IMG/VR virus record: IMGVR_UViG_3300044825_001821 | Coordinates: 96,001-160,000 of that record | From: a virus | Reading direction: 5' to 3' (one strand) | Length of the DNA stretch: 64,000 nucleotides | In this document: piece after piece, positions 1-64,000 of the stretch | Numbering within the stretch: position 1 is the stretch's first letter | Layout: the number at the start of each line of letters is the position of its first letter | Translations under genes and position numbers: made by a program | The notes under the pieces: model-generated | Seen by the model: the letters and a program-made list of their open reading frames with translations, nothing else | The model's database searches: none | Told to the model about the DNA's origin: nothing

Positions 1-3000
1 ATATTCTAACACAAACATGTCGTGGTTCTTATAATATAGCGGCAACCAAAATTATTCAAAATGGCGATAATGCTATTTACAATCAGAATGTTGAATTAAA
101 TGGTCCATTAATGATGCTAGGTTCAACAGAAACAACATTTGTTTCTCAAAATAAAGCATCAAAAACGATGAACATTAATCCATTTAATGTGGTTAATTAT
201 TTTGGTACAGTTAGACTTGATCCAAACTCTGATATTTGGAAATCAGAAGATCGTATAGAAGCACAGAATATTGATCTTTCTGGTGGTGACGCTGCACGTG
301 ATGCTTGGTCATCAATTGAAAGCACTAGATGGAATGCTTGGCAAACAGATTGGCAATCAGTTACATTGGATTCACAAGTGCTTGAAGGATTGGCTCCATT
401 ATCCACAAGAGCCGTTGCAAATGACCCCAATCTTCAAGGTAGAGTCGGCGCCACCGGCGGTGCCAGAGCAGTAATTGGTGATGTTACTTCAACCGTGGCC
501 GTGTCAGAAACAAGAGAACAAACTATTAGTGCTCAACGTACTGGTGTTACATCTAGAATTGTTCCTCAACAACTAACAAAGTCGTTAGGTGATCGTATGA
601 CAGATTTAACTGTTGTACACTTTATGAGAGAAAAAAATATTCTTGTTGTTGGTACAAAATTCAAACCATTTACATCACTAAATGCATTCTTTGATAATGT
701 AAAAGTAAACAAATATCTTGGTAGAATTAATAGAATCGAATTTGATCAAAGTGATTTACAGTTTCAAACTGCAATCAGCAACGCTGAAGCCATAACGATT
801 TATAAAGCAAGTTCGGCCACATCATTCAATTCATCGGATACAGTTATTGGAAGTGGTGGCATTTGTTTGACTTCCGCCAAAAATGGCTTCATTGTTAGTA
901 TGAGCCCCGTTGCATCTTTTGGTTCATGGGATCAATGTACAAATGGTATTTGGGTACGAGGTAATATAACAGGTAAAACCTATCACGCAAGCAATTGGTA
1001 TCATACAACAGGTAGAGTTTTATCTGCTACAGCATCAACTGTTGTTTTAAACTATCATGCAGGCGGCGCACAGGCTGAAGGTAGTGGGGGCACCAACGAT
1101 TATGTGGGCCAAACACTTTACATCATTGCGGGAACAGGTAAAGAACAGCAAGCAACTATTACCGCTTATGATAGTACAACTCGTACCATAACCATTCAAG
1201 GAACTTGGAATATAATTCCCGACTCAACTTCAACGTATTCTATTGGTTTAGTTGAAACAACTGAAGAAGGTGCTACGGCTGCCGTGTTTATTTGTCCGGC
1301 TGACACCTTTAGAACGGGAGAAAAACTATTCCGTCTAATTGATGATGAGTTTGGTAACATTGAAAACTCTCGTACAAACGGCGACTGTATGTTCTATGCA
1401 TCTGGTATTGTCTTACAGAAACAAGAAACTTCAGTTACAGTCTTTACACCAACAGTGGTTAGAGAACCCGCTTACGAAAGTTGGTCTGTAAGTAGAACCG
1501 ACACTATCATTACGACAGCAGAAACGGTTCAAAATGATGTTGTTGTTGGATATTATGACCCACTTGCACAAACATTCTTGATTAACATTAATCAGTATCC
1601 TCAGGGTGTTGTGATTGATTCTGTTCGTGTTTGTTTCAAAACAAAAGATAGAACTATTCCTGTAACTTGTCAGCTAAGACCTGTTATCAATGGTTATCCA
1701 TCTGCGACTACAGTATATCCATATGCAGAAAAAACTTTAACTCCAGATCAGGTTAAACTTTCTACAATACCTGATATTACGGACCCAACCAAGTATACTG
1801 AATTTAAGTTTGATGTTCCAATTCTATTATTACCTGGCGAACATTCTTTTGTTTTACTGTCAAATAGTAATGGTTATGAATGTTTCATAGCAGGTATCAA
1901 TGATACTGACTTGGCAACCAGTGTTTTGATTTCAGATCAACCATATACAGGATCATTATTCTTATCACAGAATGGTTCGACATGGACTGCTGATCAATAC
2001 AATGATATTATGTTTACAATTCAGAAGCGTGTATATTCAAATAATTTTGGATATGGATTCTTTGAAGTTGACTTATCACAATACAGTGCAAATACTGTGT
2101 TTGATCTGCTGTATCTACAAACAACCGACGCTGTAATGCCTAACACTTCAATACAGTATGATTTTATTTCGGAAATGGAAACTGGAGGTCAACATGAAAT
2201 TATTCGTATTCCTCCAAATACCAATTATGAGTGTGATGATCAATATGGAAGAAGAATTTTGAATAAGGAAACTGGCAATTCAACATTCCAGTTAAAAGCA
2301 ACATTCCAAACTTCAAATCCTGACATATCACCAATGATTGACATGCAAAGAATAGGAGTGATTACTGTTGAAAATAAAATTAATGAAATGCCTTTACAGA
2401 ATACAGGTTTCATTATTACAAACCGTGGTTCTGGATACACATCAGCACCAACCGTAACTATAACAAATCAGAGTGTTGGTGGTGGTACAGGTGCTTCCGC
2501 TGTAGCTACAGTAAGTGGTGGAGAAGTAACTGCAATTACTTTAACTAACCAGGGAACAGGATATCTGACATCACCAACTGTTACTTTATCTGGTGGTGGA
2601 GGAACTGGCGCTACCGTTCTTTACAATGGTGAAGATCAAGCAAGTGGTGGTAACGGAGAAGTTCGTTACATAAGTAAGTTAATTCAATTGGCTTCTGGTT
2701 TTGATGCTGGTGATATTCGTGTTTATATGGATGCATATAAACCACCAGGCTCTGGAATTTATGTATACTATAAACTGTTATCCGCATCTGATCCTAGTCG
2801 TTTTGATGATAATTCATATCAATTAATGACTCAGCTTAATGATCTTTCATTTGTTTCTGGTAATAAAAATGATTTCAATGAACTATCATTTGCACCTGGT
2901 CAGTATGGTTCTGGGATTCCTGCACAGCAAGTTTCTTACGTAGGTGCTTCGAGTGGAGCAACATATAAAGACTTTATTATATTCCAAATTAAAGTTGTTA

Positions 3001-3095
3001 TGTCTGGATCAAATAAAACAAATGTTCCTAAAATTTCTAACTTACGTGTAGTTGCTTTACCATCTGCTGTTGCGGTTTCTCAAACTAACACATAA
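1..3095 (+). CDS. Large virion structural protein (DUF4815-like, T4-like tail/baseplate-associated), 5'-truncated by window edge
   Basis: The frame of ORF 111..3095 is open back to base 3. It contains [18 protein letters not shown] and [13 protein letters not shown] segments typical of the large structural protein of aquatic T4-like phages, plus [12 protein letters not shown] repeats. Confidence 0.7.
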
Positions 3096-3104
3096 GGTAA
3101 ACAT

Positions 3105-3344
3105 ATGGGATACGTGAAGATACAAGATCGTGATCATTTGTATCGTGATATAAACAGTGGTGCTATATTAAATACAAACAAAGCGGAGTTTGAACAATAT
3201 TATGCCGACCGAGAACTTGACATGCGAAAATTGCAGGAGAGACAGGCATTGGAAAACAAAGTAAATAAATTAGAAGAAGATATTGGTCAAATAAAAAATC
3301 TTCTTCAAGAACTAGTACAAATGAGAAACTCAAATGGCAATTAA
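3105..3344 (+). CDS. Conserved small phage protein with C-terminal coiled coil
   Basis: 79 aa ORF with RBS (aaggt). LYRDINSGAILNTN motif; heptad-like C-terminus. Confidence 0.7.
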   Translation: MGYVKIQDRDHLYRDINSGAILNTNKAEFEQYYADRELDMRKLQERQALENKVNKLEEDIGQIKNLLQELVQMRNSNGN

Positions 3345-4239
3345 TCAACTATCAACAGGAAACACATTTCAAGAGTGGGTGACAACCACTAGCTTGTTGG
3401 TTACTACCGCAAATAGCTTGACTGATGGTATAAACGGACAACCATTTATTGCCAACACTGCAATTTGGGTTCAGGGTGCAAACGCTTCATTTAACGTTCG
3501 AACTCTTGCTAACATTAATGTTCTTCAAGCGAACACTGCAAACATCTCTAATATCTCACTATCCAGTGGTAATATTAGTGGCAATGGTAGCATAACGTTT
3601 GGTCAAAATCTGACAGTAACATATGCAAACATTGTACAAAACATTGCAAGTGCAAACGTTACTTCAAATCTTTCGGTTGGCGGTGATGCTTTCATATATG
3701 GTAATTTGACTATCAGTGGAAATGTAACTTTAGATTCTATTGGCTTTGATGATCTGCAAGTCAATGGTTCTGCAAATATCACGAACAGTTTATCTGTCTT
3801 TGGTAACTCTGCTTTTACAAATGCCATCTCTGCAACGCATTTAGTTTTATCAACTTCGTTCACTGGTGCACCAAACACAGCAATTTATGCTTACATTACA
3901 GAGGTGCGTACCATTGCGATTGGTGCTGGATTGTATGCCAACGGTGCTTTCATTCATGGAAACTCTGCACACAGACATGCAAACGCAGGGTTCATTCATG
4001 CTAATGCATCCTTCATTCATGCAAACGCAGGATTCATACATGCCAATGCTGCATTCTTGCAGGCTAACACACCCAGTTTTACTGCTAACTCCGCTGCTTT
4101 GTATGCCAATGGTGCATTCCTGCAAGCCAATACACCTAGTCACACTGCTAACTCCGCTGCTTTGTATGCCAATGGAGCCTTTGTGGCGGCGAATGTGGCA
4201 CAAGATCAGTCCGTGGCGTTTTCAATAGCACTGGGATAA
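3334..4239 (+). CDS. Fibre-like virion protein with HANAxF repeats, ends in SIALG
   Basis: N-terminal NTFQEWVTTT motif, beta-rich middle, ANAGF/ANGAF repeats. Confidence 0.7.
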   Translation: MAINQLSTGNTFQEWVTTTSLLVTTANSLTDGINGQPFIANTAIWVQGANASFNVRTLANINVLQANTANISNISLSSGNISGNGSITFGQNLTVTYANIVQNIASANVTSNLSVGGDAFIYGNLTISGNVTLDSIGFDDLQVNGSANITNSLSVFGNSAFTNAISATHLVLSTSFTGAPNTAIYAYITEVRTIAIGAGLYANGAFIHGNSAHRHANAGFIHANASFIHANAGFIHANAAFLQANTPSFTANSAALYANGAFLQANTPSHTANSAALYANGAFVAANVAQDQSVAFSIALG

Positions 4240-4262
4240 ATAAATAAAAAACAGAGGATTTA

Positions 4263-4598
4263 ATGGCTAATAACTTTAAAAATAACGTTTTGAAAGCGGT
4301 GGGTGGAACAGCACAAAATGCTTACGCTGCTGCCGCTGGTGTGCAGGCTACTGTCATCGGCATGACAATTTCAAATCTTATTTCTACTCCAATATCGGCA
4401 AATGTATTTTTGACTTGTGCAGGCGCCGCTGCTCCGAACGTATATCTAATCAGAGATGCAACGATTGCACCTGGTGGTGCTTTAGTTCCTATTGGCGGAG
4501 ATCAAAAACTAGTATTGGAAGCTGGCGACAAGATTGAAGTGAACACTTCCGTTGCTTCTTCTGCTGACGTTATCGTGTCAGTTCTGGAGATTACCTAA
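4263..4598 (+). CDS. ~115 aa beta-rich virion protein (putative fibre adaptor, paralog A)
   Basis: RBS gagga. Shares its pattern (..I..GG......LEAGD...EI*) with 5258 and 8271. Confidence 0.7.
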   Translation: MANNFKNNVLKAVGGTAQNAYAAAAGVQATVIGMTISNLISTPISANVFLTCAGAAAPNVYLIRDATIAPGGALVPIGGDQKLVLEAGDKIEVNTSVASSADVIVSVLEIT

Positions 4599-5242
4599 TG
4601 GCATACATCGGCAACACTCCAGATTTACCTGGCAATTTTGTTCTACTAACGGAAAAATTTTCTGGCACTGGAGCCTGCACACAATTTACGCTGGCTAGAA
4701 ATATAAGTGATGCAAACGTTGTTGTCGTTGTTGTGAATGGTATTGTTCAAACGCCATCTTATTCTTTTAGTGTTACAAATGGATTACTAACCTTCACTGA
4801 AGCACCTTCAGCGGATTATGCTGACAATATTACAGTTACACATCTAGCTTCTGGTATTATCACGTACAATAACATTAATGCTGGACAATTATTACCCGGC
4901 TCTGTAACTGAAACTGCTTTAGCCACAGGTGCGGTAACAGAAACTAAATTGGCCAATTTTGTTATCAAAGCAAATAAAATAGGTGTAAATCAAATCACTG
5001 GTAACTTAATTGCAGCAAATCAAATCACTGGCAATCAAATTGCACAAAATCAAATCACCGGTAACTTAATTGCGGTAAATCAAATCACTGGCAATCAAAT
5101 TGCACAAAATCAAATCACCGGTAACTTAATTGCGGTAAATCAAATCACTGGTAATCTGATAGCAAACAACGCAATCAGTGGAAACAATATTGTATCACCA
5201 CCAGACATCTTCGATGACGCTTTTCTATTTGGCGGAATGTAA
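4598..5242 (+). CDS. MAYIGN-type fibre stem protein with NQITGNxIA decapeptide repeats
   Basis: Translationally coupled (TAATG). N-terminal beta domain FSGTG..FTL..VNGIVQTP; tandem 30-bp repeats. Confidence 0.75.
   Translation: MAYIGNTPDLPGNFVLLTEKFSGTGACTQFTLARNISDANVVVVVVNGIVQTPSYSFSVTNGLLTFTEAPSADYADNITVTHLASGIITYNNINAGQLLPGSVTETALATGAVTETKLANFVIKANKIGVNQITGNLIAANQITGNQIAQNQITGNLIAVNQITGNQIAQNQITGNLIAVNQITGNLIANNAISGNNIVSPPDIFDDAFLFGGM
4988..5193 (+). repeat. Coding tandem repeat, 30-bp unit (aatcaaatcacYggYaaYYWaattgc...) x~6 with an exact 60-bp higher-order duplication
   Basis: Read directly. 5018-5077 equals 5078-5137. A near-identical array lies at 20354-20500. Confidence 0.9.
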
Positions 5243-5257
5243 AAAAGGAAAAATTAA

Positions 5258-5596
5258 ATGGCAAGAAATTATACAATCTTAGGACAAAGAAATCCATCAG
5301 CAAACGTGTTGACTACACTTTACACTGTGCCGGCGTTAAATTCTGCAATTTTGTCATCAATCACAATTGCCAACTTAGATGAAGCTGCTGCAAATGGTGG
5401 GGCGTTTAGAATCTCAGTGAACACATCAAGTGCTGCTGTTTCAAATGCTAGTTATATTGCATATGGTGTTAATGTACCAGGTCGTGATACAGTTACATTA
5501 ACATTGGGTGTAACATTAAATGCTGGATCAATCGTATCAGTTAATGCTAACAGTTCATTACTTGCTTTTTCTGCATTTGGTACAGAAATTTATTAA
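5258..5596 (+). CDS. ~115 aa beta-rich virion protein (putative fibre adaptor, paralog B)
   Basis: RBS aagga. TLYTVP...SSITIAN...YIAYG...TL..G......FGTEIY pattern. Confidence 0.7.
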   Translation: MARNYTILGQRNPSANVLTTLYTVPALNSAILSSITIANLDEAAANGGAFRISVNTSSAAVSNASYIAYGVNVPGRDTVTLTLGVTLNAGSIVSVNANSSLLAFSAFGTEIY

Positions 5597-5607
5597 TGGT
5601 ATTTTGA

Positions 5608-7308
5608 ATGAGTCAACGTAGACTTCAAATAAATCCTCTTTCTACTAAGAAAGCGGCACACTCTATCAGAGTTTTACTTTCTTTAAGTAGAATGTCTGTA
5701 CCACGTGTTGGAGGCAGAGCGAATGCCGTTGTTTCTATTTTTAATTCCTCAAGTAATTGGACTGCTCCTTCTGGTGTTTTAGTAATTCAATATGTAATTA
5801 TTGCTGGTGGCGGTGGCGGTAATTATGGTGGTGGAGGAGCTGGAGGATTTAGAACTGCTACCGGCCTTTCTGTAACACCAGGAACACAATACACTATTTC
5901 TGTTGGTGGCGGTGGAGGTGGGGCTACAAAAGGAACAAACAGTGGATTCTTTATTACATCTTCTGGAGCCGGTGGAACTTGGGCAACTGGTGGTGGAGAA
6001 GGTGGCGCTAACGCTCCCGGTGGTGCGGGTGGTGCTGGTGGATCTGGTGGAGGTGGTGCCTTTAGTGGTTATGGCGGTCCATATGGAGGTGGAGCCGGCA
6101 ATCAAGGGGGATATTCACCATCTGAAGGAAACAATGGTGGAAATGGTGGGGGCTATCCGGGTGGTACAAACGTAGGCGGTGGCGGTGGCGGTGGTGCTGG
6201 TGGCACAGGATTTAATGGAATGAGACCAGCAGTGCCTTGGGCAGGTAATGGTGGCATTGGAATATATTCTTCTATAACAGGCTCAAATGTAGGTTATGCT
6301 GGTGGTGGGGGTGGATATACATGGGCACCCACTTTAGGTGTTGGTGGTTATGGTGGAAATGGTCAAACAGATTATGGTGGCGCAAATGGCGCTATATCAC
6401 ATCCAACTTTACCTGTTGCTGCAAGCACTCCACCTGCAAATAAAGGTGGTGGTGGTGGTGGTGGCGACACTGGAGCAACGGCACTATCTTCTGGCGGTTC
6501 TGGTGTGGTTATCCTACGTTATGAAATTACTCAAAGGGTTGTATATACGTCAGCATCTACGTTTACAGTTCCTACTGGTGTGACATCAATTGACTATTTA
6601 ATTGTTGCTGGTGGAGGAGGGGCAGGAAGTGGTGCTGGTGGAGCTGGTGGTTTTAGAACTGGAGTAGGATTACCTGTAACACCAGGAACATCATATTCTA
6701 TTGCTGTGGGTGGAGGTGGTGGTGCTTCCTCTTCTGGCTCAAATAGTGGATTTTTCATCACCCCTTCCGGAACTGGTGGAACTTGGGCAACTGGTGGTGG
6801 TAGAGGTGGATTTAATGCGCCAGGTAATGCCGGACAACCTGGAGGTTCTGGTGGCGGTGGCGCTTGTGATGGGTTTGGTGGTCCTAGAGCTGGTGGTTCC
6901 GGAAACGCTGGTGGTTACACGCCATCAGAAGGAAATAATGGCGGCGCTGGTAATTTCTTCAGTCCAGCGGGTACGGGCTCTGGTGGCGGAGGTGGTGCAG
7001 GTAGCGTTGGATTGGCCGCCAGTACGCCTGGTACCGCTTTTGGTGGTAATGGTGGAATAGGAATATTCTCATCAATCTCTGGTGCTAATGTTGGTTATGC
7101 TGGTGGCGGTGGTGGATTAGTTACACCAAGTCACCCTGCTAATTTCGGTGTTGCTCATCCACAATTCGGTGGTGGTAACGGCGGATTTCTTTCCGGCACA
7201 CCCGGAGCAAGTGGCACTGCAAACAGAGGTGGTGGTGCTGGTGGAGGTGATCCTGCTGCGGGTTCTGGCGGATCGGGGATTGTAATTATAACTTATGATA
7301 TACCTTAG
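5608..7308 (+). CDS. Glycine-rich adhesin/fibre-tip-like protein with two tandem Gly-rich domains
   Basis: Two copies of xxPxGVxxIxYxIxAGGGG...GGAGGFRT...YAGGGGG...GGSGxVI. Confidence 0.75.
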   Translation: MSQRRLQINPLSTKKAAHSIRVLLSLSRMSVPRVGGRANAVVSIFNSSSNWTAPSGVLVIQYVIIAGGGGGNYGGGGAGGFRTATGLSVTPGTQYTISVGGGGGGATKGTNSGFFITSSGAGGTWATGGGEGGANAPGGAGGAGGSGGGGAFSGYGGPYGGGAGNQGGYSPSEGNNGGNGGGYPGGTNVGGGGGGGAGGTGFNGMRPAVPWAGNGGIGIYSSITGSNVGYAGGGGGYTWAPTLGVGGYGGNGQTDYGGANGAISHPTLPVAASTPPANKGGGGGGGDTGATALSSGGSGVVILRYEITQRVVYTSASTFTVPTGVTSIDYLIVAGGGGAGSGAGGAGGFRTGVGLPVTPGTSYSIAVGGGGGASSSGSNSGFFITPSGTGGTWATGGGRGGFNAPGNAGQPGGSGGGGACDGFGGPRAGGSGNAGGYTPSEGNNGGAGNFFSPAGTGSGGGGGAGSVGLAASTPGTAFGGNGGIGIFSSISGANVGYAGGGGGLVTPSHPANFGVAHPQFGGGNGGFLSGTPGASGTANRGGGAGGGDPAAGSGGSGIVIITYDIP

Positions 7309-7324
7309 AGGTGAATTGTTGTAG

Positions 7325-7332
7325 TATAAATA
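7325..7332 (+). promoter_or_regulatory. T4-type late promoter TATAAATA
   Basis: Exact gp55 consensus, intergenic, upstream of 7354. Confidence 0.8.
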
Positions 7333-7353
7333 TTTTTATTTAAAGGTGATTGA

Positions 7354-7773
7354 ATGAATAACGAAGATATTAGCTATGCACAGTATTTGGTAGGCAATAA
7401 CAACAAACTTGTATGTGGTATTGACACTGCAATTAAAGCACTCAGACCACACGCTCGTTATGACATGTCTGCTTCTGGTGGGCATTTCGTTTTCACTCGT
7501 TGGGAAGATGAGACAGATTCAAAGCCCCCAACGAAAGATGAAATTTTTGCAGAACTAGAATATCAGAATAAGTTTGTTGACTATTGGCAACACTTTATTG
7601 ATCGTGCTACACACTATCCTGATATTGTAGTTTTAATTAATAGTTTATGGGAAGGTATTGATTCTGGTGCTATACCAGGTAAAGAGACTAATTTTTATAA
7701 ACTAATTAAAGAAGTTAATGATGAGTTTCCAAGACCAGAAGGCGATCCACCAGTAAGACCGACACACGAATAA
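7354..7773 (+). CDS. Putative tail-fibre assembly/chaperone-like protein
   Basis: AIKALRP...W....PPT..EI..E...R...YP pattern; follows a fibre gene. Function is inferred. Confidence 0.55.
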   Translation: MNNEDISYAQYLVGNNNKLVCGIDTAIKALRPHARYDMSASGGHFVFTRWEDETDSKPPTKDEIFAELEYQNKFVDYWQHFIDRATHYPDIVVLINSLWEGIDSGAIPGKETNFYKLIKEVNDEFPRPEGDPPVRPTHE

Positions 7774-7784
7774 TAGGAAAATAG

Positions 7785-8267
7785 ATGGCATACATCGGTA
7801 ATACAGTCACATCGGTTAGATTTCTTTCTGATATTTTTAGTGGCACAGGCTCACAAACTACTTTTGTTTTAACACGTGCTCCTTTTTCAAATGAATCGAT
7901 TGCTGTTTTTATTTCTGGAAGTTATCAAAAACCAGGTATTGATTATACTACCGATGGTTTAAATCTGAATTTTACTTCGGCTCCAGCATCTGGCACAAAT
8001 AATATTTCTGTGCTTCATTTGGGCAATGGTTATATGGCCACTCAGGTTCCCTCTGATAGGTCTGTAACTACGATTAAAATCGCAGAAGGAGCGATCACCG
8101 GTAATTTGATGACAATTAATAGTATACGTGGTAACAATATTGTAGCGGGTACAATCACCGGTAACTTAGTCGCATTAAATTCTATTTCATCGAATAATTT
8201 TTCGTCAGAAGCAAACACAAAAATTTTCAGTTCGGGCATTATAAGTTCGATCATATTCGGAGGTTAA
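7785..8267 (+). CDS. Second MAYIGN-type fibre stem protein, ends in IIFGG
   Basis: Paralog of 4598 (MAYIGNT, FSGTG..TFVL, ITGN repeats). Confidence 0.75.
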   Translation: MAYIGNTVTSVRFLSDIFSGTGSQTTFVLTRAPFSNESIAVFISGSYQKPGIDYTTDGLNLNFTSAPASGTNNISVLHLGNGYMATQVPSDRSVTTIKIAEGAITGNLMTINSIRGNNIVAGTITGNLVALNSISSNNFSSEANTKIFSSGIISSIIFGG

Positions 8268-8270
8268 TAA

Positions 8271-8624
8271 ATGGCAGCGCCAAACATTGTTAGTGTAACA
8301 GATATTAGAGGTAAAAGTAACGTATCGAATGTATCCAGTGGAGGTTCTCCTATTGTGGGTAATGCCAGTGGTAGTAATAAAGTTTTCAAAGTAAATGCTT
8401 TAATGGTTTCAAATATAGACTCCGCTAATAGCATATTAATCAACGTAAACTTTGTTCGTGCATCGGCCAATTACTCTATTGCACGAAATATGACTGTTCC
8501 GTATGGAGCAACTATTGAAATCATTAGTAAATCAATATATTTGGAAGAAGGTGATAGTATACATCTACAGTCTAGTGTAAATGCTACTGCTCAAAGTGTT
8601 TGTAGCTACGAGGAGATAAGTTAA
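8271..8624 (+). CDS. ~115 aa beta-rich virion protein (putative fibre adaptor, paralog C)
   Basis: MAAPNIV...KVNALMVSNID...IYLEEGDSI...SYEEIS. Confidence 0.7.
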   Translation: MAAPNIVSVTDIRGKSNVSNVSSGGSPIVGNASGSNKVFKVNALMVSNIDSANSILINVNFVRASANYSIARNMTVPYGATIEIISKSIYLEEGDSIHLQSSVNATAQSVCSYEEIS

Positions 8625-9547
8625 TGTTTCGTCGTTTTAATGGTGGAATCTTGGGAAAATATAATGGTTCTACTGCAACAAGATCAAATGGATTTTTTTC
8701 TTTAAGTGATATTCAAGCATTCTCCGAAGGAGGTCTTTGGACGGGTTCCCGCATTCCGCCCGACTTAGAAATAATAATAGTTGCTGGTGGTGGTGGAGCC
8801 AGTGGTATGGGTGGTGCTGGAGCGGGTGGATTGTTGTATTATGGCGCAGAAATACCAAAAGTTGCTAATGATACTGCAAGACCTCTTACTGGTAACACTA
8901 CTGTTGTCGTTCAAATTGGTGCTGGAGGTACAGGGGGTACTGGTGTTGGACAAGGTTCGGCTTCAAGTGTGAATATCAGTGGCACTTTACTTACTGCAAC
9001 TGGTGGTGGGTATGGCGGCGTAAGTAGTCCAGCCGGTCGTGAAGGAGGTCCAGGAGGTTCTGGTGGTGGCGGCGGAGAGTTCGGAAGCGATGGAGGAGGT
9101 GGTGCGGGAACACCTGGGCAAGGAAATAATGGTGGTAATGGAAAATATCTGTCAGGAAACGGTGGTGGAGGTGGTGGAGCGGGAGCAGTAGGACAAAGTG
9201 GACCAGTAACTTTTCCACTTGGCGCTGGTGGTGGCATAGGCTTAGCTTATACAATTAGTGGAGCAAACGTATATTATGCTGGAGGTGGTGCTGGAGGAGG
9301 ACCCGGTCCCACTTTTGTAAACCCCGGTTCAAATGGTGGTGGCGGCAAACCTGGATTTACGGGTTCTATTAATACTGGAGGTGGTGCTGGAGCATATGGA
9401 AGTCAAGGTGGTTCTGGAATCGTTGTGATGAGACACAATCGTGCATATAAAACAGGCACAGCGAATTCAAATGGGCAACCTTCAATTACGTTGTCTGGAG
9501 ACTACAGAGTTTACACTTTTACCGCTTCGGGTTCTTTAGTTTTCTGA
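8624..9547 (+). CDS. Glycine-rich adhesin/fibre-tip-like protein (single domain)
   Basis: IIIVAGGGG, GGAGAGG, YYAGGGAGG, GGSGIVV, YTFTASGSL motifs. Confidence 0.75.
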   Translation: MFRRFNGGILGKYNGSTATRSNGFFSLSDIQAFSEGGLWTGSRIPPDLEIIIVAGGGGASGMGGAGAGGLLYYGAEIPKVANDTARPLTGNTTVVVQIGAGGTGGTGVGQGSASSVNISGTLLTATGGGYGGVSSPAGREGGPGGSGGGGGEFGSDGGGGAGTPGQGNNGGNGKYLSGNGGGGGGAGAVGQSGPVTFPLGAGGGIGLAYTISGANVYYAGGGAGGGPGPTFVNPGSNGGGGKPGFTGSINTGGGAGAYGSQGGSGIVVMRHNRAYKTGTANSNGQPSITLSGDYRVYTFTASGSLVF

Positions 9548-9549
9548 TG

Positions 9550-9557
9550 TATAAATA
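9550..9557 (+). promoter_or_regulatory. T4-type late promoter TATAAATA
   Basis: Exact consensus, intergenic, upstream of 9591. Confidence 0.8.
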
Positions 9558-9590
9558 CATAGTAATTTTTAACACAAAGGGAGTTTTTAG

Positions 9591-9980
9591 ATGGCACATT
9601 TTGCACAACTTGATGAAAATAATGTAGTAACTCAAGTCATTGTTGTGTCCAACAATGAATTACTTGACGCTAACGGTCAAGAAAGTGAGGAGTTAGGCAT
9701 TGCTTTCTGCCAAAGATTGTTTGGTGGTAATTGGAAACAAACATCATACAATCATAATATGAGAAAGCGTTATGCAGGAATTGGATACTCATACAACGCA
9801 GAACTTGATGCATTTGTTCCTCCTAAACCATATGCTTCATGGGTGTTAAATAACACAGAAGCAAATTGGGAAGCACCTGTGCCATTGCCTTCAGATGCAG
9901 GTCAAGGTGAGCCTCCTAAAAATTATATTTGGAATGAAGAAACAACGTCTTGGGATTTATCAGAAACAACAGGACTATAA
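9591..9980 (+). CDS. Conserved phage protein (MAHFAQLD family), probable fibre-associated/chaperone
   Basis: RBS ggag. WKQTSYN...RKRYAGIGYSY...DAF.PPKPY.SW motif; follows a Gly-rich gene. Confidence 0.7.
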   Translation: MAHFAQLDENNVVTQVIVVSNNELLDANGQESEELGIAFCQRLFGGNWKQTSYNHNMRKRYAGIGYSYNAELDAFVPPKPYASWVLNNTEANWEAPVPLPSDAGQGEPPKNYIWNEETTSWDLSETTGL

Positions 9981-9996
9981 AGCATCATCAATAAAC

Positions 9997-10024
9997 AAAC
10001 CCCACTTCGGTGGGGTTTTTTATT
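9997..10024 (+). terminator. Rho-independent terminator
   Basis: aaaccccac-TTCG-gtggggttt plus T tract (cUUCGg loop). Confidence 0.9.
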
Positions 10025-10039
10025 AGGCATTCACGATTG

Positions 10040-10047
10040 ACTAAATA
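10040..10047 (+). promoter_or_regulatory. Late promoter variant ACTAAATA
   Basis: Follows the terminator and precedes the 10069 operon. The same octamer occurs at 16415 and 25881. Confidence 0.6.
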
Positions 10048-10068
10048 CACGATTAGAAGGAGACAATC

Positions 10069-10404
10069 TTGGCTGCTTATGTAGAACTTACTATCGAACA
10101 AGGTGCAAACCTCACATCAACGATTACCGTATCAGATTCACAAGGTGATGCTGTAAATCTTACAACATATTCTGCATCGGCTCAATTACGTAAATCATAT
10201 TATTCTTCATCGGCAAATACACTAACAGCAACAATCACTGGCAATGCAAATGGACAAATCACTATGTCCATGACGGCAGCTAATACATCGGCATTAACAC
10301 CAGGTCGTTATGTGTACGATTTGATTATTACGAACTCTACTGATAATTCAAAAACACGTGTAGTAGAAGGCACGGCAGTTGTATTACCATCCGTTACGAG
10401 GTAA
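10069..10404 (+). CDS. Conserved virion protein (Ig-like/baseplate-associated)
   Basis: TTG start after aaggag. IEQGA...AQLRKSY...GRYVYD...RVVEG...PSVTR motif. Confidence 0.7.
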   Translation: MAAYVELTIEQGANLTSTITVSDSQGDAVNLTTYSASAQLRKSYYSSSANTLTATITGNANGQITMSMTAANTSALTPGRYVYDLIITNSTDNSKTRVVEGTAVVLPSVTR

Positions 10405-10407
10405 GTT

Positions 10408-10635
10408 ATGCCAGAATTAGGTAAAGTTACGGTTTTTCAACCGAATAGAACTACGGTTGTATCGTCAAATTATAGACCTCAACCAAACATTTCTTTATCA
10501 GATATTAATAACATTTCTACAGAAGGTGTACAAGATGGTTATTCTTTAGTTTTTAACTCTGCAAATAATCGTTTTGAGATGAATATTGCTACACTTTCTC
10601 TTGCAAATACGACACTTAGTGGCGGAACCTTTTAA
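10408..10635 (+). CDS. Small virion protein ending in SGGTF
   Basis: LSDINNI...DGYSLVFNSANNRF fibre-type repeat. Confidence 0.6.
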   Translation: MPELGKVTVFQPNRTTVVSSNYRPQPNISLSDINNISTEGVQDGYSLVFNSANNRFEMNIATLSLANTTLSGGTF

Positions 10636-10643
10636 GATTTAAA

Positions 10644-13600
10644 ATGGCAAATATTTCCCTACAATTAAAACATTCTCTAGCCACTAATACACCGCCTTCA
10701 TTAAATGTTGGTGAACCTGCTTATTCATATAGTAGCAATACATTATTCATTGGAAATCCTACGGGCGATGGCGCTATTGCTATTGGTGGTTATGATGATC
10801 ATACTCGTTTAATATCTTCATATGCAACGCTAAACTTGGCATACGATCATGCCAATGCTGCATATATTCGTGCGAATAATTCTTTTAATGCAAATGGCGG
10901 TGGTACGATAGCAGGCGATCTAACTGTTCAAGGTAACTTGAATATTGTTGGTGGAACAATCGGCGCTAATGTACCCATCGTATTAATTGGCGATAATATT
11001 ATTTCGCTGAATGCTTCAATTGGTCAGTCGAATACACCGACGATGAATGCAGGTATTGAAATTGATCGTGGTGCTCAGGCAAATGTTTATATACTTTGGA
11101 ATGAAGTTGATAATAAATGGACTTTCACAAACGATGGAACAAACTATGATAGTTTGGGTGGAGAGTCTGGATCAACATATGCTAATGGTGCATTCGTACA
11201 AGCTAATGCAGCATTCAGTCAAGTTAATGTAACATTTGCACATGCCAACGCCGCTTTCTTAAAGGCCAATACACCAAGTTATGCTGCAAACTCAGCAGGC
11301 TCTTATGCCAATGCTGCATTTATTCAGGCAAATACAAATTTTGTTCAAGTAAATTTAGCGTTCGCACATGCCAATGCCGCATTCTTACAGGCCAATACAC
11401 CTAGCTATGCATCTAATTCTGCTGCATCGTATGCTAATTCAGCTTTTGCTGCGGCAAACTCAGCAGGCTCTTATGCTAACTCTGCTTTTTTAAGAGCCAA
11501 TACACCAAGTTATACTTCAAACGCAGCATCAACATATGCCAATGGCGCATTTATACAAGCTAACGCTGCCTTTGCTCATGCTAATGCTGCTTATGTACAG
11601 GCAAACACACCAAGTCATGTAGCAAACTCTGCTGCTTCTTATGCCAATGCTGCATTTATTGCAGCAAATGCTTCATTTATTCATGTCAATGCTGCATTCT
11701 TAAAAGCCAATACACCAAGTTATACATCTAATTCGGCTGCTTCTTATGCCAATTCTGCTTTCTTGCAGGCGAACACGCCGAGTCATGTGGCAAACTCTGC
11801 GGCATCGTATGCCAATGCTGCATTTTTAAAAGCTAACACACCTAGCTATACATCAAACTCCGCTGCTTCTTATGCCAATGCGGCATTTGCAGTTGCAAAC
11901 TCGGCTGCATCATATGCCAACGCTGCATTTTTACAGGCTAATACGCCAAGCTATACATCGAACTCTGCAAGTGTTTACGCTAACGGTTCGTTTATTCAAG
12001 CTAATGCTGCGTTTTTACAAGCAAACACACCAAGTTACACTGCAAACTCTGCTGCTTCTTATGCCAATGCTGCATTTATTCAAGCTAACGATGCTGTTGC
12101 TTTGTGGACTGGTGCGTATAATCATGCGAATGCATCTTATGTACACGCCAATGCGGCATATCAAAGTCAAAATACAACAGGCACATACGCCAACGCAGCT
12201 TTTGTTCGTGCAAACAATGCGCTAGATGCAAACAATGGTGGTGTGATAACAGGTAGTTTGACGATCACACAGAACCTTACTGTCACTGGAAATGTTTATG
12301 TTTCTGGTAATGCATTCACCGTTAATGCAGGAACATTAACATCAAATGACTCTGTTATTATTTTAGCAGATGGTAATTATTATTCTGATATAAAAGATAT
12401 TGGTTTTGCCGGTCATTATAATGATGGTTCAACCAATGCAAAAACTGGATTACTCAGAGATTCAACAACAAGAGAGTGGTTCTTATTTAAGAATTACACA
12501 CCTGAAATTGGTACAAATAATAATATCAACATTAATGATTCTTCTTTTGAAGTTGATACACTCAGTGCCAATTTAAAATCAACTTATATTTTAATCAAAA
12601 ATGTAGATATTCTACCAAGAACAAATATCATTTTTGATTTAACAAATGCAGCATTTAGACACGCCAACTCTGGATTTGTACATTCAAACGCTGCATTTGT
12701 TCACGCCAATGCCGCATATCAAAGTCAAAATGCAACTGGCAGTTATGCAAACACGGGATATGTACACGCCAACGCAGCATTTATTCATGCAAATTCATCA
12801 TATGAATCTCAGAATGCAACAGGTACTTACGCCAATGCCGCATTCTTGCAAGCAAACACACCTAGTTACACTGCTAATTCGGCAGCATTATATGCCAATG
12901 GTTCGTTTATTCAATCCAATGCGGCGTTTGATCATGCTAATGCAGCATATCAAAGTCAAAATACGACAGGTGTATATGCCAACGCAGCGTTTATACATGC
13001 CAATGCCGCATTTATAAAAACTAATGCATCATTTGATCATGCCAATTCTGCATATCAATCACAAAATGCAACAGGCACTTACGCAAACTCAGCATTTCTA
13101 CATGCCAATGCTGGATTTATACACGCCAATAGTGCTTTTGTTCATGCCAATGCAGCATTTGATCATTCAAATGCTGGATATAATCAAGCCAATACTGGAA
13201 CAACATTAGCACAGGCGGCATTTGATAATTCAAACACCAAGTTTAATTCTACTGGTGGAACGATTTCTGGTAATGTAACAGTTCAAAGTAATCTTACTGT
13301 TCTAGGTAATGTTACATTCGTAGGTAATGTCACATCGGTATTAGTTACTGGTAATAGTGGTCAATTCTTTGGCTACGCATCGAATGGTCACAACGCACTG
13401 TACGCAGGTATTCCAACTGGTTATGATTATCAGCCACAAACAGTTTTCCAAGCATCTGCAAATTATGATGGTTACTCACAGATAAACATTCAGAATATCA
13501 ATACTGGACCTGATGCATCCGGTGACTATGTTGCTACTGCTGATAATGGTAACGAAAATGATACTTACATTGACATGGGCATCGGCAGTAGTCAACATGC

Positions 13601-15986
13601 CGATCCTGACTTTACATTAGTTGGACCAAATGATGGTTACTTGTATACACACGGCAACACCTCAACTGGTGGTGGTGATCTTGTAGTTGGTACATTCTTA
13701 CCACAGAATGATGTAGTATTTGCAGCAGGTGGTATGAATATTGAAAATGAGCAGATGCGTATCATTGGCTCAAGCAACACTATTAATATTCGTGCAAATG
13801 TAGATATAAGTCTTTCAAAAAATGTTTTCTTAGGACCAGTTGTCAATGTTCACATTACTGGTGGAACTAATGATGATTACATCAGAACTGATGGTGCTGG
13901 TAACTTAACATTTGCAAATCTTACTTCTGCAAATGTAATTAAAGTATTATACAATACATCTAATGCTTCATATATTCAAGCCAATGCAGCATTTGATCAT
14001 GCTAACGCCTCATTTGCTGCTGCTAATAATGTATTCCCACAAGTTCAGCCAGCATTCAACACCGCCAATTTAGCATTTGCACATTCCAATGCAGCATATA
14101 ATCGTGCAAATAATTCTGTAGACGCAAACAATGGTGGCACAATTACTGGTGATTTAACAATCACTAAAAATCTGTTTGTTGGTAATGTGTTTGTAGCTGG
14201 ACAGACATTCAGTGTTAATGCTGGTACTTTAGTTTCAAATGATTCTGTCATTATTTTAGCCGAAGGAAATTATTTCTCCGATTTAACTGATATTGGTTTT
14301 GCTGCACATTATAATGATGGTACAAACGCACACTCAGGTCTGATTCGTGACTCTGTAACAAAAGAGTGGTATCTATTCAAAGGATATACACCTGAGATTG
14401 GCACAAACAATAATATTGATATTAATGATGCATCGTTCACAATTGATACTCTGAATGCAAATCTAAACTCAACATATGTTTTAGCAAAAGGTATTGATCT
14501 ATTACCAAGAACAAATATTATTTTTGGTCTTACAAATTCTTCTTTTGCTCATGCAAATGCTGGATTTGATCATGCCAATGCAGCATTTATTTCGGCTAAC
14601 AATGTATTTCCACAGGTTCAGCCAGCGTTCAATACGGCTAACTTAGCATTTGCACACTCAAATGCTGCATTCACACATGCAAATTCATCATATGAATCTC
14701 AGAATGCAACTGGCAGTTATGCTAACTCTGCATTTGCACACGCCAACGCAGCATTTATTTCGGCTAACAATGTATTCCCACAAGTTCAGCCAGCATTCAA
14801 TACGGCCAATTTAGCGTTTGCTCATTCAAATTCTTCGTTTGATCATGCCAATGCTGCATTCTTGCAGGCAAACACACCTAGCTACACTGCAAACTCTGCA
14901 AGTGTTTATGCCAATGCTGCATTCTTACAGGCTAACACACCTAGCTACACCGCAAACTCTTCGGCATTGTATGCCAATGCTGCGTTTATACATGCCAATT
15001 CGTCATATGAATCACAGAATGCTACTGGTAGTTATGCCAACAGTGCTTTTGTACATGCCAATGCTGCGTTTAATTCTGCTAACAATGTATTCCCGCAAGT
15101 GCAACCGGCATTTAACACTGCTAATGCTGCATTTGATCATGCGAACGCATCTTACATTCAAGCTAATGCCGCATTCATTCGTGCGAATAATTCATTAGAT
15201 GCAAACAATGGTGGAACAATTACTGCAAATGTTGTAATTAATGCGAATCTACAAGCAGCTAATGTTACAACAAATGCGTACATTCAATTTGCGGATGGCA
15301 CAAGACAGTTTACTGCAAATGCAAATCCAGCAAATGTTTCACTGAAAACATTTACAACAACATCAAATGGCACTACGCCAACGTTTGCATTAGGGTTTAC
15401 TCCTGCTGGTTCGAATGCTGCTTTAGTTGTTTCAATTGGCGGTGTTATACAAACCGATGGTGTTGATTATTCAATACAACCAGGTAATTCATCAATTTCA
15501 TTTGATGGCATCCCACCAGCGGGTGAAATTGTTAGAGTTACATGTTTGGAAAATGTAGTTCTTTTACCAAATCCAAACGTTACTGTATCGGTGTATGAAA
15601 CTACTGCAAATGGAAATGTTAGCACGTTTGCTTTACCGTTCTATCCAATTTCACGTGAAGCCTTAACTGTAACAATTGATGGCATTGTGCAACCAATTTC
15701 AATGTACACGGTTGATACTTCTGCTAACACAGTTACATTGGATGACACACCACTAAACGGTGAGTTGGTTCGTGTTGCAACTTTCTATACGGCAGTGAAT
15801 CCATATGCGGTATTGCCGAACACAGTGACATTTGATGCATTGGCTCCTGGTGTTAGAAGTTCAATTAATACATCATTTGCAGCAGCAAATTCGGCCGGCT
15901 CATATGCCAATTCGGCATTCAATAAAGCAAATACAGCAGCAACAACAGGAAAGGCAATTGCAATGTCGATTGTATTTGGAGGCTAA
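10644..15986 (+). CDS. Long tail fibre-like protein (1780 aa) with extensive Ala/Asn (ANAAF) coiled-coil repeats, ends in AIAMSIVFGG
   Basis: N-terminal LQLKHS..P..L.VGEPAY motif, AGIEIDRG domain, dozens of xANAAF repeats, duplicated internal domain. Confidence 0.8.
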   Translation: MANISLQLKHSLATNTPPSLNVGEPAYSYSSNTLFIGNPTGDGAIAIGGYDDHTRLISSYATLNLAYDHANAAYIRANNSFNANGGGTIAGDLTVQGNLNIVGGTIGANVPIVLIGDNIISLNASIGQSNTPTMNAGIEIDRGAQANVYILWNEVDNKWTFTNDGTNYDSLGGESGSTYANGAFVQANAAFSQVNVTFAHANAAFLKANTPSYAANSAGSYANAAFIQANTNFVQVNLAFAHANAAFLQANTPSYASNSAASYANSAFAAANSAGSYANSAFLRANTPSYTSNAASTYANGAFIQANAAFAHANAAYVQANTPSHVANSAASYANAAFIAANASFIHVNAAFLKANTPSYTSNSAASYANSAFLQANTPSHVANSAASYANAAFLKANTPSYTSNSAASYANAAFAVANSAASYANAAFLQANTPSYTSNSASVYANGSFIQANAAFLQANTPSYTANSAASYANAAFIQANDAVALWTGAYNHANASYVHANAAYQSQNTTGTYANAAFVRANNALDANNGGVITGSLTITQNLTVTGNVYVSGNAFTVNAGTLTSNDSVIILADGNYYSDIKDIGFAGHYNDGSTNAKTGLLRDSTTREWFLFKNYTPEIGTNNNININDSSFEVDTLSANLKSTYILIKNVDILPRTNIIFDLTNAAFRHANSGFVHSNAAFVHANAAYQSQNATGSYANTGYVHANAAFIHANSSYESQNATGTYANAAFLQANTPSYTANSAALYANGSFIQSNAAFDHANAAYQSQNTTGVYANAAFIHANAAFIKTNASFDHANSAYQSQNATGTYANSAFLHANAGFIHANSAFVHANAAFDHSNAGYNQANTGTTLAQAAFDNSNTKFNSTGGTISGNVTVQSNLTVLGNVTFVGNVTSVLVTGNSGQFFGYASNGHNALYAGIPTGYDYQPQTVFQASANYDGYSQINIQNINTGPDASGDYVATADNGNENDTYIDMGIGSSQHADPDFTLVGPNDGYLYTHGNTSTGGGDLVVGTFLPQNDVVFAAGGMNIENEQMRIIGSSNTINIRANVDISLSKNVFLGPVVNVHITGGTNDDYIRTDGAGNLTFANLTSANVIKVLYNTSNASYIQANAAFDHANASFAAANNVFPQVQPAFNTANLAFAHSNAAYNRANNSVDANNGGTITGDLTITKNLFVGNVFVAGQTFSVNAGTLVSNDSVIILAEGNYFSDLTDIGFAAHYNDGTNAHSGLIRDSVTKEWYLFKGYTPEIGTNNNIDINDASFTIDTLNANLNSTYVLAKGIDLLPRTNIIFGLTNSSFAHANAGFDHANAAFISANNVFPQVQPAFNTANLAFAHSNAAFTHANSSYESQNATGSYANSAFAHANAAFISANNVFPQVQPAFNTANLAFAHSNSSFDHANAAFLQANTPSYTANSASVYANAAFLQANTPSYTANSSALYANAAFIHANSSYESQNATGSYANSAFVHANAAFNSANNVFPQVQPAFNTANAAFDHANASYIQANAAFIRANNSLDANNGGTITANVVINANLQAANVTTNAYIQFADGTRQFTANANPANVSLKTFTTTSNGTTPTFALGFTPAGSNAALVVSIGGVIQTDGVDYSIQPGNSSISFDGIPPAGEIVRVTCLENVVLLPNPNVTVSVYETTANGNVSTFALPFYPISREALTVTIDGIVQPISMYTVDTSANTVTLDDTPLNGELVRVATFYTAVNPYAVLPNTVTFDALAPGVRSSINTSFAAANSAGSYANSAFNKANTAATTGKAIAMSIVFGG

Positions 15987-15989
15987 TTC

Positions 15990-16412
15990 ATGACACAGAA
16001 AATTACAAGTGGTAGAATAGCCAACAGTTCTATTACGGTAAACAGCTTCTCCACTAATTTTGGTGGCTATGCATATGACTTCGATGATATTTCTTATATC
16101 ACCGATGGTGTGACGACTATCTTTCCTTTAACATATAACACATCGAATGTTTCTGTATCAAGTCCTTGGAATTTAATTATATCAATTAATGGTCTTTTAC
16201 AGTCCGCTTTTGCAAATACGCAAGAAGTTCTTTGGATGAGTCACGTTAAAAACTCAGCAAAAGGATACACATTAAATGATGATGGTCGTGTTCTTTTTGC
16301 CGATCCGCCTCCAGCGGGTTCTGATGTTATGATTCGACTTGTGCCTGGGACACCAGCACAAAATACCAAGATTTATCCATTCAAAGCAACCGATATCTTC
16401 TTGGGTTACTAA
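15990..16412 (+). CDS. Virion protein (beta domain), ends in DIFLGY
   Basis: DGVTTIFPL...INGLLQ...FADPPPAGS, the same domain type as in the fibre proteins. Confidence 0.65.
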   Translation: MTQKITSGRIANSSITVNSFSTNFGGYAYDFDDISYITDGVTTIFPLTYNTSNVSVSSPWNLIISINGLLQSAFANTQEVLWMSHVKNSAKGYTLNDDGRVLFADPPPAGSDVMIRLVPGTPAQNTKIYPFKATDIFLGY

Positions 16413-16414
16413 TT

Positions 16415-16422
16415 ACTAAATA
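16415..16422 (+). promoter_or_regulatory. Late promoter variant ACTAAATA
   Basis: Intergenic, upstream of 16471. Confidence 0.6.
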
Positions 16423-16470
16423 GTAGAGATTTTAAAAAAATAAACACCTTTCCCATATTTTGGAGTCAAA

Positions 16471-19400
16471 ATGGCTAGAAAAGTAATCGTAGACACATAT
16501 TATTCGTTCACACCTTCGTCAAGAACGATTGTGTTTAATGAGGTGATTCAACGTGAACGTTTTGTTCTGATTACAAACGTCACTACGAATCAGGTAATTT
16601 ACAATTTTTCAGACCCAAATCTGAAATTAACTTCTCATTCGGTATCACAAAACGCAACAAGCGGTTCGGCGACAACCACAATTGTATTGCAATATAATAC
16701 AGCAGCAATGTCATCTACCGACAAACTTCAAGTTGTGATTGATGAATACGCCGAAAAGTTTGAGCCTGATGAACTCTATACTGATCCGGTAAATAAATTC
16801 CGTGTGTCTCAGCCACAGTCGATGATTGATACCGACTTTGAATATTCAACTCAAGCCACAAAATGGGAAACGTTATCTTTAGTAAATAACAGAGCCTTTG
16901 CTTATGCGAACGTAGCGGCAAACTCTGACGTTTCTATTGGTGGTCCAATCAATGTAACATCAATTACTGTAAACTCTAACTCAAGTTTTGTTACAGTATA
17001 TACTGCAAACCCACCAGCTGTAAACACTCCTATTTTTGTGACTGATAGTGCATGGGGTCCCGCTGACGGTACATATGTTGTTGATGCTGTTTTTGGTACA
17101 ACTGCATTTAGATACACAACAAAACAAAGATATCAAGCAACACTAGGCGTAACTGCTGGTTTGAATATTAACATTCCGGGAGTAACACAAGTTGCTAATG
17201 GTTCTATCTTTACACGTTCAAATATTGCTTTATCAAATATTAATTTTACTGGTGCATTTGCAAATGGTATCGTAAGAACAACTCAACCACATGGTATCTC
17301 AATTGGTAATGAGATCATTCTTCAGGGTACAACAGCAGCAACATCAGGTGCGCCTAATGGAGCATTTACTGTAACTGGCGTTTATTCTAATACAGAGTTT
17401 CGTATCGATGCTAATGTAGCACCAGTAAGTTCATCTGGTATTGGTTCTGGTGGTTTTGCTAATCTATTCTCTTCAGGTCGTTCAACTGTAATTCATCGTG
17501 CTTATGATGGTGGTGTTGAGTTTAGCACCGCAGCAGAAGGACATAACAATCAATTGATTCGTCAGACACGCCGTTACTTCCGTTATCAATCTGGTAAGGG
17601 TATTCAAATGTCAACTGGCACTTTGATGAAGCCTTCAATTCGTTTGGATAGTGTGACAAGTTCTGGTGCGGTTGTAACATTAAAAACAAAGGAACCCCAC
17701 TTTGTAGATACAAACACATCAATTACAATTACCGGTTGTAATGAAACTGCATATAACGGAACGTTTAATGTCTTAGAAGTTTTAGACCCATACACTCTTC
17801 GTTATGTTGCTAACAGTACACCTTCTGCAACTCCAGCAACTGGTTTGTATTTCTTGTCAGTTAATAACTGGTATGGTGCATCTAATCGTGTTGGCATGTT
17901 TGATGATCAAAATGGTATTTTCTTTGAGTATGATGGACAACAACTATATGCAGTTCGTCGTTCTTCAACAAGACAATTATCAGGATTCATCAGCGCCAAC
18001 ACTGCCAATACACAAATTGATGGTGTTTCTGTGAATGGTGTAACAACCAAGTTCTCTTCTGAACTTGATGTTGGTGATTACATTGTAATCAAAGGTATGT
18101 CATATCGTGTTATTGAAATTAACTCTGATACCAGACTGCATGTTTCACCAGCATATAGAGGTAACACACAAATTCTACAAGCTGTTGCTGCCAAAACAAT
18201 TGACTTCAAGATTCCACAGTCTCAATGGAATTTAGATCGTTGTGATGGCACAGGTCCTTCAGGATTTAATCTTGATCTTCGTAAGATGCAGATGTTCTAC
18301 CTAGATTACTCTTGGTATGGTGCAGGTTTCGTTCGTTGGGGCTTCAGAGCAACAGATGGTAATATTGTTTATTGTCATAAGATGGTAAACAATAATGTAA
18401 ACTATGAAGCGTACATGCGTTCTGGTAACTTACCAGGCCGCTATGAAACAAATACATTTGCACCTAAAACAAAAGTTCAAGCGACGATTCAATCTGGAGA
18501 CACTTCAATCAATGTGGCTAATGCTTCAGCATTTCCTACTGTTGGAACGCTGTGGCTCACAAATGGCGCAGGTTTAAGTGAGTTTGTAAACTACAACGGT
18601 GTAACTAACAATTCACCTACAGGTTGGACATTTAATAATCTTATTCGTGGACAACAAGGTAATAATATTAACTGTATCATGTCAACATCAAATTCAACAT
18701 TGAATTTGGTTTCTGGACAGGCAACAACAGGAATTCAAATTGGTATGTTTGTACAAAGCGCAAACATTCCACAAGTTGCTCAAGTTGTTAGTATTAATCC
18801 AAACGTTTCAGTACAACTTTCTCAAGCACCTGGTATCTCTGGAACAGGAGTTGTAACATTTATTCCTATGGGTAATGTTGCACAAACGTTTACATATAGT
18901 GCTACTTCACCAACATACGCTGAGTTACATGCGCCTGGATATGCACCACGTATTGCACATTGGGGCACTTCAGTTATTATGGATGGTCGTTATGATGACG
19001 ATAAATCATTTGTGTTTACTCAAGGTATGAGAGGTGGGTTATCTGTGCCTGCTGGTCAACGTATGGCACTACAGAGTTTCCGTGTTTCACCTTCAGTGAA
19101 TAACGGTGTTCCTGGTTCCGCTTTAGGTGATCGTGAAGTTGTCAATCGTATGCAAATGGTTCTTCGACAACTTGATTTGTTATCAGGTGGTACTTTCTTG
19201 ATTGAAGTTGTTCTAAATGGTTCTACAGCAAATGCTGCACCAGTTTGGCAAAACGTTGGCGGTTCAAGTCTTGCTCAGTACGTCAATCATGCTGTAAACA
19301 CAAGAATTGAAGGTGGTGAAGTTATTTACGGCTTCTTCACCAACTCCGCTGGTGGTTCGACTAACTTGACTACAACATCCATGGATCTACCTCTGGTTCG

Positions 19401-19557
19401 TGATCTTGGTAATAGTATTCTTGGTGGAGGTACTAATGATCCACGAAGTGGATTTTATCCAGACGGTCCTGATATTGTGACAATTGTTGCACGTAATGTT
19501 GGTACTGCGGCAGCATCAGTGTTCTCACGACTATCATGGACAGAAGCACAAGCATAA
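16471..19557 (+). CDS. Large virion structural protein (baseplate/fibre-associated, 1028 aa)
   Basis: MARKVI..YSFTPS, LITNVTTNQVIYNFSDP, RQTRRYFRYQSGKG, DYSWYGAG and SWTEAQA motifs typical of T4-like aquatic phages. Confidence 0.7.
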   Translation: MARKVIVDTYYSFTPSSRTIVFNEVIQRERFVLITNVTTNQVIYNFSDPNLKLTSHSVSQNATSGSATTTIVLQYNTAAMSSTDKLQVVIDEYAEKFEPDELYTDPVNKFRVSQPQSMIDTDFEYSTQATKWETLSLVNNRAFAYANVAANSDVSIGGPINVTSITVNSNSSFVTVYTANPPAVNTPIFVTDSAWGPADGTYVVDAVFGTTAFRYTTKQRYQATLGVTAGLNINIPGVTQVANGSIFTRSNIALSNINFTGAFANGIVRTTQPHGISIGNEIILQGTTAATSGAPNGAFTVTGVYSNTEFRIDANVAPVSSSGIGSGGFANLFSSGRSTVIHRAYDGGVEFSTAAEGHNNQLIRQTRRYFRYQSGKGIQMSTGTLMKPSIRLDSVTSSGAVVTLKTKEPHFVDTNTSITITGCNETAYNGTFNVLEVLDPYTLRYVANSTPSATPATGLYFLSVNNWYGASNRVGMFDDQNGIFFEYDGQQLYAVRRSSTRQLSGFISANTANTQIDGVSVNGVTTKFSSELDVGDYIVIKGMSYRVIEINSDTRLHVSPAYRGNTQILQAVAAKTIDFKIPQSQWNLDRCDGTGPSGFNLDLRKMQMFYLDYSWYGAGFVRWGFRATDGNIVYCHKMVNNNVNYEAYMRSGNLPGRYETNTFAPKTKVQATIQSGDTSINVANASAFPTVGTLWLTNGAGLSEFVNYNGVTNNSPTGWTFNNLIRGQQGNNINCIMSTSNSTLNLVSGQATTGIQIGMFVQSANIPQVAQVVSINPNVSVQLSQAPGISGTGVVTFIPMGNVAQTFTYSATSPTYAELHAPGYAPRIAHWGTSVIMDGRYDDDKSFVFTQGMRGGLSVPAGQRMALQSFRVSPSVNNGVPGSALGDREVVNRMQMVLRQLDLLSGGTFLIEVVLNGSTANAAPVWQNVGGSSLAQYVNHAVNTRIEGGEVIYGFFTNSAGGSTNLTTTSMDLPLVRDLGNSILGGGTNDPRSGFYPDGPDIVTIVARNVGTAAASVFSRLSWTEAQA

Positions 19558-20199
19558 ATGCAAACTGTTACTACATTACCAATACTGCAAACTGTCAGTG
19601 ATGTCACACAACACTATATCAGTTTGCAGCCTGCAATATCAGGAAGAACAGCGGCAGAGTACGTCAATCGTAATCTGTCGTTTAATCCCGCTTCAAATAC
19701 ATTAAATATTGCGGTCAATGTAAATTTTTTACCAAATTCAATTTCCGGTTTGGCAATAGCAGACTCAGGAATAATTTCTTCTAAAATTGCGCCTTTAACT
19801 AGATTAATTGAGCAAGCTAAAATTATTCCAGGTCAATTAAGTGGTAACATTAACATCGATGTTTTAGAATCTTCAGTATACTATTTGACGCAATATCCTA
19901 CGGGAGCTTTAACTTTTAATCTTCGTGGTAATACAAATTATACATTAGATAGACTTTTGAATCCTGGACAATCTGTGTCAACAGTTTTTATGATCACACA
20001 GAATGTTACTCAGCAAGTTGCAAACGTTTCTGTTGATGGTAATTTTCAAACAGCAAATATAAGATATGGTTCAAACACCAAACCAACTTCGACCAGTATT
20101 TCTAGAGAAGTCATAGATGTTTATTCTTTTGTTACAATGAAACTTGCAACCAATTCTTATATAATATTACAAACACAGTCATCTTATGGTGTGGGATAA
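19558..20199 (+). CDS. Virion/fibre-associated protein
   Basis: 213 aa ORF abutting 16471 and coupled to 20199. FNLRGN...DVYSFV motif. Confidence 0.6.
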   Translation: MQTVTTLPILQTVSDVTQHYISLQPAISGRTAAEYVNRNLSFNPASNTLNIAVNVNFLPNSISGLAIADSGIISSKIAPLTRLIEQAKIIPGQLSGNINIDVLESSVYYLTQYPTGALTFNLRGNTNYTLDRLLNPGQSVSTVFMITQNVTQQVANVSVDGNFQTANIRYGSNTKPTSTSISREVIDVYSFVTMKLATNSYIILQTQSSYGVG

Positions 20200-20549
20200 T
20201 GATACAGAAAGTTCGTTCGTCTTTAATAGAACCAACAAATATTACAGGCAATCTGATTGCTCAAAATGCCGTTTCTGGTAACAATATTGTTTCTAACGCT
20301 ATTCGTGGAAACAATATTGTGGCAAGCACAATCACTGGTAATTTAATCGCAACAAATCAAATCACTGGCAATCAAATTGCACAAAATCAAATCACCGGTA
20401 ATTTAATTGCGGTAAATCAAATCACTGGTAACTTAATTGCGACAAATCAAATCACTGGCAATCTGATAGCAAACAACGCAATCAGTGGAAACAATATTGT
20501 TTCTCCTCCTGATATTTTTGATGATGCTTTCTTATTTGGTGGAATGTAA
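20199..20549 (+). CDS. Short NQITGN-repeat protein sharing its C-terminus with 4598
   Basis: Identical C-terminal peptide NNIVSPPDIFDDAFLFGGM. Confidence 0.75.
   Translation: MIQKVRSSLIEPTNITGNLIAQNAVSGNNIVSNAIRGNNIVASTITGNLIATNQITGNQIAQNQITGNLIAVNQITGNLIATNQITGNLIANNAISGNNIVSPPDIFDDAFLFGGM
20354..20500 (+). repeat. Second copy of the 30-bp NQITGN coding repeat array
   Basis: Near-identical DNA to 4988-5193. Confidence 0.9.
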
Positions 20550-20551
20550 CC

Positions 20552-21502
20552 ATGTCAATAAACACAAGACAACAATTCAAAGATTACTGCCTACGCCGAC
20601 TTGGCTGGCCAGTAATTGAAATCAACGTTGATGATGACCAAGTTGATGATCGCATTGATGATGCGCTAAACTTTTGGCGTGATTATCACTATGATGGAAC
20701 AGAAAAACTGTTCATGAAACATCAAATCACTCAAGCAGATATTGATCGTCAGTGGATTTACTGTCCTGATGCGGTACAATTTGTCACAGGCATTTTTTCA
20801 TTTGACCAGTCAAACGCATCAATCAATATGTTTGACTTGCGTTATCAATTGCGTCTACACGATCTCTATGACTTCACATCGGTATCGTATGTGTCATACG
20901 AAATCACAATGCAGCATTTACGTACATTGAATCTGTTATTCTCTGGCACACCACAGTTCAGATTCAATCGTCATCAGAACAAAGTGTTTCTTGATATTGA
21001 TTGGACAAGGGATGTAGAACCTGGTGATTGGGTTATTATTGAGTGTTATCGCACAGTTCGTCCAGAAACAGTTACACTAACTGGCACAGTATCAGGCACA
21101 CCAGCATCAAATACAATCACAGGTTATGGCACTAAGTTTGATCAAGAGATTGTCCCTTATGATTTTATTACCATTGGTACAGAATCAAAGCAAGTCGGTA
21201 ACATTGTGTCACCAACAAGTCTGGTATTGATCGGTCCACCAACACTGACACATAATAACTCAGCAATTCAAATTGAAGGCACAACTGATGTGTGGAACGA
21301 CCGTTTTCTAAAACAGTTAGCAACTGCAAAAATCAAACAGCAGTGGGGTAACAATCTTAAAAAGTTTGAAGGTATTCAAATGCCAGGTGGTGTTACACTC
21401 AACGGTCAAAAGATTTATGATGAAGCATCCGAAGAAATCAAAGAAATGGAAGAACAGATTTACATGATGGGTTCACTGCCGTCTGAAATCTTTACTGGCT
21501 AA
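20552..21502 (+). CDS. gp13: Neck protein gp13
   Basis: YCLRRLGWPVIEINVDDDQV; KQQWGNNLKKFEGIQMPGGVTLNGQKIYDEA. Confidence 0.92.
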   Translation: MSINTRQQFKDYCLRRLGWPVIEINVDDDQVDDRIDDALNFWRDYHYDGTEKLFMKHQITQADIDRQWIYCPDAVQFVTGIFSFDQSNASINMFDLRYQLRLHDLYDFTSVSYVSYEITMQHLRTLNLLFSGTPQFRFNRHQNKVFLDIDWTRDVEPGDWVIIECYRTVRPETVTLTGTVSGTPASNTITGYGTKFDQEIVPYDFITIGTESKQVGNIVSPTSLVLIGPPTLTHNNSAIQIEGTTDVWNDRFLKQLATAKIKQQWGNNLKKFEGIQMPGGVTLNGQKIYDEASEEIKEMEEQIYMMGSLPSEIFTG

Positions 21503-22404
21503 TGGCAACTAATTTTTATTTTAATAATTTTCCAACAAGACTTGCAGATGCTCCTGTAACACCGGAGCAACTGCTTGTTGAAGATTTGGTAATTGAAGCA
21601 CTCAAGATTTATGGTCTTGATGTATATTATTTGCCACGTACAACACGTGATCAAGTAGATTATTTGTTTGGTGAAGATACATTAAAAGAATATCGCACCG
21701 CACATGCTATTGAAATGTATTTGGAAAATGTAACTGGCTTTGATGGTGAGCAAGACTTTATATCTAAATTTGGTTTAGAAATTCGTGATGAAGTAACCAT
21801 GTTAATTTCAAGACTAAGATTTAGATATACAGTTAATGGTTATACACGACCACGTGAAGGTGATTTGGTTTATATACCAATGACTACTAGTTTTTTTGAA
21901 ATTACAAGTGTTGAAAATGAAAACGATCAAGCAATGTTTTATACATTAGGCCGTGGTCGTGGCGGTAATGTTTATGTTTATGCTTTAAAAATGAAACAGT
22001 TTTATTTTTCAAATGAAATTATTGAAACTGGTGTAAAAGATATTGACAATAACATTCGTAATTACTATCCAAAACTACGTATTTCGTTAGGTTCAGGTTC
22101 AGGTAAGTTTGTAAATGATGAAATTGTTTATCAAGGTTCATCATTATCTACCGCAACAGCACAAGCATTAGTATATGATTTTGAACCAAACGCATACATC
22201 GATGTGTATCGTATGCAAGGCGATTTTACTGCGTCGGCTAATGTAAAAGGCAACACAAGTTCGGCACAATGGACAGTGACACTTGCAACCGATGCACCAA
22301 CACAAAACAATGCATTTGAAGATATCATTGACAACGCACGTATCGAAGCAGCAAGTGATGGCATCATTGACTTTACGGAAGTCAATCCGTTTGGAGAACC
22401 GTAA
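21502..22404 (+). CDS. gp14: Neck protein gp14
   Basis: EQLLVEDLVIEALKIYGLDVYYLPR, RPREGDLVY, DFTEVNPFGE. Confidence 0.92.
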   Translation: MATNFYFNNFPTRLADAPVTPEQLLVEDLVIEALKIYGLDVYYLPRTTRDQVDYLFGEDTLKEYRTAHAIEMYLENVTGFDGEQDFISKFGLEIRDEVTMLISRLRFRYTVNGYTRPREGDLVYIPMTTSFFEITSVENENDQAMFYTLGRGRGGNVYVYALKMKQFYFSNEIIETGVKDIDNNIRNYYPKLRISLGSGSGKFVNDEIVYQGSSLSTATAQALVYDFEPNAYIDVYRMQGDFTASANVKGNTSSAQWTVTLATDAPTQNNAFEDIIDNARIEAASDGIIDFTEVNPFGEP

Positions 22405-23405
22405 TGTTAGGTAATGCTCAGTTTTATCATCGCACGATTCGTAAAATGGTTGTGGTGTTTGGTACATTGTTTAATGATCTTGAGATTGTTCGTTATACAC
22501 AATCTGGTGTGCCAAAAGAAAAATTAAAAGTACCTCTTTCATATGGCCCGAAAGAAAGATATCTGACACAGATTACATCTGATCCTAATCTTATCAAGTC
22601 AGTCAACTCTGTGATACCAAGAATGTCATTCAATCTTGACAGTCTTGAATATGATGTGAGCCGAAAACAAATTTCTACTTTACAAAATTTTGCATCAGGA
22701 ACAAACACCGGGATAGCAACACAGTTTCTTCCTGTACCTTATAACTTTGAGTTTAGTTTGTCAATCTATGTACGTAATACAGAAGATGGCACACAGATAT
22801 TAGAACAGATTCTACCATTTTTCACACCAGATTTTAGTGTGGTCGTAGATTTTATTCCGTCGATGGGTCAAAAATACACTGTGCCTATCATACTTAATTC
22901 TGTTGCGTCTACAGTTGAGTATGAAGGTGGTATGTCTGATGGTACAACAAGAATTATTTTGTGGGATTTAAATTTTACAGCCAAGAGTTTCATCTGGCCA
23001 CCTGTTAAGTCTGGCAAGATTATTAATCAAGCCAATACTAATCTTAATATTGACCTCACATCTAAAGAACTACAAAAAATTTACGTTGATTATGCAAATG
23101 GTAATAACGTATTTACGACAGGTGAAACAGTTCGTGATACTGCAAATGGGTTTATTGGTACTGTAGAATACTTTAGTAACACAGCAACCGGTACACTTGT
23201 TGTTACTGGTGGCAACAAATATATCGAAAAAGGTTACACACTTACAGGCGATTACTCAGGGGCTTCTTATAACGTTGCAACTCTTGACATCAACTCTGTC
23301 AACGCTACTGCCGTTATTACCGAGCCTACGCCAAATACAGCATTACCAAACACTAACTATGGCTACATTGAAACAATTAAAGAGTGGCCTGATACATTAT
23401 CATGA
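22404..23405 (+). CDS. gp15: Tail sheath stabiliser/terminator gp15
   Basis: FYHRTIRK..V.FGTLFN, KVPLSYGPKE, PRMSF, QILEQILPFFTP. Confidence 0.92.
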   Translation: MLGNAQFYHRTIRKMVVVFGTLFNDLEIVRYTQSGVPKEKLKVPLSYGPKERYLTQITSDPNLIKSVNSVIPRMSFNLDSLEYDVSRKQISTLQNFASGTNTGIATQFLPVPYNFEFSLSIYVRNTEDGTQILEQILPFFTPDFSVVVDFIPSMGQKYTVPIILNSVASTVEYEGGMSDGTTRIILWDLNFTAKSFIWPPVKSGKIINQANTNLNIDLTSKELQKIYVDYANGNNVFTTGETVRDTANGFIGTVEYFSNTATGTLVVTGGNKYIEKGYTLTGDYSGASYNVATLDINSVNATAVITEPTPNTALPNTNYGYIETIKEWPDTLS

Positions 23406-23803
23406 AAAAATTAAATAAAAATTTGTCTGAAATCTTTGACGTTGAACCTATACAGGAACAAACTGTAGAAACTTTGCCTGTTGTTATTGATAATAACGTA
23501 AATCAGATTGATGCTGATGCTGAGTTTGCACGTACCAATATGCGTGAGTTAATCAACAATGGTAACAAAGCATTAGGTGAATTAGCATCTGTTGCTAATC
23601 AATCGGAATCACCAAGAGCATATGAAGTCTTAGCCACAATGATGAAGAATTTGGCTGAGATGAATAAAGATTTGTTGGAACTTCAGAAAAGAAAAAGAGA
23701 GCTTGCACCCCAATCTGAATCCACAAAAGGAGTCAACATAGATAAAGCAGTGTTTGTTGGCTCCACAACCGAACTTTTAAAAATGATTAAATCAAATAAA
23801 TAA
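23402..23803 (+). CDS. gp16: Terminase small subunit gp16
   Basis: SESPRAYEVLA and VFVGSTTELLK motifs; synteny. Confidence 0.9.
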   Translation: MKKLNKNLSEIFDVEPIQEQTVETLPVVIDNNVNQIDADAEFARTNMRELINNGNKALGELASVANQSESPRAYEVLATMMKNLAEMNKDLLELQKRKRELAPQSESTKGVNIDKAVFVGSTTELLKMIKSNK

Positions 23804-23807
23804 GACT

Positions 23808-24242
23808 ATGGAACAATTAATCGAACAAATGAAAGTGATTTTGGGAACAAACTTCGGTTTGTATTTCAAGGCACATACTTTTCACTGGAATGTGGAAGGA
23901 CCAGACTTTGCACAATATCACGGATTCTTAGGCGACTTCTATGATTCTGTGTTCGATCAAACAGATTCTATTGCCGAACATATTCGTGCATTAGGTTCTT
24001 ATGCACCGACAACACTTGCACGAATGATGGAACTTTCTAAAGTACAAGACATCGTTGCTATACCGTCACCTCTTGTTATGATGTCCGAACTTGCTCAAGA
24101 TAACGACAAATACATTATGGAATTACGTGCAGGTATTGCAATTGCAGATGCAGCAGATGAACCTGCTGTTGGTAACTTTTTACAAGACATTCTTGATGCA
24201 CATCAAAAGCATGGCTGGATGCTAAAGAGTTTTACAAAATAA
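23808..24242 (+). CDS. dps: Dps / mini-ferritin
   Basis: Dps signature HWNVEGPDF..YH...DSIAEHIRALG and KHGWML; ferroxidase H/H/D/E residues present. Confidence 0.9.
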   Translation: MEQLIEQMKVILGTNFGLYFKAHTFHWNVEGPDFAQYHGFLGDFYDSVFDQTDSIAEHIRALGSYAPTTLARMMELSKVQDIVAIPSPLVMMSELAQDNDKYIMELRAGIAIADAADEPAVGNFLQDILDAHQKHGWMLKSFTK

Positions 24243-24245
24243 AAT

Positions 24246-25877
24246 ATGGATGACGGATATCTTGGTAATGCAAGACTAAAAAGAGTTGGTGTTGAATTAT
24301 CCCTCACAGAAGATCAAGTAAAAGAATTTGCAAAGTGTGCCGAAGATCCGGTATACTTTATTCGCAATTACGTAAAGATTGTCAACGTTGACCGTGGACT
24401 AGTCCCGTTTGAAATGTGGGGCTTTCAAGAAGATATGGTCAAAACGTTTCACGAAAATCGTTTCTGCATTGCAAAAATGCCACGACAGGTTGGTAAGACA
24501 ACCACTACTGTCGGTTACATGTTATGGTGTGCATTGTTCAATGAAGAGTTTGTGATCGGTATTCTTGCAAACAAACTTCAACTTGCACAAGATATTCTAG
24601 CAAAGATTCAAAAGGCATATGAATATCTTCCACATTGGCTTCAACAAGGTATTATTAATTGGAACAAACGTTCAATTGAATTGGAAAATGGTTCTAAAAT
24701 TTATGCATATGCAACATCAAATTCTGGAGTTCGAGGTGGCACGTACAATCTAATCTTTCTTGATGAGTTTGCATTCGTGCCACATAACATGGCAGTAGAC
24801 TTTTTTACTTCTACTTACCCCGTTATCTCATCAGGTAAAACAACAAAAGTTATTATTGTTTCTACACCAAATGGCTTGAATCTATTCTATAAAATGTGGA
24901 TGGATGCTATTGAAAATCGTTCTCTTTACAAGACGCTTGAAGTTCACTGGTCACAAGTACCGGGTCGTGATCAAACATGGAAAGAAGAGACAATACGAAA
25001 TACCTCCGAAGAGCAGTTTCGTCAAGAGTTTGAGACTGAGTTTATTGGCTCAGCCGCAACGCTCATCTCAGGTTCTAAATTGCGTTCACTTGCATTCAAT
25101 GATCCAATGCGAATTGAAGATGATGGTCACCTCTTTATCTATGAAGATGCACGCCCAGGGCGTATCTATATTGCCACAGTAGACTGTGCCGAAGGTGTTG
25201 CTTTGGATTATCATACCATTAATGTGGTTGATGCTACTGAAGCACCTTATAAACAAGTTGCTGTTTATCGTAATAATAAGCTACCTTTGTTATTTTTACC
25301 AACAGTAATATACTCTTTAGCCAATCGATATAATCAAGCCTATGTGCTTATTGAAACTAACAACGTTGGTCAGCAAGTGGTAGACATTTTACACTATGAT
25401 TTAGAGTATGAGAACATCTATAAGTTGGAACATCATCATATCAAAGGTCAGAGTATCTCTGCTGGTTTCAAACGCTCGGTGGCTTTTGGTGTAAAGACAA
25501 CCAAATCTGTCAAGAAAATTGGTTGTGCCAACCTAAAAACGTTGGTAGAAAACGACAAATTAATTATTCGTGACTTTAATACCATTGCCGAACTGAATAC
25601 TTTTGTCAGAACTAAAGACACTTATGCTGCCGAAGAAGGCAATAATGATGATATCGTCATGGGTCTGGTGCTCTACGCATGGCTGACAGCACAGACTTTC
25701 TTCAAAGATGAGACAAGAATTGATATTCGTAAAATTATGTTAGAAGAACAACAGATGTTGGGTGAAGAAAATATGCTACCATTTGGCTTTATTGAAGATG
25801 GATTGCGTAGGGAAGTTGAGGTGGAAGATGGAGATATGTGGGAGCCGCCAGCGGGCTATTTATCATCAAGTTTGTAA
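24246..25877 (+). CDS. gp17: Terminase large subunit gp17
   Basis: Walker A PRQVGKTT, Walker B IFLDEFAF, STPNG, nuclease NDDIVM. Confidence 0.97.
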   Translation: MDDGYLGNARLKRVGVELSLTEDQVKEFAKCAEDPVYFIRNYVKIVNVDRGLVPFEMWGFQEDMVKTFHENRFCIAKMPRQVGKTTTTVGYMLWCALFNEEFVIGILANKLQLAQDILAKIQKAYEYLPHWLQQGIINWNKRSIELENGSKIYAYATSNSGVRGGTYNLIFLDEFAFVPHNMAVDFFTSTYPVISSGKTTKVIIVSTPNGLNLFYKMWMDAIENRSLYKTLEVHWSQVPGRDQTWKEETIRNTSEEQFRQEFETEFIGSAATLISGSKLRSLAFNDPMRIEDDGHLFIYEDARPGRIYIATVDCAEGVALDYHTINVVDATEAPYKQVAVYRNNKLPLLFLPTVIYSLANRYNQAYVLIETNNVGQQVVDILHYDLEYENIYKLEHHHIKGQSISAGFKRSVAFGVKTTKSVKKIGCANLKTLVENDKLIIRDFNTIAELNTFVRTKDTYAAEEGNNDDIVMGLVLYAWLTAQTFFKDETRIDIRKIMLEEQQMLGEENMLPFGFIEDGLRREVEVEDGDMWEPPAGYLSSSL

Positions 25878-25880
25878 AAA

Positions 25881-25888
25881 ACTAAATA
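25881..25888 (+). promoter_or_regulatory. Late promoter variant ACTAAATA upstream of gp18
   Basis: Intergenic, at the position where T4-like phages carry a late promoter. Confidence 0.65.
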
Positions 25889-25932
25889 GACAATAAAAAG
25901 AAAATTGACCCAACAATAAAAGGAGAAATCCA

Positions 25933-27621
25933 ATGGCATTTCAATTATCACCTGGAGTGAATGTATCAGAGATCGATCTGACTACAGTTATTCCTTCAGT
26001 TGCCACTTCTACTGGCGCTTTCGTAGGACCTTTTAATTGGGGACCATGTGGTGTTGTAACAACTATTTCCGATGAAGTTCGACTTGTGGACACATTCGGC
26101 AAACCAGACGAAAATAATTATGAATATTGGTTCTCTGCTGCGAACTTCCTAGCATATGGCAACAATATTAAAGTCGTTCGTGCCGTACCAAGCACAGGCA
26201 TAAACTCTTCAGCAAACGGAACTGGCTTGGTTATCAAAAATGAAGATGACTATTACGATAATCATACCGGTTATACAGATGGCGCATGGGGTGGATGGGT
26301 TGCTCGTTGGCCTGGCGCTTTAGGTAACTCTCTAAAAATTTCTGTGGCCGATCTTGGAACGTTTGGTACATGGCCATATCGTACACAATTCACTGCAAAC
26401 ACTGGAACATCAACATATGTTTCAAATAAAGGTGGTGCAAATGACGAAGTTCACATTGTTGTTGTTGACGAAGATGGTTTGTGGTCAGGCACAGCAGGTA
26501 CAGTGTTAGAAAAATATGCATTTGTTTCAAAAGCATCCGATGCAAAAGATGATACTGGTAACTCAAATTACTATAAAGATGTTATCAATAAAAAATCAAA
26601 GTATGTATGGTGGGTTGCACATCCAGCAACAGCAAACCTAAGTTCTGGTACAGCATGGGGTTCAACTGCAAATGCTACAGCATTTAAAATAACCACAGCG
26701 AACGTTGTTTATTCGTTTGGTTCTGGTTCAGATGGTATCGTGGGTTCATCACAGATTACATCTGGTTGGGATTTATTCAAAAATACAGAAGCAGTTGACA
26801 TTTCACTTTGTGTAACTGGAACTGGTAATGAAACTGTTGCCGACTATGTGATCAGTAACATTGCTGAAACTCGTAAAGATTGTGTTGTTTTTCTTTCACC
26901 AGAAAAATCAAACTGCGTAGACAATGCAGGAAACGAAGCATCATCGATTTCAAATTTCAGTGACACAATTACGAAGTCATCATATGCCGTAATGGATTCT
27001 GGTTACAAATATCAGTATGACAAATACAAAGACGTATATCGTTGGGTTCCTCTGAACGGTGATATTGCTGGTTTGTGTGTACGCACCGATACACAAAATG
27101 ATCCTTGGTTCTCACCAGGTGGTATGAATCGTGGTCAAATTAAAAACGTAATCAAGCTGGCATGGAATCCTACTAAGGCAGAACGTGATACTCTTTATAC
27201 AAAAGGTGTTAACCCTGTTGTATCGTTCCCAGGTGAAGGCACAGTTCTTTTTGGAGACAAAACTCTGTTAGCAAAACCAAGTGCATTTGATCGTATCAAC
27301 GTTCGTCGTTTGTTCATTACACTTGAAAAAGCAATTGCACGTGCTGCTCGTTTCTCACTGTTCGAATTCAATGATCAGTTTACACGTGCTCAGTTTGTTG
27401 CATTAGTAGAACCATTCCTGCGTGATGTTCAAGGTCGTCGTGGTATCACTGACTTCCGTGTAGTCTGCGATGAAACAAACAACACAGCAGAAATTATTGA
27501 CCGTAATGAATTTGTTGGTGACATTTACATTAAACCTGCTCGTTCTATCAACTTCATTCAACTTAACTTTGTTGCAGTACGTACAGGTGTAAGTTTCAAT
27601 GAGGTCGTGGGCGCAGTTTAA
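25933..27621 (+). CDS. gp18: Tail sheath protein gp18
   Basis: SPGVNVSEIDLT, WFSPGG.NRG, FDRINVRRLF, KPARSINFIQLNFVA. Confidence 0.97.
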   Translation: MAFQLSPGVNVSEIDLTTVIPSVATSTGAFVGPFNWGPCGVVTTISDEVRLVDTFGKPDENNYEYWFSAANFLAYGNNIKVVRAVPSTGINSSANGTGLVIKNEDDYYDNHTGYTDGAWGGWVARWPGALGNSLKISVADLGTFGTWPYRTQFTANTGTSTYVSNKGGANDEVHIVVVDEDGLWSGTAGTVLEKYAFVSKASDAKDDTGNSNYYKDVINKKSKYVWWVAHPATANLSSGTAWGSTANATAFKITTANVVYSFGSGSDGIVGSSQITSGWDLFKNTEAVDISLCVTGTGNETVADYVISNIAETRKDCVVFLSPEKSNCVDNAGNEASSISNFSDTITKSSYAVMDSGYKYQYDKYKDVYRWVPLNGDIAGLCVRTDTQNDPWFSPGGMNRGQIKNVIKLAWNPTKAERDTLYTKGVNPVVSFPGEGTVLFGDKTLLAKPSAFDRINVRRLFITLEKAIARAARFSLFEFNDQFTRAQFVALVEPFLRDVQGRRGITDFRVVCDETNNTAEIIDRNEFVGDIYIKPARSINFIQLNFVAVRTGVSFNEVVGAV

Positions 27622-27646
27622 ATAAAGAGAAACAGGAGAAAATTAA

Positions 27647-28192
27647 ATGGCATTTAACGTAAATCAATTCCGTTCACAATTACAAGGTGACGGTGCCCGC
27701 CCAAATCTATTTGAGGTATCAATGCCGTTTCCTGCGTTCTCAATACCAGGAAACGCACAAACAAAAATGACGTTCATGTGTAAGACAGCACAACTTCCAG
27801 GGGCAACTCTGGGCGTTGTGCCAGTTCAATACTTTGGTCGTGAATTAAAGTTTGTAGGTAATCGTACATTTGCTGACTGGACAGTAACAATTATCAACGA
27901 CGAAGATTTCGTAGTACGTAATGCATTCGAGCGTTGGATGAATGGTATCAACAGTCATAATTTGAATGTACGTAATCCATTGGCAACTACACCTCTAGGA
28001 TATACTCAAAATGGTGAGGTTACACAGTTTGGTAAATCTGGTAACCCAATCAAGAAATATAAATTTGTTGGCCTATTCCCAACTGACATCACTCCAATTG
28101 ATGTTGATTGGGGTTCAAATGATACGATTGAAGAGTTTTCTGTAACTCTGACCTACCAGTGGTGGGAAGCAGTTGCAGATGGTGTGATCTAA
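27647..28192 (+). CDS. gp19: Tail tube protein gp19
   Basis: GARPNLFEV, GRELKFVGNRTFADWTVT, IEEFSVTL.YQWW. Confidence 0.95.
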   Translation: MAFNVNQFRSQLQGDGARPNLFEVSMPFPAFSIPGNAQTKMTFMCKTAQLPGATLGVVPVQYFGRELKFVGNRTFADWTVTIINDEDFVVRNAFERWMNGINSHNLNVRNPLATTPLGYTQNGEVTQFGKSGNPIKKYKFVGLFPTDITPIDVDWGSNDTIEEFSVTLTYQWWEAVADGVI

Positions 28193-28193
28193 G

Positions 28194-28220
28194 AGTAAGG
28201 GTGTTTTACCCTTACTTTTT
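28194..28220 (+). terminator. Rho-independent terminator after gp19
   Basis: agtaagggt-gtttt-acccttact plus TTTT. Confidence 0.8.
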
Positions 28221-28238
28221 AATTTAGGATGATATTTA

Positions 28239-29909
28239 ATGGCAATTAAACTATTTGGTTTCACATTTGGTGGAAGGGATGTCGTTAAGGCTGAGAAGCC
28301 CGAACAGGCATCCTTTACACTGCCTTCTGCTGCACAATTGGATGATGGTGCAGTTACAGTCACACAGAATGCTTACTACGGTACCTATGTTGACTTAGAA
28401 GGCTCAGTTCGTAATGAGATTGAACTTATCACAAGGTATCGTGAGATGTCCAATCATCCAGAATGTCAGATGGCAATTGATGAGATTGTCAATGAGGCCA
28501 TCACACACGACGATCAAGGCAGAGTTGTTGACATCGTTCTTGATAATCTAAAACAACCAGAGTCAATCAAGAAAAAAATTATTGAAGAGTTCAACAACGT
28601 TCAAAGAATGTTGAACTTTAATAATTTGGCTGACGATTTGTTCAAGCGTTGGTACATTGATGGTCGTATGTTCTATCATGTGGTAGTAAATGACAAACAA
28701 CCTAATCTTGGTATTCAAGAACTTAGATACATTGATCCACGTAAGATTCGTAAAGTACGTGAGATTAAAAAAGATCGTGACCCGAAAACGGGTGCAATGA
28801 TCATTGTGTCGGTTGCTGAATACTACGTTTATAATGACCGTGGTACAACAACACAAACATTTACCGCAAATGTAGGACAAGGACTCCGCATTGCACCAGA
28901 TTCAATTATTAATGTGAACTCTGGTCTGATGGATGCCAAGAATACATTTGTTATTTCATATCTACATAAAGCAATCAAACCTCTCAATCAACTTAGAATG
29001 ATTGAAGATGCGATTGTTATCTATCGTATTTCACGTGCGCCAGAACGCCGCATATTTTACATTGATGTAGGTAATTTACCACGTGGTAAAGCAGAACAAT
29101 ATCTGCGTGATATCATGATTAAGTACCGTAATAAACTCGTTTACGATGCCAACACAGGTGAGATTCGTGACGAGCGTAAGCACATGTCTATGCTGGAAGA
29201 TTTCTGGTTACCCCGCCGTGAAGGAGGGAAAGGTACAGAGATTACAACTCTACCAGCCGGACAAAATCTTGGTGAACTAGAGGATGTAAAGTATTTCCAA
29301 AAGAAATTGCTTCAGTCTCTAAATGTACCTTATTCACGCCTTGAGTCACAAGAAGGTGGACTTGCAGGGCTTGGTCGTTCACAAGAAGTTACACGTGATG
29401 AACTGAAGTTTGCCAAGTTTGTCATTCGTTTGCGTAATAAGTTTTCACAAGTGTTTGATGATGCATTGAGAATTCAATTGACACTCAAGGGCATCTGTAC
29501 ACGTGAAGAGTGGGATGAGTTCAAAGAAAACATTTACTACGACTTCCGTAAAGACAACAACTTTACCGAATTGCGTGAAGCAGAGTTACTACAAAACAGA
29601 TTACAAATGGTTGGTATGGTTGATCCATTTGTCGGTCGTTACTTCTCTAATAATTATGTCATGAACAAAATTCTCATGATGACTGATGAAGAGATTGAAG
29701 CGATGCAAGAAGAGATTCAAAAAGAAAAGGATACTTTACCTGATGACATGCAAGGACCAGTATTGGGTGGACCACCACAGGGTGCTGCACCACAAGCAGA
29801 GCCAGAAGATAACACGGTAGAGAATGCTGAACAACCTGAGTCACTGACACCTCAACTTGACGATGAGGTAAACAAGTCAGTGGTCAGCATAAATAATAGA
29901 CGCAGATAA
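28239..29909 (+). CDS. gp20: Portal vertex protein gp20
   Basis: YRISRAPERRIFYIDVGNLP, EDFWLPRREGGKGTEITTLP. Confidence 0.97.
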   Translation: MAIKLFGFTFGGRDVVKAEKPEQASFTLPSAAQLDDGAVTVTQNAYYGTYVDLEGSVRNEIELITRYREMSNHPECQMAIDEIVNEAITHDDQGRVVDIVLDNLKQPESIKKKIIEEFNNVQRMLNFNNLADDLFKRWYIDGRMFYHVVVNDKQPNLGIQELRYIDPRKIRKVREIKKDRDPKTGAMIIVSVAEYYVYNDRGTTTQTFTANVGQGLRIAPDSIINVNSGLMDAKNTFVISYLHKAIKPLNQLRMIEDAIVIYRISRAPERRIFYIDVGNLPRGKAEQYLRDIMIKYRNKLVYDANTGEIRDERKHMSMLEDFWLPRREGGKGTEITTLPAGQNLGELEDVKYFQKKLLQSLNVPYSRLESQEGGLAGLGRSQEVTRDELKFAKFVIRLRNKFSQVFDDALRIQLTLKGICTREEWDEFKENIYYDFRKDNNFTELREAELLQNRLQMVGMVDPFVGRYFSNNYVMNKILMMTDEEIEAMQEEIQKEKDTLPDDMQGPVLGGPPQGAAPQAEPEDNTVENAEQPESLTPQLDDEVNKSVVSINNRRR

Positions 29910-29920
29910 GAGAGGTTATT

Positions 29921-30127
29921 ATGGATATTCAAGACGTTATTAACAATATTGCTGCTGGTGATAGTGCCGCAGCCAAAGAAGGTATAGAAAATGTTTTATC
30001 AGCGAAAGCGTTCGATGCGCTCCAAGGTCGCAAACAAGAAATCGCTTCAACTCTTTTTGGCGGGAAAGAGCAAGAGTCTGAAGAAAACACAGACAATCAA
30101 GAGGCCGAAGAAGTAACTGAAGAATGA
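29921..30127 (+). CDS. Small acidic prohead core protein (gp67-like)
   Basis: Position after the portal gene; acidic tail; CATAAATA at 29888. Confidence 0.65.
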   Translation: MDIQDVINNIAAGDSAAAKEGIENVLSAKAFDALQGRKQEIASTLFGGKEQESEENTDNQEAEEVTEE

Positions 30128-30792
30128 AATCGTTACTAGAATTCAAATCTATCGTAGAAGAAGAGAAGTCGGACTATTCAAAGTTTGACGCTCTTGTACG
30201 TGCGGGTCTTGCAAACAAAGCACAGTTGGCACGTATTCATAAAATCTTAGACAAGATGGGAGAAGAGAAGCCAGTATTTAACAATGCTGACCGTGAGATT
30301 CTTCGCAATCTTTTCAATCGCATGGTAGATTTAGTTTCAAGTAAACAGATTTATGGTAAAGCAAGACAAGCAGTGCGTGAAGAATTAACCGAAGCGAAAA
30401 TGGACAGTGTGGGTAGTGCTTACCCATTGCTACCAGACCCACCTGCTGTATTAGTAATCAAACGTAAAGCGGTTAGATTATATCCAGATGGCACACGTAT
30501 TGCAATGTATTGGAGTGATAAATTAAAACGTGTGTTTAGTTTACCGTATGGTCCTGCTGTTGATCCAGTTGTTCAAGCGGAACAATATGTGCAAGAGTTT
30601 TTGCAAACAGAAGAACTATTATTAAATGATGGTAACAGATTGTCTTTAAGTGAAGAAACAAAACAACAAATTATAAACATTTACAGTAAGTTAGATGAAG
30701 AAAGTAAAGAAGTTTTTTGGCAAGAACTAACTGAATCTGTAATCACTTTTGGAAAACTAAATGAATTTTGTAGACTTAATTCTACAGAATAA
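30124..30792 (+). CDS. Hypothetical head-region protein
   Basis: 222 aa, coupled ORF in the head operon. Confidence 0.65.
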   Translation: MKSLLEFKSIVEEEKSDYSKFDALVRAGLANKAQLARIHKILDKMGEEKPVFNNADREILRNLFNRMVDLVSSKQIYGKARQAVREELTEAKMDSVGSAYPLLPDPPAVLVIKRKAVRLYPDGTRIAMYWSDKLKRVFSLPYGPAVDPVVQAEQYVQEFLQTEELLLNDGNRLSLSEETKQQIINIYSKLDEESKEVFWQELTESVITFGKLNEFCRLNSTE

Positions 30793-31222
30793 GTTAGACG
30801 AAGCCAAAGAGTTAATCTTTGCACGTTTAGATGACATTGCTTCTGTAAGATTAGAAGAAGCAAAGCCTTATGTTGTCGATGAAATGTTTGAAGAAATTGA
30901 AGTCGATGAAGATGTGCTAGAAGAGGCGGCTAAAAAACGCAATCCTAATGTTGTTAAGATGGGTCGCATTACAAAGATACGCCGTCGCATTCGTCGCAAT
31001 AAAAAAGGTAGAATAATCGTACAAAAAAATGTACGCAAATCAGGTATCAAAGGATATCGAATATCTGGTAATACAGTTAAACGTATACCAGCAACAGTAA
31101 GATTACGTAAAGCACGTTTATTAAAACGTTCTTGGAAAACAACAAGAAAAGCAAAACTAAGACGAACATTGTTAAAAAGAAAAATGTCAATGCGCCGTCG
31201 TAAATCTATGGGACTAAAATAA
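30761..31222 (+). CDS. Prohead core protein (gp68-like) with highly basic C-terminus
   Basis: Acidic N-half and Arg/Lys-rich C-half (RKMSMRRRKSMGL); position before gp21. Confidence 0.65.
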   Translation: MNFVDLILQNKLDEAKELIFARLDDIASVRLEEAKPYVVDEMFEEIEVDEDVLEEAAKKRNPNVVKMGRITKIRRRIRRNKKGRIIVQKNVRKSGIKGYRISGNTVKRIPATVRLRKARLLKRSWKTTRKAKLRRTLLKRKMSMRRRKSMGLK

Positions 31223-31223
31223 A

Positions 31224-31586
31224 ATGCCATTTGAAATTACAAATACCCTAAGAGGATCGTCGATAGTTCGAGCAGTCGATGCTGGAACATATACGATTAC
31301 TCTTAATAATTTAAGAGCAAATGCAACAACCGAAACTGTTACCGAAGCAGATATTCGCCATCTTAAATGGTCAACGAATGGGCATATTCGTATTGTTAGA
31401 AACAGTATTCCATTGTTAGCATTACATAACGGTGGTAGCATGGATTTTGATGAGTATGGACATACGCTTGCAAATAATAATACACAAAGCATTGTCATTG
31501 AAATTGTGACTGGTGGAACACTTATTCTAGAATTATCAAAAACTGCAACGTACAATGTTGATCCATACACAGGAGTAAGTCTATAA
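31224..31586 (+). CDS. Hypothetical head-region protein
   Basis: 120 aa ORF coupled to gp21. Confidence 0.6.
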   Translation: MPFEITNTLRGSSIVRAVDAGTYTITLNNLRANATTETVTEADIRHLKWSTNGHIRIVRNSIPLLALHNGGSMDFDEYGHTLANNNTQSIVIEIVTGGTLILELSKTATYNVDPYTGVSL

Positions 31587-32236
31587 TGAAACTCATTAAA
31601 GAACATATTGAAAATGTAAGATATCTTACCGAAAAAACAGAAGATGGTAAGAAACATTTATACATTGAAGGTACATTTCTAGTTGGCGATACAGTCAATC
31701 GCAACAACCGCATGTACAAAATGGATACTCTCCGCAATGAAGTACAACGATATACAGATGAATATATCAAATCTAATCGTGCGTTAGGAGAACTGGGACA
31801 TCCAGACACACCATCTCTAAATCTAGAACGTGTGTCACACAAGATTACAAGTTTGGTAGAGAACGGCAATACATTTGTTGGTAAAGCACTGATCATGGAA
31901 ACACCATATGGCTTAATTGCTAAGAATCTAATTGAGTCTGGCGTTAATCTGGGTGTATCTTCACGTGCATTAGGTTCTGTCGTTATGACAAAAGAAGGTT
32001 ACAATCTGGTACAAGATGACCTGCGCCTTGCAACTGCTGCTGATATTGTTGCTGACCCTTCTGCTCCTGGCGCTTTTGTCCAGGGTATCATGGAAAATAA
32101 AGAATGGTTATTCGTAGAAGGACGCTTTGTTGAATCTGATATTAGCTATGCTAAACAACAAATTCGCAAAGCATCACGCAGAGATATTGAAACAGTTGGA
32201 TTACAACTTTTCGAAAACTTCCTACGAAAACTTTAA
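31586..32236 (+). CDS. gp21: Prohead protease gp21
   Basis: NRNNRMY, ALGELGHP, GVSSRALGS, DIVADPSAPGAFV. Confidence 0.95.
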   Translation: MKLIKEHIENVRYLTEKTEDGKKHLYIEGTFLVGDTVNRNNRMYKMDTLRNEVQRYTDEYIKSNRALGELGHPDTPSLNLERVSHKITSLVENGNTFVGKALIMETPYGLIAKNLIESGVNLGVSSRALGSVVMTKEGYNLVQDDLRLATAADIVADPSAPGAFVQGIMENKEWLFVEGRFVESDISYAKQQIRKASRRDIETVGLQLFENFLRKL

Positions 32237-32240
32237 AATT

Positions 32241-32248
32241 TATAAATA
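32241..32248 (+). promoter_or_regulatory. T4-type late promoter TATAAATA
   Basis: Exact consensus upstream of gp22. Confidence 0.85.
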
Positions 32249-32270
32249 AGAAATCATAAGGAGATATTCA

Positions 32271-33371
32271 ATGGCAACAAACAAACTCATGGAAGCAGCA
32301 GCAGAAATTCTTGCATCAAGCAAGTCATCTGCTCCTGGTATGCCAATGCCTAAATTAACTCAGAATACACCTCCAGGCAATCCTGGAACACCTGAAGATT
32401 TAGGCGGTCCTACACCACAGAACAACAAACCTACTGATGATTCTAACAAGTTATCAAGCAAAGGCAATGCTAAGAGTGCAGCAGCACCTACGACTAAGCC
32501 TTCAGCAGCATCAAGCGATGTTCAACTTGGTGACAAGAACATGAAGTATGGTTCAGGTACAAACATGATGCCTGAAGAAACAGAAGATGAAGAAGGCGAA
32601 TTGGTGCTCGATGATGAGTCAGCAATTGAAGAAATGAAAGCACAAATGAAAGAAGATGTTGCTTCATTGTTTGCCGACGATTCAAACATTTCTGAGGACT
32701 TCAAAGCAAAAGCTGCTACAATTTTTGAAGCACGTGTATTCGACCGTGTTGCTCAAATTCAAGAACAAATGGAAGCAGAATATGCTGGTATGTTAGCCGA
32801 AGCTGTTGAAGAAATCAAAGCAGAACTAACAGAAAAGGTAGATGACTACCTGAACTACGTAGTAGAGCAGTGGATGGACGACAATGAAATCGCAATCGAA
32901 AGCGGTCTGCGTTCAGAAATCACAGAAGATTTTATTGCTGGTCTACGCAATCTGTTTGCTGAAAACTACATCAACGTTCCAGAAGATAAAGTCGAACTGG
33001 TAGATGAACTTGCATCTAAGGTCGAAGAACTGGAAGTTAAACTGAACGAAGAAATTGAAGCAAATATTCAGTATAAGAAACAACTTACTGAAGCTATTAA
33101 AGTACAACTGGTAAATGAAGTTTGCGAAGGTCTTACAGCAACTCAAGTAGAAAAAATCAAAACACTTGCAGAGAGTGTAGAGTTCTCCACAGAGGAAGAA
33201 TTCGTTGAAAAACTTGAGACAATCCGTGAGAACTACTTCCCATCTGGCGTAAAGAAAGCCGATGCTGCACAACTTCATGAAGAAGTCGAAGATGACGGCA
33301 CTGAAAAGAAAGTTGCCGCTGACCCATATGTCGCTTCGGTTGTACAAGCAATTTCTAAAACAAGAATTTAA
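32271..33371 (+). CDS. gp22: Prohead scaffolding/core protein gp22
   Basis: FKAKAATIFEA, VDDYLNYVVEQW..DNEIAIESGLRSEITEDF. Confidence 0.92.
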   Translation: MATNKLMEAAAEILASSKSSAPGMPMPKLTQNTPPGNPGTPEDLGGPTPQNNKPTDDSNKLSSKGNAKSAAAPTTKPSAASSDVQLGDKNMKYGSGTNMMPEETEDEEGELVLDDESAIEEMKAQMKEDVASLFADDSNISEDFKAKAATIFEARVFDRVAQIQEQMEAEYAGMLAEAVEEIKAELTEKVDDYLNYVVEQWMDDNEIAIESGLRSEITEDFIAGLRNLFAENYINVPEDKVELVDELASKVEELEVKLNEEIEANIQYKKQLTEAIKVQLVNEVCEGLTATQVEKIKTLAESVEFSTEEEFVEKLETIRENYFPSGVKKADAAQLHEEVEDDGTEKKVAADPYVASVVQAISKTRI

Positions 33372-33395
33372 ATAAAAACAAAAGGAGATACAAAG

Positions 33396-34739
33396 ATGTA
33401 TTTGTCTGAAAATCTACAAAGCAAATGGGAAAGCGTTCTGGATCATCCAGATATGCCTAAGATTGCTGACCCATACCGTAAAGCGGTAACAGCAGTTATT
33501 CTTGAGAATCAAGCTCAAGAAATGATCAAAGAATCTGGTATTCTACAAGAAACAGGTTCACCAACTAACTTTGCTGGTACAGGTGGTTTCGGTGGCGGTG
33601 CTGCTGCTGCTGGTCCTGTTGCTGGTTTCGACCCAATTCTAATCAGCTTAGTTCGTCGTTCATTACCTAATCTGATTGCGTATGACGTTTGCGGCGTTCA
33701 GCCAATGACAGGTCCTACAGGTCTGATTTTTGCGATGCGTACAAAATACTCATCACAAGGCGGTACAGAAGCATTCTACAACGAAGCTAACACAGCATTC
33801 TCTGGTGCTAACGGCGCCATCGTTGCTTCTTCAATGAGCATTTCTGGTAACACAACAGATTATCTGTTTACAGGTAACGCTGCTCCTACTGGTGCAATGT
33901 CAACTGGTTCTGCTGAAGCACTAGGTGATGGCGCTGCTGGTAACACATTCCAAGAGATGGCATTCTCAATTGAGAAAGTTACTGTAACAGCACGTACACG
34001 TGCTCTGAAAGCAGAATACTCAATGGAACTTGCACAAGACTTGAAAGCAGTTCATGGTCTTGACGCAGAAACAGAACTGGCTAACATTCTGTCCGCTGAA
34101 ATTCTTGCTGAAATCAACCGTGAAGTTATCCGTACAATCTACAAGATTGCTAAGCCAGGTTGCCAAGCAGGTACAACAACCAAAGGTGCATTTAACCTAG
34201 ACACAGATTCAAACGGTCGTTGGATGGTTGAAAAGATTAAAGGTCTGGCATTCCAGATTGAGCGTGAAGCAAACCAAATTGCTAAGACAACTCGTCGTGG
34301 TAAAGGTAACATCGTTATCTGTTCTTCAGACGTAGCATCTGCTCTTGCAATGGCTGGTATTCTTGACTACAACTCAGCACTTGCAGGTCAAGTATCACTG
34401 ACAGTTGACGATACAGGTAATACATTTGCTGGTACAATCTTCGGTCGTATCAAAGTCTACATCGATCCATACTTCCCAACAGGCTCAACATCTGAGTTTG
34501 CGGTTGTAGGTTACAAGGGTACAAACGCATACGATGCTGGTATGTTCTACTGCCCATACGTTCCTCTACAAATGGTTCGTGCAGTTGACACTGGTACTTT
34601 CCAGCCAAAGATCGGCTTCAAGACTCGTTACGGTCTAGTAGCAAATCCATTTGCAGAAGGTACAGATCAAGGTCTTGGTGCTTTGACATCTCAGTCAAAC
34701 AACTACTACCGTGGTTTCCGTATTGCAAACCTGATGTAA
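33396..34739 (+). CDS. gp23: Major capsid protein gp23
   Basis: GVQPMTGPTGLIFAMR, RALKAEYSMELAQDLKAVHGLDAE, FQPKIGFKTRYG. Confidence 0.98.
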   Translation: MYLSENLQSKWESVLDHPDMPKIADPYRKAVTAVILENQAQEMIKESGILQETGSPTNFAGTGGFGGGAAAAGPVAGFDPILISLVRRSLPNLIAYDVCGVQPMTGPTGLIFAMRTKYSSQGGTEAFYNEANTAFSGANGAIVASSMSISGNTTDYLFTGNAAPTGAMSTGSAEALGDGAAGNTFQEMAFSIEKVTVTARTRALKAEYSMELAQDLKAVHGLDAETELANILSAEILAEINREVIRTIYKIAKPGCQAGTTTKGAFNLDTDSNGRWMVEKIKGLAFQIEREANQIAKTTRRGKGNIVICSSDVASALAMAGILDYNSALAGQVSLTVDDTGNTFAGTIFGRIKVYIDPYFPTGSTSEFAVVGYKGTNAYDAGMFYCPYVPLQMVRAVDTGTFQPKIGFKTRYGLVANPFAEGTDQGLGALTSQSNNYYRGFRIANLM

Positions 34740-34766
34740 TTAAATAACCACCGTAGAGTGGGATTT

Positions 34767-34796
34767 AGAGAGGCACCTTCGGGTGCCTCTTTTTTT
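34767..34796 (+). terminator. Rho-independent terminator after gp23
   Basis: agaggcacc-TTCG-ggtgcctct plus T6. Confidence 0.92.
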
Positions 34797-34801
34797 ACGT
34801 A

Positions 34802-34809
34802 TATAAATA
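34802..34809 (+). promoter_or_regulatory. T4-type late promoter TATAAATA
   Basis: Exact consensus immediately upstream of gp3. Confidence 0.8.
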
Positions 34810-34814
34810 GAGAT

Positions 34815-35354
34815 ATGACAGCCTTAAATAGAAATCCAATTAATCCAAATAGTTTACAGCCGAATAAGTTCACGCTGAACTTTTCACGTGCGCCCAATCT
34901 ACAATACTTTTGTCAGACCATTTCATTACCTGGCATTTCTACTTCTGAGATTCCGGTACAAAATCCATTTGTTGAATTGTATGCACCAGGTGAAAAGGCA
35001 ATTTATGATGTGCTTAACATTACCTTTATTGTTGATGCTGAGATGTTGTCATGGTTAGAAATACACGATTGGCTACGTGCTCTTACATTCCCTACCGAGT
35101 ATGAAGAGTATCAAAATCTGAGTAAATTATCTCAGTTCAATTCAGCGACTCTCTCAAAATCTCCTCAATATTCTGATGCTGCGGTAACACTTTTATCGGC
35201 ATCAAATAAACCATATTATCGATTTAATTTCAAAGATTTATTTCCAATCTCACTATCTGGTTTTGTCGTATCTTCAACCGACACACCAGACACAATTGTT
35301 ACGGCAGACGCTACGTTTAGGTTTACCTATTACAACGTAGAAAAATTATTCTAA
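34815..35354 (+). CDS. gp3: Tail completion/tube terminator protein gp3
   Basis: YFCQTISLPGI, WLEIHDWL, FKDLFPISLSG. Start moved to the ATG after the terminator/promoter. Confidence 0.85.
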   Translation: MTALNRNPINPNSLQPNKFTLNFSRAPNLQYFCQTISLPGISTSEIPVQNPFVELYAPGEKAIYDVLNITFIVDAEMLSWLEIHDWLRALTFPTEYEEYQNLSKLSQFNSATLSKSPQYSDAAVTLLSASNKPYYRFNFKDLFPISLSGFVVSSTDTPDTIVTADATFRFTYYNVEKLF

Positions 35355-35357
35355 ATG

Positions 35358-35382
35358 TGATATACTCCTAATAGGAGGTATA
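35358..35382 (+). promoter_or_regulatory. Extended -10 promoter (TGaTATACT) overlapping an SD-sequestering hairpin before uvsY
   Basis: TG-n-TATACT at 35358-35366; inverted repeat tatactcct/aggaggtata. Confidence 0.55.
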
Positions 35383-35384
35383 AT

Positions 35385-35819
35385 ATGAACAAACTTGATG
35401 AAGTATTACAGATGTGGACTGCCGATTCTAATATTGACCGCACCGAACCAGGTAAGGCACTGATCGACATTCCAAAATTACATTCCAAATATTTGAATAT
35501 TCTATCGTCACATCGTATGTTAGCACGTGAAGCAGAATTTCAATACAACAAATGGCGTAAGTTAAAATGGGAATACTATACAGGTAGATTAGATGAAGAT
35601 GATCTAGCAAAATATGGGTGGCAACCATTTCCTTATACTCTCAAATCAGAGATCAATACATACTTAGAATCAGATGAAGATATCAACAAATATCTTGCAC
35701 GTAAAATGTTGCACGATGAAGTTGTGGAAGTTTGTCAAGCAATATTAAAAGAGTTAAACAATAGAACATGGGAACTACGTTCCTTCATTGATTGGGAAAA
35801 ATTTATACAAGGTGTTTAA
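35385..35819 (+). CDS. uvsY: Recombination mediator UvsY
   Basis: IPKLHSKYL, KWEYYTG, RTWELRSFIDWEKF; synteny with uvsW. Confidence 0.9.
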   Translation: MNKLDEVLQMWTADSNIDRTEPGKALIDIPKLHSKYLNILSSHRMLAREAEFQYNKWRKLKWEYYTGRLDEDDLAKYGWQPFPYTLKSEINTYLESDEDINKYLARKMLHDEVVEVCQAILKELNNRTWELRSFIDWEKFIQGV

Positions 35820-36244
35820 TGAGAATCGATCCAAGTAAAGATTTAATTGAGCATCACAGTAAAGAGTATCCAATGGAAGTTGGTGCACCCGTCTTTGCTC
35901 CTGTTGCAGTCAAAGAAGAAAAAGATAGAAGTTTAAACGTTGCAAAGCTTCATGCTAAACAAGAGTATGAACGTATTATGGAACAGGTCAATGTTCTTAA
36001 AGAACAAGCCGAATCTTTAATGCGTCGATTAGATGTTACACACATCGTTCATTCTACTGAGTGTACTTTCAGTCCTTTGTTTACAAGAGTATACTATATC
36101 TATAATAACAAATACAAAGAAAAAAATCAAATGATGATGTTGGGTCCTCATGAGTGGAGTTCTGGTACACCAGATCATCTTGAATTTATAGTTGCTGTTC
36201 GAAAGAAAGGTGACAGCACTTGGGAAGAAGTGGTAAATGACTGA
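35819..36244 (+). CDS. Conserved hypothetical (DUF2452-like)
   Basis: YPMEVGAPVF.P...GPHEW...DSTWE. Start at the coupled ATG 35819. Confidence 0.6.
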   Translation: MRIDPSKDLIEHHSKEYPMEVGAPVFAPVAVKEEKDRSLNVAKLHAKQEYERIMEQVNVLKEQAESLMRRLDVTHIVHSTECTFSPLFTRVYYIYNNKYKEKNQMMMLGPHEWSSGTPDHLEFIVAVRKKGDSTWEEVVND

Positions 36245-37718
36245 CCTTGTTCTTTACAAACAAAATGAAGCCTTCATTAAGTTTGATTGTGAAAAAAGTA
36301 TTGCACAAGAACTTGCTGACTACTTTACATTCTTCGTACCAGGTTATCAGTTCATGCCTGCGTACAAGAATAAACTTTGGGACGGTAAGATAAGACTTGC
36401 TGATCTTCGATCTTACACAATCTATCATGGTCTTGTACCTTACATTGAAAAGTTTTGTGAAGAACGGGGTTATAAACTTGAAGTTGATTCACCAGTAAAC
36501 AACACAGAGAGTTTCTCAGCAATAGAGGCTAATGAGTTTCTACAGCAACTTTATCTGGACAAAAGCATTATAACAGATGGCATTAGAGAATATCAATACA
36601 AAGCCTTCTTATTTGCCGTTCGAAACAGGCGAATGTTATTGTTGTCACCCACAGGCTCAGGCAAGTCTTTAATACAATATCTTATACTAAGATACTTACA
36701 ACACAAAGGTTATAAGAAAGGATTACTAATTGTTCCTACAACTTCTCTTGTTGAGCAAATGTATGCTGATTTTGTATCATATGGCTACGATGCCGCAAAC
36801 AATGCCCATCGACAGTATTCGGGAAAAGACAAGCATACAAATAAATTTCTAACCATTACCACGTGGCAATCTATCTACAAAAATCCACCAGAATACTTTG
36901 AGCAGTTTGATTTTGTTTTAGGTGATGAAGCACATCAGTTCAAAGCAAAGTCATTGACTACCATCATGACTGGTCTGAAGAATGCAAAGTATAGAATAGG
37001 TTGCACAGGTACAATTGATGGTACACAAACACATAAGCTGGTATTGGAAGGTTTGTTTGGACCGTTATATCAATCTACTACCACAGCCAAGCTGATTGAA
37101 AACAAACAACTGGCAGACTTTCGTATCAAGTGTTTGGTATTGAAATATTCAGAAGAAGTATGTAAACTATCTAGAGGCTGGGACTATCAAACCGAGATAG
37201 ACTACATAGTCAGTAGTAAAGCAAGAAATGAATTCATTCGTAATCTGGCGTTGTCATTAGAGGGCAACTCACTTATATTATTTAATTTGGTAGAAAAACA
37301 TGGTAAACATCTCCACAAACTCATTGAAGAAAAGGCTGGTAATAGGCATGTTTTTTTTGTGTATGGTGGAACAGATGTTGAAGTCCGTGAACAAGTTCGT
37401 GAGATAACAGAGAAGCAAAATGATGCGATTATTGTTGCTTCTTATGGTACATTCAGCACTGGTATTAACATTCGTAATCTCCACAATGTTGTCTTTGCAT
37501 CACCATCTAAGTCTAGGGTACGTAATCTACAATCAATCGGTAGAGGTTTGCGAATTGGTGATAACAAAACCGAAGCAGTTCTTTATGACATAGCAGATGA
37601 TTTCCGTATAGGTAAACATGTCAACTATACGTTGCAACACTTGCAAGAACGTGTTAAAATATACGATGACGAAAAGTTTAAATACAAATTCTACAATATA
37701 GAGGTCAAGAATGCATAA
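36237..37718 (+). CDS. uvsW: DNA helicase UvsW (SF2)
   Basis: SPTGSGKS, DEAH, TGT, FSTGINI, QSIGRGLR. Confidence 0.95.
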   Translation: MTDLVLYKQNEAFIKFDCEKSIAQELADYFTFFVPGYQFMPAYKNKLWDGKIRLADLRSYTIYHGLVPYIEKFCEERGYKLEVDSPVNNTESFSAIEANEFLQQLYLDKSIITDGIREYQYKAFLFAVRNRRMLLLSPTGSGKSLIQYLILRYLQHKGYKKGLLIVPTTSLVEQMYADFVSYGYDAANNAHRQYSGKDKHTNKFLTITTWQSIYKNPPEYFEQFDFVLGDEAHQFKAKSLTTIMTGLKNAKYRIGCTGTIDGTQTHKLVLEGLFGPLYQSTTTAKLIENKQLADFRIKCLVLKYSEEVCKLSRGWDYQTEIDYIVSSKARNEFIRNLALSLEGNSLILFNLVEKHGKHLHKLIEEKAGNRHVFFVYGGTDVEVREQVREITEKQNDAIIVASYGTFSTGINIRNLHNVVFASPSKSRVRNLQSIGRGLRIGDNKTEAVLYDIADDFRIGKHVNYTLQHLQERVKIYDDEKFKYKFYNIEVKNA

Positions 37719-38121
37719 CGTAAAACTTATAAGAATGCAGACTGGTGAAGATATTATGGCTTCTATGTTTGAGCAGGAAGATTCAGAACAGATACAACTC
37801 AATGATCCGATGCGTTTAGTGTTTCGTCGTATGCCCACAGGCCAAACTGTTATGATGATGATGCCATGGCTGCCAGTTGAATTGATCAAAGAAAACTCTG
37901 CCCTAATATATTCTTCCGATATCGTCACAGTTATTGAACCAAAAGAAGCAATGATAAGATACTATGATAAACTTGTTGAGCGTACATTAGAAGAGATGGC
38001 AGACTCAGATAAAATACTTGACAGTTTATTAGACGAGCAAGAAGAGGAAGAAGAAGTAAACGAATTGCCTGAGCAGCTAATAGAATTTTTAAAAGACACC
38101 AACACTAAAAAATTACACTGA
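37711..38121 (+). CDS. Conserved T4-like hypothetical (Sm-like fold predicted) after uvsW
   Basis: VKLIRMQTGEDIMA...PWLP motif; acidic tail. Confidence 0.65.
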   Translation: MHNVKLIRMQTGEDIMASMFEQEDSEQIQLNDPMRLVFRRMPTGQTVMMMMPWLPVELIKENSALIYSSDIVTVIEPKEAMIRYYDKLVERTLEEMADSDKILDSLLDEQEEEEEVNELPEQLIEFLKDTNTKKLH

Positions 38122-38909
38122 TGAATCTTTTTTTATATCAAGCGTATTACGAAAAAGCACAAATGAAACACTTGGATTCAGTTTGTGTTCCTTACGACAA
38201 TACAGCAAATTTAACACCAGAACTAAGAGAATATCCTTTTGTAAAAAATCTATATGAGATTCATGCAAAGAATGAAGATGATCATTGGGGTTTACTCTCA
38301 TGGAGATGGTACGATAAAACTAAACTTGAAATGAAGGAATTTAAAGAATGGATACTAGCCAATCCAGGCTATGATGTATATCATCTTGATCCATTCTTAG
38401 ATGTTGCTTCAACTCATATGAATCTATGGGTTCAAGGTGACATATGGCATCCTGGAATGATAGATTTTGGTAACAAATTGCTACCTAAAATGGGTTTGAA
38501 TTTTGATCTGAGAGAACTACTGTATCATCCTGATGATTTTGCTACATGCAACTATCATGTAGGAAACAAAAAGTTTTGGAAAAGCTACATCAGTTTTATA
38601 GATCATTGTTTAAATTTGATTGAGAATGATGAAGAACTCAAAGAATTTATGTATGAAAAGAAAAGATTATACAATGGCGCTATGCTTCCAAATTTTAGTT
38701 TTGTAATAGAGAGGTTGTTTAGTATACACAGTATTTGCAATAGACATATAAAGATTAAAAAATTTCCATTTGAAAACGAAAGTTACGAACGATTATTTGG
38801 TAGCAACTACTCTTTATATCTTGATTTGTATAACCAAAGAAAAGAACATTATGAAATGATGTTGAAAAATCATGAGGAAAATTATGATACGAGAGTTGAA
38901 TTGGTATGA
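38121..38909 (+). CDS. Putative glycosyltransferase-related protein (distant DUF4422/GT111-like)
   Basis: LREY...WGLLSWR...CNY.V....W..Y..F...FVIERLFS resembles the DUF4422 pattern; heads the sugar cluster. Confidence 0.45.
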   Translation: MNLFLYQAYYEKAQMKHLDSVCVPYDNTANLTPELREYPFVKNLYEIHAKNEDDHWGLLSWRWYDKTKLEMKEFKEWILANPGYDVYHLDPFLDVASTHMNLWVQGDIWHPGMIDFGNKLLPKMGLNFDLRELLYHPDDFATCNYHVGNKKFWKSYISFIDHCLNLIENDEELKEFMYEKKRLYNGAMLPNFSFVIERLFSIHSICNRHIKIKKFPFENESYERLFGSNYSLYLDLYNQRKEHYEMMLKNHEENYDTRVELV

Positions 38910-39675
38910 AATAAAAGAAAGTTTTCAATCATCAATACCTTTTAATCATGTTGTGATTGACAATTTTTTTATACCTGAAGTAGCAGATAAAATTTCTGAA
39001 GAGTTTCCAGACTTCTACGACTCTTCGTTGAACGATCACCACAGCCCATTGGAAATTAAAAAAACAATGAATCGTTGGGATCGTTTTCCACCAACAACAT
39101 ATAGAGCATTTAGTTTTTTAAATTCACGTAATTTTGTGGAGAGACTATCTCATCTAGTTGATAGAGATGACTTAGTTTCTGACCCAGGCCTTAATGGCGG
39201 TGGTTGGCACATGCATACACGTGGTGGCAATAATAACATACACTTAGACTATAATGTTCATCCCAAACTAAATCTTCAACGCAAACTTAATATTATTGTT
39301 TATCTTACCAAAGATTGGCAGTCAGCATGGAAAGGTGGACTAGAACTTTGGTCACACGATGAAGTACAAAAGGAACCTCTACAAAAAGTTCACACAATAG
39401 AAAACAAATTCAATAGGGCAATTGTTTTTGATACAACACAAAACTCTTGGCATGGGCTTCCAAATAGTATAGAATGTCCATTAGGAGTTGTTCGCAAGTC
39501 TATAGCTGCCTATTATCTTTGTGCTGCCCCTGCTATAACTGAAGAGCGTGGTCGTGCATTGTTTGCTCCTAGAGAAGAACAAAAAAATGATGAGTCGATA
39601 AAAGAACTTATCAAGAAAAGAGCATCCGTGTCACAATCAGCATCAGTGTACAATACAAAACATTCAGAGAAATAA
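38884..39675 (+). CDS. 2OG-Fe(II) oxygenase (prolyl-4-hydroxylase-like)
   Basis: HLD...RKLNIIVYL...GGLELW...SWHG...RKSIA (HxD...H...R.S). Confidence 0.85.
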   Translation: MIRELNWYEIKESFQSSIPFNHVVIDNFFIPEVADKISEEFPDFYDSSLNDHHSPLEIKKTMNRWDRFPPTTYRAFSFLNSRNFVERLSHLVDRDDLVSDPGLNGGGWHMHTRGGNNNIHLDYNVHPKLNLQRKLNIIVYLTKDWQSAWKGGLELWSHDEVQKEPLQKVHTIENKFNRAIVFDTTQNSWHGLPNSIECPLGVVRKSIAAYYLCAAPAITEERGRALFAPREEQKNDESIKELIKKRASVSQSASVYNTKHSEK

Positions 39676-39689
39676 TTGAAAGGTATATA

Positions 39690-40739
39690 ATGTCAAAGCG
39701 TGTTCTTATTACAGGTGGTGCTGGTTTTATCGGCCATCATATCATTGATTTGTTTTTACAAAAAACAGATTGGACAATCGTATCACTTGATCGATTAGAT
39801 TATTCTGGTAATTTAAATCGTTTACATGATGTAGTTCATAGATACCCACCTGATGTTCGTAAAAGAGTTAAGATTGTCTGGCACGATTTAAAGTCTGAGA
39901 TACAAGACCTTACACAAAATCTTATTGGTGATGTCAATATCATTCTTCATTTGGCTGCATCATCACATGTTGATAGATCAATTACTTACCCTATGGAATT
40001 TTTGATGGACAACACTGTAGGCACAGTGAATGTTTTAAATTTCGCACGTAAGCTAAAGAATCTTGAAAGAATGATTTACTTTTCAACTGATGAGATTTTT
40101 GGCATTGCACCTAATGGTGTTGCATATGCAGAACGTGATCGTTACAACTCAACCAATCCTTATTCTGCATCCAAAGCTGCTGCCGAAGAATTTTGTGTAG
40201 CATATGAAAACACATACAAGCTACCTATTTTTATTACACATACAATGAATGTGTTTGGTGAACGTCAACATCCAGAGAAGTTTGTACCCATGAGCATTCG
40301 TAAAGTTCGTGATGGACAAACTATCTACATTCATTCCGATCCTTCTAAAACTGTGCCAGGCTCACGATTCTATATTCACGCCAAAGATGTTGCAGAAGCA
40401 ATGTACTTCTTGTTACATTTGAATGAAGAACAAAACAAAATAATTTACACACCAGACTATGGTGGTGCTAAATGTCCTAAGTTTAATGTTGTAGGTAGAG
40501 AAGAAGTTGACAATCTTCAATTAGTCAAACTTGTTGCTGAAGCACAAAACAAAGAATTGAAATATGAGATGGTTGACTTTCACACTTCAAGACCTGGTCA
40601 TGATTTGCGTTATGCATTATCAGGAGACTTTATGCGTCAGTTAGGATGGGAGCCACAACACTCATTCAAGGATCGTATTAAAGAAGTTGTTGATTGGTCA
40701 ATAGCAAACCCAGAATGGATTGAGTTGAGTGGAGAATAA
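39690..40739 (+). CDS. NDP-glucose 4,6-dehydratase (RmlB-like SDR)
   Basis: GGAGFIG, HLAASSHVDRS, STDE, YSASK, RPGHDLRY. Confidence 0.9.
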   Translation: MSKRVLITGGAGFIGHHIIDLFLQKTDWTIVSLDRLDYSGNLNRLHDVVHRYPPDVRKRVKIVWHDLKSEIQDLTQNLIGDVNIILHLAASSHVDRSITYPMEFLMDNTVGTVNVLNFARKLKNLERMIYFSTDEIFGIAPNGVAYAERDRYNSTNPYSASKAAAEEFCVAYENTYKLPIFITHTMNVFGERQHPEKFVPMSIRKVRDGQTIYIHSDPSKTVPGSRFYIHAKDVAEAMYFLLHLNEEQNKIIYTPDYGGAKCPKFNVVGREEVDNLQLVKLVAEAQNKELKYEMVDFHTSRPGHDLRYALSGDFMRQLGWEPQHSFKDRIKEVVDWSIANPEWIELSGE

Positions 40740-40740
40740 T

Positions 40741-41952
40741 ATGTCGAATGTAACCAAAGTAGATAGATGTATTGCATGTGATTATGATACTCTATCGCAT
40801 ACTTTAGATTTAGGTAATCAACCATTAGCAAACTCTTTTACACCAACGAAAGAAAAACAAGAAGAATATCCTTTAGCAATCAATCGTTGTTTGAATTGTA
40901 ATCATCTTCAACTAACACATATTGTCGATCCAGAATTAATTTATAAGAACTATGCGTATGTGAGCGGTACTACAAAAACATACGTTGATTACATGGATTG
41001 GTTTGCAAAATGGGTAAGAGAATATTCTGGTCACTACTATGGTCACGTTCTTGATATCGGTTGCAATGATGGAACTCAACTAGATGCTTTTGCCCGTATA
41101 GGATTCAGAACATATGGTGTTGATCCTGCCGAGAACTTACATCAAATAAGCACATCAAAAGGACATAAAGTTGTTTGTGGTTTCTGGAATAAACAAACAA
41201 TTCAAGAGTTACATACTGGTGCTACACGGTTTGATGTAGCAGTTTCACAAAATGCATTTGCTCATATACCAGACCCACACACATATTTGAAGTTGCTACG
41301 ACCATTGATTGCTGATGATGGTTTGTTTTTCATTCAGACAAGTCAAGCTGACATGGTATTAAATGGAGAGTTTGATACAATTTATCATGAGCATATCAGT
41401 TTCTATAACATCAACTCAATGAGAGAATTGGCCACACGTTCTGGATGGAATCTTGTTGATGTTGTTAAAACACCTATACATGGTACAAGTTATGTTTTTA
41501 TTTTGAGTCCAAATAAATCAAAACCACAAAACATAAAGAATCTGATTGAGATGGAATCTAAACTACAGAAACCTATAACTTATACACTGTGGGCTTTTGG
41601 TGTTGAACAGATTAAAAATGAATTTAAAAAAGTTTGTGCAGAGTATAGAGAAAAAGGATATAGACTTGTTGGTTATGGTGCAGCCGCTAAAGGTATGACT
41701 CTTCTGAATTACGTAAAAGAAGAACTAGATTTTATTATTGATGATAATCCTTTGAAGCAGTATCATTACACACCTGGACTTAATATACCAATTACTTCTG
41801 TAGTCGAACTTGATGATGTAGAAGAACCTATTTGCTTCATTCCTTTGGCATGGAATTTCTTTGATGAGATAGTTAAAAGAATTAGAGATCGTAGAGTAGA
41901 TTCTAGGGATAAGTATGTAAGATACTTTCCTAAAGTTGGAGTACAAGAATAA
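40741..41952 (+). CDS. NDP-hexose C3-methyltransferase (Zn-finger + SAM domain)
   Basis: CxxC...LDLGNQPLAN...CxxC, DIGCNDG, YHEHISFY, GYGAAAKG, LAWNF. Confidence 0.88.
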   Translation: MSNVTKVDRCIACDYDTLSHTLDLGNQPLANSFTPTKEKQEEYPLAINRCLNCNHLQLTHIVDPELIYKNYAYVSGTTKTYVDYMDWFAKWVREYSGHYYGHVLDIGCNDGTQLDAFARIGFRTYGVDPAENLHQISTSKGHKVVCGFWNKQTIQELHTGATRFDVAVSQNAFAHIPDPHTYLKLLRPLIADDGLFFIQTSQADMVLNGEFDTIYHEHISFYNINSMRELATRSGWNLVDVVKTPIHGTSYVFILSPNKSKPQNIKNLIEMESKLQKPITYTLWAFGVEQIKNEFKKVCAEYREKGYRLVGYGAAAKGMTLLNYVKEELDFIIDDNPLKQYHYTPGLNIPITSVVELDDVEEPICFIPLAWNFFDEIVKRIRDRRVDSRDKYVRYFPKVGVQE

Positions 41953-41953
41953 A

Positions 41954-42493
41954 ATGACAACCAATAATCACTACGTAAACAACGCAGACTTTCTGGCAGC
42001 ACTAATTAAGTATAGAACAGATTGTGAAGATGCGAAAAAAAATAATACTTCAGAGCCAAAAGTTCCAGATTATATTGGTGAGTGTTTTCTAAAGATTGCA
42101 GAACATCTATCACGTAAACCAAACTTTATTTCTTACACATATCGTGATGAAATGATATCTGATGGTGTAGAAAACTGTCTGATGTATTTTCGTAATTTTG
42201 ATCCAGCTAAGTCTAAGAATCCATTTGCTTACTTCACACAGATAATTTACTATGCATTTCTGCGTAGAATTATGCGTGAGAAGAAACAATTGTATGTGAA
42301 GTACAAAGCCACACAACAGTTCGGTTTGCTTGATGAAGGTGAAATGTACGAGGATGAGAATGGTAACATGAAACAGTTTGAGTTGTACGACAACATCTCA
42401 GAGTTTATTCATAACTTCGAAGAAAACAAAAAGAAAAAGAAAGCTAAAAAAATTGTTGGTCTTGATAATTTTCTTGATGGTGAGGCTGAATAA
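41954..42493 (+). CDS. gp55: Late transcription sigma factor gp55
   Basis: HYVNNADF, YTYRDEMISDGVENC, NPFAYFTQIIYYAFLRRI. Confidence 0.95.
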   Translation: MTTNNHYVNNADFLAALIKYRTDCEDAKKNNTSEPKVPDYIGECFLKIAEHLSRKPNFISYTYRDEMISDGVENCLMYFRNFDPAKSKNPFAYFTQIIYYAFLRRIMREKKQLYVKYKATQQFGLLDEGEMYEDENGNMKQFELYDNISEFIHNFEENKKKKKAKKIVGLDNFLDGEAE

Positions 42494-42924
42494 TGAAAGT
42501 AGGATTCAACTGTAGCACATTTGATTTGTTTCATGCCGGGCATGTAGCTATGCTCAAAGAAGCAAAACGTCACTGTGATTACCTGATAATAGCAATACAA
42601 ACTGACCCTACTATTGATAGGCCAGAAAAAAATAAACCTATACAATCAATCTATGAAAGATTTGTGCAAGTCTCTGGTTGCAAATATGTCGATGAAATAC
42701 TTGTATATTCTACCGAAGAAGATTTATTAAATCTGTTAAAAACACAACACATTGACATAAGATTTCTTGGCGAAGATTATATAGGTAAAGACTTTACTGG
42801 CAGACAGTGGTGTATTGACAACGGAATCGAAATACACTATCATAGTAGAAAACATTCTTACAGTAGCACCGAACTCAGATTGAGGGTGCAACGAGCCGAA
42901 GAACAAAAATTAAATTGGTCATAG
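42493..42924 (+). CDS. Cytidylyltransferase (TagD/glycerol-3-phosphate CT-like)
   Basis: FDLFHAGH (HxGH) and RKHSYSSTELR. Confidence 0.88.
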   Translation: MKVGFNCSTFDLFHAGHVAMLKEAKRHCDYLIIAIQTDPTIDRPEKNKPIQSIYERFVQVSGCKYVDEILVYSTEEDLLNLLKTQHIDIRFLGEDYIGKDFTGRQWCIDNGIEIHYHSRKHSYSSTELRLRVQRAEEQKLNWS

Positions 42925-42927
42925 TTA

Positions 42928-44004
42928 ATGAAAATTTGCATACTTGGCGACACGCATTTTGGAATGCGAAATGACTCATTGGATTTTCATAAATACATTG
43001 AGAAGTTCTACGAGAACACGTTCTTTCCATACCTAAAAGAAAATGGTATTACTACCGTTGTACAACTTGGCGATCTATTCGACCGCCGTAAGTACATTAA
43101 TTTCAATTCACTCTATTTGTGTCGTAAATTTTTCTTTGATAAACTTAGAGAAAACAACATCACGTTCATTACGCTTCTTGGTAACCACGATGTCGCATAC
43201 AAAAACACCTTACAAGTTAATTCATCCGAACTTCTATTAAAAGAATATGATAATATTACTGTATATAATTCTTTTAGTACAGTTGATTTTGGGGGTATCG
43301 ATGTTGACATTGTACCTTGGCTCTGTGATGATAACCAAGATGAAATTCTTTCACAAATAAAACAATCACGTTCTCAAATTTGTTTTGGTCATTTTGAATT
43401 ATCTGGTTTTGAAATACAACCTGGTATAATTCATCACGAAGGACTTGACCGTGCTCTATTAAACAAGTATGATGTAGTTCTTACTGGTCACTATCACCAC
43501 AAATCAACCGATGGTTCTATCACGTATGTTGGTACGCCATACGAAATGTTTTGGTCAGACTACAATGACCCACGTGGTTTTCATATCTTCGATACAGATA
43601 CACGTGAATTGGAGTTCATACAAAATCCATATCGCATGTTTTACAAATTAAATTATAAAGATGATTTGGAACACTTTGCTGAAGGATATACATCATCGTG
43701 TATGGACTATTCAATCTATGAAGGCTCTTATGTTAAAGTGGTTGTTTTGACTAAATTGAATCCATTTCTCTTTGATATTGTGATTGATAATTTATACAAG
43801 GCTGGTGCTGCTGATATATCTGTCGTAGAAGATTTTACTGAGGTAGAAAATAATACCGATGAAGAACTAGTTGACCGTGCCGAAGATACCATGACCATTC
43901 TATCAAAATATATTGATAACCTGACATTAAATGTCGAGTCTGATAAACTAAAGAAAGTGGTACAAGAACTCTACGTAGAAGCATTGAATACCGAGACTGA
44001 ATGA
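42928..44004 (+). CDS. gp47: Recombination endonuclease subunit gp47 (Mre11/SbcD-like)
   Basis: GDTHFG, GDLFD, GNHD, GHYH metallophosphoesterase motifs. Confidence 0.95.
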   Translation: MKICILGDTHFGMRNDSLDFHKYIEKFYENTFFPYLKENGITTVVQLGDLFDRRKYINFNSLYLCRKFFFDKLRENNITFITLLGNHDVAYKNTLQVNSSELLLKEYDNITVYNSFSTVDFGGIDVDIVPWLCDDNQDEILSQIKQSRSQICFGHFELSGFEIQPGIIHHEGLDRALLNKYDVVLTGHYHHKSTDGSITYVGTPYEMFWSDYNDPRGFHIFDTDTRELEFIQNPYRMFYKLNYKDDLEHFAEGYTSSCMDYSIYEGSYVKVVVLTKLNPFLFDIVIDNLYKAGAADISVVEDFTEVENNTDEELVDRAEDTMTILSKYIDNLTLNVESDKLKKVVQELYVEALNTETE

Positions 44005-45710
44005 TATTATTTAAACGTCTGCGTTGGAAGAATCTACTTTCAACGGGCAACCATTTTACTGAAATATTACTGAATGGTAACCCTAACACACTCATCGTTG
44101 GAACAAATGGCTCAGGTAAGTCAACGATGCTTGACGCTTTGTGCTTTGGTTTGTTTGGTAAGCCTTTTCGTTCAATTAACAAACCAAACCTTGTAAATTC
44201 AATTAACAGTAGAGACACTGTAGTAGAGATTGAATTTTCTATTGGTAATAAAGAATATAAGATCGTTCGTGGTATCAAACCGAATGTGTTTGAGATATAT
44301 CAAGACAAGGTTTTGCTGAATCAAGATGCGGCTGTAAGAGATTATCAAGACTACTTAGAGAAGTTTATTCTCAAACTAAACTATAAGTCTTTCACACAGA
44401 TCGTGATTCTTGGTTCAGCATCCTTTACGCCGTTTATGCAATTGTCGGCTGCTGACCGTCGTGCAATCATCGAAGATTTGTTAGACATTCAAATCTTTTC
44501 TGTCATGAATGGATTGGTTAGAGAAAGACTATCTACCAACAAAGAGTTGACAGCAGCAAAGAAAAGTGAGATAGCATTGCTTGAACAAAAGCATGAACTC
44601 AAAAAAGAATACCAAGACAAACTCAATGAAGATATTGAAGTAAAGGTAAAAGAACATGAGAAAGAGATACTTTTGCACAGAGAAACCATTCGCACCTTAC
44701 ATGATGAGATTAACAACTTGGAGCGAACGAAGAAATCGCTTGACGAAACCTGCATCAAAATTCCTGAAAATGAAAAGAAGATTGCTGCGCTTAAAAAAAT
44801 TGAGTCACAAATTGAGAGCAAGATATCCAAAGTGGGAGATGATAGAAGTTTCTATGAACACAATGCTGATTGCCCAACCTGTAGGCAAGCAATTACCTTG
44901 GAGTTTAAAGAGGGGCAACTTACAGAACTTGGCACAAAAGAACACGAACTTGCTAGTGCTTTAATAGAACTGCAAACAAAAATCACAACGCAAGAAAATG
45001 TTGTTGCTGAACTGCGTGGCAAAGAAAAAGATTTATCAAACGTTCGCATTCAATTAGCAACTACACAAACCAGTGTGAAAGGTTTGAATGAAACAATCAT
45101 CAAATTAGAAAAACAAATTAAAGAACTAAGAACACCCAAAGAAAACAGCACAGACACAAACGAATTAGAAACAATTAAAACACAGATAAAACAAGCACAA
45201 GAAGAATTGAAACAGTTATTGGATGATAAAGCGTACCTTGATGTAGCATCAACATTATTGAAAGATACAGGCATCAAAACTAATATCATTAAACAATATT
45301 TGCCTGTGATAAACAAACTGGTGAACAAGTATCTTACCAGCATGGATTTCTTTGTGAACTTCAATCTTGATGAAGCATTCAAAGAAACAATCAAGTCACG
45401 CCATCGTGATGACTTTAGTTATCACAACTTCTCAGAAGGTGAGAAACAGCGTATTGATATGGCATTGATGTTGACATGGAGAGCAGTTGCTAAATTGAAG
45501 AACTCTACCAACACTAATCTGCTTATACTGGATGAGATATTTGATTCAAGCCTAGATACAAGTGGTACTGAAGATTTAATGAAGATACTTCATGAATTGA
45601 ATGGTGTTAATTTATTTGTTATAAGTCACAAGGGTGATGTTTTACAAGATAAATTTATGAATACTATTCGTTTTGAAAAAGTGAAAAACTTTTCAAGGAT
45701 AGTAAAATGA
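44001..45710 (+). CDS. gp46: Recombination endonuclease ATPase gp46 (Rad50/SbcC-like)
   Basis: GTNGSGKS, CPTC hook, FSEGEK, LILDEIFD. Confidence 0.96.
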   Translation: MILFKRLRWKNLLSTGNHFTEILLNGNPNTLIVGTNGSGKSTMLDALCFGLFGKPFRSINKPNLVNSINSRDTVVEIEFSIGNKEYKIVRGIKPNVFEIYQDKVLLNQDAAVRDYQDYLEKFILKLNYKSFTQIVILGSASFTPFMQLSAADRRAIIEDLLDIQIFSVMNGLVRERLSTNKELTAAKKSEIALLEQKHELKKEYQDKLNEDIEVKVKEHEKEILLHRETIRTLHDEINNLERTKKSLDETCIKIPENEKKIAALKKIESQIESKISKVGDDRSFYEHNADCPTCRQAITLEFKEGQLTELGTKEHELASALIELQTKITTQENVVAELRGKEKDLSNVRIQLATTQTSVKGLNETIIKLEKQIKELRTPKENSTDTNELETIKTQIKQAQEELKQLLDDKAYLDVASTLLKDTGIKTNIIKQYLPVINKLVNKYLTSMDFFVNFNLDEAFKETIKSRHRDDFSYHNFSEGEKQRIDMALMLTWRAVAKLKNSTNTNLLILDEIFDSSLDTSGTEDLMKILHELNGVNLFVISHKGDVLQDKFMNTIRFEKVKNFSRIVK

Positions 45711-46291
45711 TTTTTAATTATTTGTTCTCCAGTTTTTACATACAAGAAAAAGTAAATTTAAATAGTGAGTTAATTTCAGAATATTGTTTGAGTCTAAGAC
45801 AAAAAGACTCAGGTAGATTTATAACAAACTATGGTGGTTGGCAAAGCAATAAAATTACTCACCTGTCATCTGAGTTACAACCTCTATTGAGAGAAGTGCA
45901 AAACAGATTTACACCAATGAAAAAGTTGTTAGGTCTTAAAGAAAACGTTTCTCTTTCAATTGGAAGTCATTGGATAAACATAAATGGTAAAAACAATTTT
46001 AATATACCACATATACATCCATTTTCTTTAATGTCTGCTGTTTACTATGCGAAGGTGCCTAAAAATTCTGGTAAACTAATCTTTGAAAACCCTATTCAAC
46101 ATCATGATTATGTTATAGTACCAGATACAGTTGAAAACTATAACTCATTTAATTCTGGTGTTTGGAACGTTGTACCAGAAGAAAATGATTTATTATTCTT
46201 TCCTTCTTGGCTGAAACATTGGGTCGAGCCAAGTGAAACTGAAGAGGAAAGAATCTCGATAGCATTTAACATACAATATGATAACCAATAA
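45707..46291 (+). CDS. Putative 2OG-Fe(II) oxygenase (TIGR02466-like)
   Basis: WININ...HIHP...SAVYY...FPSWLKHWV...RISIAFN. Confidence 0.85.
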   Translation: MIFNYLFSSFYIQEKVNLNSELISEYCLSLRQKDSGRFITNYGGWQSNKITHLSSELQPLLREVQNRFTPMKKLLGLKENVSLSIGSHWININGKNNFNIPHIHPFSLMSAVYYAKVPKNSGKLIFENPIQHHDYVIVPDTVENYNSFNSGVWNVVPEENDLLFFPSWLKHWVEPSETEEERISIAFNIQYDNQ

Positions 46292-46841
46292 AGTATACGT
46301 CTTTGATTATATCATTGATGAAAATAAACGAAAAGATATGTATGACACTTTGGTGAAACAACACCAAACAAACGTTTATTTAAAAGAATCAAATAACATG
46401 GGTGTGAACCACCCCTTCATGACAGAACTCAACGAAGTATTCGTACAAAAATGTAGAGAGATATATGGACCGTTCGAGGAACAATCTTTAAAACAAAAAG
46501 ATCATCCTTGGATTCATGATTCTAGATATGAGGCATGGGTTTATTTAAACAATAAAGATTGGTATAAAGGAGAAAATATACACAATCATATGCCTACATC
46601 TACATATGTTGGTGTATATTATTTGAATGTACCCAAGCACTCAAATTTGATGAATGGTTGTTTGAAGTTCTACGATTACAAATGGCATCTGATTGATTAC
46701 TTTTATCCGAAGCAGGGACAATTCATTATCTTTGAATCTGATCTGTTTCATTCAATTACAAAAAACAATTGCGAAGAATACAGAATTTCAATTAATCTTG
46801 AAATACTTGTAAAGAAAAAATTAAAATTTGTGGAGCAATAA
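46278..46841 (+). CDS. Putative 2OG-Fe(II) oxygenase, paralogous to the upstream gene
   Basis: HNH...GVYYL...FESDLFHS...RISINL. Confidence 0.75.
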   Translation: MITNKVYVFDYIIDENKRKDMYDTLVKQHQTNVYLKESNNMGVNHPFMTELNEVFVQKCREIYGPFEEQSLKQKDHPWIHDSRYEAWVYLNNKDWYKGENIHNHMPTSTYVGVYYLNVPKHSNLMNGCLKFYDYKWHLIDYFYPKQGQFIIFESDLFHSITKNNCEEYRISINLEILVKKKLKFVEQ

Positions 46842-46842
46842 A

Positions 46843-47439
46843 ATGAGTGAATACATTACAATTGATACTGAAAAAGATATAACATGGAAAAATGAAAACA
46901 TAACTCCTTTACCTGTTCATGGTGAAGATTATTTCATGTTAGATGTTCGTATCCCCGAATACAAGGGGGAGTTTCCGAATGCGGCAATGGTACATTTAGC
47001 CAAACGATTGCGTATGACTATGAAACTATATTCTGGTTTAGGTTTGTCGGCTAATCAATGTGGCGTTGCTGAACGTATGTTTGTAATAGGTTCTGGTGAA
47101 TTTCAACTGACATGTTTAAATCCAAAATTGAAAGCACAATCTGCAAAAAGATCGAAAGAAAAAGAGGGATGTTTATCACACCCAGGTTTATTTTTAATTG
47201 TTGATAGGCCAGAAGTTATTGAAGTTGAGTTCTTAACAGAGGATGGTGAGAAAAAAGAAATGACTTTAGAAGGAATCACTGCAAGATGTTTTCTTCATGA
47301 GTTAGATCATTTAGATGGGGTTAGATATACCAAACTTGTAAAACCCCTTGCACTTAGAATGGCAAGACAAAGAGCAAACAAACTTGTTAAAAAGATTGTA
47401 AGGAAAAATAAAAATGAAAGACTGGCAACACGGGTATGA
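46843..47439 (+). CDS. def: Peptide deformylase
   Basis: GLGLSANQ, EGCLS, HELDH: all three PDF motifs. Confidence 0.93.
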   Translation: MSEYITIDTEKDITWKNENITPLPVHGEDYFMLDVRIPEYKGEFPNAAMVHLAKRLRMTMKLYSGLGLSANQCGVAERMFVIGSGEFQLTCLNPKLKAQSAKRSKEKEGCLSHPGLFLIVDRPEVIEVEFLTEDGEKKEMTLEGITARCFLHELDHLDGVRYTKLVKPLALRMARQRANKLVKKIVRKNKNERLATRV

Positions 47440-48508
47440 TTTAGACTATCTAAAAAGTCTAGCCGAAAAATACAAGCACTACAATTCTTATACATACTCA
47501 CCTTTTGCACAAGTAAAAAAGAATAACATTGCAGAAGGTTTGCATAAGGGCACACTGATTCACTTGTATGAAGATACACTTCTTGATGTGGTACATGTCA
47601 AATCGAAGGGTAGCATTACCATGCATGGTGACACAGTAATTGGTACAAAACAAAAAGGTGATGTTGTATTCTCAAAGATGACAGGCGATCCTAAAATTTT
47701 GAACATGGAAATTTCAAAATACAATCAGGATGCATGGATGTATGTGTGGGCAGAAGATAAAGTGATGAATGATTTTGCTGAGTCTATTGGGTTTTGTAAA
47801 GTTGCACCAAAGATTACCTCATTTGGTGAGATGTATATGGTATACTATCGTGGTAAGAAAAGAGATTTTCCAAAAGTTGACCCGGCAGAATATCAAAGTA
47901 TTTGCAAAATTCAAGATATTGATGTATCATTAATTGATAGTATTGCAGATAAGTTGAATGAACTACCTCAGTTTACAAATCATTACAGCAATTACAATAA
48001 AGGCAAATCATGGTCCGCACTATCCCTTCGTGGTTACACTGCCGATCCTGCCTTTATTACAAAACCAATTGAGATGAATGATAAATGGAAAGAAGAAAAT
48101 AAAGAGGTGCATTTTGAAATGCAAGACACACCTTTGTTTGAAATGTTTCCTGAAGTTCGTGAATTGATTAAACCGTTTGGTCAGAATATACACCGAGTGA
48201 GATTTATGAAATTGAAACCTGGCGGTGGTGAATTAGAAAGACACACCGATCAAGTTGACCCCGACTCTGGAGGTTCACTTGGTAAACTTGCAAGGTTACA
48301 TTTTCCAATCAAGACAAATGATAAAGTTAAGTTTACTGTCTGGCATACAAATGGTGTGCCTAGAGAAGTAACAATGAAAAAAGGTGAGTGTTGGTTTCTA
48401 GATACACGTAAGCCACATAGAGCAATCAATGGTGGTGATGAGGAACGAATTCATTTAGTAGTCGATATAATGACAGAGAAAGATTTACATGCTAGAATTG
48501 TTGAATGA
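47414..48508 (+). CDS. Fusion: GNAT-like N-terminal domain + aspartyl/asparaginyl beta-hydroxylase-type 2OG-Fe(II) oxygenase
   Basis: C-term RFMKLKPGG..ERHTD...RLHFPI.TN...KPHRAING...RIHLVVD. N-term YVWAEDK..NDFAESIGF resembles GNAT motif B (weaker). Confidence 0.75.
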   Translation: MKDWQHGYDLDYLKSLAEKYKHYNSYTYSPFAQVKKNNIAEGLHKGTLIHLYEDTLLDVVHVKSKGSITMHGDTVIGTKQKGDVVFSKMTGDPKILNMEISKYNQDAWMYVWAEDKVMNDFAESIGFCKVAPKITSFGEMYMVYYRGKKRDFPKVDPAEYQSICKIQDIDVSLIDSIADKLNELPQFTNHYSNYNKGKSWSALSLRGYTADPAFITKPIEMNDKWKEENKEVHFEMQDTPLFEMFPEVRELIKPFGQNIHRVRFMKLKPGGGELERHTDQVDPDSGGSLGKLARLHFPIKTNDKVKFTVWHTNGVPREVTMKKGECWFLDTRKPHRAINGGDEERIHLVVDIMTEKDLHARIVE

Positions 48509-49226
48509 TTGGAGTGATCCTAATCCAAAACCTATTATTGAGATGCACAATAATTTTTATGTTGTGCGTGATGACCTATTAGAATATGGAAGCAAAAGTA
48601 GATTCATTGATTACCTGATTAAAAGTGAGGGTAATGAGTGGGTGTTTGGTGGCGCAAACAAAGTAGGTTGGGGACCTATATCACTAACGCATGTTTGTAA
48701 TTTATACAATAAAAAAGCAACATTCTTTATGGCCAAAAGAAAAGAACCTACTTGGCACCAACAAAAAGTGTTAGACATGGGTGGCACAATTCATTGGGTC
48801 GATAATGGAATGTTGAATGTGACAAAAGCAAAAGCACGTAAGTATTATGAAGAAGATACAGTCAATCGTAGAGTGTTGCCTTTAGGTCTAGAACACCCTT
48901 CAGTGTTAGCATCGATAGTTAAAGTTGCAAAGAGTTTGGAAGTAACACCAACAGAAATATGGACAGTAGCATCAAGTGGAACATTAAGTAGAGGATTACA
49001 GTTAGCGTTTCCAGAACTGCCAGTGTATGCAGTTGAGATTGGACACAAAATGAGTGAGTATGAAAGAGGTCGTGCAATAACTATGCGCTCACCTTATAAG
49101 TACGATCAACCTATCAAAGAAGAAGAAGCACCACCATATCCATCAGAAAAATATTATGATGCAAAGATATGGCCATTTGTTATTGAACACGCCAAACCCG
49201 GCGCACTGATTTGGAATGTTGCATGA
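48489..49226 (+). CDS. PLP-dependent enzyme, fold type II (ACC deaminase/D-cysteine desulfhydrase-like), compact
   Basis: VRDDLL..GSKSR (PLP lysine), VASSGTLSRG phosphate loop, YDAK, LIWNV. Confidence 0.8.
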   Translation: MLELLNDWSDPNPKPIIEMHNNFYVVRDDLLEYGSKSRFIDYLIKSEGNEWVFGGANKVGWGPISLTHVCNLYNKKATFFMAKRKEPTWHQQKVLDMGGTIHWVDNGMLNVTKAKARKYYEEDTVNRRVLPLGLEHPSVLASIVKVAKSLEVTPTEIWTVASSGTLSRGLQLAFPELPVYAVEIGHKMSEYERGRAITMRSPYKYDQPIKEEEAPPYPSEKYYDAKIWPFVIEHAKPGALIWNVA

Positions 49227-50797
49227 AATATTTTTATGAAAAGAATACAGAGTTACTTGAATCAAATGTAAACAAAACATTTGATGAAGTTCTTATTATG
49301 ACGAAGGATGAATTTCGTCAATGGGCTATTGACTTACGCAAAAAAGTTGTTTATCTGTGGGATGAAAAAGGTCAACCACCACGTGTGGGATATGATGAAC
49401 AAGAAATCATCGATCAGTTCAATGAGATGACTTCATTTCCTGTTCATAAATTTTTGGTTGAAGATGAATACACAAATGAAAAAAATGTAATTCGTAATAC
49501 AAGTGTGATTGGGAATGCAGTTAATCAATGGTTTCCTACCATGATGAAAACACGAATCAATTACACCAAAGATGTTGACAAAGGCAAATCAATATACGAT
49601 TACTTTGCACGTGATGACTTACTTGATACGTTTGTAACGTATGCTTCAAGGCATTTCAAACGAGATTCTTTTTATCATTACTCTTCACCAATTCAAGTTG
49701 ATAAACTAATTCAGATTGGTTCATTGCAGGTTGTACCACAAACAACAAAAGAGTTTGTTGAGTGGTTCGAAACTAAAGCAAGAGGCTATGGCACACATGA
49801 CTATTGGTTAGAACCTGCTGATGAAGATAAAGAATACACAGGATACAATGAAGAGTTGAAGAATCAAAAGTATTTGTTTGTTTCACGTGATGAAATTATT
49901 GATTTGAACATACCTGTTCATTGTATAACAAATATTGATGCCAAGGAAGGTGTCAACACATATAGAATTAGACTATATGAAAAAGAACAAAAACTTTTTC
50001 CTGTAGGTCTTAAAGCTTTCCGTGTGTCGTTCTGTCAGTATGCGGTTAATTTTCCTCCATTGACAGCCAAATACTTGTATGAACGATACACGGAGCCTTT
50101 TAAAAATCAAGAGCAAATAATCATATACGATCCATCTTCTGGTTGGGGTGGTCGTTTACTTGGCGCATTGTCGGTTGACGATAATCGAAACATACATTAC
50201 GTGGGAACTGATCCTAACACAGATCATAACACCCACAGCGGTAGAACAAAGTACCATGAGTTCGCTGACTTTTTTAATACGAACACGTACAGAGCGACTG
50301 GTTTGTTTCCTAAAACACACACATATGAAATCTTTCAACACGGTTCTGAAGAAATACACAATGATCCTGCGTTTCAAAAGTATAAAGGTAAGTTAGATTT
50401 GATCTTTACTTCACCACCATACTTTGCTAAAGAAGCCTACTCTGAAGATGACGCACAATCGTATAAAAAATTTAGTCAATATGATTTGTGGCGTGATGGA
50501 TTTCTTCGTAAGACATTAGAAACTTGTGCCGAGTATCTAAAGAGTGATCGATATCTGTTATGGAATATTGCTGATGCAGTGTTTGATAGTGAAATGCTTC
50601 CACTAGAACAAGATTCAATTGATATACTTACCGAGTATGGATTGATCTATAAAGGCAAACTGAAAATGTCACTGGCACAAATGCCAGGAGGCAATCGTGT
50701 TGACTCAGAGACAGGACTACCTAAAGCAAAAAACTTTTGCAAAGTTAATAACATGTGGCTCAAATACGAACCTATTTTTGTCTTTTATAAACCTTGA
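49223..50797 (+). CDS. SAM-dependent amino-type (N4C/N6A) DNA methyltransferase-like protein with long N-terminal region
   Basis: Motif I YDPSSGWGGRLLG, YVGTDPN, motif IV DLIFTSPPYF..E.YS. Confidence 0.82.
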   Translation: MKYFYEKNTELLESNVNKTFDEVLIMTKDEFRQWAIDLRKKVVYLWDEKGQPPRVGYDEQEIIDQFNEMTSFPVHKFLVEDEYTNEKNVIRNTSVIGNAVNQWFPTMMKTRINYTKDVDKGKSIYDYFARDDLLDTFVTYASRHFKRDSFYHYSSPIQVDKLIQIGSLQVVPQTTKEFVEWFETKARGYGTHDYWLEPADEDKEYTGYNEELKNQKYLFVSRDEIIDLNIPVHCITNIDAKEGVNTYRIRLYEKEQKLFPVGLKAFRVSFCQYAVNFPPLTAKYLYERYTEPFKNQEQIIIYDPSSGWGGRLLGALSVDDNRNIHYVGTDPNTDHNTHSGRTKYHEFADFFNTNTYRATGLFPKTHTYEIFQHGSEEIHNDPAFQKYKGKLDLIFTSPPYFAKEAYSEDDAQSYKKFSQYDLWRDGFLRKTLETCAEYLKSDRYLLWNIADAVFDSEMLPLEQDSIDILTEYGLIYKGKLKMSLAQMPGGNRVDSETGLPKAKNFCKVNNMWLKYEPIFVFYKP

Positions 50798-50822
50798 CAA
50801 GTAAAACCACCTCTGCTACACT
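50794..50822 (+). promoter_or_regulatory. Sigma70-type (early) promoter
   Basis: TTGACA-N17-TACACT with extended TG. Confidence 0.75.
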
Positions 50823-50853
50823 GGTACAGTGATAGATGAATGAGGAGGCAAAC

Positions 50854-51012
50854 ATGTCAGAATTGCAAGATTTTGTTGACGAAAATGAAATAGGTTATCA
50901 ATTTGCTTTACTTGATGTCAAAAATGCAATAGATACATATGGTATCGAAATAGTATTTCAAGCCTTGGACTTGACAAGTATTTCCATACCTGATAAAATG
51001 GTTATTCAATGA
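50854..51012 (+). CDS. Small hypothetical protein (52 aa, MSELQDFVDENEIG...), not in ORF track
   Basis: Strong RBS gaggagg; directly downstream of a consensus promoter. Confidence 0.55.
   Translation: MSELQDFVDENEIGYQFALLDVKNAIDTYGIEIVFQALDLTSISIPDKMVIQ
50971..50999 (+). promoter_or_regulatory. Sigma70-type (early) promoter
   Basis: TTGACA-N17-TAAAAT with extended TG, upstream of 51028. Confidence 0.75.
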
Positions 51013-51027
51013 TGCAAGGGTTATCAA

Positions 51028-53286
51028 ATGAATAACATTCAAAATCAAAAATCCGGTCTTGCCAAACTGATGGCGACCGAGAATCTTACAGTTCAACATT
51101 CCAAAGTCTCAACGGCAATGTTCGATCCTAAAAACCGTGTTCTCATTTGCCCTATTTGGGAACAAATGTCTGGCGATCTTTATGACTTGCTAATGGGTCA
51201 TGAAGTTGGTCACGCTATCGATACACCTGCCGACGGTTGGCATGGTGCTGTACATGATCGTGGTTCAAACTACAAAGGCTTTTTGAATGTAGTTGAAGAT
51301 GCACGTATTGAGAAACGTCAGAAACGCCGTTACCCTGGCTTGCGCCGTTCATTTATCAACGGCTTCAATGAATTGATGAAGCGTGACTTCTTTAATATTG
51401 GTGAACGTGAAGTCAATACATTTCCTTTCATTGATCGACTGAACATGTATACCAAATCTGGTTATACAATGCAAATTACATTCAATGCAAAAGAGCAAGA
51501 GTTCGTTGAACGTGTTCAGGCTTGTGAAACATGGGAAGATGTTCTCAAAGTTACTGATGAGATTTGGGAATATTCAAAAGAAGAACAATCACAAACTAAC
51601 ATTCCACAAGACAGTTTTGGTTTTGATGATAACAGTGCCACTGATGAACAAGAAGTAGGTTCGGGTGAAGGTGATGCTGAGACTGAAGCAAAAGGCAACA
51701 ATAAGTCTAAAGCAAGTGATAAAGGTGATGATGGTGATCAAGAAAGAGAATCACAATCATCAAGTGGCGACACGGAAGAAGGTGACGATGATGGTGGTGA
51801 AGATGGTGATGTTATCAATCGTTTCAAAGAATCACGTAGCACAAACGAAAACTTTGAGCCACGTTGTGAAACGGATGAAAACTTTCGTCGTAACGAATCT
51901 TCTTTGATTGACAAGAAAGCACGTGAGTATGTGTATGTCAACATACCGCAACCAAATCTGAAGAAAATTATTACACCTGCAAAACGTGTACATGAAATTC
52001 TTACCTCTGAGTTTTCCGATCAGCGTACAGATTATGAAACACTTTCTAACAATCTGTACAGTGAATTTCGCCGTAAGAACGAACGATTCATTTCGCTATT
52101 GGCAAAAGAATTTGAGATGCGTAAAGCGGCTGATAAGTTTTCAAAAGCAAAAACTGCCGACACAGGCGATATTGACGTTAGCCGTATCTTCAAATATCAG
52201 ATTGATGATGCTATCTTCAAAAAAGTTATGCGTGTACCAAAGGGTAAATCACATGGCTTGATTCTGTTACTTGATAAGTCTGGCTCAATGACCGAGAATT
52301 TGTCGGCATCATACGAACAAATTCTAGTGTTGGCTTCCTTTTGCCGTAAAGTAAACATACCGTTTGCTGCATATGGTTTTGGTAACGCTGACAATATTCG
52401 TGAACTAGATTTTCCTGGTGGTGAAACCAAACCGTTTTCAAATGGTTGTTTCAGTGAAAACTATAAAGATATGTTTGTATCACCTGTATATCTGCGTGAG
52501 ATGATCAATTCCAAGATGAGCAACTCAGAATTTTCTAAGGCAACAAAAAATATTCTGTGCCTTGCTGATGCTTGGTCAATGGCATCCAGATATGGTTATT
52601 ATGGTAAAAACTTTTACCGCCCACCGTCAGATGGATTATCTAATACCCCATTGTCAGAGGCATTGATTGCTAGTCAAACATTAATCAATGAGTTTCGTCA
52701 AGTAAATAATCTTGATATTGTAAACCTCTGTGTTGTACATGACGGTGATGCTGACGATATCAATTCGTACTACAACGAAACAATGCGCCGTAACTTTATT
52801 AATAGCAGATATCAAAATGTTTTCTTGGTAGATAAGAAAAACAAAGTGCAACAAGAGGTACCTGCTGATGAAGATGGTATGCGAATTGCTATCTCAAAGT
52901 GGTTAACGAAAACAACTGGCGTAAAGATTATTGGTTTTTATCTGACACCGAATAGTCAAATGAAAGGTGCCTTGCGCCGCCGTTTATTTAACGAAGATGT
53001 AAATCGTTTTCGTAATGATCCAAGCAAAAGGTATGAATTGCATGATACAATAGCTAAGTATCAAAAGGTACTGAAGAAAGATAAGTATCTTGAATCGAAG
53101 AATGATGGTTATGAATCATTCTTTATTCTACCTGGTGGTACTGATCTTGGTGTTGATGATGAAGAATTCGAAGCGCCAACAAAAGTTACCACGGCAACTT
53201 TGACTAAGGCATTCTCTAAGTTTGCCAAGAGCCGTCAAGTCAACCGTGTGTTGGTGTCACGATTCATCGGTATGATAGCAATGTGA
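51028..53286 (+). CDS. Metallopeptidase-like + vWA domain protein (CobT-like partner of a MoxR/CobS AAA)
   Basis: HEVGH, NVVEDARIE, acidic linker, MIDAS LLDKSGSM...TPL...HDGD. Confidence 0.85.
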   Translation: MNNIQNQKSGLAKLMATENLTVQHSKVSTAMFDPKNRVLICPIWEQMSGDLYDLLMGHEVGHAIDTPADGWHGAVHDRGSNYKGFLNVVEDARIEKRQKRRYPGLRRSFINGFNELMKRDFFNIGEREVNTFPFIDRLNMYTKSGYTMQITFNAKEQEFVERVQACETWEDVLKVTDEIWEYSKEEQSQTNIPQDSFGFDDNSATDEQEVGSGEGDAETEAKGNNKSKASDKGDDGDQERESQSSSGDTEEGDDDGGEDGDVINRFKESRSTNENFEPRCETDENFRRNESSLIDKKAREYVYVNIPQPNLKKIITPAKRVHEILTSEFSDQRTDYETLSNNLYSEFRRKNERFISLLAKEFEMRKAADKFSKAKTADTGDIDVSRIFKYQIDDAIFKKVMRVPKGKSHGLILLLDKSGSMTENLSASYEQILVLASFCRKVNIPFAAYGFGNADNIRELDFPGGETKPFSNGCFSENYKDMFVSPVYLREMINSKMSNSEFSKATKNILCLADAWSMASRYGYYGKNFYRPPSDGLSNTPLSEALIASQTLINEFRQVNNLDIVNLCVVHDGDADDINSYYNETMRRNFINSRYQNVFLVDKKNKVQQEVPADEDGMRIAISKWLTKTTGVKIIGFYLTPNSQMKGALRRRLFNEDVNRFRNDPSKRYELHDTIAKYQKVLKKDKYLESKNDGYESFFILPGGTDLGVDDEEFEAPTKVTTATLTKAFSKFAKSRQVNRVLVSRFIGMIAM

Positions 53287-53291
53287 TAATA

Positions 53292-53329
53292 AAATGCCAC
53301 TTGACAAGTTGGTGGCATTTCTTTATAAT
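53292..53329 (+). promoter_or_regulatory. Perfect sigma70 promoter inside an inverted repeat
   Basis: TTGACA(53301)-N17-TATAAT(53324); aaatgccac...gtggcattt flank the -35. Confidence 0.85.
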
Positions 53330-53361
53330 GGAAGTTCTTAACGTGAGATGGAGTTTATATT

Positions 53362-54540
53362 ATGACAAGTCGTTCTGACAAGCGCCAGTTGTTTCTTGAT
53401 GCTCTTATTGCAACTGGCAAAGCAGAAGTTTCACTTGATGAAATTCGTGATCTTTCTGATAACATGGGTATACCAGTGCCACAATGGTTCACAAAAGATG
53501 AAATTAATAAGGTGAAGCGTGGTGTATATCGTGTTCCTAAAGCCACCCAAACGCCCGCTATTGAACTCTCAGCACAAGTAATCCCAATGACAAAGACTGA
53601 GAATCCAACAGGCAATCGTATTGCTAATGTGACAACTGATCTTGAGATTGAAAATCTGATTCCTTCTCAATATAGCAACTATGTACCTTTTGGCAACTTT
53701 GAAGATGTGTTGTCAATTGTGCAATCAAAACAATTCTTTCCTGTATTCATCACCGGTCAATCTGGTAACGGTAAGACCATGTCCATTGAACAGGCTTGTG
53801 CCAAAGCAAAACGCAAATTCGTTTGCGTATCAATGACACCTGATACTGATGAGGGTGACTTGCTTGGTAACTATGTTCTGATCAACGGTCAGATGGAATG
53901 GCGTGACGGTCCTGTGACTGTTGCTGCCCGTCAGGGTGCTGTTCTGTGTATCGATGAGATTGATTATGGTGCTCAGAATCTTTCTTGCTTACAACGTGTA
54001 CTTGAAGGTAAGCCATTCTTGCTGAAGAAAAAGAATGAACTGGTTGCACCCGCACCTGGCTTTACCGTGTTTGCTACTGCTAACACAAAAGGTAAAGGCT
54101 CCGAAGATGGTCGTTATATGTTTACCAATGTGTTGAACGAAGCGTTTCTTGAGCGTTTCCCTAACACTATGGAACAAGAATGGCCGCCTGCTAAGATCGA
54201 AGAAAAGATCATCGGCAAAGAACTTGATGCAGTTGGTCGTGCTGATGCAACATTTGCCAAGAATCTTGTAACATGGGCGAATGCAATTCGTACTACGTTT
54301 GCCGATGGTGGCTGTGATGAAGTTATTTCTACACGCCGTCTGGTACACATTGTCAAAACGTTTGGTATCTACAATGACAAAAAGAAAGCAATTGAGTATT
54401 GCTTGAATCGTTTTGATGCCGATACCAAAGCAACTTTCTTTGACTTGTATACTAAAGTCGATGCTGGTATTGATCCTACCGTTACGGCAGAACCAGAAGT
54501 GAAGCCTGCCGCAACTGAGGGCGAAGAAGTGCCGTTTTAA
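53362..54540 (+). CDS. cobS: CobS/MoxR-like AAA+ ATPase
   Basis: GQSGNGKT, LCIDEID, ATANTKGKG, NEAFLERF, ISTRRL. Confidence 0.88.
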   Translation: MTSRSDKRQLFLDALIATGKAEVSLDEIRDLSDNMGIPVPQWFTKDEINKVKRGVYRVPKATQTPAIELSAQVIPMTKTENPTGNRIANVTTDLEIENLIPSQYSNYVPFGNFEDVLSIVQSKQFFPVFITGQSGNGKTMSIEQACAKAKRKFVCVSMTPDTDEGDLLGNYVLINGQMEWRDGPVTVAARQGAVLCIDEIDYGAQNLSCLQRVLEGKPFLLKKKNELVAPAPGFTVFATANTKGKGSEDGRYMFTNVLNEAFLERFPNTMEQEWPPAKIEEKIIGKELDAVGRADATFAKNLVTWANAIRTTFADGGCDEVISTRRLVHIVKTFGIYNDKKKAIEYCLNRFDADTKATFFDLYTKVDAGIDPTVTAEPEVKPAATEGEEVPF

Positions 54541-54543
54541 TTA

Positions 54544-54572
54544 TTGACAGGGACTTCGGTTCCTGTTATAAT
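54544..54572 (+). promoter_or_regulatory. Perfect sigma70 promoter whose spacer is a cUUCGg hairpin
   Basis: TTGACA-N17-TATAAT; gacagggac-TTCG-gttcctgtt. Confidence 0.85.
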
Positions 54573-54647
54573 TTGTAGTGTAGTAAAACAATCTGCCAAT
54601 TGTGGCAACCAACCAAACGCCGTCGGCGTATCTTAGGAGTAATATGT

Positions 54648-56090
54648 ATGAGTAAAGTTGTACTTTTTAATCACAAAACGTTCAATCTTGAACAGTGGTC
54701 AATTGAAGAGATTATTCGGTGTATCAATTCACCCACAGAAAAAATTCAAGTAATGCCGCCAGAATTTCAGCGTGACTTTATAGCATCGCTGAAATGGCAG
54801 CGTGATCTTATAGATTCATTCTACAATGGTCTATCATCTAATTTAATTCACTTTCGTAAACTTGATAAAGAAAAAGCGTCTAAGATTGGTTTTGCCTATC
54901 AATGTCTTGATGGTTTACAGAGACTTTCTACTACGATCAATTTTGTCAATAATAAATTTGATGATAATAACGGAAAATTTTTTCGTGAACTCTCAAAAAA
55001 AGAGCAAGAAAATGTTCTTTCATACACCTTCACATTGTATGTCTATGCTGAAACTATGACAGATGAAGAGGCGGGTGAAACTTTTTGTCGTATTAATAAT
55101 GCAAATGATCTGAATGATCAAGAAATGCTTAATGCTATTCCTGGTTATGTATCACAAACAGTTCGTAGCCAGGCACGTTCCGGTCAAACTACATCTGTAC
55201 TGCCTGTGTTTGAAACGTATATTGATGTTAAAGGTACACGCCGTCCTAAAAATGGACTTGGAATGTTGCCTGGTGTACGTTTGGCATATGATGCTTTGCT
55301 TGCAAGATGGTATACAGTTGAATACGATAAACAGAAAAATCCAAACAACTTAGCCTTTCATGGTTCAGGTATCAACAAACCACATACAACAAAAATGTAT
55401 CGTGATGCTAATTTGAAATCTCAGTATGTTGATGGTAAACCTGTATACCTTGCTGATTATACATGGGCACAACCAAAAGAGTTTGCTTCAATTGAGAAAG
55501 AAGTGATTCGTCGTGCTAAGTTTGTTCACGATTGTCTTAGTGCTGATATTGAAAACAACAAAAAGTTTTTTAAGACTGATGGTAAGATACATGCACTATA
55601 TGATCTTTCTTATGAACTCGAAAATGTTTACGGTAAAAACTGTGTGAAAGATTTTAAAAAATTTGTTCGTGGTGTCAAAGAAGTGCTTGCCACACACCTT
55701 GATGAAAAGAAAAATAAAGACGGTGCTCTTTACTTTCAAAGATTGTTAGGTTGTGGCACTGGTCATGAGATTCTAGAAAAGATTGCATATTTTATGGATG
55801 CTATCTATGCCGATCCAGACTATTTTGGTATAGTTGAAATGGATTATGGTAAGATCAGTGATGCCGATAAGATGCAAATTTTGATTAAGCAGAAGCATAC
55901 CTGCTGGATTGATGAACAAGAAGCCAGTATTGATGATGTTGAAGCAGCACATATCATTGCACGTTCTCTTGGTGGCAAGAATGTAGTAAGTAACTATGTT
56001 TTGGTACGTAAACAATACAACCGCAATATGGGTACAATGACTCCACAAGATTACAAACAGAAATACTTTCCACAATTGTGTGGCAAATAA
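54648..56090 (+). CDS. DUF262 (ParB-like) + C-terminal HNH protein, GmrSD-like nuclease
   Basis: PEFQR...LIDS...LDGLQRLSTT...F.RIN (DUF262 motifs); AAHIIARSLGG..V.SNY.L....YN (HNH). Start at the ATG after aggag. Confidence 0.82.
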   Translation: MSKVVLFNHKTFNLEQWSIEEIIRCINSPTEKIQVMPPEFQRDFIASLKWQRDLIDSFYNGLSSNLIHFRKLDKEKASKIGFAYQCLDGLQRLSTTINFVNNKFDDNNGKFFRELSKKEQENVLSYTFTLYVYAETMTDEEAGETFCRINNANDLNDQEMLNAIPGYVSQTVRSQARSGQTTSVLPVFETYIDVKGTRRPKNGLGMLPGVRLAYDALLARWYTVEYDKQKNPNNLAFHGSGINKPHTTKMYRDANLKSQYVDGKPVYLADYTWAQPKEFASIEKEVIRRAKFVHDCLSADIENNKKFFKTDGKIHALYDLSYELENVYGKNCVKDFKKFVRGVKEVLATHLDEKKNKDGALYFQRLLGCGTGHEILEKIAYFMDAIYADPDYFGIVEMDYGKISDADKMQILIKQKHTCWIDEQEASIDDVEAAHIIARSLGGKNVVSNYVLVRKQYNRNMGTMTPQDYKQKYFPQLCGK

Positions 56091-56105
56091 GTAACACCTT
56101 TGCCT

Positions 56106-56143
56106 GAGGGAGTGTTGACACACTCTCTCTTTTTTTATATAAT
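56106..56143 (+). terminator. Terminator hairpin whose loop carries the -35 of an overlapping sigma70 promoter
   Basis: gagggagtgt-tgac-acactctctc plus T7; TTGACA(56115)-N17-TATAAT(56138). Confidence 0.82.
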
Positions 56144-56152
56144 GTTAAGTAT

Positions 56153-56193
56153 GTAGAGAAAAGTCGCCTCTACTAATATATTTTTGTGCGACT
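56153..56193 (+). ncRNA. Predicted H-type pseudoknot in the 5' UTR of the HTH gene
   Basis: Stem 1 gtagag/ctctac; loop agtcgc pairs with downstream gcgact. Confidence 0.55.
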
Positions 56194-56216
56194 AATTTTT
56201 TTATGGAGTAAATTGA

Positions 56217-56480
56217 ATGTCTGCTAAAGAGAAAATTCTAAAGTTCCTTTCTAAGGACGGTCCTTACAATACCTTGACTGCCGCACAAGCACGTGCTCGT
56301 TTCGGTATCGTAAATGTTGGTGCTCGTATTGAAGAACTACGTGCAGAGGGTTACTGCATCTACACCAACAAGAAAACTCTTGCCGATGGTCGTCGTATCA
56401 CTTACTACAAACTCGGTAAGCCAACCAAGAAAATGATCGCTGCCGCACATGCAGTTCTTGGTGGTCAGGCGTTTGCCTAA
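56217..56480 (+). CDS. Small winged-HTH nucleic-acid-binding protein
   Basis: LTAAQARARFGIVNVGARIEELRAEGYCI...YYKLG; basic. Confidence 0.78.
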   Translation: MSAKEKILKFLSKDGPYNTLTAAQARARFGIVNVGARIEELRAEGYCIYTNKKTLADGRRITYYKLGKPTKKMIAAAHAVLGGQAFA

Positions 56481-56499
56481 AATAGGTTGAAAAATGGTG

Positions 56500-56538
56500 G
56501 AGTGAGAGCATATATATTATGTGTTCTCACTCTTTTTT
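56500..56538 (+). terminator. Rho-independent terminator
   Basis: gagtgagagcatat-atatt-atgtgttctcactc plus T6. Confidence 0.8.
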
Positions 56539-56549
56539 ATGGATAAATT

Positions 56550-57368
56550 ATGCAGATACAAGTCAATATTGAACAACTAAGAAAAAATAAACTGTTCGTT
56601 GCTACACCAATGTATGGTGGCATGGCACATGGATTGTATATTAAATCTTGCCTTGATCTTCAAACCGTAATGATGCGTTATGGAATTGAAGTCAAATTCT
56701 CTTTCCTATTTAACGAATCACTTATCACACGTGCTCGTAATTATCTGGTAGATGAATTTCTACGTTGTGAAGATTTCACACACATGATGTTCATTGACTC
56801 TGATATTCATTTCGATCCGAATGATATCATTGCTTTGATGGCTCTTGATAAAGATATTATTGGTGGACCATATCCTAAAAAGTCAATCAATTGGGGTAAC
56901 ATTGCACAAGCAGCTAGAGCGCACCCAGAACTTGACCCGAAAGAACTTGAGAATCTTGTTGGTGAATATGTTTTCAATGTGGTAAAAGGCACACAACAAT
57001 TTCAAGTATCAGAACCTCTAGAGGTTATGGAGATTGGTACTGGTCACATGATGATGAAACGTGAAGTGTTTACGAAGATGGAGAAAGAATATCCCTTCAT
57101 TCGTTACAAGCCAGATCATATTGGTCAAGCACACTTTGATGGTTCACGTTACATTCATGCTTACTTTGATACTGTAATTGATACCAAAGATTCATGTGTT
57201 GGTGGTGGCTCTGAACGTTATCTATCAGAAGATTATATGTTCTGTCAGATGTGGCGTAAGATGGGTGGTAAAGTTTATCTATGTCCATGGATGAGAACTC
57301 AGCACATTGGTACATATGCGTTTACTGGTAACATGCCCGCTGTTGCTCAGTACACTGGTAGACTTTGA
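56550..57368 (+). CDS. GT-A fold glycosyltransferase-like protein
   Basis: VATPMYGG, ESLITRARN, FIDSDI (DxD), GTG.MMM.REVF, SEDYMFC, HIG. Confidence 0.75.
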   Translation: MQIQVNIEQLRKNKLFVATPMYGGMAHGLYIKSCLDLQTVMMRYGIEVKFSFLFNESLITRARNYLVDEFLRCEDFTHMMFIDSDIHFDPNDIIALMALDKDIIGGPYPKKSINWGNIAQAARAHPELDPKELENLVGEYVFNVVKGTQQFQVSEPLEVMEIGTGHMMMKREVFTKMEKEYPFIRYKPDHIGQAHFDGSRYIHAYFDTVIDTKDSCVGGGSERYLSEDYMFCQMWRKMGGKVYLCPWMRTQHIGTYAFTGNMPAVAQYTGRL

Positions 57369-57634
57369 TTGATTACAAATATAGTGAGGACCGTATTCTT
57401 GACGAGTTGAAACAATATATCGACAAGACATACGGTCAACACTATTCACTAAACAAATTCCAAACTTCAGAATTCATTATAGACTGTGGGCACGGTGAAG
57501 GATTCTTTATTGGAAACATCATGAAGTATGCACAGCGTTATGGCAAAAAGAATGGCTACAATCGTGATGACTTGTTAAAAGTCGTTCACTATGCTATAAT
57601 GGCCTTACATAATCATGACTTGACGAGGAAATAA
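57365..57634 (+). CDS. Conserved phage protein (DUF3310-like)
   Basis: TYGQHYS...GNIMKYAQRYGKK.G..RDDLLKV.HYA. Confidence 0.7.
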   Translation: MIDYKYSEDRILDELKQYIDKTYGQHYSLNKFQTSEFIIDCGHGEGFFIGNIMKYAQRYGKKNGYNRDDLLKVVHYAIMALHNHDLTRK

Positions 57635-57637
57635 ATT

Positions 57638-58318
57638 ATGAAACTATCAAATGATACAATAACTTTGTTGAAGAATTTTGCAACAATCAATCAGGGTATC
57701 ATATTTAAAAAAGGCAAGACGATTCGAACTGTCTCTAGTTTGAAAAATCTAATGGCAGAAGCAACCATCTCAGAAGAAATTCCCACTGAGTTCGGTGTGT
57801 ATGATCTCAACAATTTTCTTTCTGTCTTGACCTTACACAAAGATGATCCTGTTCTTGACTTTAAGGACAACGATGTCATCATTTCTGGTCTGCAAGGACG
57901 AAGTAAAATCAAATATAGATTTTGTGCGCCAAACATGATTGTGGCGCCACCTGAAAATCCTATAAACATGCCTAACCCAGAAATATCTTTTGAGTTCAAA
58001 CAAGAAGATTTTGATTGGTTGATGAAGGCTGCTGCCGTTCTATCTTCTCCTTTCATTGCTTTTGAATCTGACGGCGAAAGAATCTTTGTAAAGGCTTTTG
58101 ATCCTGTGAATGATTCAAGTCATACAGATTCAATTGACATTGCAAAAGGCAATGGTGATATCTATTCAATGTTATTTAAAGTTGAACACATCAAAATGAT
58201 AACAGGCTCATATGATGTGAAGATATCTTCAAAAGGTATATCAAATTTTAAACACAAAAACTTGAATCTTCAGTATTGGATAGCTACTGAAAAAGGTTCC
58301 AAATATGAAAAGGTATAA
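57638..58318 (+). CDS. gp45: Sliding clamp gp45
   Basis: MKLSNDTITLLKNFATINQGI, FGVYDLNNFLS, YWIATE. Confidence 0.93.
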   Translation: MKLSNDTITLLKNFATINQGIIFKKGKTIRTVSSLKNLMAEATISEEIPTEFGVYDLNNFLSVLTLHKDDPVLDFKDNDVIISGLQGRSKIKYRFCAPNMIVAPPENPINMPNPEISFEFKQEDFDWLMKAAAVLSSPFIAFESDGERIFVKAFDPVNDSSHTDSIDIAKGNGDIYSMLFKVEHIKMITGSYDVKISSKGISNFKHKNLNLQYWIATEKGSKYEKV

Positions 58319-58320
58319 AC

Positions 58321-58536
58321 ATGTCTAAATTTGTAAAATTTACGAACGCTGCACAGGGATTTGATGATGATGATCTTTATATCAACGCTGATATTGTCGC
58401 TTCAGTTTTCTCATTGATAGAACCTGGTGGCTCAGATAACAAACTTAATCCATATACAGTCATTTATGGTGTGAATAATATCGACTGGCGTGTAAAAGAA
58501 AGTCTGGAAGATGTTGTTCATCTTCTGAATAACTGA
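58321..58536 (+). CDS. Hypothetical protein
   Basis: 71 aa; LYINADIV...WRVKESLEDV. Confidence 0.6.
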   Translation: MSKFVKFTNAAQGFDDDDLYINADIVASVFSLIEPGGSDNKLNPYTVIYGVNNIDWRVKESLEDVVHLLNN

Positions 58537-58542
58537 TATAAT
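58507..58542 (+). promoter_or_regulatory. Possible sigma70/middle promoter before gp44
   Basis: TTGTTC-N17-TATAAT with extended TG; the -35 lies in the loop of gaagatg/catcttc. Confidence 0.5.
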
Positions 58543-58573
58543 TTTATTATTATGATTTATGTGAAAGGTAACC

Positions 58574-59503
58574 ATGGAACATTTTCTATGGACAGAAAAG
58601 TATCGCCCACAAACAGTCGAGGACTGTATTCTACCAGAACGCTTGAAAGCAGTATTTCAAGAGTACGTGAACCAGAAGCAGATACCAAATCTTCTTCTGG
58701 CTGGTGGAGCAGGCGTGGGCAAGACAACAATCGCCAAGGCAATGTGCAACGAAGTCGGATGCGACTTCATGATACTCAATGGTTCTGATGAGAATGGTGT
58801 TGATACTATTCGTGTCAAAATCAAAAACTATGCTTCATCAATGTCTTTTTCTGGTGGCCGCAAGGTTGTCATTCTAGATGAAGCAGATTATCTAACACCA
58901 AACGCACAAGCGATTCTGCGTAACGCAATCGAAGAGTTTGCTGAAAACTGTTCGTTCATCTTCACTTGTAATTACAAAAGTAAAATCATTGAGCCGTTGC
59001 ACAGTCGATGTGCGGTGATTGAATTTGGTTTGAAAAATGGTGAGAAGCAGAAGATGGCAGCAGCATTCTTCAAACGAATCACACACATACTAGACACAGA
59101 GAAAGTTGAATTTGATGAAAAGGTAATTGCTGAAGTAGTCAAGAAACACTTTCCAGATTTTCGTCGTGTTATCAATGAACTTCAACGCTATTCCAAACTC
59201 GGCAAGATTGATGTAGGCATCCTCTCTCAGATTGGTGACATATCCATCTCACAAATCGTCAAACATCTGAAAGAAAAAGACTTTACATCCGTCCGTAAAT
59301 GGGCAGCAACGACAGACATTGATAGCACGACATTCTTTCGTAAACTGTATGACGCTTTGTATGACATTGTAAAACCACAGAGTATACCACAAGCAGTGTT
59401 GATTCTTGCTGACTATCAGTACAAGCAGGCATTTGTTGCTGATCAAGAGATCAATCTGGTTGCTTGTCTTACAGAGATCATGGCCAACGTGGAGTTCAAA
59501 TGA
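58574..59503 (+). CDS. gp44: Clamp loader large subunit gp44
   Basis: WTEKYRP, GGAGVGKTT, ILDEADYL, SRC. Confidence 0.96.
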   Translation: MEHFLWTEKYRPQTVEDCILPERLKAVFQEYVNQKQIPNLLLAGGAGVGKTTIAKAMCNEVGCDFMILNGSDENGVDTIRVKIKNYASSMSFSGGRKVVILDEADYLTPNAQAILRNAIEEFAENCSFIFTCNYKSKIIEPLHSRCAVIEFGLKNGEKQKMAAAFFKRITHILDTEKVEFDEKVIAEVVKKHFPDFRRVINELQRYSKLGKIDVGILSQIGDISISQIVKHLKEKDFTSVRKWAATTDIDSTTFFRKLYDALYDIVKPQSIPQAVLILADYQYKQAFVADQEINLVACLTEIMANVEFK

Positions 59504-59685
59504 GTAAAGTGATTAGTGAATATTATTCTGAAGATGGTTTGAAACATGCCATGATATTTTCACGTACCTATGGTGGATACAGACTTGTCATGATTGATTC
59601 ATATTTCGAAACTGAAAATGAATTGATGTTCAATCATCAAGAGACCGCAGAACAACATGCTGAAGATTGGGTGCTTAATAAATGA
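59500..59685 (+). CDS. Hypothetical protein
   Basis: Coupled ATGA start; AEQHAEDWVL C-terminus. Confidence 0.6.
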   Translation: MSKVISEYYSEDGLKHAMIFSRTYGGYRLVMIDSYFETENELMFNHQETAEQHAEDWVLNK

Positions 59686-60068
59686 GCAATCCATTTGACT
59701 ATGCTACCGCCATTCTACAGTCTAAAAAACAACTTATTGTAGATGAAATAACAGAGAAGGACTATAATCCTTTTCTAATCAACCGAGCCTTGTCTCAGCA
59801 CAAGGATTGTCTGGCCTTTGCAAATGAGATGAATAGTAGACACTATCTTGAAAAGAAACTACAATTCGACTTTTTGCTAAATACCATCAGGTCTATGAAA
59901 AGACCTGTTGCGAAGTGGGCAAAGGCTGAAAAAAACGATGATTTGGAATGTGTAAAATTGGTCTATGGCCTTTCCGACTCCAAAGCACGTGATGCTTTGC
60001 GCCTACTTAGCAAAGAACAAATCCAAAAACTAAAACAAGAAACCTATACAGGTGGGTTAGGAAAATGA
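59682..60068 (+). CDS. gp62: Clamp loader small subunit gp62
   Basis: YNPFLINRALS...ANEMN...QFDFLLN; synteny gp44-gp62-regA. Confidence 0.92.
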   Translation: MSNPFDYATAILQSKKQLIVDEITEKDYNPFLINRALSQHKDCLAFANEMNSRHYLEKKLQFDFLLNTIRSMKRPVAKWAKAEKNDDLECVKLVYGLSDSKARDALRLLSKEQIQKLKQETYTGGLGK

Positions 60069-60069
60069 C

Positions 60070-60474
60070 ATGGTTGATTTATCTAAATTTGTCGAAGTCA
60101 CTTTGCCCAAGCAAGATGACTTCCTTAAAGTGCGTGAGACACTAACACGTATCGGTGTCTCATCACGCAAAGAAAAGGTACTCTATCAATCTTGCCATAT
60201 ATTGCATAAGCAAGGCAAGTATTATATTGTACATTTTAAAGAACTGTTTGCATTAGACGGTAAGTTGTCAACAATTACCGAGAATGATATACAAAGACGT
60301 AACGCTATTGCCAATTTACTTGAAGAGTGGGGCTTGCTAAAAATTGTAAACTATGATATAGTAGAACATAACATGGCTCCGATTCATCAGATCAAGATCA
60401 TTGCTTTTAAAGAGAAGGATGATTGGGAATTGATTGCTAAATATAACATAGGTAAAAAAGGTAAAGTAGATTAA
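60070..60474 (+). CDS. regA: Translational repressor RegA
   Basis: DDFLKVRETLTRIGV, LYQSCHILHKQGKYYIVHFKELF. Confidence 0.96.
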   Translation: MVDLSKFVEVTLPKQDDFLKVRETLTRIGVSSRKEKVLYQSCHILHKQGKYYIVHFKELFALDGKLSTITENDIQRRNAIANLLEEWGLLKIVNYDIVEHNMAPIHQIKIIAFKEKDDWELIAKYNIGKKGKVD

Positions 60475-60486
60475 TGGTGATATATC

Positions 60487-60669
60487 ATGCACAAAGTGAA
60501 AAAGAATCCTGTGAAACTGATCAACAAGTATACCAAAGAAGAGGTGTATACTAGAGATTACGATGATGTCATCAAAGAAGGCTCCAACGAGTTTATTAAG
60601 GTGTTCAATCAAAGTAATCCACAAAGAACTTATCTTGTCAATCGAACAGCATTTTCGGTTGCCAAGTAA
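60487..60669 (+). CDS. Hypothetical protein
   Basis: 60 aa ORF with RBS (ggtga). Confidence 0.55.
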   Translation: MHKVKKNPVKLINKYTKEEVYTRDYDDVIKEGSNEFIKVFNQSNPQRTYLVNRTAFSVAK

Positions 60670-60727
60670 GTCGTGATGCCTAATGGATCACGTTACTTTT
60701 AACTTGCTTAAAAAGGAGAAAACTATG
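60664..60727 (+). ncRNA. ROSE-like RNA thermometer in the hsp20 leader
   Basis: 5' hairpin aagtaa-cgtgat(g)cc/ggatcacg-ttactt, then cUUGCUu pairing with the SD aaggag. Confidence 0.65.
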
Positions 60728-61204
60728 ACAGTAGGACGTATTGCTTTTGGACCATTGTTTCATCAAACACTTGGTTTTGAGAAATTCATTCATGATGTTG
60801 AAAGCATTCTAAATGATACACGCCCAGTAAACAATTTTCCTCCACATAACATTGTCAAACTAGATGATAACAAATATGTGGTCGAACTTGCTGTTGCTGG
60901 CTTTGGTAAAGATGATATTGATATTCAGGTACAAGAAAATACTTTGACTATCAAAGGTGAAAAGGTAGAAGGTACACCAAATCTTGAATATCTACATCGT
61001 GGTATTGGCACACGTTCCTTCACCAAAACAATCACTATCGCCGACACCATTGAAGTAAAGGGTGCGGAATACAAAGATGGTATTCTACGTGTTGGGTTAG
61101 AGAATATCGTACCTGAACACAAGAAACCACGCAAGATTGAAATTGGTAATGAACTAAAAACATTCCAGCCACAACTTCTACAAGAAGAAAAAAAGGCTGC
61201 GTAA
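60725..61204 (+). CDS. hsp20: Small heat shock protein Hsp20 (IbpA-like)
   Basis: FPPHNI, ELAVAGF, YLHRGIGTRSF, AEYKDGIL, PEHKKPRKIEI. Confidence 0.93.
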   Translation: MTVGRIAFGPLFHQTLGFEKFIHDVESILNDTRPVNNFPPHNIVKLDDNKYVVELAVAGFGKDDIDIQVQENTLTIKGEKVEGTPNLEYLHRGIGTRSFTKTITIADTIEVKGAEYKDGILRVGLENIVPEHKKPRKIEIGNELKTFQPQLLQEEKKAA

Positions 61205-61207
61205 TAG

Positions 61208-61230
61208 AGTGGGGCGCAAGCCCCACTTGT
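61208..61230 (+). terminator. GNRA-capped hairpin after hsp20 (weak terminator or stabiliser)
   Basis: agtggggc-GCAA-gccccact with only a short U tract. Confidence 0.6.
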
Positions 61231-61243
61231 TGAAAGGTATATA

Positions 61244-61819
61244 ATGGATAAAGATTTACGATCATATCTCAAAGTCTATTCTGATTGGCTAACACCAGAA
61301 GTGTGCCAAGAGACTGTCGATGAACTTGAAAAAGTTGAAGGACAGTTTCAAACACATACATTTTACGATCATCAATCAGATACTTCCCACTCAACAGAAA
61401 ATGAACTTTCTGTAACATGGTCTGAGGTGAAGCACAAAAATTATATTATGCAACGAATATGGGATGCCCTAAAAAGGTATCATGAAGAACTTACACAGTC
61501 AGGATGTACATGGTATCAAGCTTGGAAGGGATACACAGAAGTCCGTTTCAATCGATATCGTGAGAACACGAATATGAAATTACATTGTGATCATATTCAT
61601 TCCATGTTTGATGGTCATCGTAAAGGTATACCAACACTATCTGTTTTAGGTAGCTTAAACAATGAATACAGAGGTGGAGAACTTGTATTTTGGGAAGATA
61701 GTATTGTACCGCTCAAAGCAGGTGAAATTATGATATTTCCTTCTAATTTTTTGTACCCACATAAAGTAGATATGGTGACAAAAGGCACCCGATACTCTTA
61801 CGTTTCTTGGACATGGTGA
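61244..61819 (+). CDS. 2OG-Fe(II) oxygenase (prolyl-4-hydroxylase-like)
   Basis: HCD...LS.LGSLN..Y.GGEL...FPSNFLYPHKV...GTRYSYVSW. Confidence 0.88.
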   Translation: MDKDLRSYLKVYSDWLTPEVCQETVDELEKVEGQFQTHTFYDHQSDTSHSTENELSVTWSEVKHKNYIMQRIWDALKRYHEELTQSGCTWYQAWKGYTEVRFNRYRENTNMKLHCDHIHSMFDGHRKGIPTLSVLGSLNNEYRGGELVFWEDSIVPLKAGEIMIFPSNFLYPHKVDMVTKGTRYSYVSWTW

Positions 61820-61983
61820 TGAAATCGAACTCAAATTTTAAAATGAAAAAGGACTTGAAAATTATATTATCAAGTCTCAAGGGTGAAAGTAAATTCGATT
61901 ACAAGCGTGAAATGATTAAAGCAATCATTGCTCCACGCATTGACTTCAAAAAGAAATCCAAAGAAGAAAAATCCGAGGATTGA
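61819..61983 (+). CDS. Small basic hypothetical protein (54 aa), not in ORF track
   Basis: Coupled TGATG start: MKSNSNFKMKKDLK...KSED*. Confidence 0.5.
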   Translation: MKSNSNFKMKKDLKIILSSLKGESKFDYKREMIKAIIAPRIDFKKKSKEEKSED

Positions 61984-62026
61984 TTTTTTCATTTTGCGCT
62001 CATGCACGAGTGAGTGCTTACTTCAA

Positions 62027-62524
62027 ATGAAACAAAAATACGTAAAAGCCCATATGAAAGCAGCAAGTGTATATGCTGAACTTTCTACCGCAAAGAGATT
62101 ACAAGTGGGATGTGTAATCGTCAAAGACAATACCATCATCGGCATTGGTTATAATGGTATGCCATCTGGTTGGAATAACATGTGTGAAGAAGTAGAGTAT
62201 GTTCTGAAAGAAGAATGTTATAAAACTGATGAGTGGATGAAAATTAATGGTTTCACAGAAACAGCACATGGATGGACAAGATTGCGTTCCAAACCAGAAG
62301 TGCTACATGCCGAATCCAATGCTATTGCCAAAGTTTCTCGGTCAACAAATTCAAGTGATGGGGCATCGATGTTTATTACCCACGCACCATGCTTAGAATG
62401 TGCTAAAATGATATATCAGTCAGGAATCAAGGAGGTTTATTATAGGCATGATTATAGAAGCAATGCAGGAATCAACTTTTTGAAACAATGTGAAGTTAAT
62501 GTACAACAGGTGAAGGAGATATAA
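62027..62524 (+). CDS. cd: dCMP deaminase
   Basis: VGCVIV...GYNG.PSG, HAESNAI, PCLECAK. Start reassigned to ATG 62027. Confidence 0.92.
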   Translation: MKQKYVKAHMKAASVYAELSTAKRLQVGCVIVKDNTIIGIGYNGMPSGWNNMCEEVEYVLKEECYKTDEWMKINGFTETAHGWTRLRSKPEVLHAESNAIAKVSRSTNSSDGASMFITHAPCLECAKMIYQSGIKEVYYRHDYRSNAGINFLKQCEVNVQQVKEI

Positions 62525-62525
62525 T

Positions 62526-62756
62526 ATGAGCACAACTGTAAAAGTAGCCAAGCAACTTGCCGAGGCAAATCCTAAACTCCCTAAAGCATACAAGTATGAT
62601 CTTGTATTGCGTGATTTTGACAATATGGTCGAACTGATTGGTCTTGTTGATGATCCAACATATGACATTGCCGACTTTCGTGGTCGTGAAATGTTGTTTC
62701 CCAAAAAATGGGTCACACTTGACGTTTATGAACCAACAACAAAGGTAACAGTATGA
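62526..62756 (+). CDS. Hypothetical protein
   Basis: RBS aaggag; 76 aa. Confidence 0.65.
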   Translation: MSTTVKVAKQLAEANPKLPKAYKYDLVLRDFDNMVELIGLVDDPTYDIADFRGREMLFPKKWVTLDVYEPTTKVTV

Positions 62757-63058
62757 ACATAAAATGTATCACGTTTAAAACACATCAAACTATTATTGCC
62801 GAACTATCACTCGAAGGTGATGTTGTTGTGTTAGTTAAAAATCCAGTGCAAGTAATTTCCGTACCACCACGTTCAGCAAATGATCCAGGTGGTGTTGGCT
62901 TTGCACCATATCTTGCTTTTGTCGAAGAGTTTGATAAAGGAATTACACTCAAGCATGAAGATATTTTAACAATCAATACACCTGTTTCTGATCTTTTAGC
63001 ACAATATCGTAAAATGTTTAGTCGTATCGAAATTGCACCAGCAGGATTAAAACTTTAA
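62753..63058 (+). CDS. Conserved hypothetical (Sm-like fold predicted) before gp43
   Basis: IKCITFKT.QTIIAE...KNP...FAPY...YRKMFSRI. Confidence 0.65.
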   Translation: MNIKCITFKTHQTIIAELSLEGDVVVLVKNPVQVISVPPRSANDPGGVGFAPYLAFVEEFDKGITLKHEDILTINTPVSDLLAQYRKMFSRIEIAPAGLKL

Positions 63059-64000
63059 TGTCAAAATATTATACAAACGTATGTGTTCATAGTAATCATA
63101 TATTGTTTCGTGGCGTAACAAACGGTCGGAGAGTAAAGAGCAAAGTCAAATACTCTCCGACTTTGTTTTTACAATCTAACAAACCATCTTTGGGTTCTGA
63201 TCAGTTTCATTCACTATTCAATGATCCTCTAGAACCTATGAAATTTGAAACAATTCGGGAGGCACGTGATTTTGTCAAACGTTATGAAGATGTTGCAAAC
63301 TTTAAAATCTACGGCAATACACGCTATGAATACGCATTCATTGCTGACAATTTTAGAGGGATTGTTGATTGGGATATTTCTCATCTCTCTGTCGTTTTCA
63401 TAGACATTGAGGTTGGTTCGGAGAATGGTTTTCCTGATCCTTACAAAGCTACAGAACCCATCACTGCAATTGCCATTCATCAGTTAAATGGTGGTACTAC
63501 AGTGTATGGTTGTGGTTCATATCGTAATAATGATGAAAGTGTAGATTATGTTACTTGTAAAGATGAAGTCGATTTGTGTGAACGCTTCCTTGCTGATTGG
63601 TCAAGCAATCATCCTGACGTTGTTACTGGTTGGAATATCAAGTTCTTTGATATTCCTTATCTTATCAACCGTTTTACCCGTATACTTGGAGAGGATGACG
63701 TAAAGAAACTTTCACCTTGGTCTGTTATTTCACAACGCAATACAGTATTCAAAGGTAAAGAACAAACAGTTTATGATATGGTTGGCGTATCTGCGCTTGA
63801 CTATCTTGAACTGTATCAGTGGTATGCGCCTGGTGGTAGAAACATTGAAAACTATCGTCTTGATACAGTTGCCAGCGTAGAACTTGGTGAGAGTAAATTA
63901 TCATATGATGAATATGATAGCCTCCATCAACTTTATAAACTTGACTATCAAAAATTTATCGACTATAACATCAAAGATGTTAGATTGGTGTTGAAACTAG
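63058..64000 (+). CDS. gp43: DNA polymerase gp43 (family B), N-terminal/exonuclease part, truncated by window end
   Basis: Open frame from ATG 63058: YYTNV, DIEVGSENGFPDP (ExoI), TGWNIKFFDIPY (ExoII), IDYNIKDV (ExoIII). Confidence 0.95.
   Translation, partial: MSKYYTNVCVHSNHILFRGVTNGRRVKSKVKYSPTLFLQSNKPSLGSDQFHSLFNDPLEPMKFETIREARDFVKRYEDVANFKIYGNTRYEYAFIADNFRGIVDWDISHLSVVFIDIEVGSENGFPDPYKATEPITAIAIHQLNGGTTVYGCGSYRNNDESVDYVTCKDEVDLCERFLADWSSNHPDVVTGWNIKFFDIPYLINRFTRILGEDDVKKLSPWSVISQRNTVFKGKEQTVYDMVGVSALDYLELYQWYAPGGRNIENYRLDTVASVELGESKLSYDEYDSLHQLYKLDYQKFIDYNIKDVRLVLKL

Follow-up and report, generated by a model that had tools for sequence, protein, structure and literature searches.

Tail fibres of a T4-like aquatic phage seem to be assembled from separate genes through three jelly-roll joints

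Introduction

In the long tail fibre of phage T4 (gp34-gp35-gp36-gp37), small separate proteins, the hinges gp35 and gp36, join the proximal to the distal segment, the genes are arranged in assembly order, and the joint lets different halves combine. In DT57C/T5, the all-beta LtfC (140 aa) takes short terminal strands of trimeric LtfA by beta-sheet augmentation, and in the branched DT57C fibre it is LtfA that carries LtfB (PMC10713586). The adhesins S16 gp38 and Pam3 gp24 have a glycine-rich receptor-binding domain (PF21722) and dock directly on the fibre or the baseplate; no separate jelly-roll or coded tail peptide has been described for them (PMC9608196). In the exosporium of Bacillus, the jelly-roll trimer ExsF/BxpB (PDB 9h3d, 8d02, 7r5i) binds the N-terminal peptide of a collagen-like fibre. 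Fibre building in large aquatic phages is poorly understood, because most such genes are labelled 'hypothetical'.

Here we describe a locus of an aquatic phage that seems to build a branched tail-fibre set from separate genes via three small jelly-roll joints, termed adaptors A, B and C. No binding has been shown, and the sharing of tips across stems is inferred. As in T4, the genes lie in assembly order, and small separate proteins would join proximal to distal segments so that different halves can combine. The adaptors, however, have no sequence relation to gp35 or gp36 (no match in Pfam, PHROGs or NCBIfam, and an empty PDB sequence search with the adaptor profile). Unlike the T4 hinges, each is a jelly-roll of ~110 aa, several paralogous classes with cognate terminal peptides occur per genome, and the family is also present in podo- and siphoviruses. 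For a peptide plugged into a small beta protein, the best structural precedent is LtfC, but it is a dodecameric collar on the tail tip rather than an inter-segment joint, and it takes N-terminal strands (PMC10713586). When the adaptor profile was searched against all PDB chains, the DT57C entries included, nothing was found at E values up to 1. The distal proteins of our locus have the same kind of glycine-rich domain as S16 gp38 and Pam3 gp24, and a small candidate chaperone gene follows the tip, as gp25 does in Pam3 (PMC9608196). The chain-like fibres of A1002 and the fibres of phage 7-7-1 are arranged differently, and no published description of the adaptor joint was found in the literature.

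Results and Discussion

The fibre locus

The window, i.e. the whole stretch of DNA analysed (64,000 nucleotides), belongs to a whole genome of 172,439 bp from a T4-like aquatic phage. The phage has no close cultured relative, and at the DNA level the region found no match among GenBank phages; T4-like phages of Methylophilales, Pelagibacter, Caulobacter and cyanobacteria have neck proteins that share 40-46% identity with its own. The fibre genes are listed in Table 1.

Table 1. Fibre, adaptor and accessory genes of the locus (positions are those of the window)
Feature	Position	Strand	Characteristics
Proximal fibre/anchor protein, 301 aa	3334..4239	+	Class-A tail ..AFSIALG at C-terminus
Adaptor A, 111 aa, stand-alone jelly-roll protein	4263..4598	+	Ends EIT; AF2 model, PHROG 1276
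Stem 1, 214 aa	4598..5242	+	MAYIGN start, Ig-like domain, 10-residue NQITGNLIA repeats, class-B tail ..FDDAFLFGGM
Adaptor B, 112 aa	5258..5596	+	Ends EIY; family match, directly after stem 1
Gly-rich tip 1, 566 aa, two Gly_rich_2 domains	5608..7308	+	PF21722; N-terminus MSQRRL
Small conserved gene after tip 1, 139 aa, candidate tip chaperone	7354..7773	+	Position kept in relatives
Stem 2, 160 aa	7785..8267	+	MAYIGN N-terminus, class-C tail ..ISSIIFGG
Adaptor C, 117 aa	8271..8624	+	Ends EIS; invariant N-terminal arm MAAPNIVSV
Gly-rich tip 2, 307 aa	8624..9547	+	PF21722; N-terminal ..FNGGILG motif typical after C adaptors
MAHFAQLD.. protein, 129 aa, candidate tip chaperone	9591..9980	+	PHROG 7759 match
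Long fibre, 1780 aa	10644..15986	+	Ala/Asn heptad repeats; 'orphan' class-C tail ..AIAMSIVFGG
Short repeat fibre, 116 aa	20199..20549	+	'Orphan' class-B tail ..FDDAFLFGGM; just upstream of gp13-like neck gene

The original prediction, made from the window alone, had described three paralogs (4263, 5258 and 8271), each directly downstream of a fibre gene with a hydrophobic, Gly-terminated tail, the recurrence of these tails on the distant genes 20199 and 10644, two MAYIGN stems (4598 and 7785), one of them following adaptor A, and Gly-rich tips following adaptors B and C. Every one of these features is borne out by the ORFs and their translations. The three paralogs are mutually 27-30% identical, and both tips match Pfam Gly_rich_2 above the gathering cut-off of 24.3 (tip 1, E 4.9e-25, 89.3 bits; tip 2, E 3.6e-9, 37.4 bits). 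Tip 1 carries an internal duplication (D12/D16), and its first residues form the basic motif that is typical downstream of B adaptors. The homologues of the 3334 protein in relatives have only 71-87 aa, and keep its N-terminal motif and an ..A[FL]AIALG tail. The two small genes behind the tips are candidates for tip chaperones, a role that is inferred: the 7354 product matches only PHROGs of unknown function, and the MAHFAQLD gene is also found downstream of Gly-rich tips in HTVC033P, Bellamy and relatives of the window phage. The whole genome contains exactly three members of the adaptor family, and class-specific tails are confined to five fibre genes among its ~1,000 ORFs.

Tails, adaptors and heads covary

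The tail peptides are greasy, with alternating large and small residues and a Gly end, and fall into classes A (..A[FL]AIALG), B (..FL[FL]GGM) and C (..AIAMxIVFG(G)). The corresponding head motifs of the downstream proteins are M[AS]Y[IL]GN, M[SA]x[KRN]R.. and ..NGG[IV][IL]G. The census of these triads covered 182 unique adaptors from 186 IMG/VR loci (186 viral contigs), plus 11 cultured phages. Of the 67 unique A-type adaptors, 63 had an IALG/ALG tail upstream, and the M[AS]Y[IL]GN motif starts the downstream protein at nearly all loci. C adaptors were preceded by an ..AIAMAIVFG(G)-type tail in 50/63 unique cases, and the NGG motif after them is common to Gly-rich, LamG and other tips. For B adaptors the upstream tail was ..FL[FL]GGM or ..LMLSGM (35 of 52 unique cases), and the remaining ones were mostly located downstream of a tip gene or of another adaptor; five contigs, which are 12-42% complete, carry two B adaptors each. 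At about 150 loci the adaptor gene lies between a proximal and a distal fibre segment.

With the tail loosely defined as greasy and Gly-terminal, 16 of the 31 ORFs that precede an adaptor in 14 genomes have such an end, versus 62 of 6,308 other ORFs (odds ratio 107, Fisher p 1e-23). The adaptor tree (137 labelled members) requires just two changes of tail class, the fewest that three states allow, whereas at least 52 changes were needed in shuffles. The pairing also holds within genomes that carry several classes, and across unrelated phages with differing fibre bodies; independent bodies could not be counted, since in single-linkage clustering their repeats lumped most of them together. The covariation of the small proteins with their neighbours partly reflects inherited synteny. 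It had been predicted that the tail peptides pair with specific adaptors, an idea that a lack of correlation between tail type and adaptor type in related genomes would have refuted. The opposite was observed, and the pairing is thus supported by covariation across genomes, while the physical docking itself is inferred. The distal protein bears a class-specific N-terminal motif too, each adaptor class having its own across the 186 loci, which makes the code a three-part one; this third part was not foreseen in the original prediction.

Concerted changes in relatives and cultured phages

Among evidence of the sequence kind, three cases carry more weight than covariation on a tree: a switch of tail type in contig G012, an extra cassette in G020, and a swap between the cultured phages CRP-13 and HTVC033P. 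The presence or absence of adaptor C was compared in seven related contigs, of which only the genome of the window is whole, the others being fragments or at most ~85% complete. FGG tails track adaptor C: they occur in 5/5 relatives that have it and in 0/2 that lack it. The long fibre keeps its class-C tail in G011, G015 and G020, where adaptor C is present, and has it replaced in G012 and G009, where it is absent. In G012, a close relative, stem 2 and the distant long fibre both end in one new shared tail, ..CV[VI][AM]G[NS][IV]T (the stem 2 homologue ends ..ICVVAGNIT), and no family member is found beside a gene with this new type. In G009 neither stem 2 nor the long fibre has an ..IVFGG-type tail; one small protein of that contig has the end ..TLIFGGSF. 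In G020, the tail of the 20199 homologue is diverged (..YFLFGLGS), and this gene is followed by its own B-type adaptor and a Gly-rich tip, and the only FGG tail available for pairing with adaptor C is that of the long fibre.

The N-terminal 220 aa of CRP-13 gp48 and HTVC033P gp66 are homologous (47% identity, E 4e-46), but the tails differ (IALG and IVFG, respectively), and each matches the class of the adjacent adaptor. Triads of class A were found in CRP-13, RHph_I1_18, Yersinia GN1/YerA41 and S-TIM5, and those of class C in HTVC033P, Bellamy and S-SKS1; phiPsal1 (B-like) and S-SCSM1 carry further ones. These phages span all three morphotypes and unrelated hosts. In many unrelated tip bodies (Gly-rich, Laminin_G_3, large non-Gly proteins and an S74-capped fibre) the N-terminus retains the class motif.

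The adaptors form a large family of jelly-roll proteins

Adaptors A, B and C match PHROG 1276, of unknown function, with E values of 1.2e-8, 6.9e-6 and 3.4e-4 (profile positions 1-111 of 325); no sequence match to the family was found in Pfam, NCBIfam or the PDB. The family comprises about 9,000 clusters at 50% identity (9,160). More than 1,169 homologues of adaptor A stand alone, with essentially no fused forms. Only one weak match to a longer relative was obtained, and a profile search then yielded rare fusions. In protein P0224 a C-type adaptor is joined to Laminin_G_3 (E 1.3e-15), a tip type that in S-SKS1 stands alone with an NGGTIG head, and P0254 combines a fibre segment with two adaptor domains; P0122 and P0126 are tandem two-domain forms.

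The AF2 model of adaptor A (pLDDT 92.3) is a single all-beta domain with nine strands and no helices, and meets the criterion for a TNF/C1q-like jelly-roll. Its structural neighbours include the KHP40 cement trimer (Z 10.4), the HFTV1 turret (Z 9.5), CD40L (Z 7.8) and C1q (Z 7.3), values which are in the range of a common fold and do not indicate family membership. Foldseek and VIA also place ExsF/BxpB and the Ena pilins (7a02) among the neighbours; the match is weak (Z ~8, TM 0.33-0.58), there is no sequence relation and the context is the spore, so that only an analogy can be drawn. The natural in-frame read-through from stem 2 to adaptor C was folded with AF2 from a paired alignment of 21 loci, as a monomeric chain in which TAA was read as Gly and the linker had 2 residues. 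Confidence was high for the adaptor core and low (pLDDT 46-59) for the tail and the N-terminal arm, and no docking was predicted; given a monomer with so short a linker, this does not count against docking.

Such a fold would also suit a terminal receptor-binding knob, i.e. a detachable head that caps the stem, the next gene encoding an independent fibre. Covalent C-terminal jelly-roll knobs are common on fibres, the 7-7-1 long fibre being an example, TNF/C1q-type heads are among the neighbours, and the family member of DSL-LC04 is annotated 'putative lectin'. However, adaptors are 70-90% identical among relatives whose adjacent tips differ in family and length, the opposite of what a receptor-binding head predicts. 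A knob also leaves unexplained the class-specific heads of the downstream proteins and the fusions in which an adaptor is N-terminal to a lectin-type domain. We consider this explanation improbable.

Selection acts on the peptides

Although 4598 and 20199 have the same 16-residue tail, 11 of its codons differ between the two genes, with 11 synonymous differences and no non-synonymous one. Across loci, about half of the identical residues in the class-C tails and adaptor N-termini are encoded by different codons. Codon comparison thus reveals purifying selection on the tail peptides, at the level of protein and not of DNA.

These data bear on the idea that the conserved ends are DNA-level boundary sequences for cassette exchange by recombination, the peptides having no binding role. 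Conservation does peak exactly at the gene borders, the invariant alignment columns being the last residues of the stem and the first nine of adaptor C, and modular exchange is evident there. But synonymous sites are not conserved, either in the FLFGGM tails or across the class-C loci, and orphan tails keep the peptide even though the neighbouring gene is absent. This reading, to which we give hardly any credence, was rejected as largely refuted by the codon data.

A probable structural joint between fibre segments

We think it probable that the small proteins are structural joint pieces between fibre segments. This proposal builds on the gene pattern, the three-way covariation, the concerted distant changes, the fold and the selection on the peptides demonstrated above, and infers the binding of the parts, their presence in the virion and their stoichiometry. 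One jelly-roll domain of ~110 residues would sit between two fibre segments, receiving the last 8-10 residues of the proximal segment on one side and the first residues of the distal protein on the other. Specificity would lie in the match of peptide class to adaptor class, and any protein with the right tail could therefore carry the distal part of that adaptor. In the predicted network, adaptor A would link the 3334 anchor to either of the two stems; adaptor B would link both stem 1 and the neck-proximal 20199 fibre to tip 1; and adaptor C would link both stem 2 and the 1780-aa fibre to tip 2. The jelly-roll would be an oligomer, most likely a trimer, to which the peptides would probably bind by inserting a strand or augmenting a sheet; the oligomer may differ from a trimer, because tandem two-domain forms exist.

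The adaptor is inferred to stay in the virion. S-SCSM1 ORF27 belongs to the family, has no function assignable by homology and is annotated 'virion protein'; its annotators ran mass spectrometry on CsCl-purified virions. LC-MS/MS of YerA41 virions detected the downstream fibre g042 and even a tail-fibre assembly protein, but not the adaptor g041 (104 aa) or the IALG protein g040.

Particles without a detected adaptor, as in YerA41, would be expected if the small proteins were class-specific assembly chaperones that bind the upstream tail or the next N-terminus, aid trimerisation and come off before virion maturation or in its course. Fibre chaperones are commonly encoded directly after their client, Pam3 gp25 being one example; client specificity would also produce the covariation of tail and adaptor. 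Yet the model is all-beta and lacks the helical trimerisation domain of the Tfa or Pam3 gp25 type, and the adaptors match no chaperone family of Pfam, NCBIfam or PHROGs. The tips, moreover, already have separate chaperone-like genes downstream (Tfa-like C-termini in CRP-13 and S-SKS1, the MAHFAQLD gene in the window phage), and a chaperone of the upstream fibre leaves the class-specific N-terminal motif of unrelated downstream proteins unexplained. The covalent adaptor-LamG fusions and the annotation of S-SCSM1 ORF27 as a virion protein favour the structural joint, and a chaperone role appears unlikely, though it keeps some standing.

Implications and further observations

We judge it evenly balanced whether the joint is part of a peptide-coded connector system of general use, which would comprise five adaptor classes or more in myo-, sipho- and podoviruses and in which a matching tail, a ~110-aa jelly-roll and a head peptide join any fibre to any tip. 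If so, one phage would display a branched, combinatorial array of receptor-binding tips, and for phages to trade tips it would suffice to retain the tags. Tail fibres would then follow a new principle of assembly, one that would also offer a natural plug-and-socket kit for exchanging tips in laboratory phage-host pairs, and such joints would explain the exchange of receptor-binding tips between unrelated phages. A role is hereby proposed for a very large unnamed protein family without a Pfam or NCBIfam model. A simple rule, using sequence only, predicts which fibre piece attaches which tip, even when the genes are 10-15 kb apart; if this rule is right, metagenomic contigs would directly reveal both the architecture of the fibres and the modules for host recognition. 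The joint is present in several cultured phages, which makes the proposal testable already.

The same putative joint recurs in thousands of phages, without any demonstration of binding. Beyond the original prediction, some tails occur without a detectable adaptor, as in RHph_I1_18, where a 239-aa protein has a tail-like end (..SVAIFG) and no adaptor was detectable in the genome. More than three classes exist (Bellamy, S-SCSM1 and S-TIM5), and in S-SKS1, G017 and G020 one adaptor is followed by two tips with the same motif.

Adaptors, tails and heads in the phage genome

The window opens with the late structural genes of a T4-like myovirus; the source genome is a single record of 172,439 bp, and no close cultured relative of the phage was found. 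Between positions 3334 and 20549 every gene lies on the + strand, and the majority are fibre-like.

Features of the late structural module (positions in the window)
Feature	Position	Remarks
Late structural module	1-24,000	T4-like myovirus
Anchor	3334-4239	
Adaptor A	4263-4598	
Stem 1	4598-5242	
Adaptor B	5258-5596	
Tip 1	5608-7308	
Stem 2	7785-8267	
Stem 2/adaptor C boundary	8265-8273	TAA TAA
Adaptor C	8271-8624	
Tip 2	8624-9547	
MAHFAQLD gene	9591-9980	129 aa; PHROG 7759 (unknown)
Small protein before long fibre	10408-10635	75 aa; ends ..LSGGTF
Long fibre	10644-15986	1780 aa
Protein directly 3' of long fibre	15990-16412	140 aa
Virion protein	16471-19557	1028 aa; 44% identity to S-PM2 counterpart
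Neck-proximal fibre	20199-20549	116 aa
gp13-, gp14-, gp15-like neck and sheath-completion genes	20552-23405	PHROG 211 and others
gp16-like small terminase gene	23402-23803	
Dps/ferritin-like ORF	23808-24242	144 aa

The original prediction held that C-terminal peptides of fibre proteins dock on specific adaptor proteins, and the gene arrangement on which it was built was confirmed. Three paralogous small proteins, adaptors A (111 aa), B (112 aa) and C (117 aa), have the C-termini EIT, EIY and EIS, respectively. Mutual identity of the three proteins is 27-30%, and each aligns to positions 1-111 of PHROG 1276, whose function is unknown. The fibre genes directly before them end in ..AFSIALG (A), ..DDAFLFGGM (B) and ..ISSIIFGG (C), and these tails recur on distant genes, namely the long fibre (..AIAMSIVFGG) and the neck-proximal fibre (..DDAFLFGGM). 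A MAYIGN protein, one of the two present, comes after adaptor A, and proteins with Pfam Gly_rich_2 domains come after adaptors B and C. In the whole genome there are 3 family members, 5 such tails, 2 MAYIGN heads (the N-terminal motif of the downstream protein) and 1 NGGILG head. The two FLFGGM tails are identical at 16/16 residues with 11 differing codons, all synonymous, and 13 consecutive codons beside them are identical; strong purifying selection thus acts on the peptide itself.

A three-part class rule across viral contigs

We fetched 186 viral contigs around relatives of the three adaptors, located family members by HMM, and read the end of the preceding gene and the start of the following one, counting over 182 unique adaptors. 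The class A tail, ..A[FLY][AS]IALG, preceded 63/67 members, with the head M[AS]Y[IL]GN downstream. For class B the tail was ..FDDxFL[FL]GGM or ..LMLSGM (35/52; head M[SA]x[KRN]R..), and for class C ..(K)AIAMAIVFG(G) or ..GSIIFGG (50/63; head ..NGG[IV][IL]G..). Where the tail rule failed, the adaptor mostly came after a tip gene or a second adaptor, or the locus was truncated at the end of its contig. The expected covariation of tail motif with adaptor clade was also observed: 2 class changes were counted on the adaptor tree, the minimum possible, against at least 52 in label shuffles, a comparison that is only descriptive because relatives share labels. Upstream proteins ranged from 63 to >1,300 aa, and the downstream bodies, among them Gly-rich, Laminin_G_3 and large non-Gly proteins, fell into 8-18 unrelated groups per class, the class head being kept in all. 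Over 21 loci, codons differed for about half of the residues that are identical in the class-C tails and in MAAPNIVSV, the invariant N-terminus of the adaptor, so selection acts on the protein, not the DNA.

The joint of tail, adaptor and head occurs in cultured phages of every morphotype.

Joints in cultured phages (tail and head flank an adaptor)
Class	Phage	Tail	Head
A	Roseobacter phage CRP-13	..ALALAIALG	MPYIGN
A	Rhizobium phage RHph_I1_18	..ALALAIALG	MGAFIGN
A	Yersinia phages GN1, YerA41	..LSMAIALG	MSYLGR
A	cyanophage S-TIM5	..ALSIALG (81-aa protein)	MPHIGN (1415-aa fibre)
C	Pelagibacter podophage HTVC033P	..KAIAMAIVFG	MANGGIIGP (Gly-rich tip, then MAHFAELE gene)
C	cyanomyovirus Bellamy	class-C triad	
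B-like	Pontimonas siphophage phiPsal1	..ALMLMGG	

S-SKS1 carries a chain of joints, in which a 928-aa protein ending ..LIIALG is followed by an adaptor, and a 1727-aa fibre ending ..IMMGMIF by a C-type adaptor and two Laminin_G_3 tips, both with an NGG-type head. Synechococcus phage Bellamy (fetched locus L192, 30-47 kb) has at least 5 consecutive cassettes of stem, adaptor and Gly-rich tip with further tail and adaptor classes (tails ..VIALGA, ..ASLFT, ..AALFN, ..SMVFG and ..WLYGGG); several of its adaptors are too diverged for HMM detection at E 0.01. In S-SCSM1, a 1478-aa long fibre ending ..FILALGGN precedes a family member and a 711-aa fibre with an S74 chaperone domain. RHph_I1_18 also encodes a 239-aa MSYIGN protein (143612-144331; 6490-7209 of fetched locus L002) with the tail ..AVVSVAIFG. 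Only one adaptor, of class A, was detectable in that genome and no partner for this tail was found; either the tail works without an adaptor, or its partner is too diverged for detection.

Evidence beyond inherited synteny

Homology between the proximal fibres of CRP-13 and HTVC033P covers the first 220 residues (47% identity, E 4e-46); the former ends in IALG and the latter in IVFG, and each tail fits the adaptor class and the distal gene encoded next. Whole contigs of close relatives were then compared by listing their fibre regions. FGG tails were present in 5/5 relatives with adaptor C and in 0/2 without it, although the numbers are small and the genomes related. Adaptor C is present in contigs G011, G015 and G020, where the long fibre ends in ..AIAM[AS][LI]VFGG; in G020 this is the only FGG tail of the region, and adaptor C comes after a tip gene. 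In G012, which lacks adaptor C, the second stem ends in ..FISNTICVVAGNIT and the 1826-aa long fibre in ..FISPTVCVIMGSVT, so that two genes 8 kb apart have switched jointly to one new tail, and the cassette encodes three non-Gly proteins sharing a new head. In G009, also without adaptor C, stem 2 is truncated and the long fibre lacks the FGG tail. The G020 homologue of the neck-proximal fibre ends in a diverged tail (..YFLFGLGS), and a B-type adaptor of its own and a Gly-rich tip come next, which identifies this neck-proximal protein as a stem for that type of joint.

Gene fusions were found among the profile matches. P0224 joins a C-type adaptor to Laminin_G_3 (E 1.3e-15) in one chain without the head peptide; in S-SKS1, tips of this type are separate proteins and do have an NGG head. 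P0192 carries a CBM-like domain, and P0254 a fibre segment and then two adaptor domains.

Adaptor fold and proposed joint

From an alignment of 29 diverse members, AlphaFold2 predicted a confident single-domain jelly-roll with nine strands and no helices (mean pLDDT 92.3). The solved structures nearest to the model are oligomer-forming jelly-rolls: the KHP40 phage trimeric cement protein (Z 10.4), the HFTV1 turret protein (Z 9.5), Ena spore-appendage subunits, nucleoplasmin and TNF/C1q heads. Such Z values indicate a common fold, not membership of these families. No sequence match was found in PDB, Pfam or NCBIfam, and all neighbours in the ESM Atlas are annotated as hypothetical protein. BFVD holds many predicted look-alikes, from uncultured phages, S-SCSM1, S-TIM5 and MaMV-DC, several of them named virion (structural) protein. 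A profile search of 1.84 billion representatives returned 9,160 clusters (E ≤ 1e-3), of which 2,120 reach E ≤ 1e-10. Free-standing proteins 105-130 aa long make up almost all of these; some are tandem two-domain forms and a few are fusions. Two fetched loci (L062, L078) have adaptors in tandem, the first ending ..FGVELT directly before the second, and proteins that hold two jelly-roll domains in one chain of about 215-240 aa (P0122, P0126) are common among the best matches; hence the oligomeric state may differ between classes.

In the tails, which end in Gly, large hydrophobic residues take turns with small ones (A-I-A-M-A-I-V-F; A-L-A-F-A-I-A-L), a pattern that, judged from sequence, fits a β strand with one greasy face. 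We infer that the tail would add a strand to the jelly-roll, or insert between jelly-roll subunits, and that the head of the distal protein would do likewise on the adaptor's other side. In phage DT57C, LtfA strands join the small β protein LtfC in this way (PMC10713586). Since the first nine residues are the most conserved part of the class-C adaptor, this N-terminal arm may take part in the joint. Under the class rule, one anchor with its ALG tail would bear either MAYIGN stem via A, tip 1 would be carried by stem 1 and the neck-proximal fibre via B, and tip 2 by stem 2 and the long fibre via C, with stoichiometry and coexistence in one particle not established.

Stem 2 and adaptor C lie in the same frame. 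Their read-through chain, folded as a monomer with a paired alignment and a two-residue linker, gave a confident adaptor core and pLDDT 46-59 for the tail and N-terminal arm, which in such a construct says little either way. The stem stop and adaptor ATG share a frame in 44/61 unique class-C pairs, with a gap of 3 or 12 nt (TAA TAA ATG, TAA NNN ATG), in 12/67 of class A and in 23/51 of class B. The shared frame likely reflects translational coupling or common ancestry, and read-through is unlikely at sites with tandem stops.

Structural piece or chaperone

The adaptor could act as a chaperone and not be a structural piece. In YerA41 particles, adaptor g041 and the IALG protein g040 were absent among 63 proteins detected by LC-MS/MS, which did include the fibre encoded next to g041 on its downstream side, as well as a fibre assembly protein. 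A structural role, however, is supported by the fusions to Laminin_G_3, CBM-like and fibre segments, and by separate chaperone-like genes after the tips: Tfa-like C-termini occur at this place in both CRP-13 and S-SKS1, while the window phage, Bellamy and HTVC033P have the conserved MAHFAQLD gene there. The predicted all-β fold, without the helical domain of known fibre chaperones, counts in the same direction. S-SCSM1 ORF27 has no homology-based function in its authors' table and is named virion protein in the record; in that study, mass spectrometry yielded 45 virion proteins, of which 13 had no known function. We infer that the name rests on this detection, and count it for a structural role.

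The closest systems in function are the T4 long-fibre joints gp35 and gp36 and the LtfC attachment of T5-like phages, but the adaptor family fails the sequence tests for these. The tips are of the same glycine-rich kind as gp38 and Pam3 gp24, for which the adaptor family itself also fails. Fibre joint and adaptor proteins are already known as a kind; no published description of the tail-adaptor-head joint was found in the literature, and the present case is well supported by comparative genomics, without biochemical or structural proof.

Other proteins of the region

The protein directly 3' of the long fibre has an Ig-like N-domain as in the MAYIGN stems (PHROG 18673), with a different head (..SGRIAN..) and the tail ..ATDIFLGY (..DIFMGY or ..DIMIGE in relatives). 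That head, as ..ESGRIA[ND]G, is also carried by small proteins that lie close to the neck genes in G012, G015 and G020. A further tag at C-termini, reading ..GG[ST]F or ..DGG[ILT]F, is found in the window on the small protein before the long fibre and recurs on several fibre-region proteins of relatives (..IVGGSF, ..LQGGTF, ..EAGGTF, ..LDGGIF; G009, G011-G020); no jelly-roll adaptor lies next to it, and it may represent another type of docking tag. The MAHFAQLD protein always follows Gly-rich tips and has no family annotation; its first 19 residues (MAHFAQLDENNVVTQVIVV) are identical in Bellamy gene 34 and near-identical in relatives and HTVC033P gp63. The Dps/ferritin-like ORF follows the gp16-like small terminase gene and precedes the next large ORF, a position kept in G012 and G015.

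Follow-up and report, generated by a model that had tools for sequence, protein, structure and literature searches.

A candidate DNA base hypermodification module with a methyltransferase-fold core in a freshwater T4-like phage

Three overlapping genes in the complete 172,439-bp genome of a freshwater T4-like phage may, at about even chances, form one post-replicative DNA base hypermodification module, which would be built around a methyltransferase-fold core and not around a kinase and an amino-acid:DNA transferase (AADT). That the product is more than a methyl group, i.e., an amine-bearing DNA adduct, is likewise a balanced call, and the specific route via a SAM-derived 3-amino-3-carboxypropyl (acp) or aminopropyl group is doubtful rather than probable. 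The connection to DNA hypermodification is supported, at the level of sequence, by homology of gene 2 to the proven enzyme gp52 of Pseudomonas phage M6 and by a gene 1-type homologue next to an AADT-like gene of mycobacteriophage LilMcDreamy, and is thus stronger than the earlier note on this DNA, made from the letters alone, could know.

Organization of the locus

All coordinates are positions in the 64,000-nt stretch of DNA analyzed here (the window), in which the three genes lie on the + strand (Table 1). The ORF listing confirmed the three overlapping genes described in the earlier note, with gene 3 given as 49211..50797 from a TTG start (P0003). We place its start at the ATG at 49223, as the earlier note had done, because homologues align from there and this ATG overlaps the gene 2 stop as ATGA. 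Genes 1 and 2 overlap by 20 nt, an upstream peptide-deformylase gene overlaps gene 1 by 26 nt, and the gene 1 ATG is preceded by AAGGA at 9 nt. Since each of the three proteins has hundreds to thousands of conserved homologues (e.g., 969 for gene 1 and 3101 for gene 3, none of them named), they are genuine genes, not ORFs that arose by chance. Behind the best upstream promoter match follows a tightly packed run of gp47, gp46, two 2OG oxygenase genes, the deformylase gene and genes 1 to 3; the next strong + strand matches, again to the consensus, occur only past gene 3 (50794-50822 and 50971-50999). Genes of metabolic type also lie between gp46 and cobT: 2OG oxygenases and the deformylase here, and in relatives a dCMP deaminase and a PfkB kinase.

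Table 1. Positions of the three genes and their features in the 64,000-nt window
Feature	Position	Strand	Description or basis
Promoter, sigma-70-like, best upstream match	42815..42843	+	TTGACA-17-TATCAT, 11/12; consensus match only
Gene 1 (P0001, P1)	47414..48508	+	364 aa, ATG start; GNAT-fold N-domain fused to AspH-type 2OG/Fe(II) oxygenase
GNAT-fold domain, gene 1 residues about 9-150	47438..47863	+	structural alignment of model
Double-stranded beta-helix oxygenase domain, gene 1 residues about 155-360	47876..48493	+	structural matches
Oxygenase iron ligands	H277 48242-48244; D279 48248-48250; H347 48452-48454	+	plus R345
Gene 2 (P0002, P2)	48489..49226	+	245 aa, ATG start; compact fold-II PLP protein, M6 gp52 family
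Predicted Schiff-base Lys36, gene 2	48594-48596	+	sequence conservation
Gene 3 (P3)	49223..50797	+	524 aa from ATG; amino-methyltransferase-fold enzyme with N-terminal extension
Gene 3 N-terminal region (about 262 residues)	49223..50008	+	roughly 260 residues precede motif I
Class-I SAM-binding amino-MTase domain of gene 3	50009..50794	+	conserved motifs, structural matches
Motif I DPSSGWGGR, gene 3	50129-50155	+
Motif IV SPPY, gene 3	50411-50422	+

Fold assignments and active sites

The folds proposed in the earlier note, i.e., GNAT and AspH for gene 1, fold-II PLP for gene 2 and amino-methyltransferase for gene 3, hold. The predicted structure of gene 1 (pLDDT 93.3) aligns in its N-terminal half (VIA-align, model residues 9-151) with the PDB entries 2pc1 (Z 12.2, rmsd 3.2, 132 aligned), 2fia (Z 11.2) and 8zt3 (Z 10.6). 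At the place of the acetyl-CoA loop Q/RxxGxG/A this domain has a single Gly only (G91), and such a GNAT fold without a clear acetyl-CoA loop counts against the preferred explanation. The C-terminal half matches Pfam Asp_Arg_Hydrox (PF05118, 1.1e-13) and is structurally similar to 4p7x (Z 15.7, rmsd 3.1, 178 aligned; Foldseek 7.8e-11), 7v4p (Z 15.0) and AspH 8re5 (Z 14.9). As H277, D279, R345 and H347 are invariant across 23 sequences, fusions among them, the predicted HxD...H...R 2OG/Fe(II) site is intact.

Gene 2 itself had no Pfam match, while relatives match Pfam PALP. It matches phrog_7093 at 1.5e-28, the same PHROG that M6 gp52 matches at 2.2e-159, and alignment of the gene 2 family with gp52 by hhalign covered the full length (98.85%, E 4e-17). 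Both have the family-specific C-terminal motifs PFPS..YDAK.W and FWNV, the phosphate loop, the Lys36 position and a similarly compact size (gp52 has 278 aa). M6 gp52 (Lys36) and gp226 of Salmonella phage ViI use PLP to decarboxylate amino-acid:nucleobase conjugates in DNA and are experimentally proven to act on DNA-linked Calpha-GlyT and O-SerT (Lee et al., NAR 2021/22, PMC8989533). G34, K36, R38 and G164 are invariant in 37 sequences of the gene 2 family, whose profile matches serine dehydratase, cysteine synthase and ACC deaminase in the PDB at 1e-5 to 1e-4. Fold-II PLP enzymes change their reaction type easily, and this, together with an identity to gp52 of only about 22%, counts against the preferred explanation.

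Gene 3 (pLDDT 85.4) resembles N4-cytosine/N6-adenine DNA methyltransferases (SPPY/DPPY) in its intact motifs I and IV (FTSPPY), in the gamma-like order I then IV, with a Pfam score for N6_N4_Mtase (PF01555) barely past the cut-off (27.9 vs 26.7 bits). It differs from them by an invariant GWGGR loop, an additional domain (about 260 residues) and its tight coupling or fusion to PLP and oxygenase domains. Family invariants are FPP, DPxxGWGGRxLG, YxGxDP, TSPPY, E404, Y406, QS, W423 and NIA, and the SAM-binding and (S)PPY motifs are intact; FTSPPY fits the N4-cytosine signature, and adenine N6 would be possible. The closest structures are Trm11 5e72 (Z 15.7; best Foldseek match, 4.3e-7), TrmN 3tma (Z 15.7), METTL5 (Z 14.4) and PrmC (Z 13.7), and with tRNA and rRNA amino-methyltransferases as best matches of a predicted model, the fold alone leaves a DNA target unproven. 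The N-terminal region lies outside the coverage of the structural matches and gave neither a Pfam nor an informative atlas match, and it is partly alignable to bacterial fusion proteins.

Co-occurrence, gene fusions and absence of the thymidine route

In each of the 42 related phage contigs gene 2 directly neighbours gene 1, and gene 3 follows 0-2.5 kb downstream wherever the contig sequence suffices, with the single exception of relative L038, which has no gene 3 within 6 kb. Among relatives whose gp46 identity is 50-75%, gene 2 is 66-94% identical. The trio recurs independently and in the same order in the unrelated high-GC phage contig L071, where the methyltransferase subtype differs. Moreover, the trio is fused in proteins of bacterial mobile elements (methyltransferase, oxygenase and PLP), and the natural fusions include methyltransferase, AspH and PALP in single proteins (P0006, 1081 aa; P0024, 1138 aa), AspH with PLP immediately behind a methyltransferase gene (P0013), and methyltransferase with PLP (P0005, P0007, P0022). 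In gp1 of Erythrobacter phage R6L, which begins with a ParB domain, the PLP domain is inserted between methyltransferase motifs I-II and III-IV, and L071 carries this type of methyltransferase uninterrupted. Synteny, the independent trio and the double and triple fusions support the coupling of the three genes into one functional unit, as proposed in the earlier note.

For distant viral PLP genes of the gp52 type (80 loci), an amino-methyltransferase is fused in 6, abutting in 55 and within 3 kb in 12 (73/80 altogether), and at least three methyltransferase subtypes are paired with the PLP gene. A gene 1-type oxygenase/GNAT gene was present at just one of these loci; because it is missing from the other 79, gene 1 is an accessory outside the core. 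ParB-like matches occur at 30 of the 80 loci, and the gene 1 homologue of LilMcDreamy has as neighbours the AADT-like gene, a gene resembling DpdA and a ParB gene; ParB partners have been described to regulate phage DNA base modification (PMC13229309).

The earlier note saw no amino-acid:DNA transferase in the window, and this extends to the complete genome, where the AADT search was blank and the same search was positive in the control phages M6 and LilMcDreamy. Neither a ThyA-type hydroxymethylase nor speD was detected in the complete genome, nor was TET/JBP in a search run without a control. With neither an amino-acid:DNA transferase nor a hydroxymethylase in the complete genome, the known thymidine route is absent, and a DNA-linked amino acid would have no other origin, which speaks for the preferred reading. 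In the thymidine pathways of M6, ViI, PaMx11, SP10 and PhiW-14, 5-hmdU, 5-HMUDK and AADT are followed by a PLP decarboxylase, FAD lyase or acetyltransferase. The proposed module would likewise put an amine-bearing group on a base in polymeric DNA and sculpt it by a PLP decarboxylase and an acetyltransferase-type domain; in contrast, its SAM-dependent (S)PPY enzyme suggests that the target is an exocyclic amine on C or A and not thymine C5, and an AspH-type oxygenase occurs in no described pathway. While gp52 is partnered by a 5-hmdU DNA kinase, an AADT and a radical SAM isomerase, the partner of gene 2 is an amino-methyltransferase, and thymine-linked glycine or serine cannot be its substrate because the genome lacks the enzymes making them.

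Proposed chemistry and alternative explanations

In the tentative acp route, gene 3 would flip out the base (cytosine N4 by the FTSPPY fit, or possibly adenine N6) and transfer acp, which bears a free alpha-amino acid, from SAM to the exocyclic amine, releasing methylthioadenosine. Lys36 of gene 2 could then bind the amine as a Schiff base and remove CO2, so that a cationic 3-aminopropyl side chain is left; if the order is reversed, gene 2 would decarboxylate SAM before gene 3 transfers aminopropyl. Finally, gene 1 would tailor the chain, with the oxygenase hydroxylating a methylene and the GNAT-fold domain perhaps acylating the terminal amine. A comparable set of enzyme types is reportedly used in microcin C maturation, where MccD (methyltransferase fold) transfers acp from SAM and MccE combines an N-terminal PLP decarboxylase with a C-terminal GNAT domain. 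As an analogy only, the proposed chemistry would be shared, since there too a nucleotide-linked acceptor receives acp, which is then decarboxylated to aminopropyl; the acceptor, however, is a peptidyl-nucleotide phosphoramidate and not DNA, and the MccE decarboxylase is reportedly of fold III, not fold II. A further precedent is Synechococcus phage S-B43, in which CmoA, CmoX and CmoY yield 5-carboxymethylcytosine and its glycine amide, i.e., a methyltransferase-fold enzyme equips phage DNA with a non-methyl group from a SAM-type cofactor, which serves as the handle for later tailoring (PMC12783734). However, CmoX is a C5-cytosine methyltransferase homologue using carboxy-SAM from CmoA, whereas gene 3 is of the amino-methyltransferase type and has a PLP enzyme as partner, and nothing CmoA-like was noted in the trio or the genes immediately around it.

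An alternative, which we consider rather improbable, is that gene 3 encodes a DNA methyltransferase of the ordinary N4-cytosine or N6-adenine kind leaving a methyl mark only, with the products of genes 2 and 1 as helpers or acting on small molecules (SAM, by-products or another metabolite). The PF01555 match and the classical FTSPPY signature are in line with this, as are the metabolic-type genes of the gp46-cobT region. Homologues of gene 3 in Staphylococcus phage Alsa_1, Vibrio phage 2.058.O and Bacteroides phage DAC16, cultured phages that yielded no gp52-like gene, carry DNA methylase annotations and keep the gene 3 invariants (GWGxR, SPPYFxxExY, QS, W, NI); such a shared catalytic core argues against the acp route and would fit plain methylation equally. 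Similarly, pairing of the PLP gene with several methyltransferase subtypes is easier to explain by a generic role (methylation, base flipping) than by repeated evolution of acp transfer. Plain methylation, however, leaves unexplained the gp52-type domain inserted within a methyltransferase domain, the proximity of 73/80 distant gp52-like genes to a methyltransferase and the fusion of all three into single proteins, and a methylated base would give PLP chemistry no primary amine.

That RNA (tRNA, rRNA or a 5' end) or protein is the target appears quite unlikely. In that case gene 3 would act like the amino-methyltransferases for m2G or m6A in RNA or for glutamine, and an amino-acid group linked to RNA, e.g., acp, would be tailored by genes 1 and 2. 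Acp groups are known from RNA (acp3U, TYW2, Tsr3) and are not known from DNA, and the fusion P0081 weakly matches the Pfam RNA cap guanine-N2 methyltransferase. The best structural matches (Trm11, TrmN, Trm14, METTL5, TrmM, PrmC; Z 13.7-15.7) also point this way, but barely exceed generic class-I methyltransferases (Z 13-14). Neither THUMP nor any other RNA-binding domain was found, ParB N-domains are present in related MTase-PLP genes (30/80 loci), family-level matches are DNA methyltransferases (N6_N4_Mtase, Eco57I, Alw26I-type), and the sole characterized relatives of gene 2 act on DNA. Hardly likely, finally, is a PLP protein acting as transferase, which, in the manner of fold-II enzymes of the cysteine-synthase type, would form aminoacrylate from serine or activated serine and add it to an exocyclic, possibly pre-methylated, amine while the methyltransferase domain holds the base flipped out, yielding an aminocarboxyethyl base for tailoring by gene 1. 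Beta-replacement is typical of fold-II PLP enzymes, the family profile matches cysteine synthases and serine dehydratases, and a PLP domain nested in a methyltransferase would put both sites at one base; yet the nearest characterized relatives are decarboxylases, the intact SAM motifs would be left without a clear role, and such a reaction has no precedent on DNA.

The interpretation of the earlier note is thus supported in part, namely for the functional unit, the folds and the link to DNA modification. We found no publication on this three-gene module. Returning to the preferred reading of one hypermodification module, the fusion of the same three activities into single proteins elsewhere suggests that the trio probably builds an undescribed, larger-than-methyl base decoration.

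The gp52-type PLP protein and its partner enzymes

The decisive link is a family assignment made by sequence: gp52, the PLP decarboxylase of Pseudomonas phage M6, defines phrog_7093 (2.2e-159), the PHROG that the gene 2 product (P0002) matches over residues 19-245 (1.5e-28). In an hhalign comparison the gene 2 family and gp52 align end to end (98.85%, E 4e-17), motifs missing from ordinary PALP enzymes included, and K36 of gene 2 aligns with the Schiff-base Lys36 of gp52 (PMC8989533). K36 (in GSKSR) and G164 (in SSGT, the PLP phosphate loop) are invariant in 37 of 37 family members, as are G34 and R38, and VVRDD is nearly invariant. P0002 alone found no match in Pfam, and phmmer searches of the PDB with the single sequences of the gene 2 and gene 3 products gave nothing useful; the assignment is based on the PHROG, the family members and the profile comparison, in which the family profile reached serine dehydratase, cysteine synthase and ACC deaminase in the PDB. 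These fold-II-type matches, together with PHROG 7093 membership and the invariant K36, bear out the compact fold-II PLP enzyme of the earlier note. Gene 2 can accordingly be placed in the gp52/gp226-type PLP family, which in an exhaustive search comprised 1047 cluster representatives (576 below 1e-10), and decarboxylation of a DNA-linked substrate is predicted for it. Both gp52 and gp226 of phage ViI were shown to be PLP-dependent, with Calpha-glycinyl- and O-serinyl-thymidine in DNA as the substrates that they decarboxylate (Lee et al., PMC8989533).

Gene 3 is, by its invariant motifs, a class-I amino-methyltransferase (MTase) of motif order I then IV, which may transfer methyl to an exocyclic amine of DNA. 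Its match to PF01555 (N6/N4 amino-DNA-methyltransferases) reaches 27.9 bits at a cut-off of 26.7, and 32.9 bits in the own-genome search; invariant are FPP, the SAM motif I DPxxGWGGRxLG, YxGxDP and TSPPY, followed by E..Y, QS, W and NIA, so that the SAM-dependent amino-methyltransferase-like protein described before was recovered. Its 3101 homologues include none with a name. The model (pLDDT 85.4) matches Trm11, TrmN, Trm14, METTL5 and PrmC at Z 13.7-15.7, hardly above generic MTases, and structural matches at this level (Z 13-15.7) cannot tell amino-MTases of DNA from those of RNA. Trm5a, the fold relative of TYW2, also appears, with a Z of only 13.0 and within the generic MTase range. SAM-dependent transferases of the 3-amino-3-carboxypropyl (acp) group include TYW2, MccD and Tsr3; gene 3 gave no family match to known acp transferase families. 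No fold could be assigned to the first ~260 residues, and an ESM atlas search with the N-terminal 265 residues returned nothing above chance. A complex prediction of the gene 2 product with the gene 3 MTase domain scored 0.00, which gives no verdict and is evidence in neither direction.

The C-terminal part of gene 1 is an AspH-type 2OG/Fe(II) oxygenase with a DSBH fold: residues 184-353 match Pfam Asp_Arg_Hydrox (PF05118; 1.1e-13, 51.8 bits against a cut-off of 22.6), and the iron triad HxD...H (H277, D279, H347) and the 2OG-binding R345 are invariant, fused forms included. In the model (pLDDT 93.3, alignment of 23 sequences) this domain resembles L-proline cis-4-hydroxylase (4p7x; Z 15.7, rmsd 3.1, 178 aligned), the nucleoside-antibiotic hydroxylase 7v4p (Z 15.0) and human AspH (Z 14.9). 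By model comparison, residues 9-151 form a GNAT fold (2pc1, Z 12.2, rmsd 3.2, 132 aligned; 2fia, Z 11.2; 8zt3, Z 10.6; 9mto, Z 10.3); the Pfam scan of gene 1 gave no GNAT match. A single conserved glycine (G91) follows strand 84-90, and between strand 4 and helix 3 neither the second G/A nor the Q/R of the acyl-CoA pyrophosphate loop Q/RxxGxG/A is present. Of the proposed fusion of a GNAT-like domain with an AspH hydroxylase, both folds and an intact oxygenase site thus stand; since the acyl-CoA loop is not recognisable, acyl transfer by the GNAT-fold domain is treated as a possibility.

Gene arrangement and genome setting

The trio is carried by a T4-like phage, whose source record (172,439 bp with direct terminal repeats) is rated complete; a cyanophage origin was rejected because the genome lacks a psbA match. 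Relatives derive mainly from freshwater metagenomes. The gene boundaries proposed in the earlier note, including the start of gene 3, were confirmed in the ORF listing, and each gene occurs once in the genome. The run of genes that starts at gp47 is gap-free throughout, with gp47/gp46 (SbcD/SbcC-like), two PF13759 2OG oxygenases and a peptide deformylase upstream of the trio and CobT- and CobS-like genes downstream. The two PF13759 2OG-Fe(II) oxygenase genes (phrog_81; window 45707-46841) are tandem and overlapping, and they and the deformylase gene behind them lie directly 5' of the trio. Among 50,697 phage records, blastn found nothing that matched the trio, and none of the three genes has a family in NCBIfam.

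Coordinates (window positions) of the trio and of nearby features
Feature	Position	Strand	Basis and remarks
Gene 1 ORF	47414-48508	+	ORF listing; overlaps upstream deformylase gene
Gene 2 ORF	48489-49226	+	ORF listing
Gene 3 ORF	49223-50797	+	ORF listing; start ATG overlaps gene 2 stop as ATGA
Best promoter-like match	42815-42843	+	Consensus match; next strong matches only beyond gene 3
496-aa ORF	54600-56090		

Conservation of the trio and of its MTase-PLP core

Genes 1 and 2 adjoin in all 42 related contigs, and gene 3 follows 0-2.5 kb 3' of gene 2 wherever the contig extends. The sole exception is L038 (IMGVR_UViG_3300020469_003527), a 56-kb contig with genes 1 and 2 and no gene 3-like gene within the 6 kb searched downstream. 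The high-GC phage contig L071 has an independent trio in the same order, comprising a gene 1-like protein (35% identity, full length), a gene 2-like protein and an MTase of the subtype found in Erythrobacter phage R6L. The neighbourhood analysis that the earlier note had called for hence came out in favour of co-occurrence, and within the neighbourhood gene 2 shows the highest conservation.

Fusions join the same parts in one polypeptide: MTase, AspH and PALP domains are combined in P0006 and P0024, MTase and PLP in P0005, P0007 and P0022, and AspH and PLP in P0013, whose gene immediately follows one for an MTase and has mercury-resistance genes next to it. P0006 (1081 aa; L046:5859-11570) is encoded in a bacterial island that also carries resolvase and recombinase genes; its flanking genes encode proteins of 224, 397 and 140 aa without a Pfam family, and PemK genes are nearby.

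Where genes are inserted between genes 2 and 3, they encode a dCMP deaminase, 2OG oxygenases, a DUF4326/SLOG protein or a PfkB kinase. In a more distant relative, the inserted gene (L042:6735-7379) is a DUF4326 + YAcAr (SLOG) fusion (3.9e-27 and 1.6e-13); ligands of SLOG domains are nucleotide-derived. A dCMP deaminase gene lies directly 5' of gene 3 in many T4-like relatives (L014:6927-7454, L029:8069-8530, L011:8156-8632) and directly 3' of the gene 3-like MTase in Vibrio phage 2.058.O (L133:5694-6239); in the present phage it is found 11 kb from the trio, at about 62045-62443 of the window. This recurrent adjacency may reflect a cytosine-related role or merely a clustering of nucleotide metabolism.

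A narrow PLP alignment of distant family members, used as a locus probe, found 376 viral contigs, from which 80 loci were fetched. Here, the gp52-like PLP gene was fused to an amino-MTase in 6 loci, abutted one in 55 and had one within 3 kb in 12; an amino-MTase was lacking in the remaining 7, 4 of them at contig ends. A gene 1-like gene occurred in only one of the 80, and the core of the module is therefore MTase plus PLP, with gene 1 as an accessory. Several MTase subtypes partner the PLP gene, and ParB-like matches were present in 30 of the 80 loci. In R6L gp1, a ParB domain is followed by MTase motifs I-II, the gp52-like PLP domain and MTase motifs III-IV (SCPPY), and in Microcystis phage Mae-JY30 consecutive genes encode ParB, MTase and PLP proteins; control of phage base modification by ParB partners has been described (PMC13229309). 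Six large viral contigs (L103, L105, L106, L112, L121 and L124) carry a two-MTase version of the module, in which a 408-aa SPPY MTase lies 1.8 kb, and a full-length gene 3-like gene (E about 1e-138) 6.3 kb, 3' of the gp52-like PLP gene; gene 1-like genes are absent within 8 kb. Altogether, the module ranges over T4-like phages, ParB-tagged phage enzymes and bacterial mobile elements.

Candidate chemistry and its alternatives

To our knowledge, all worked-out amino-acid-built DNA hypermodifications of phages start at 5-hydroxymethyl-pyrimidines and use a kinase and an amino acid:DNA transferase (AADT). The module shares with them the gp52-type PLP decarboxylase as tailoring enzyme, but here it is paired with a SAM-dependent amino-methyltransferase fold, sometimes in one polypeptide. 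The absence of an AADT from the window, noted earlier, extends to the complete genome, where PF18724 and PF18746 were blank; PF18724 detected the positive controls M6 gp51 (2.3e-48) and gp3 of Mycobacterium phage LilMcDreamy (6.3e-14). Likewise, the complete genome gave no match to ThyA-type dUMP hydroxymethylase (PF00303; control matched in 10 genomes) or to TET/JBP (PF12851; control likewise matched nowhere). Whereas the known thymidine pathway (5-hmdU/5-HMUDK/AADT) uses an AADT and a source of 5-hmdU, neither AADT nor ThyA-type hydroxymethylase was detected here, and this pathway was rejected for that reason. Gene 1 has its own tie to DNA hypermodification, through the neighbourhood of LilMcDreamy gp4 (hhalign 99.9%, E 1.4e-33). 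In that phage, genes 1-4 (L003:1-3759) encode a ParB-like protein, a DpdA-like protein ('queuine tRNA-ribosyltransferase'), an AADT-like protein (PF18724, 2.7e-12) and the AspH-type homologue of our gene 1 in a row, followed by the terminase; the row resembles a hypermodification cluster, so far uncharacterised, of a mycobacteriophage in culture.

A gp52-type enzyme requires a primary amine beside a carboxylate, and its sole constant partner is a SAM enzyme, which makes the acp group of SAM the obvious amino-acid donor. Gene 3 would then transfer acp to the exocyclic amine of cytosine or adenine in DNA, with N4 of cytosine favoured by FTSPPY under the classical motif rule; gene 2 would decarboxylate this group while the base is part of the DNA polymer, leaving a cationic aminopropyl base, and gene 1 could hydroxylate, perhaps also acylate, the chain. 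In microcin C biosynthesis, MccD and MccE carry out such an acp transfer followed by decarboxylation on a nucleotide acceptor. CmoX exemplifies a DNA MTase fold able to install a non-methyl handle on phage DNA (PMC12783734). For an adduct that is more than methyl we see evenly balanced prospects; the acp scheme with all its steps is put forward tentatively, as a rather unlikely one.

This restraint has two reasons, both in keeping with a generic function of the MTase: homologues in Staphylococcus, Vibrio and Bacteroides phages without a detected gp52-like gene have the same catalytic core as gene 3, residue for residue, and more than one MTase subtype pairs with the PLP gene. Plain methylation with genes 1 and 2 as helper enzymes is an explanation that we consider doubtful. 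That the module acts on a target other than DNA seems improbable, and a PLP-driven beta-replacement very improbable. Methylation, oxidation and PLP-dependent condensation with glycine was rejected as a general mechanism because 79 of the 80 MTase-PLP loci lack the oxygenase, and decarboxylated SAM supplied by a phage speD was dismissed because no speD was found in the genome.

No relevant paper emerged when the literature was searched for DNA bases carrying acp or aminopropyl and for phage modules that pair PLP and MTase enzymes, and for the MTase plus gp52-like module there was neither a paper in the searchable literature nor a curated family name. We regard the module as a variant within phage DNA hypermodification that wires a PLP decarboxylase to an amino-MTase fold. 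The pairing is abundant, as reflected by the 376 viral contigs found with one probe and by hundreds to thousands of unnamed homologues of the T4-like genes. Should the acp route hold, its chemistry would be new for DNA, giving the first DNA base derived from the SAM backbone and a second, widespread route to amino-acid-type hypermodification. Solving the module would either reveal a new base together with a new role for SAM in DNA modification, or explain the dependence of a methylase on a PLP partner; it would also yield enzymes with which DNA could be tagged with amines site-specifically. The reading of methylation calls in long-read metagenomes of these phages could be affected by such a base as well.
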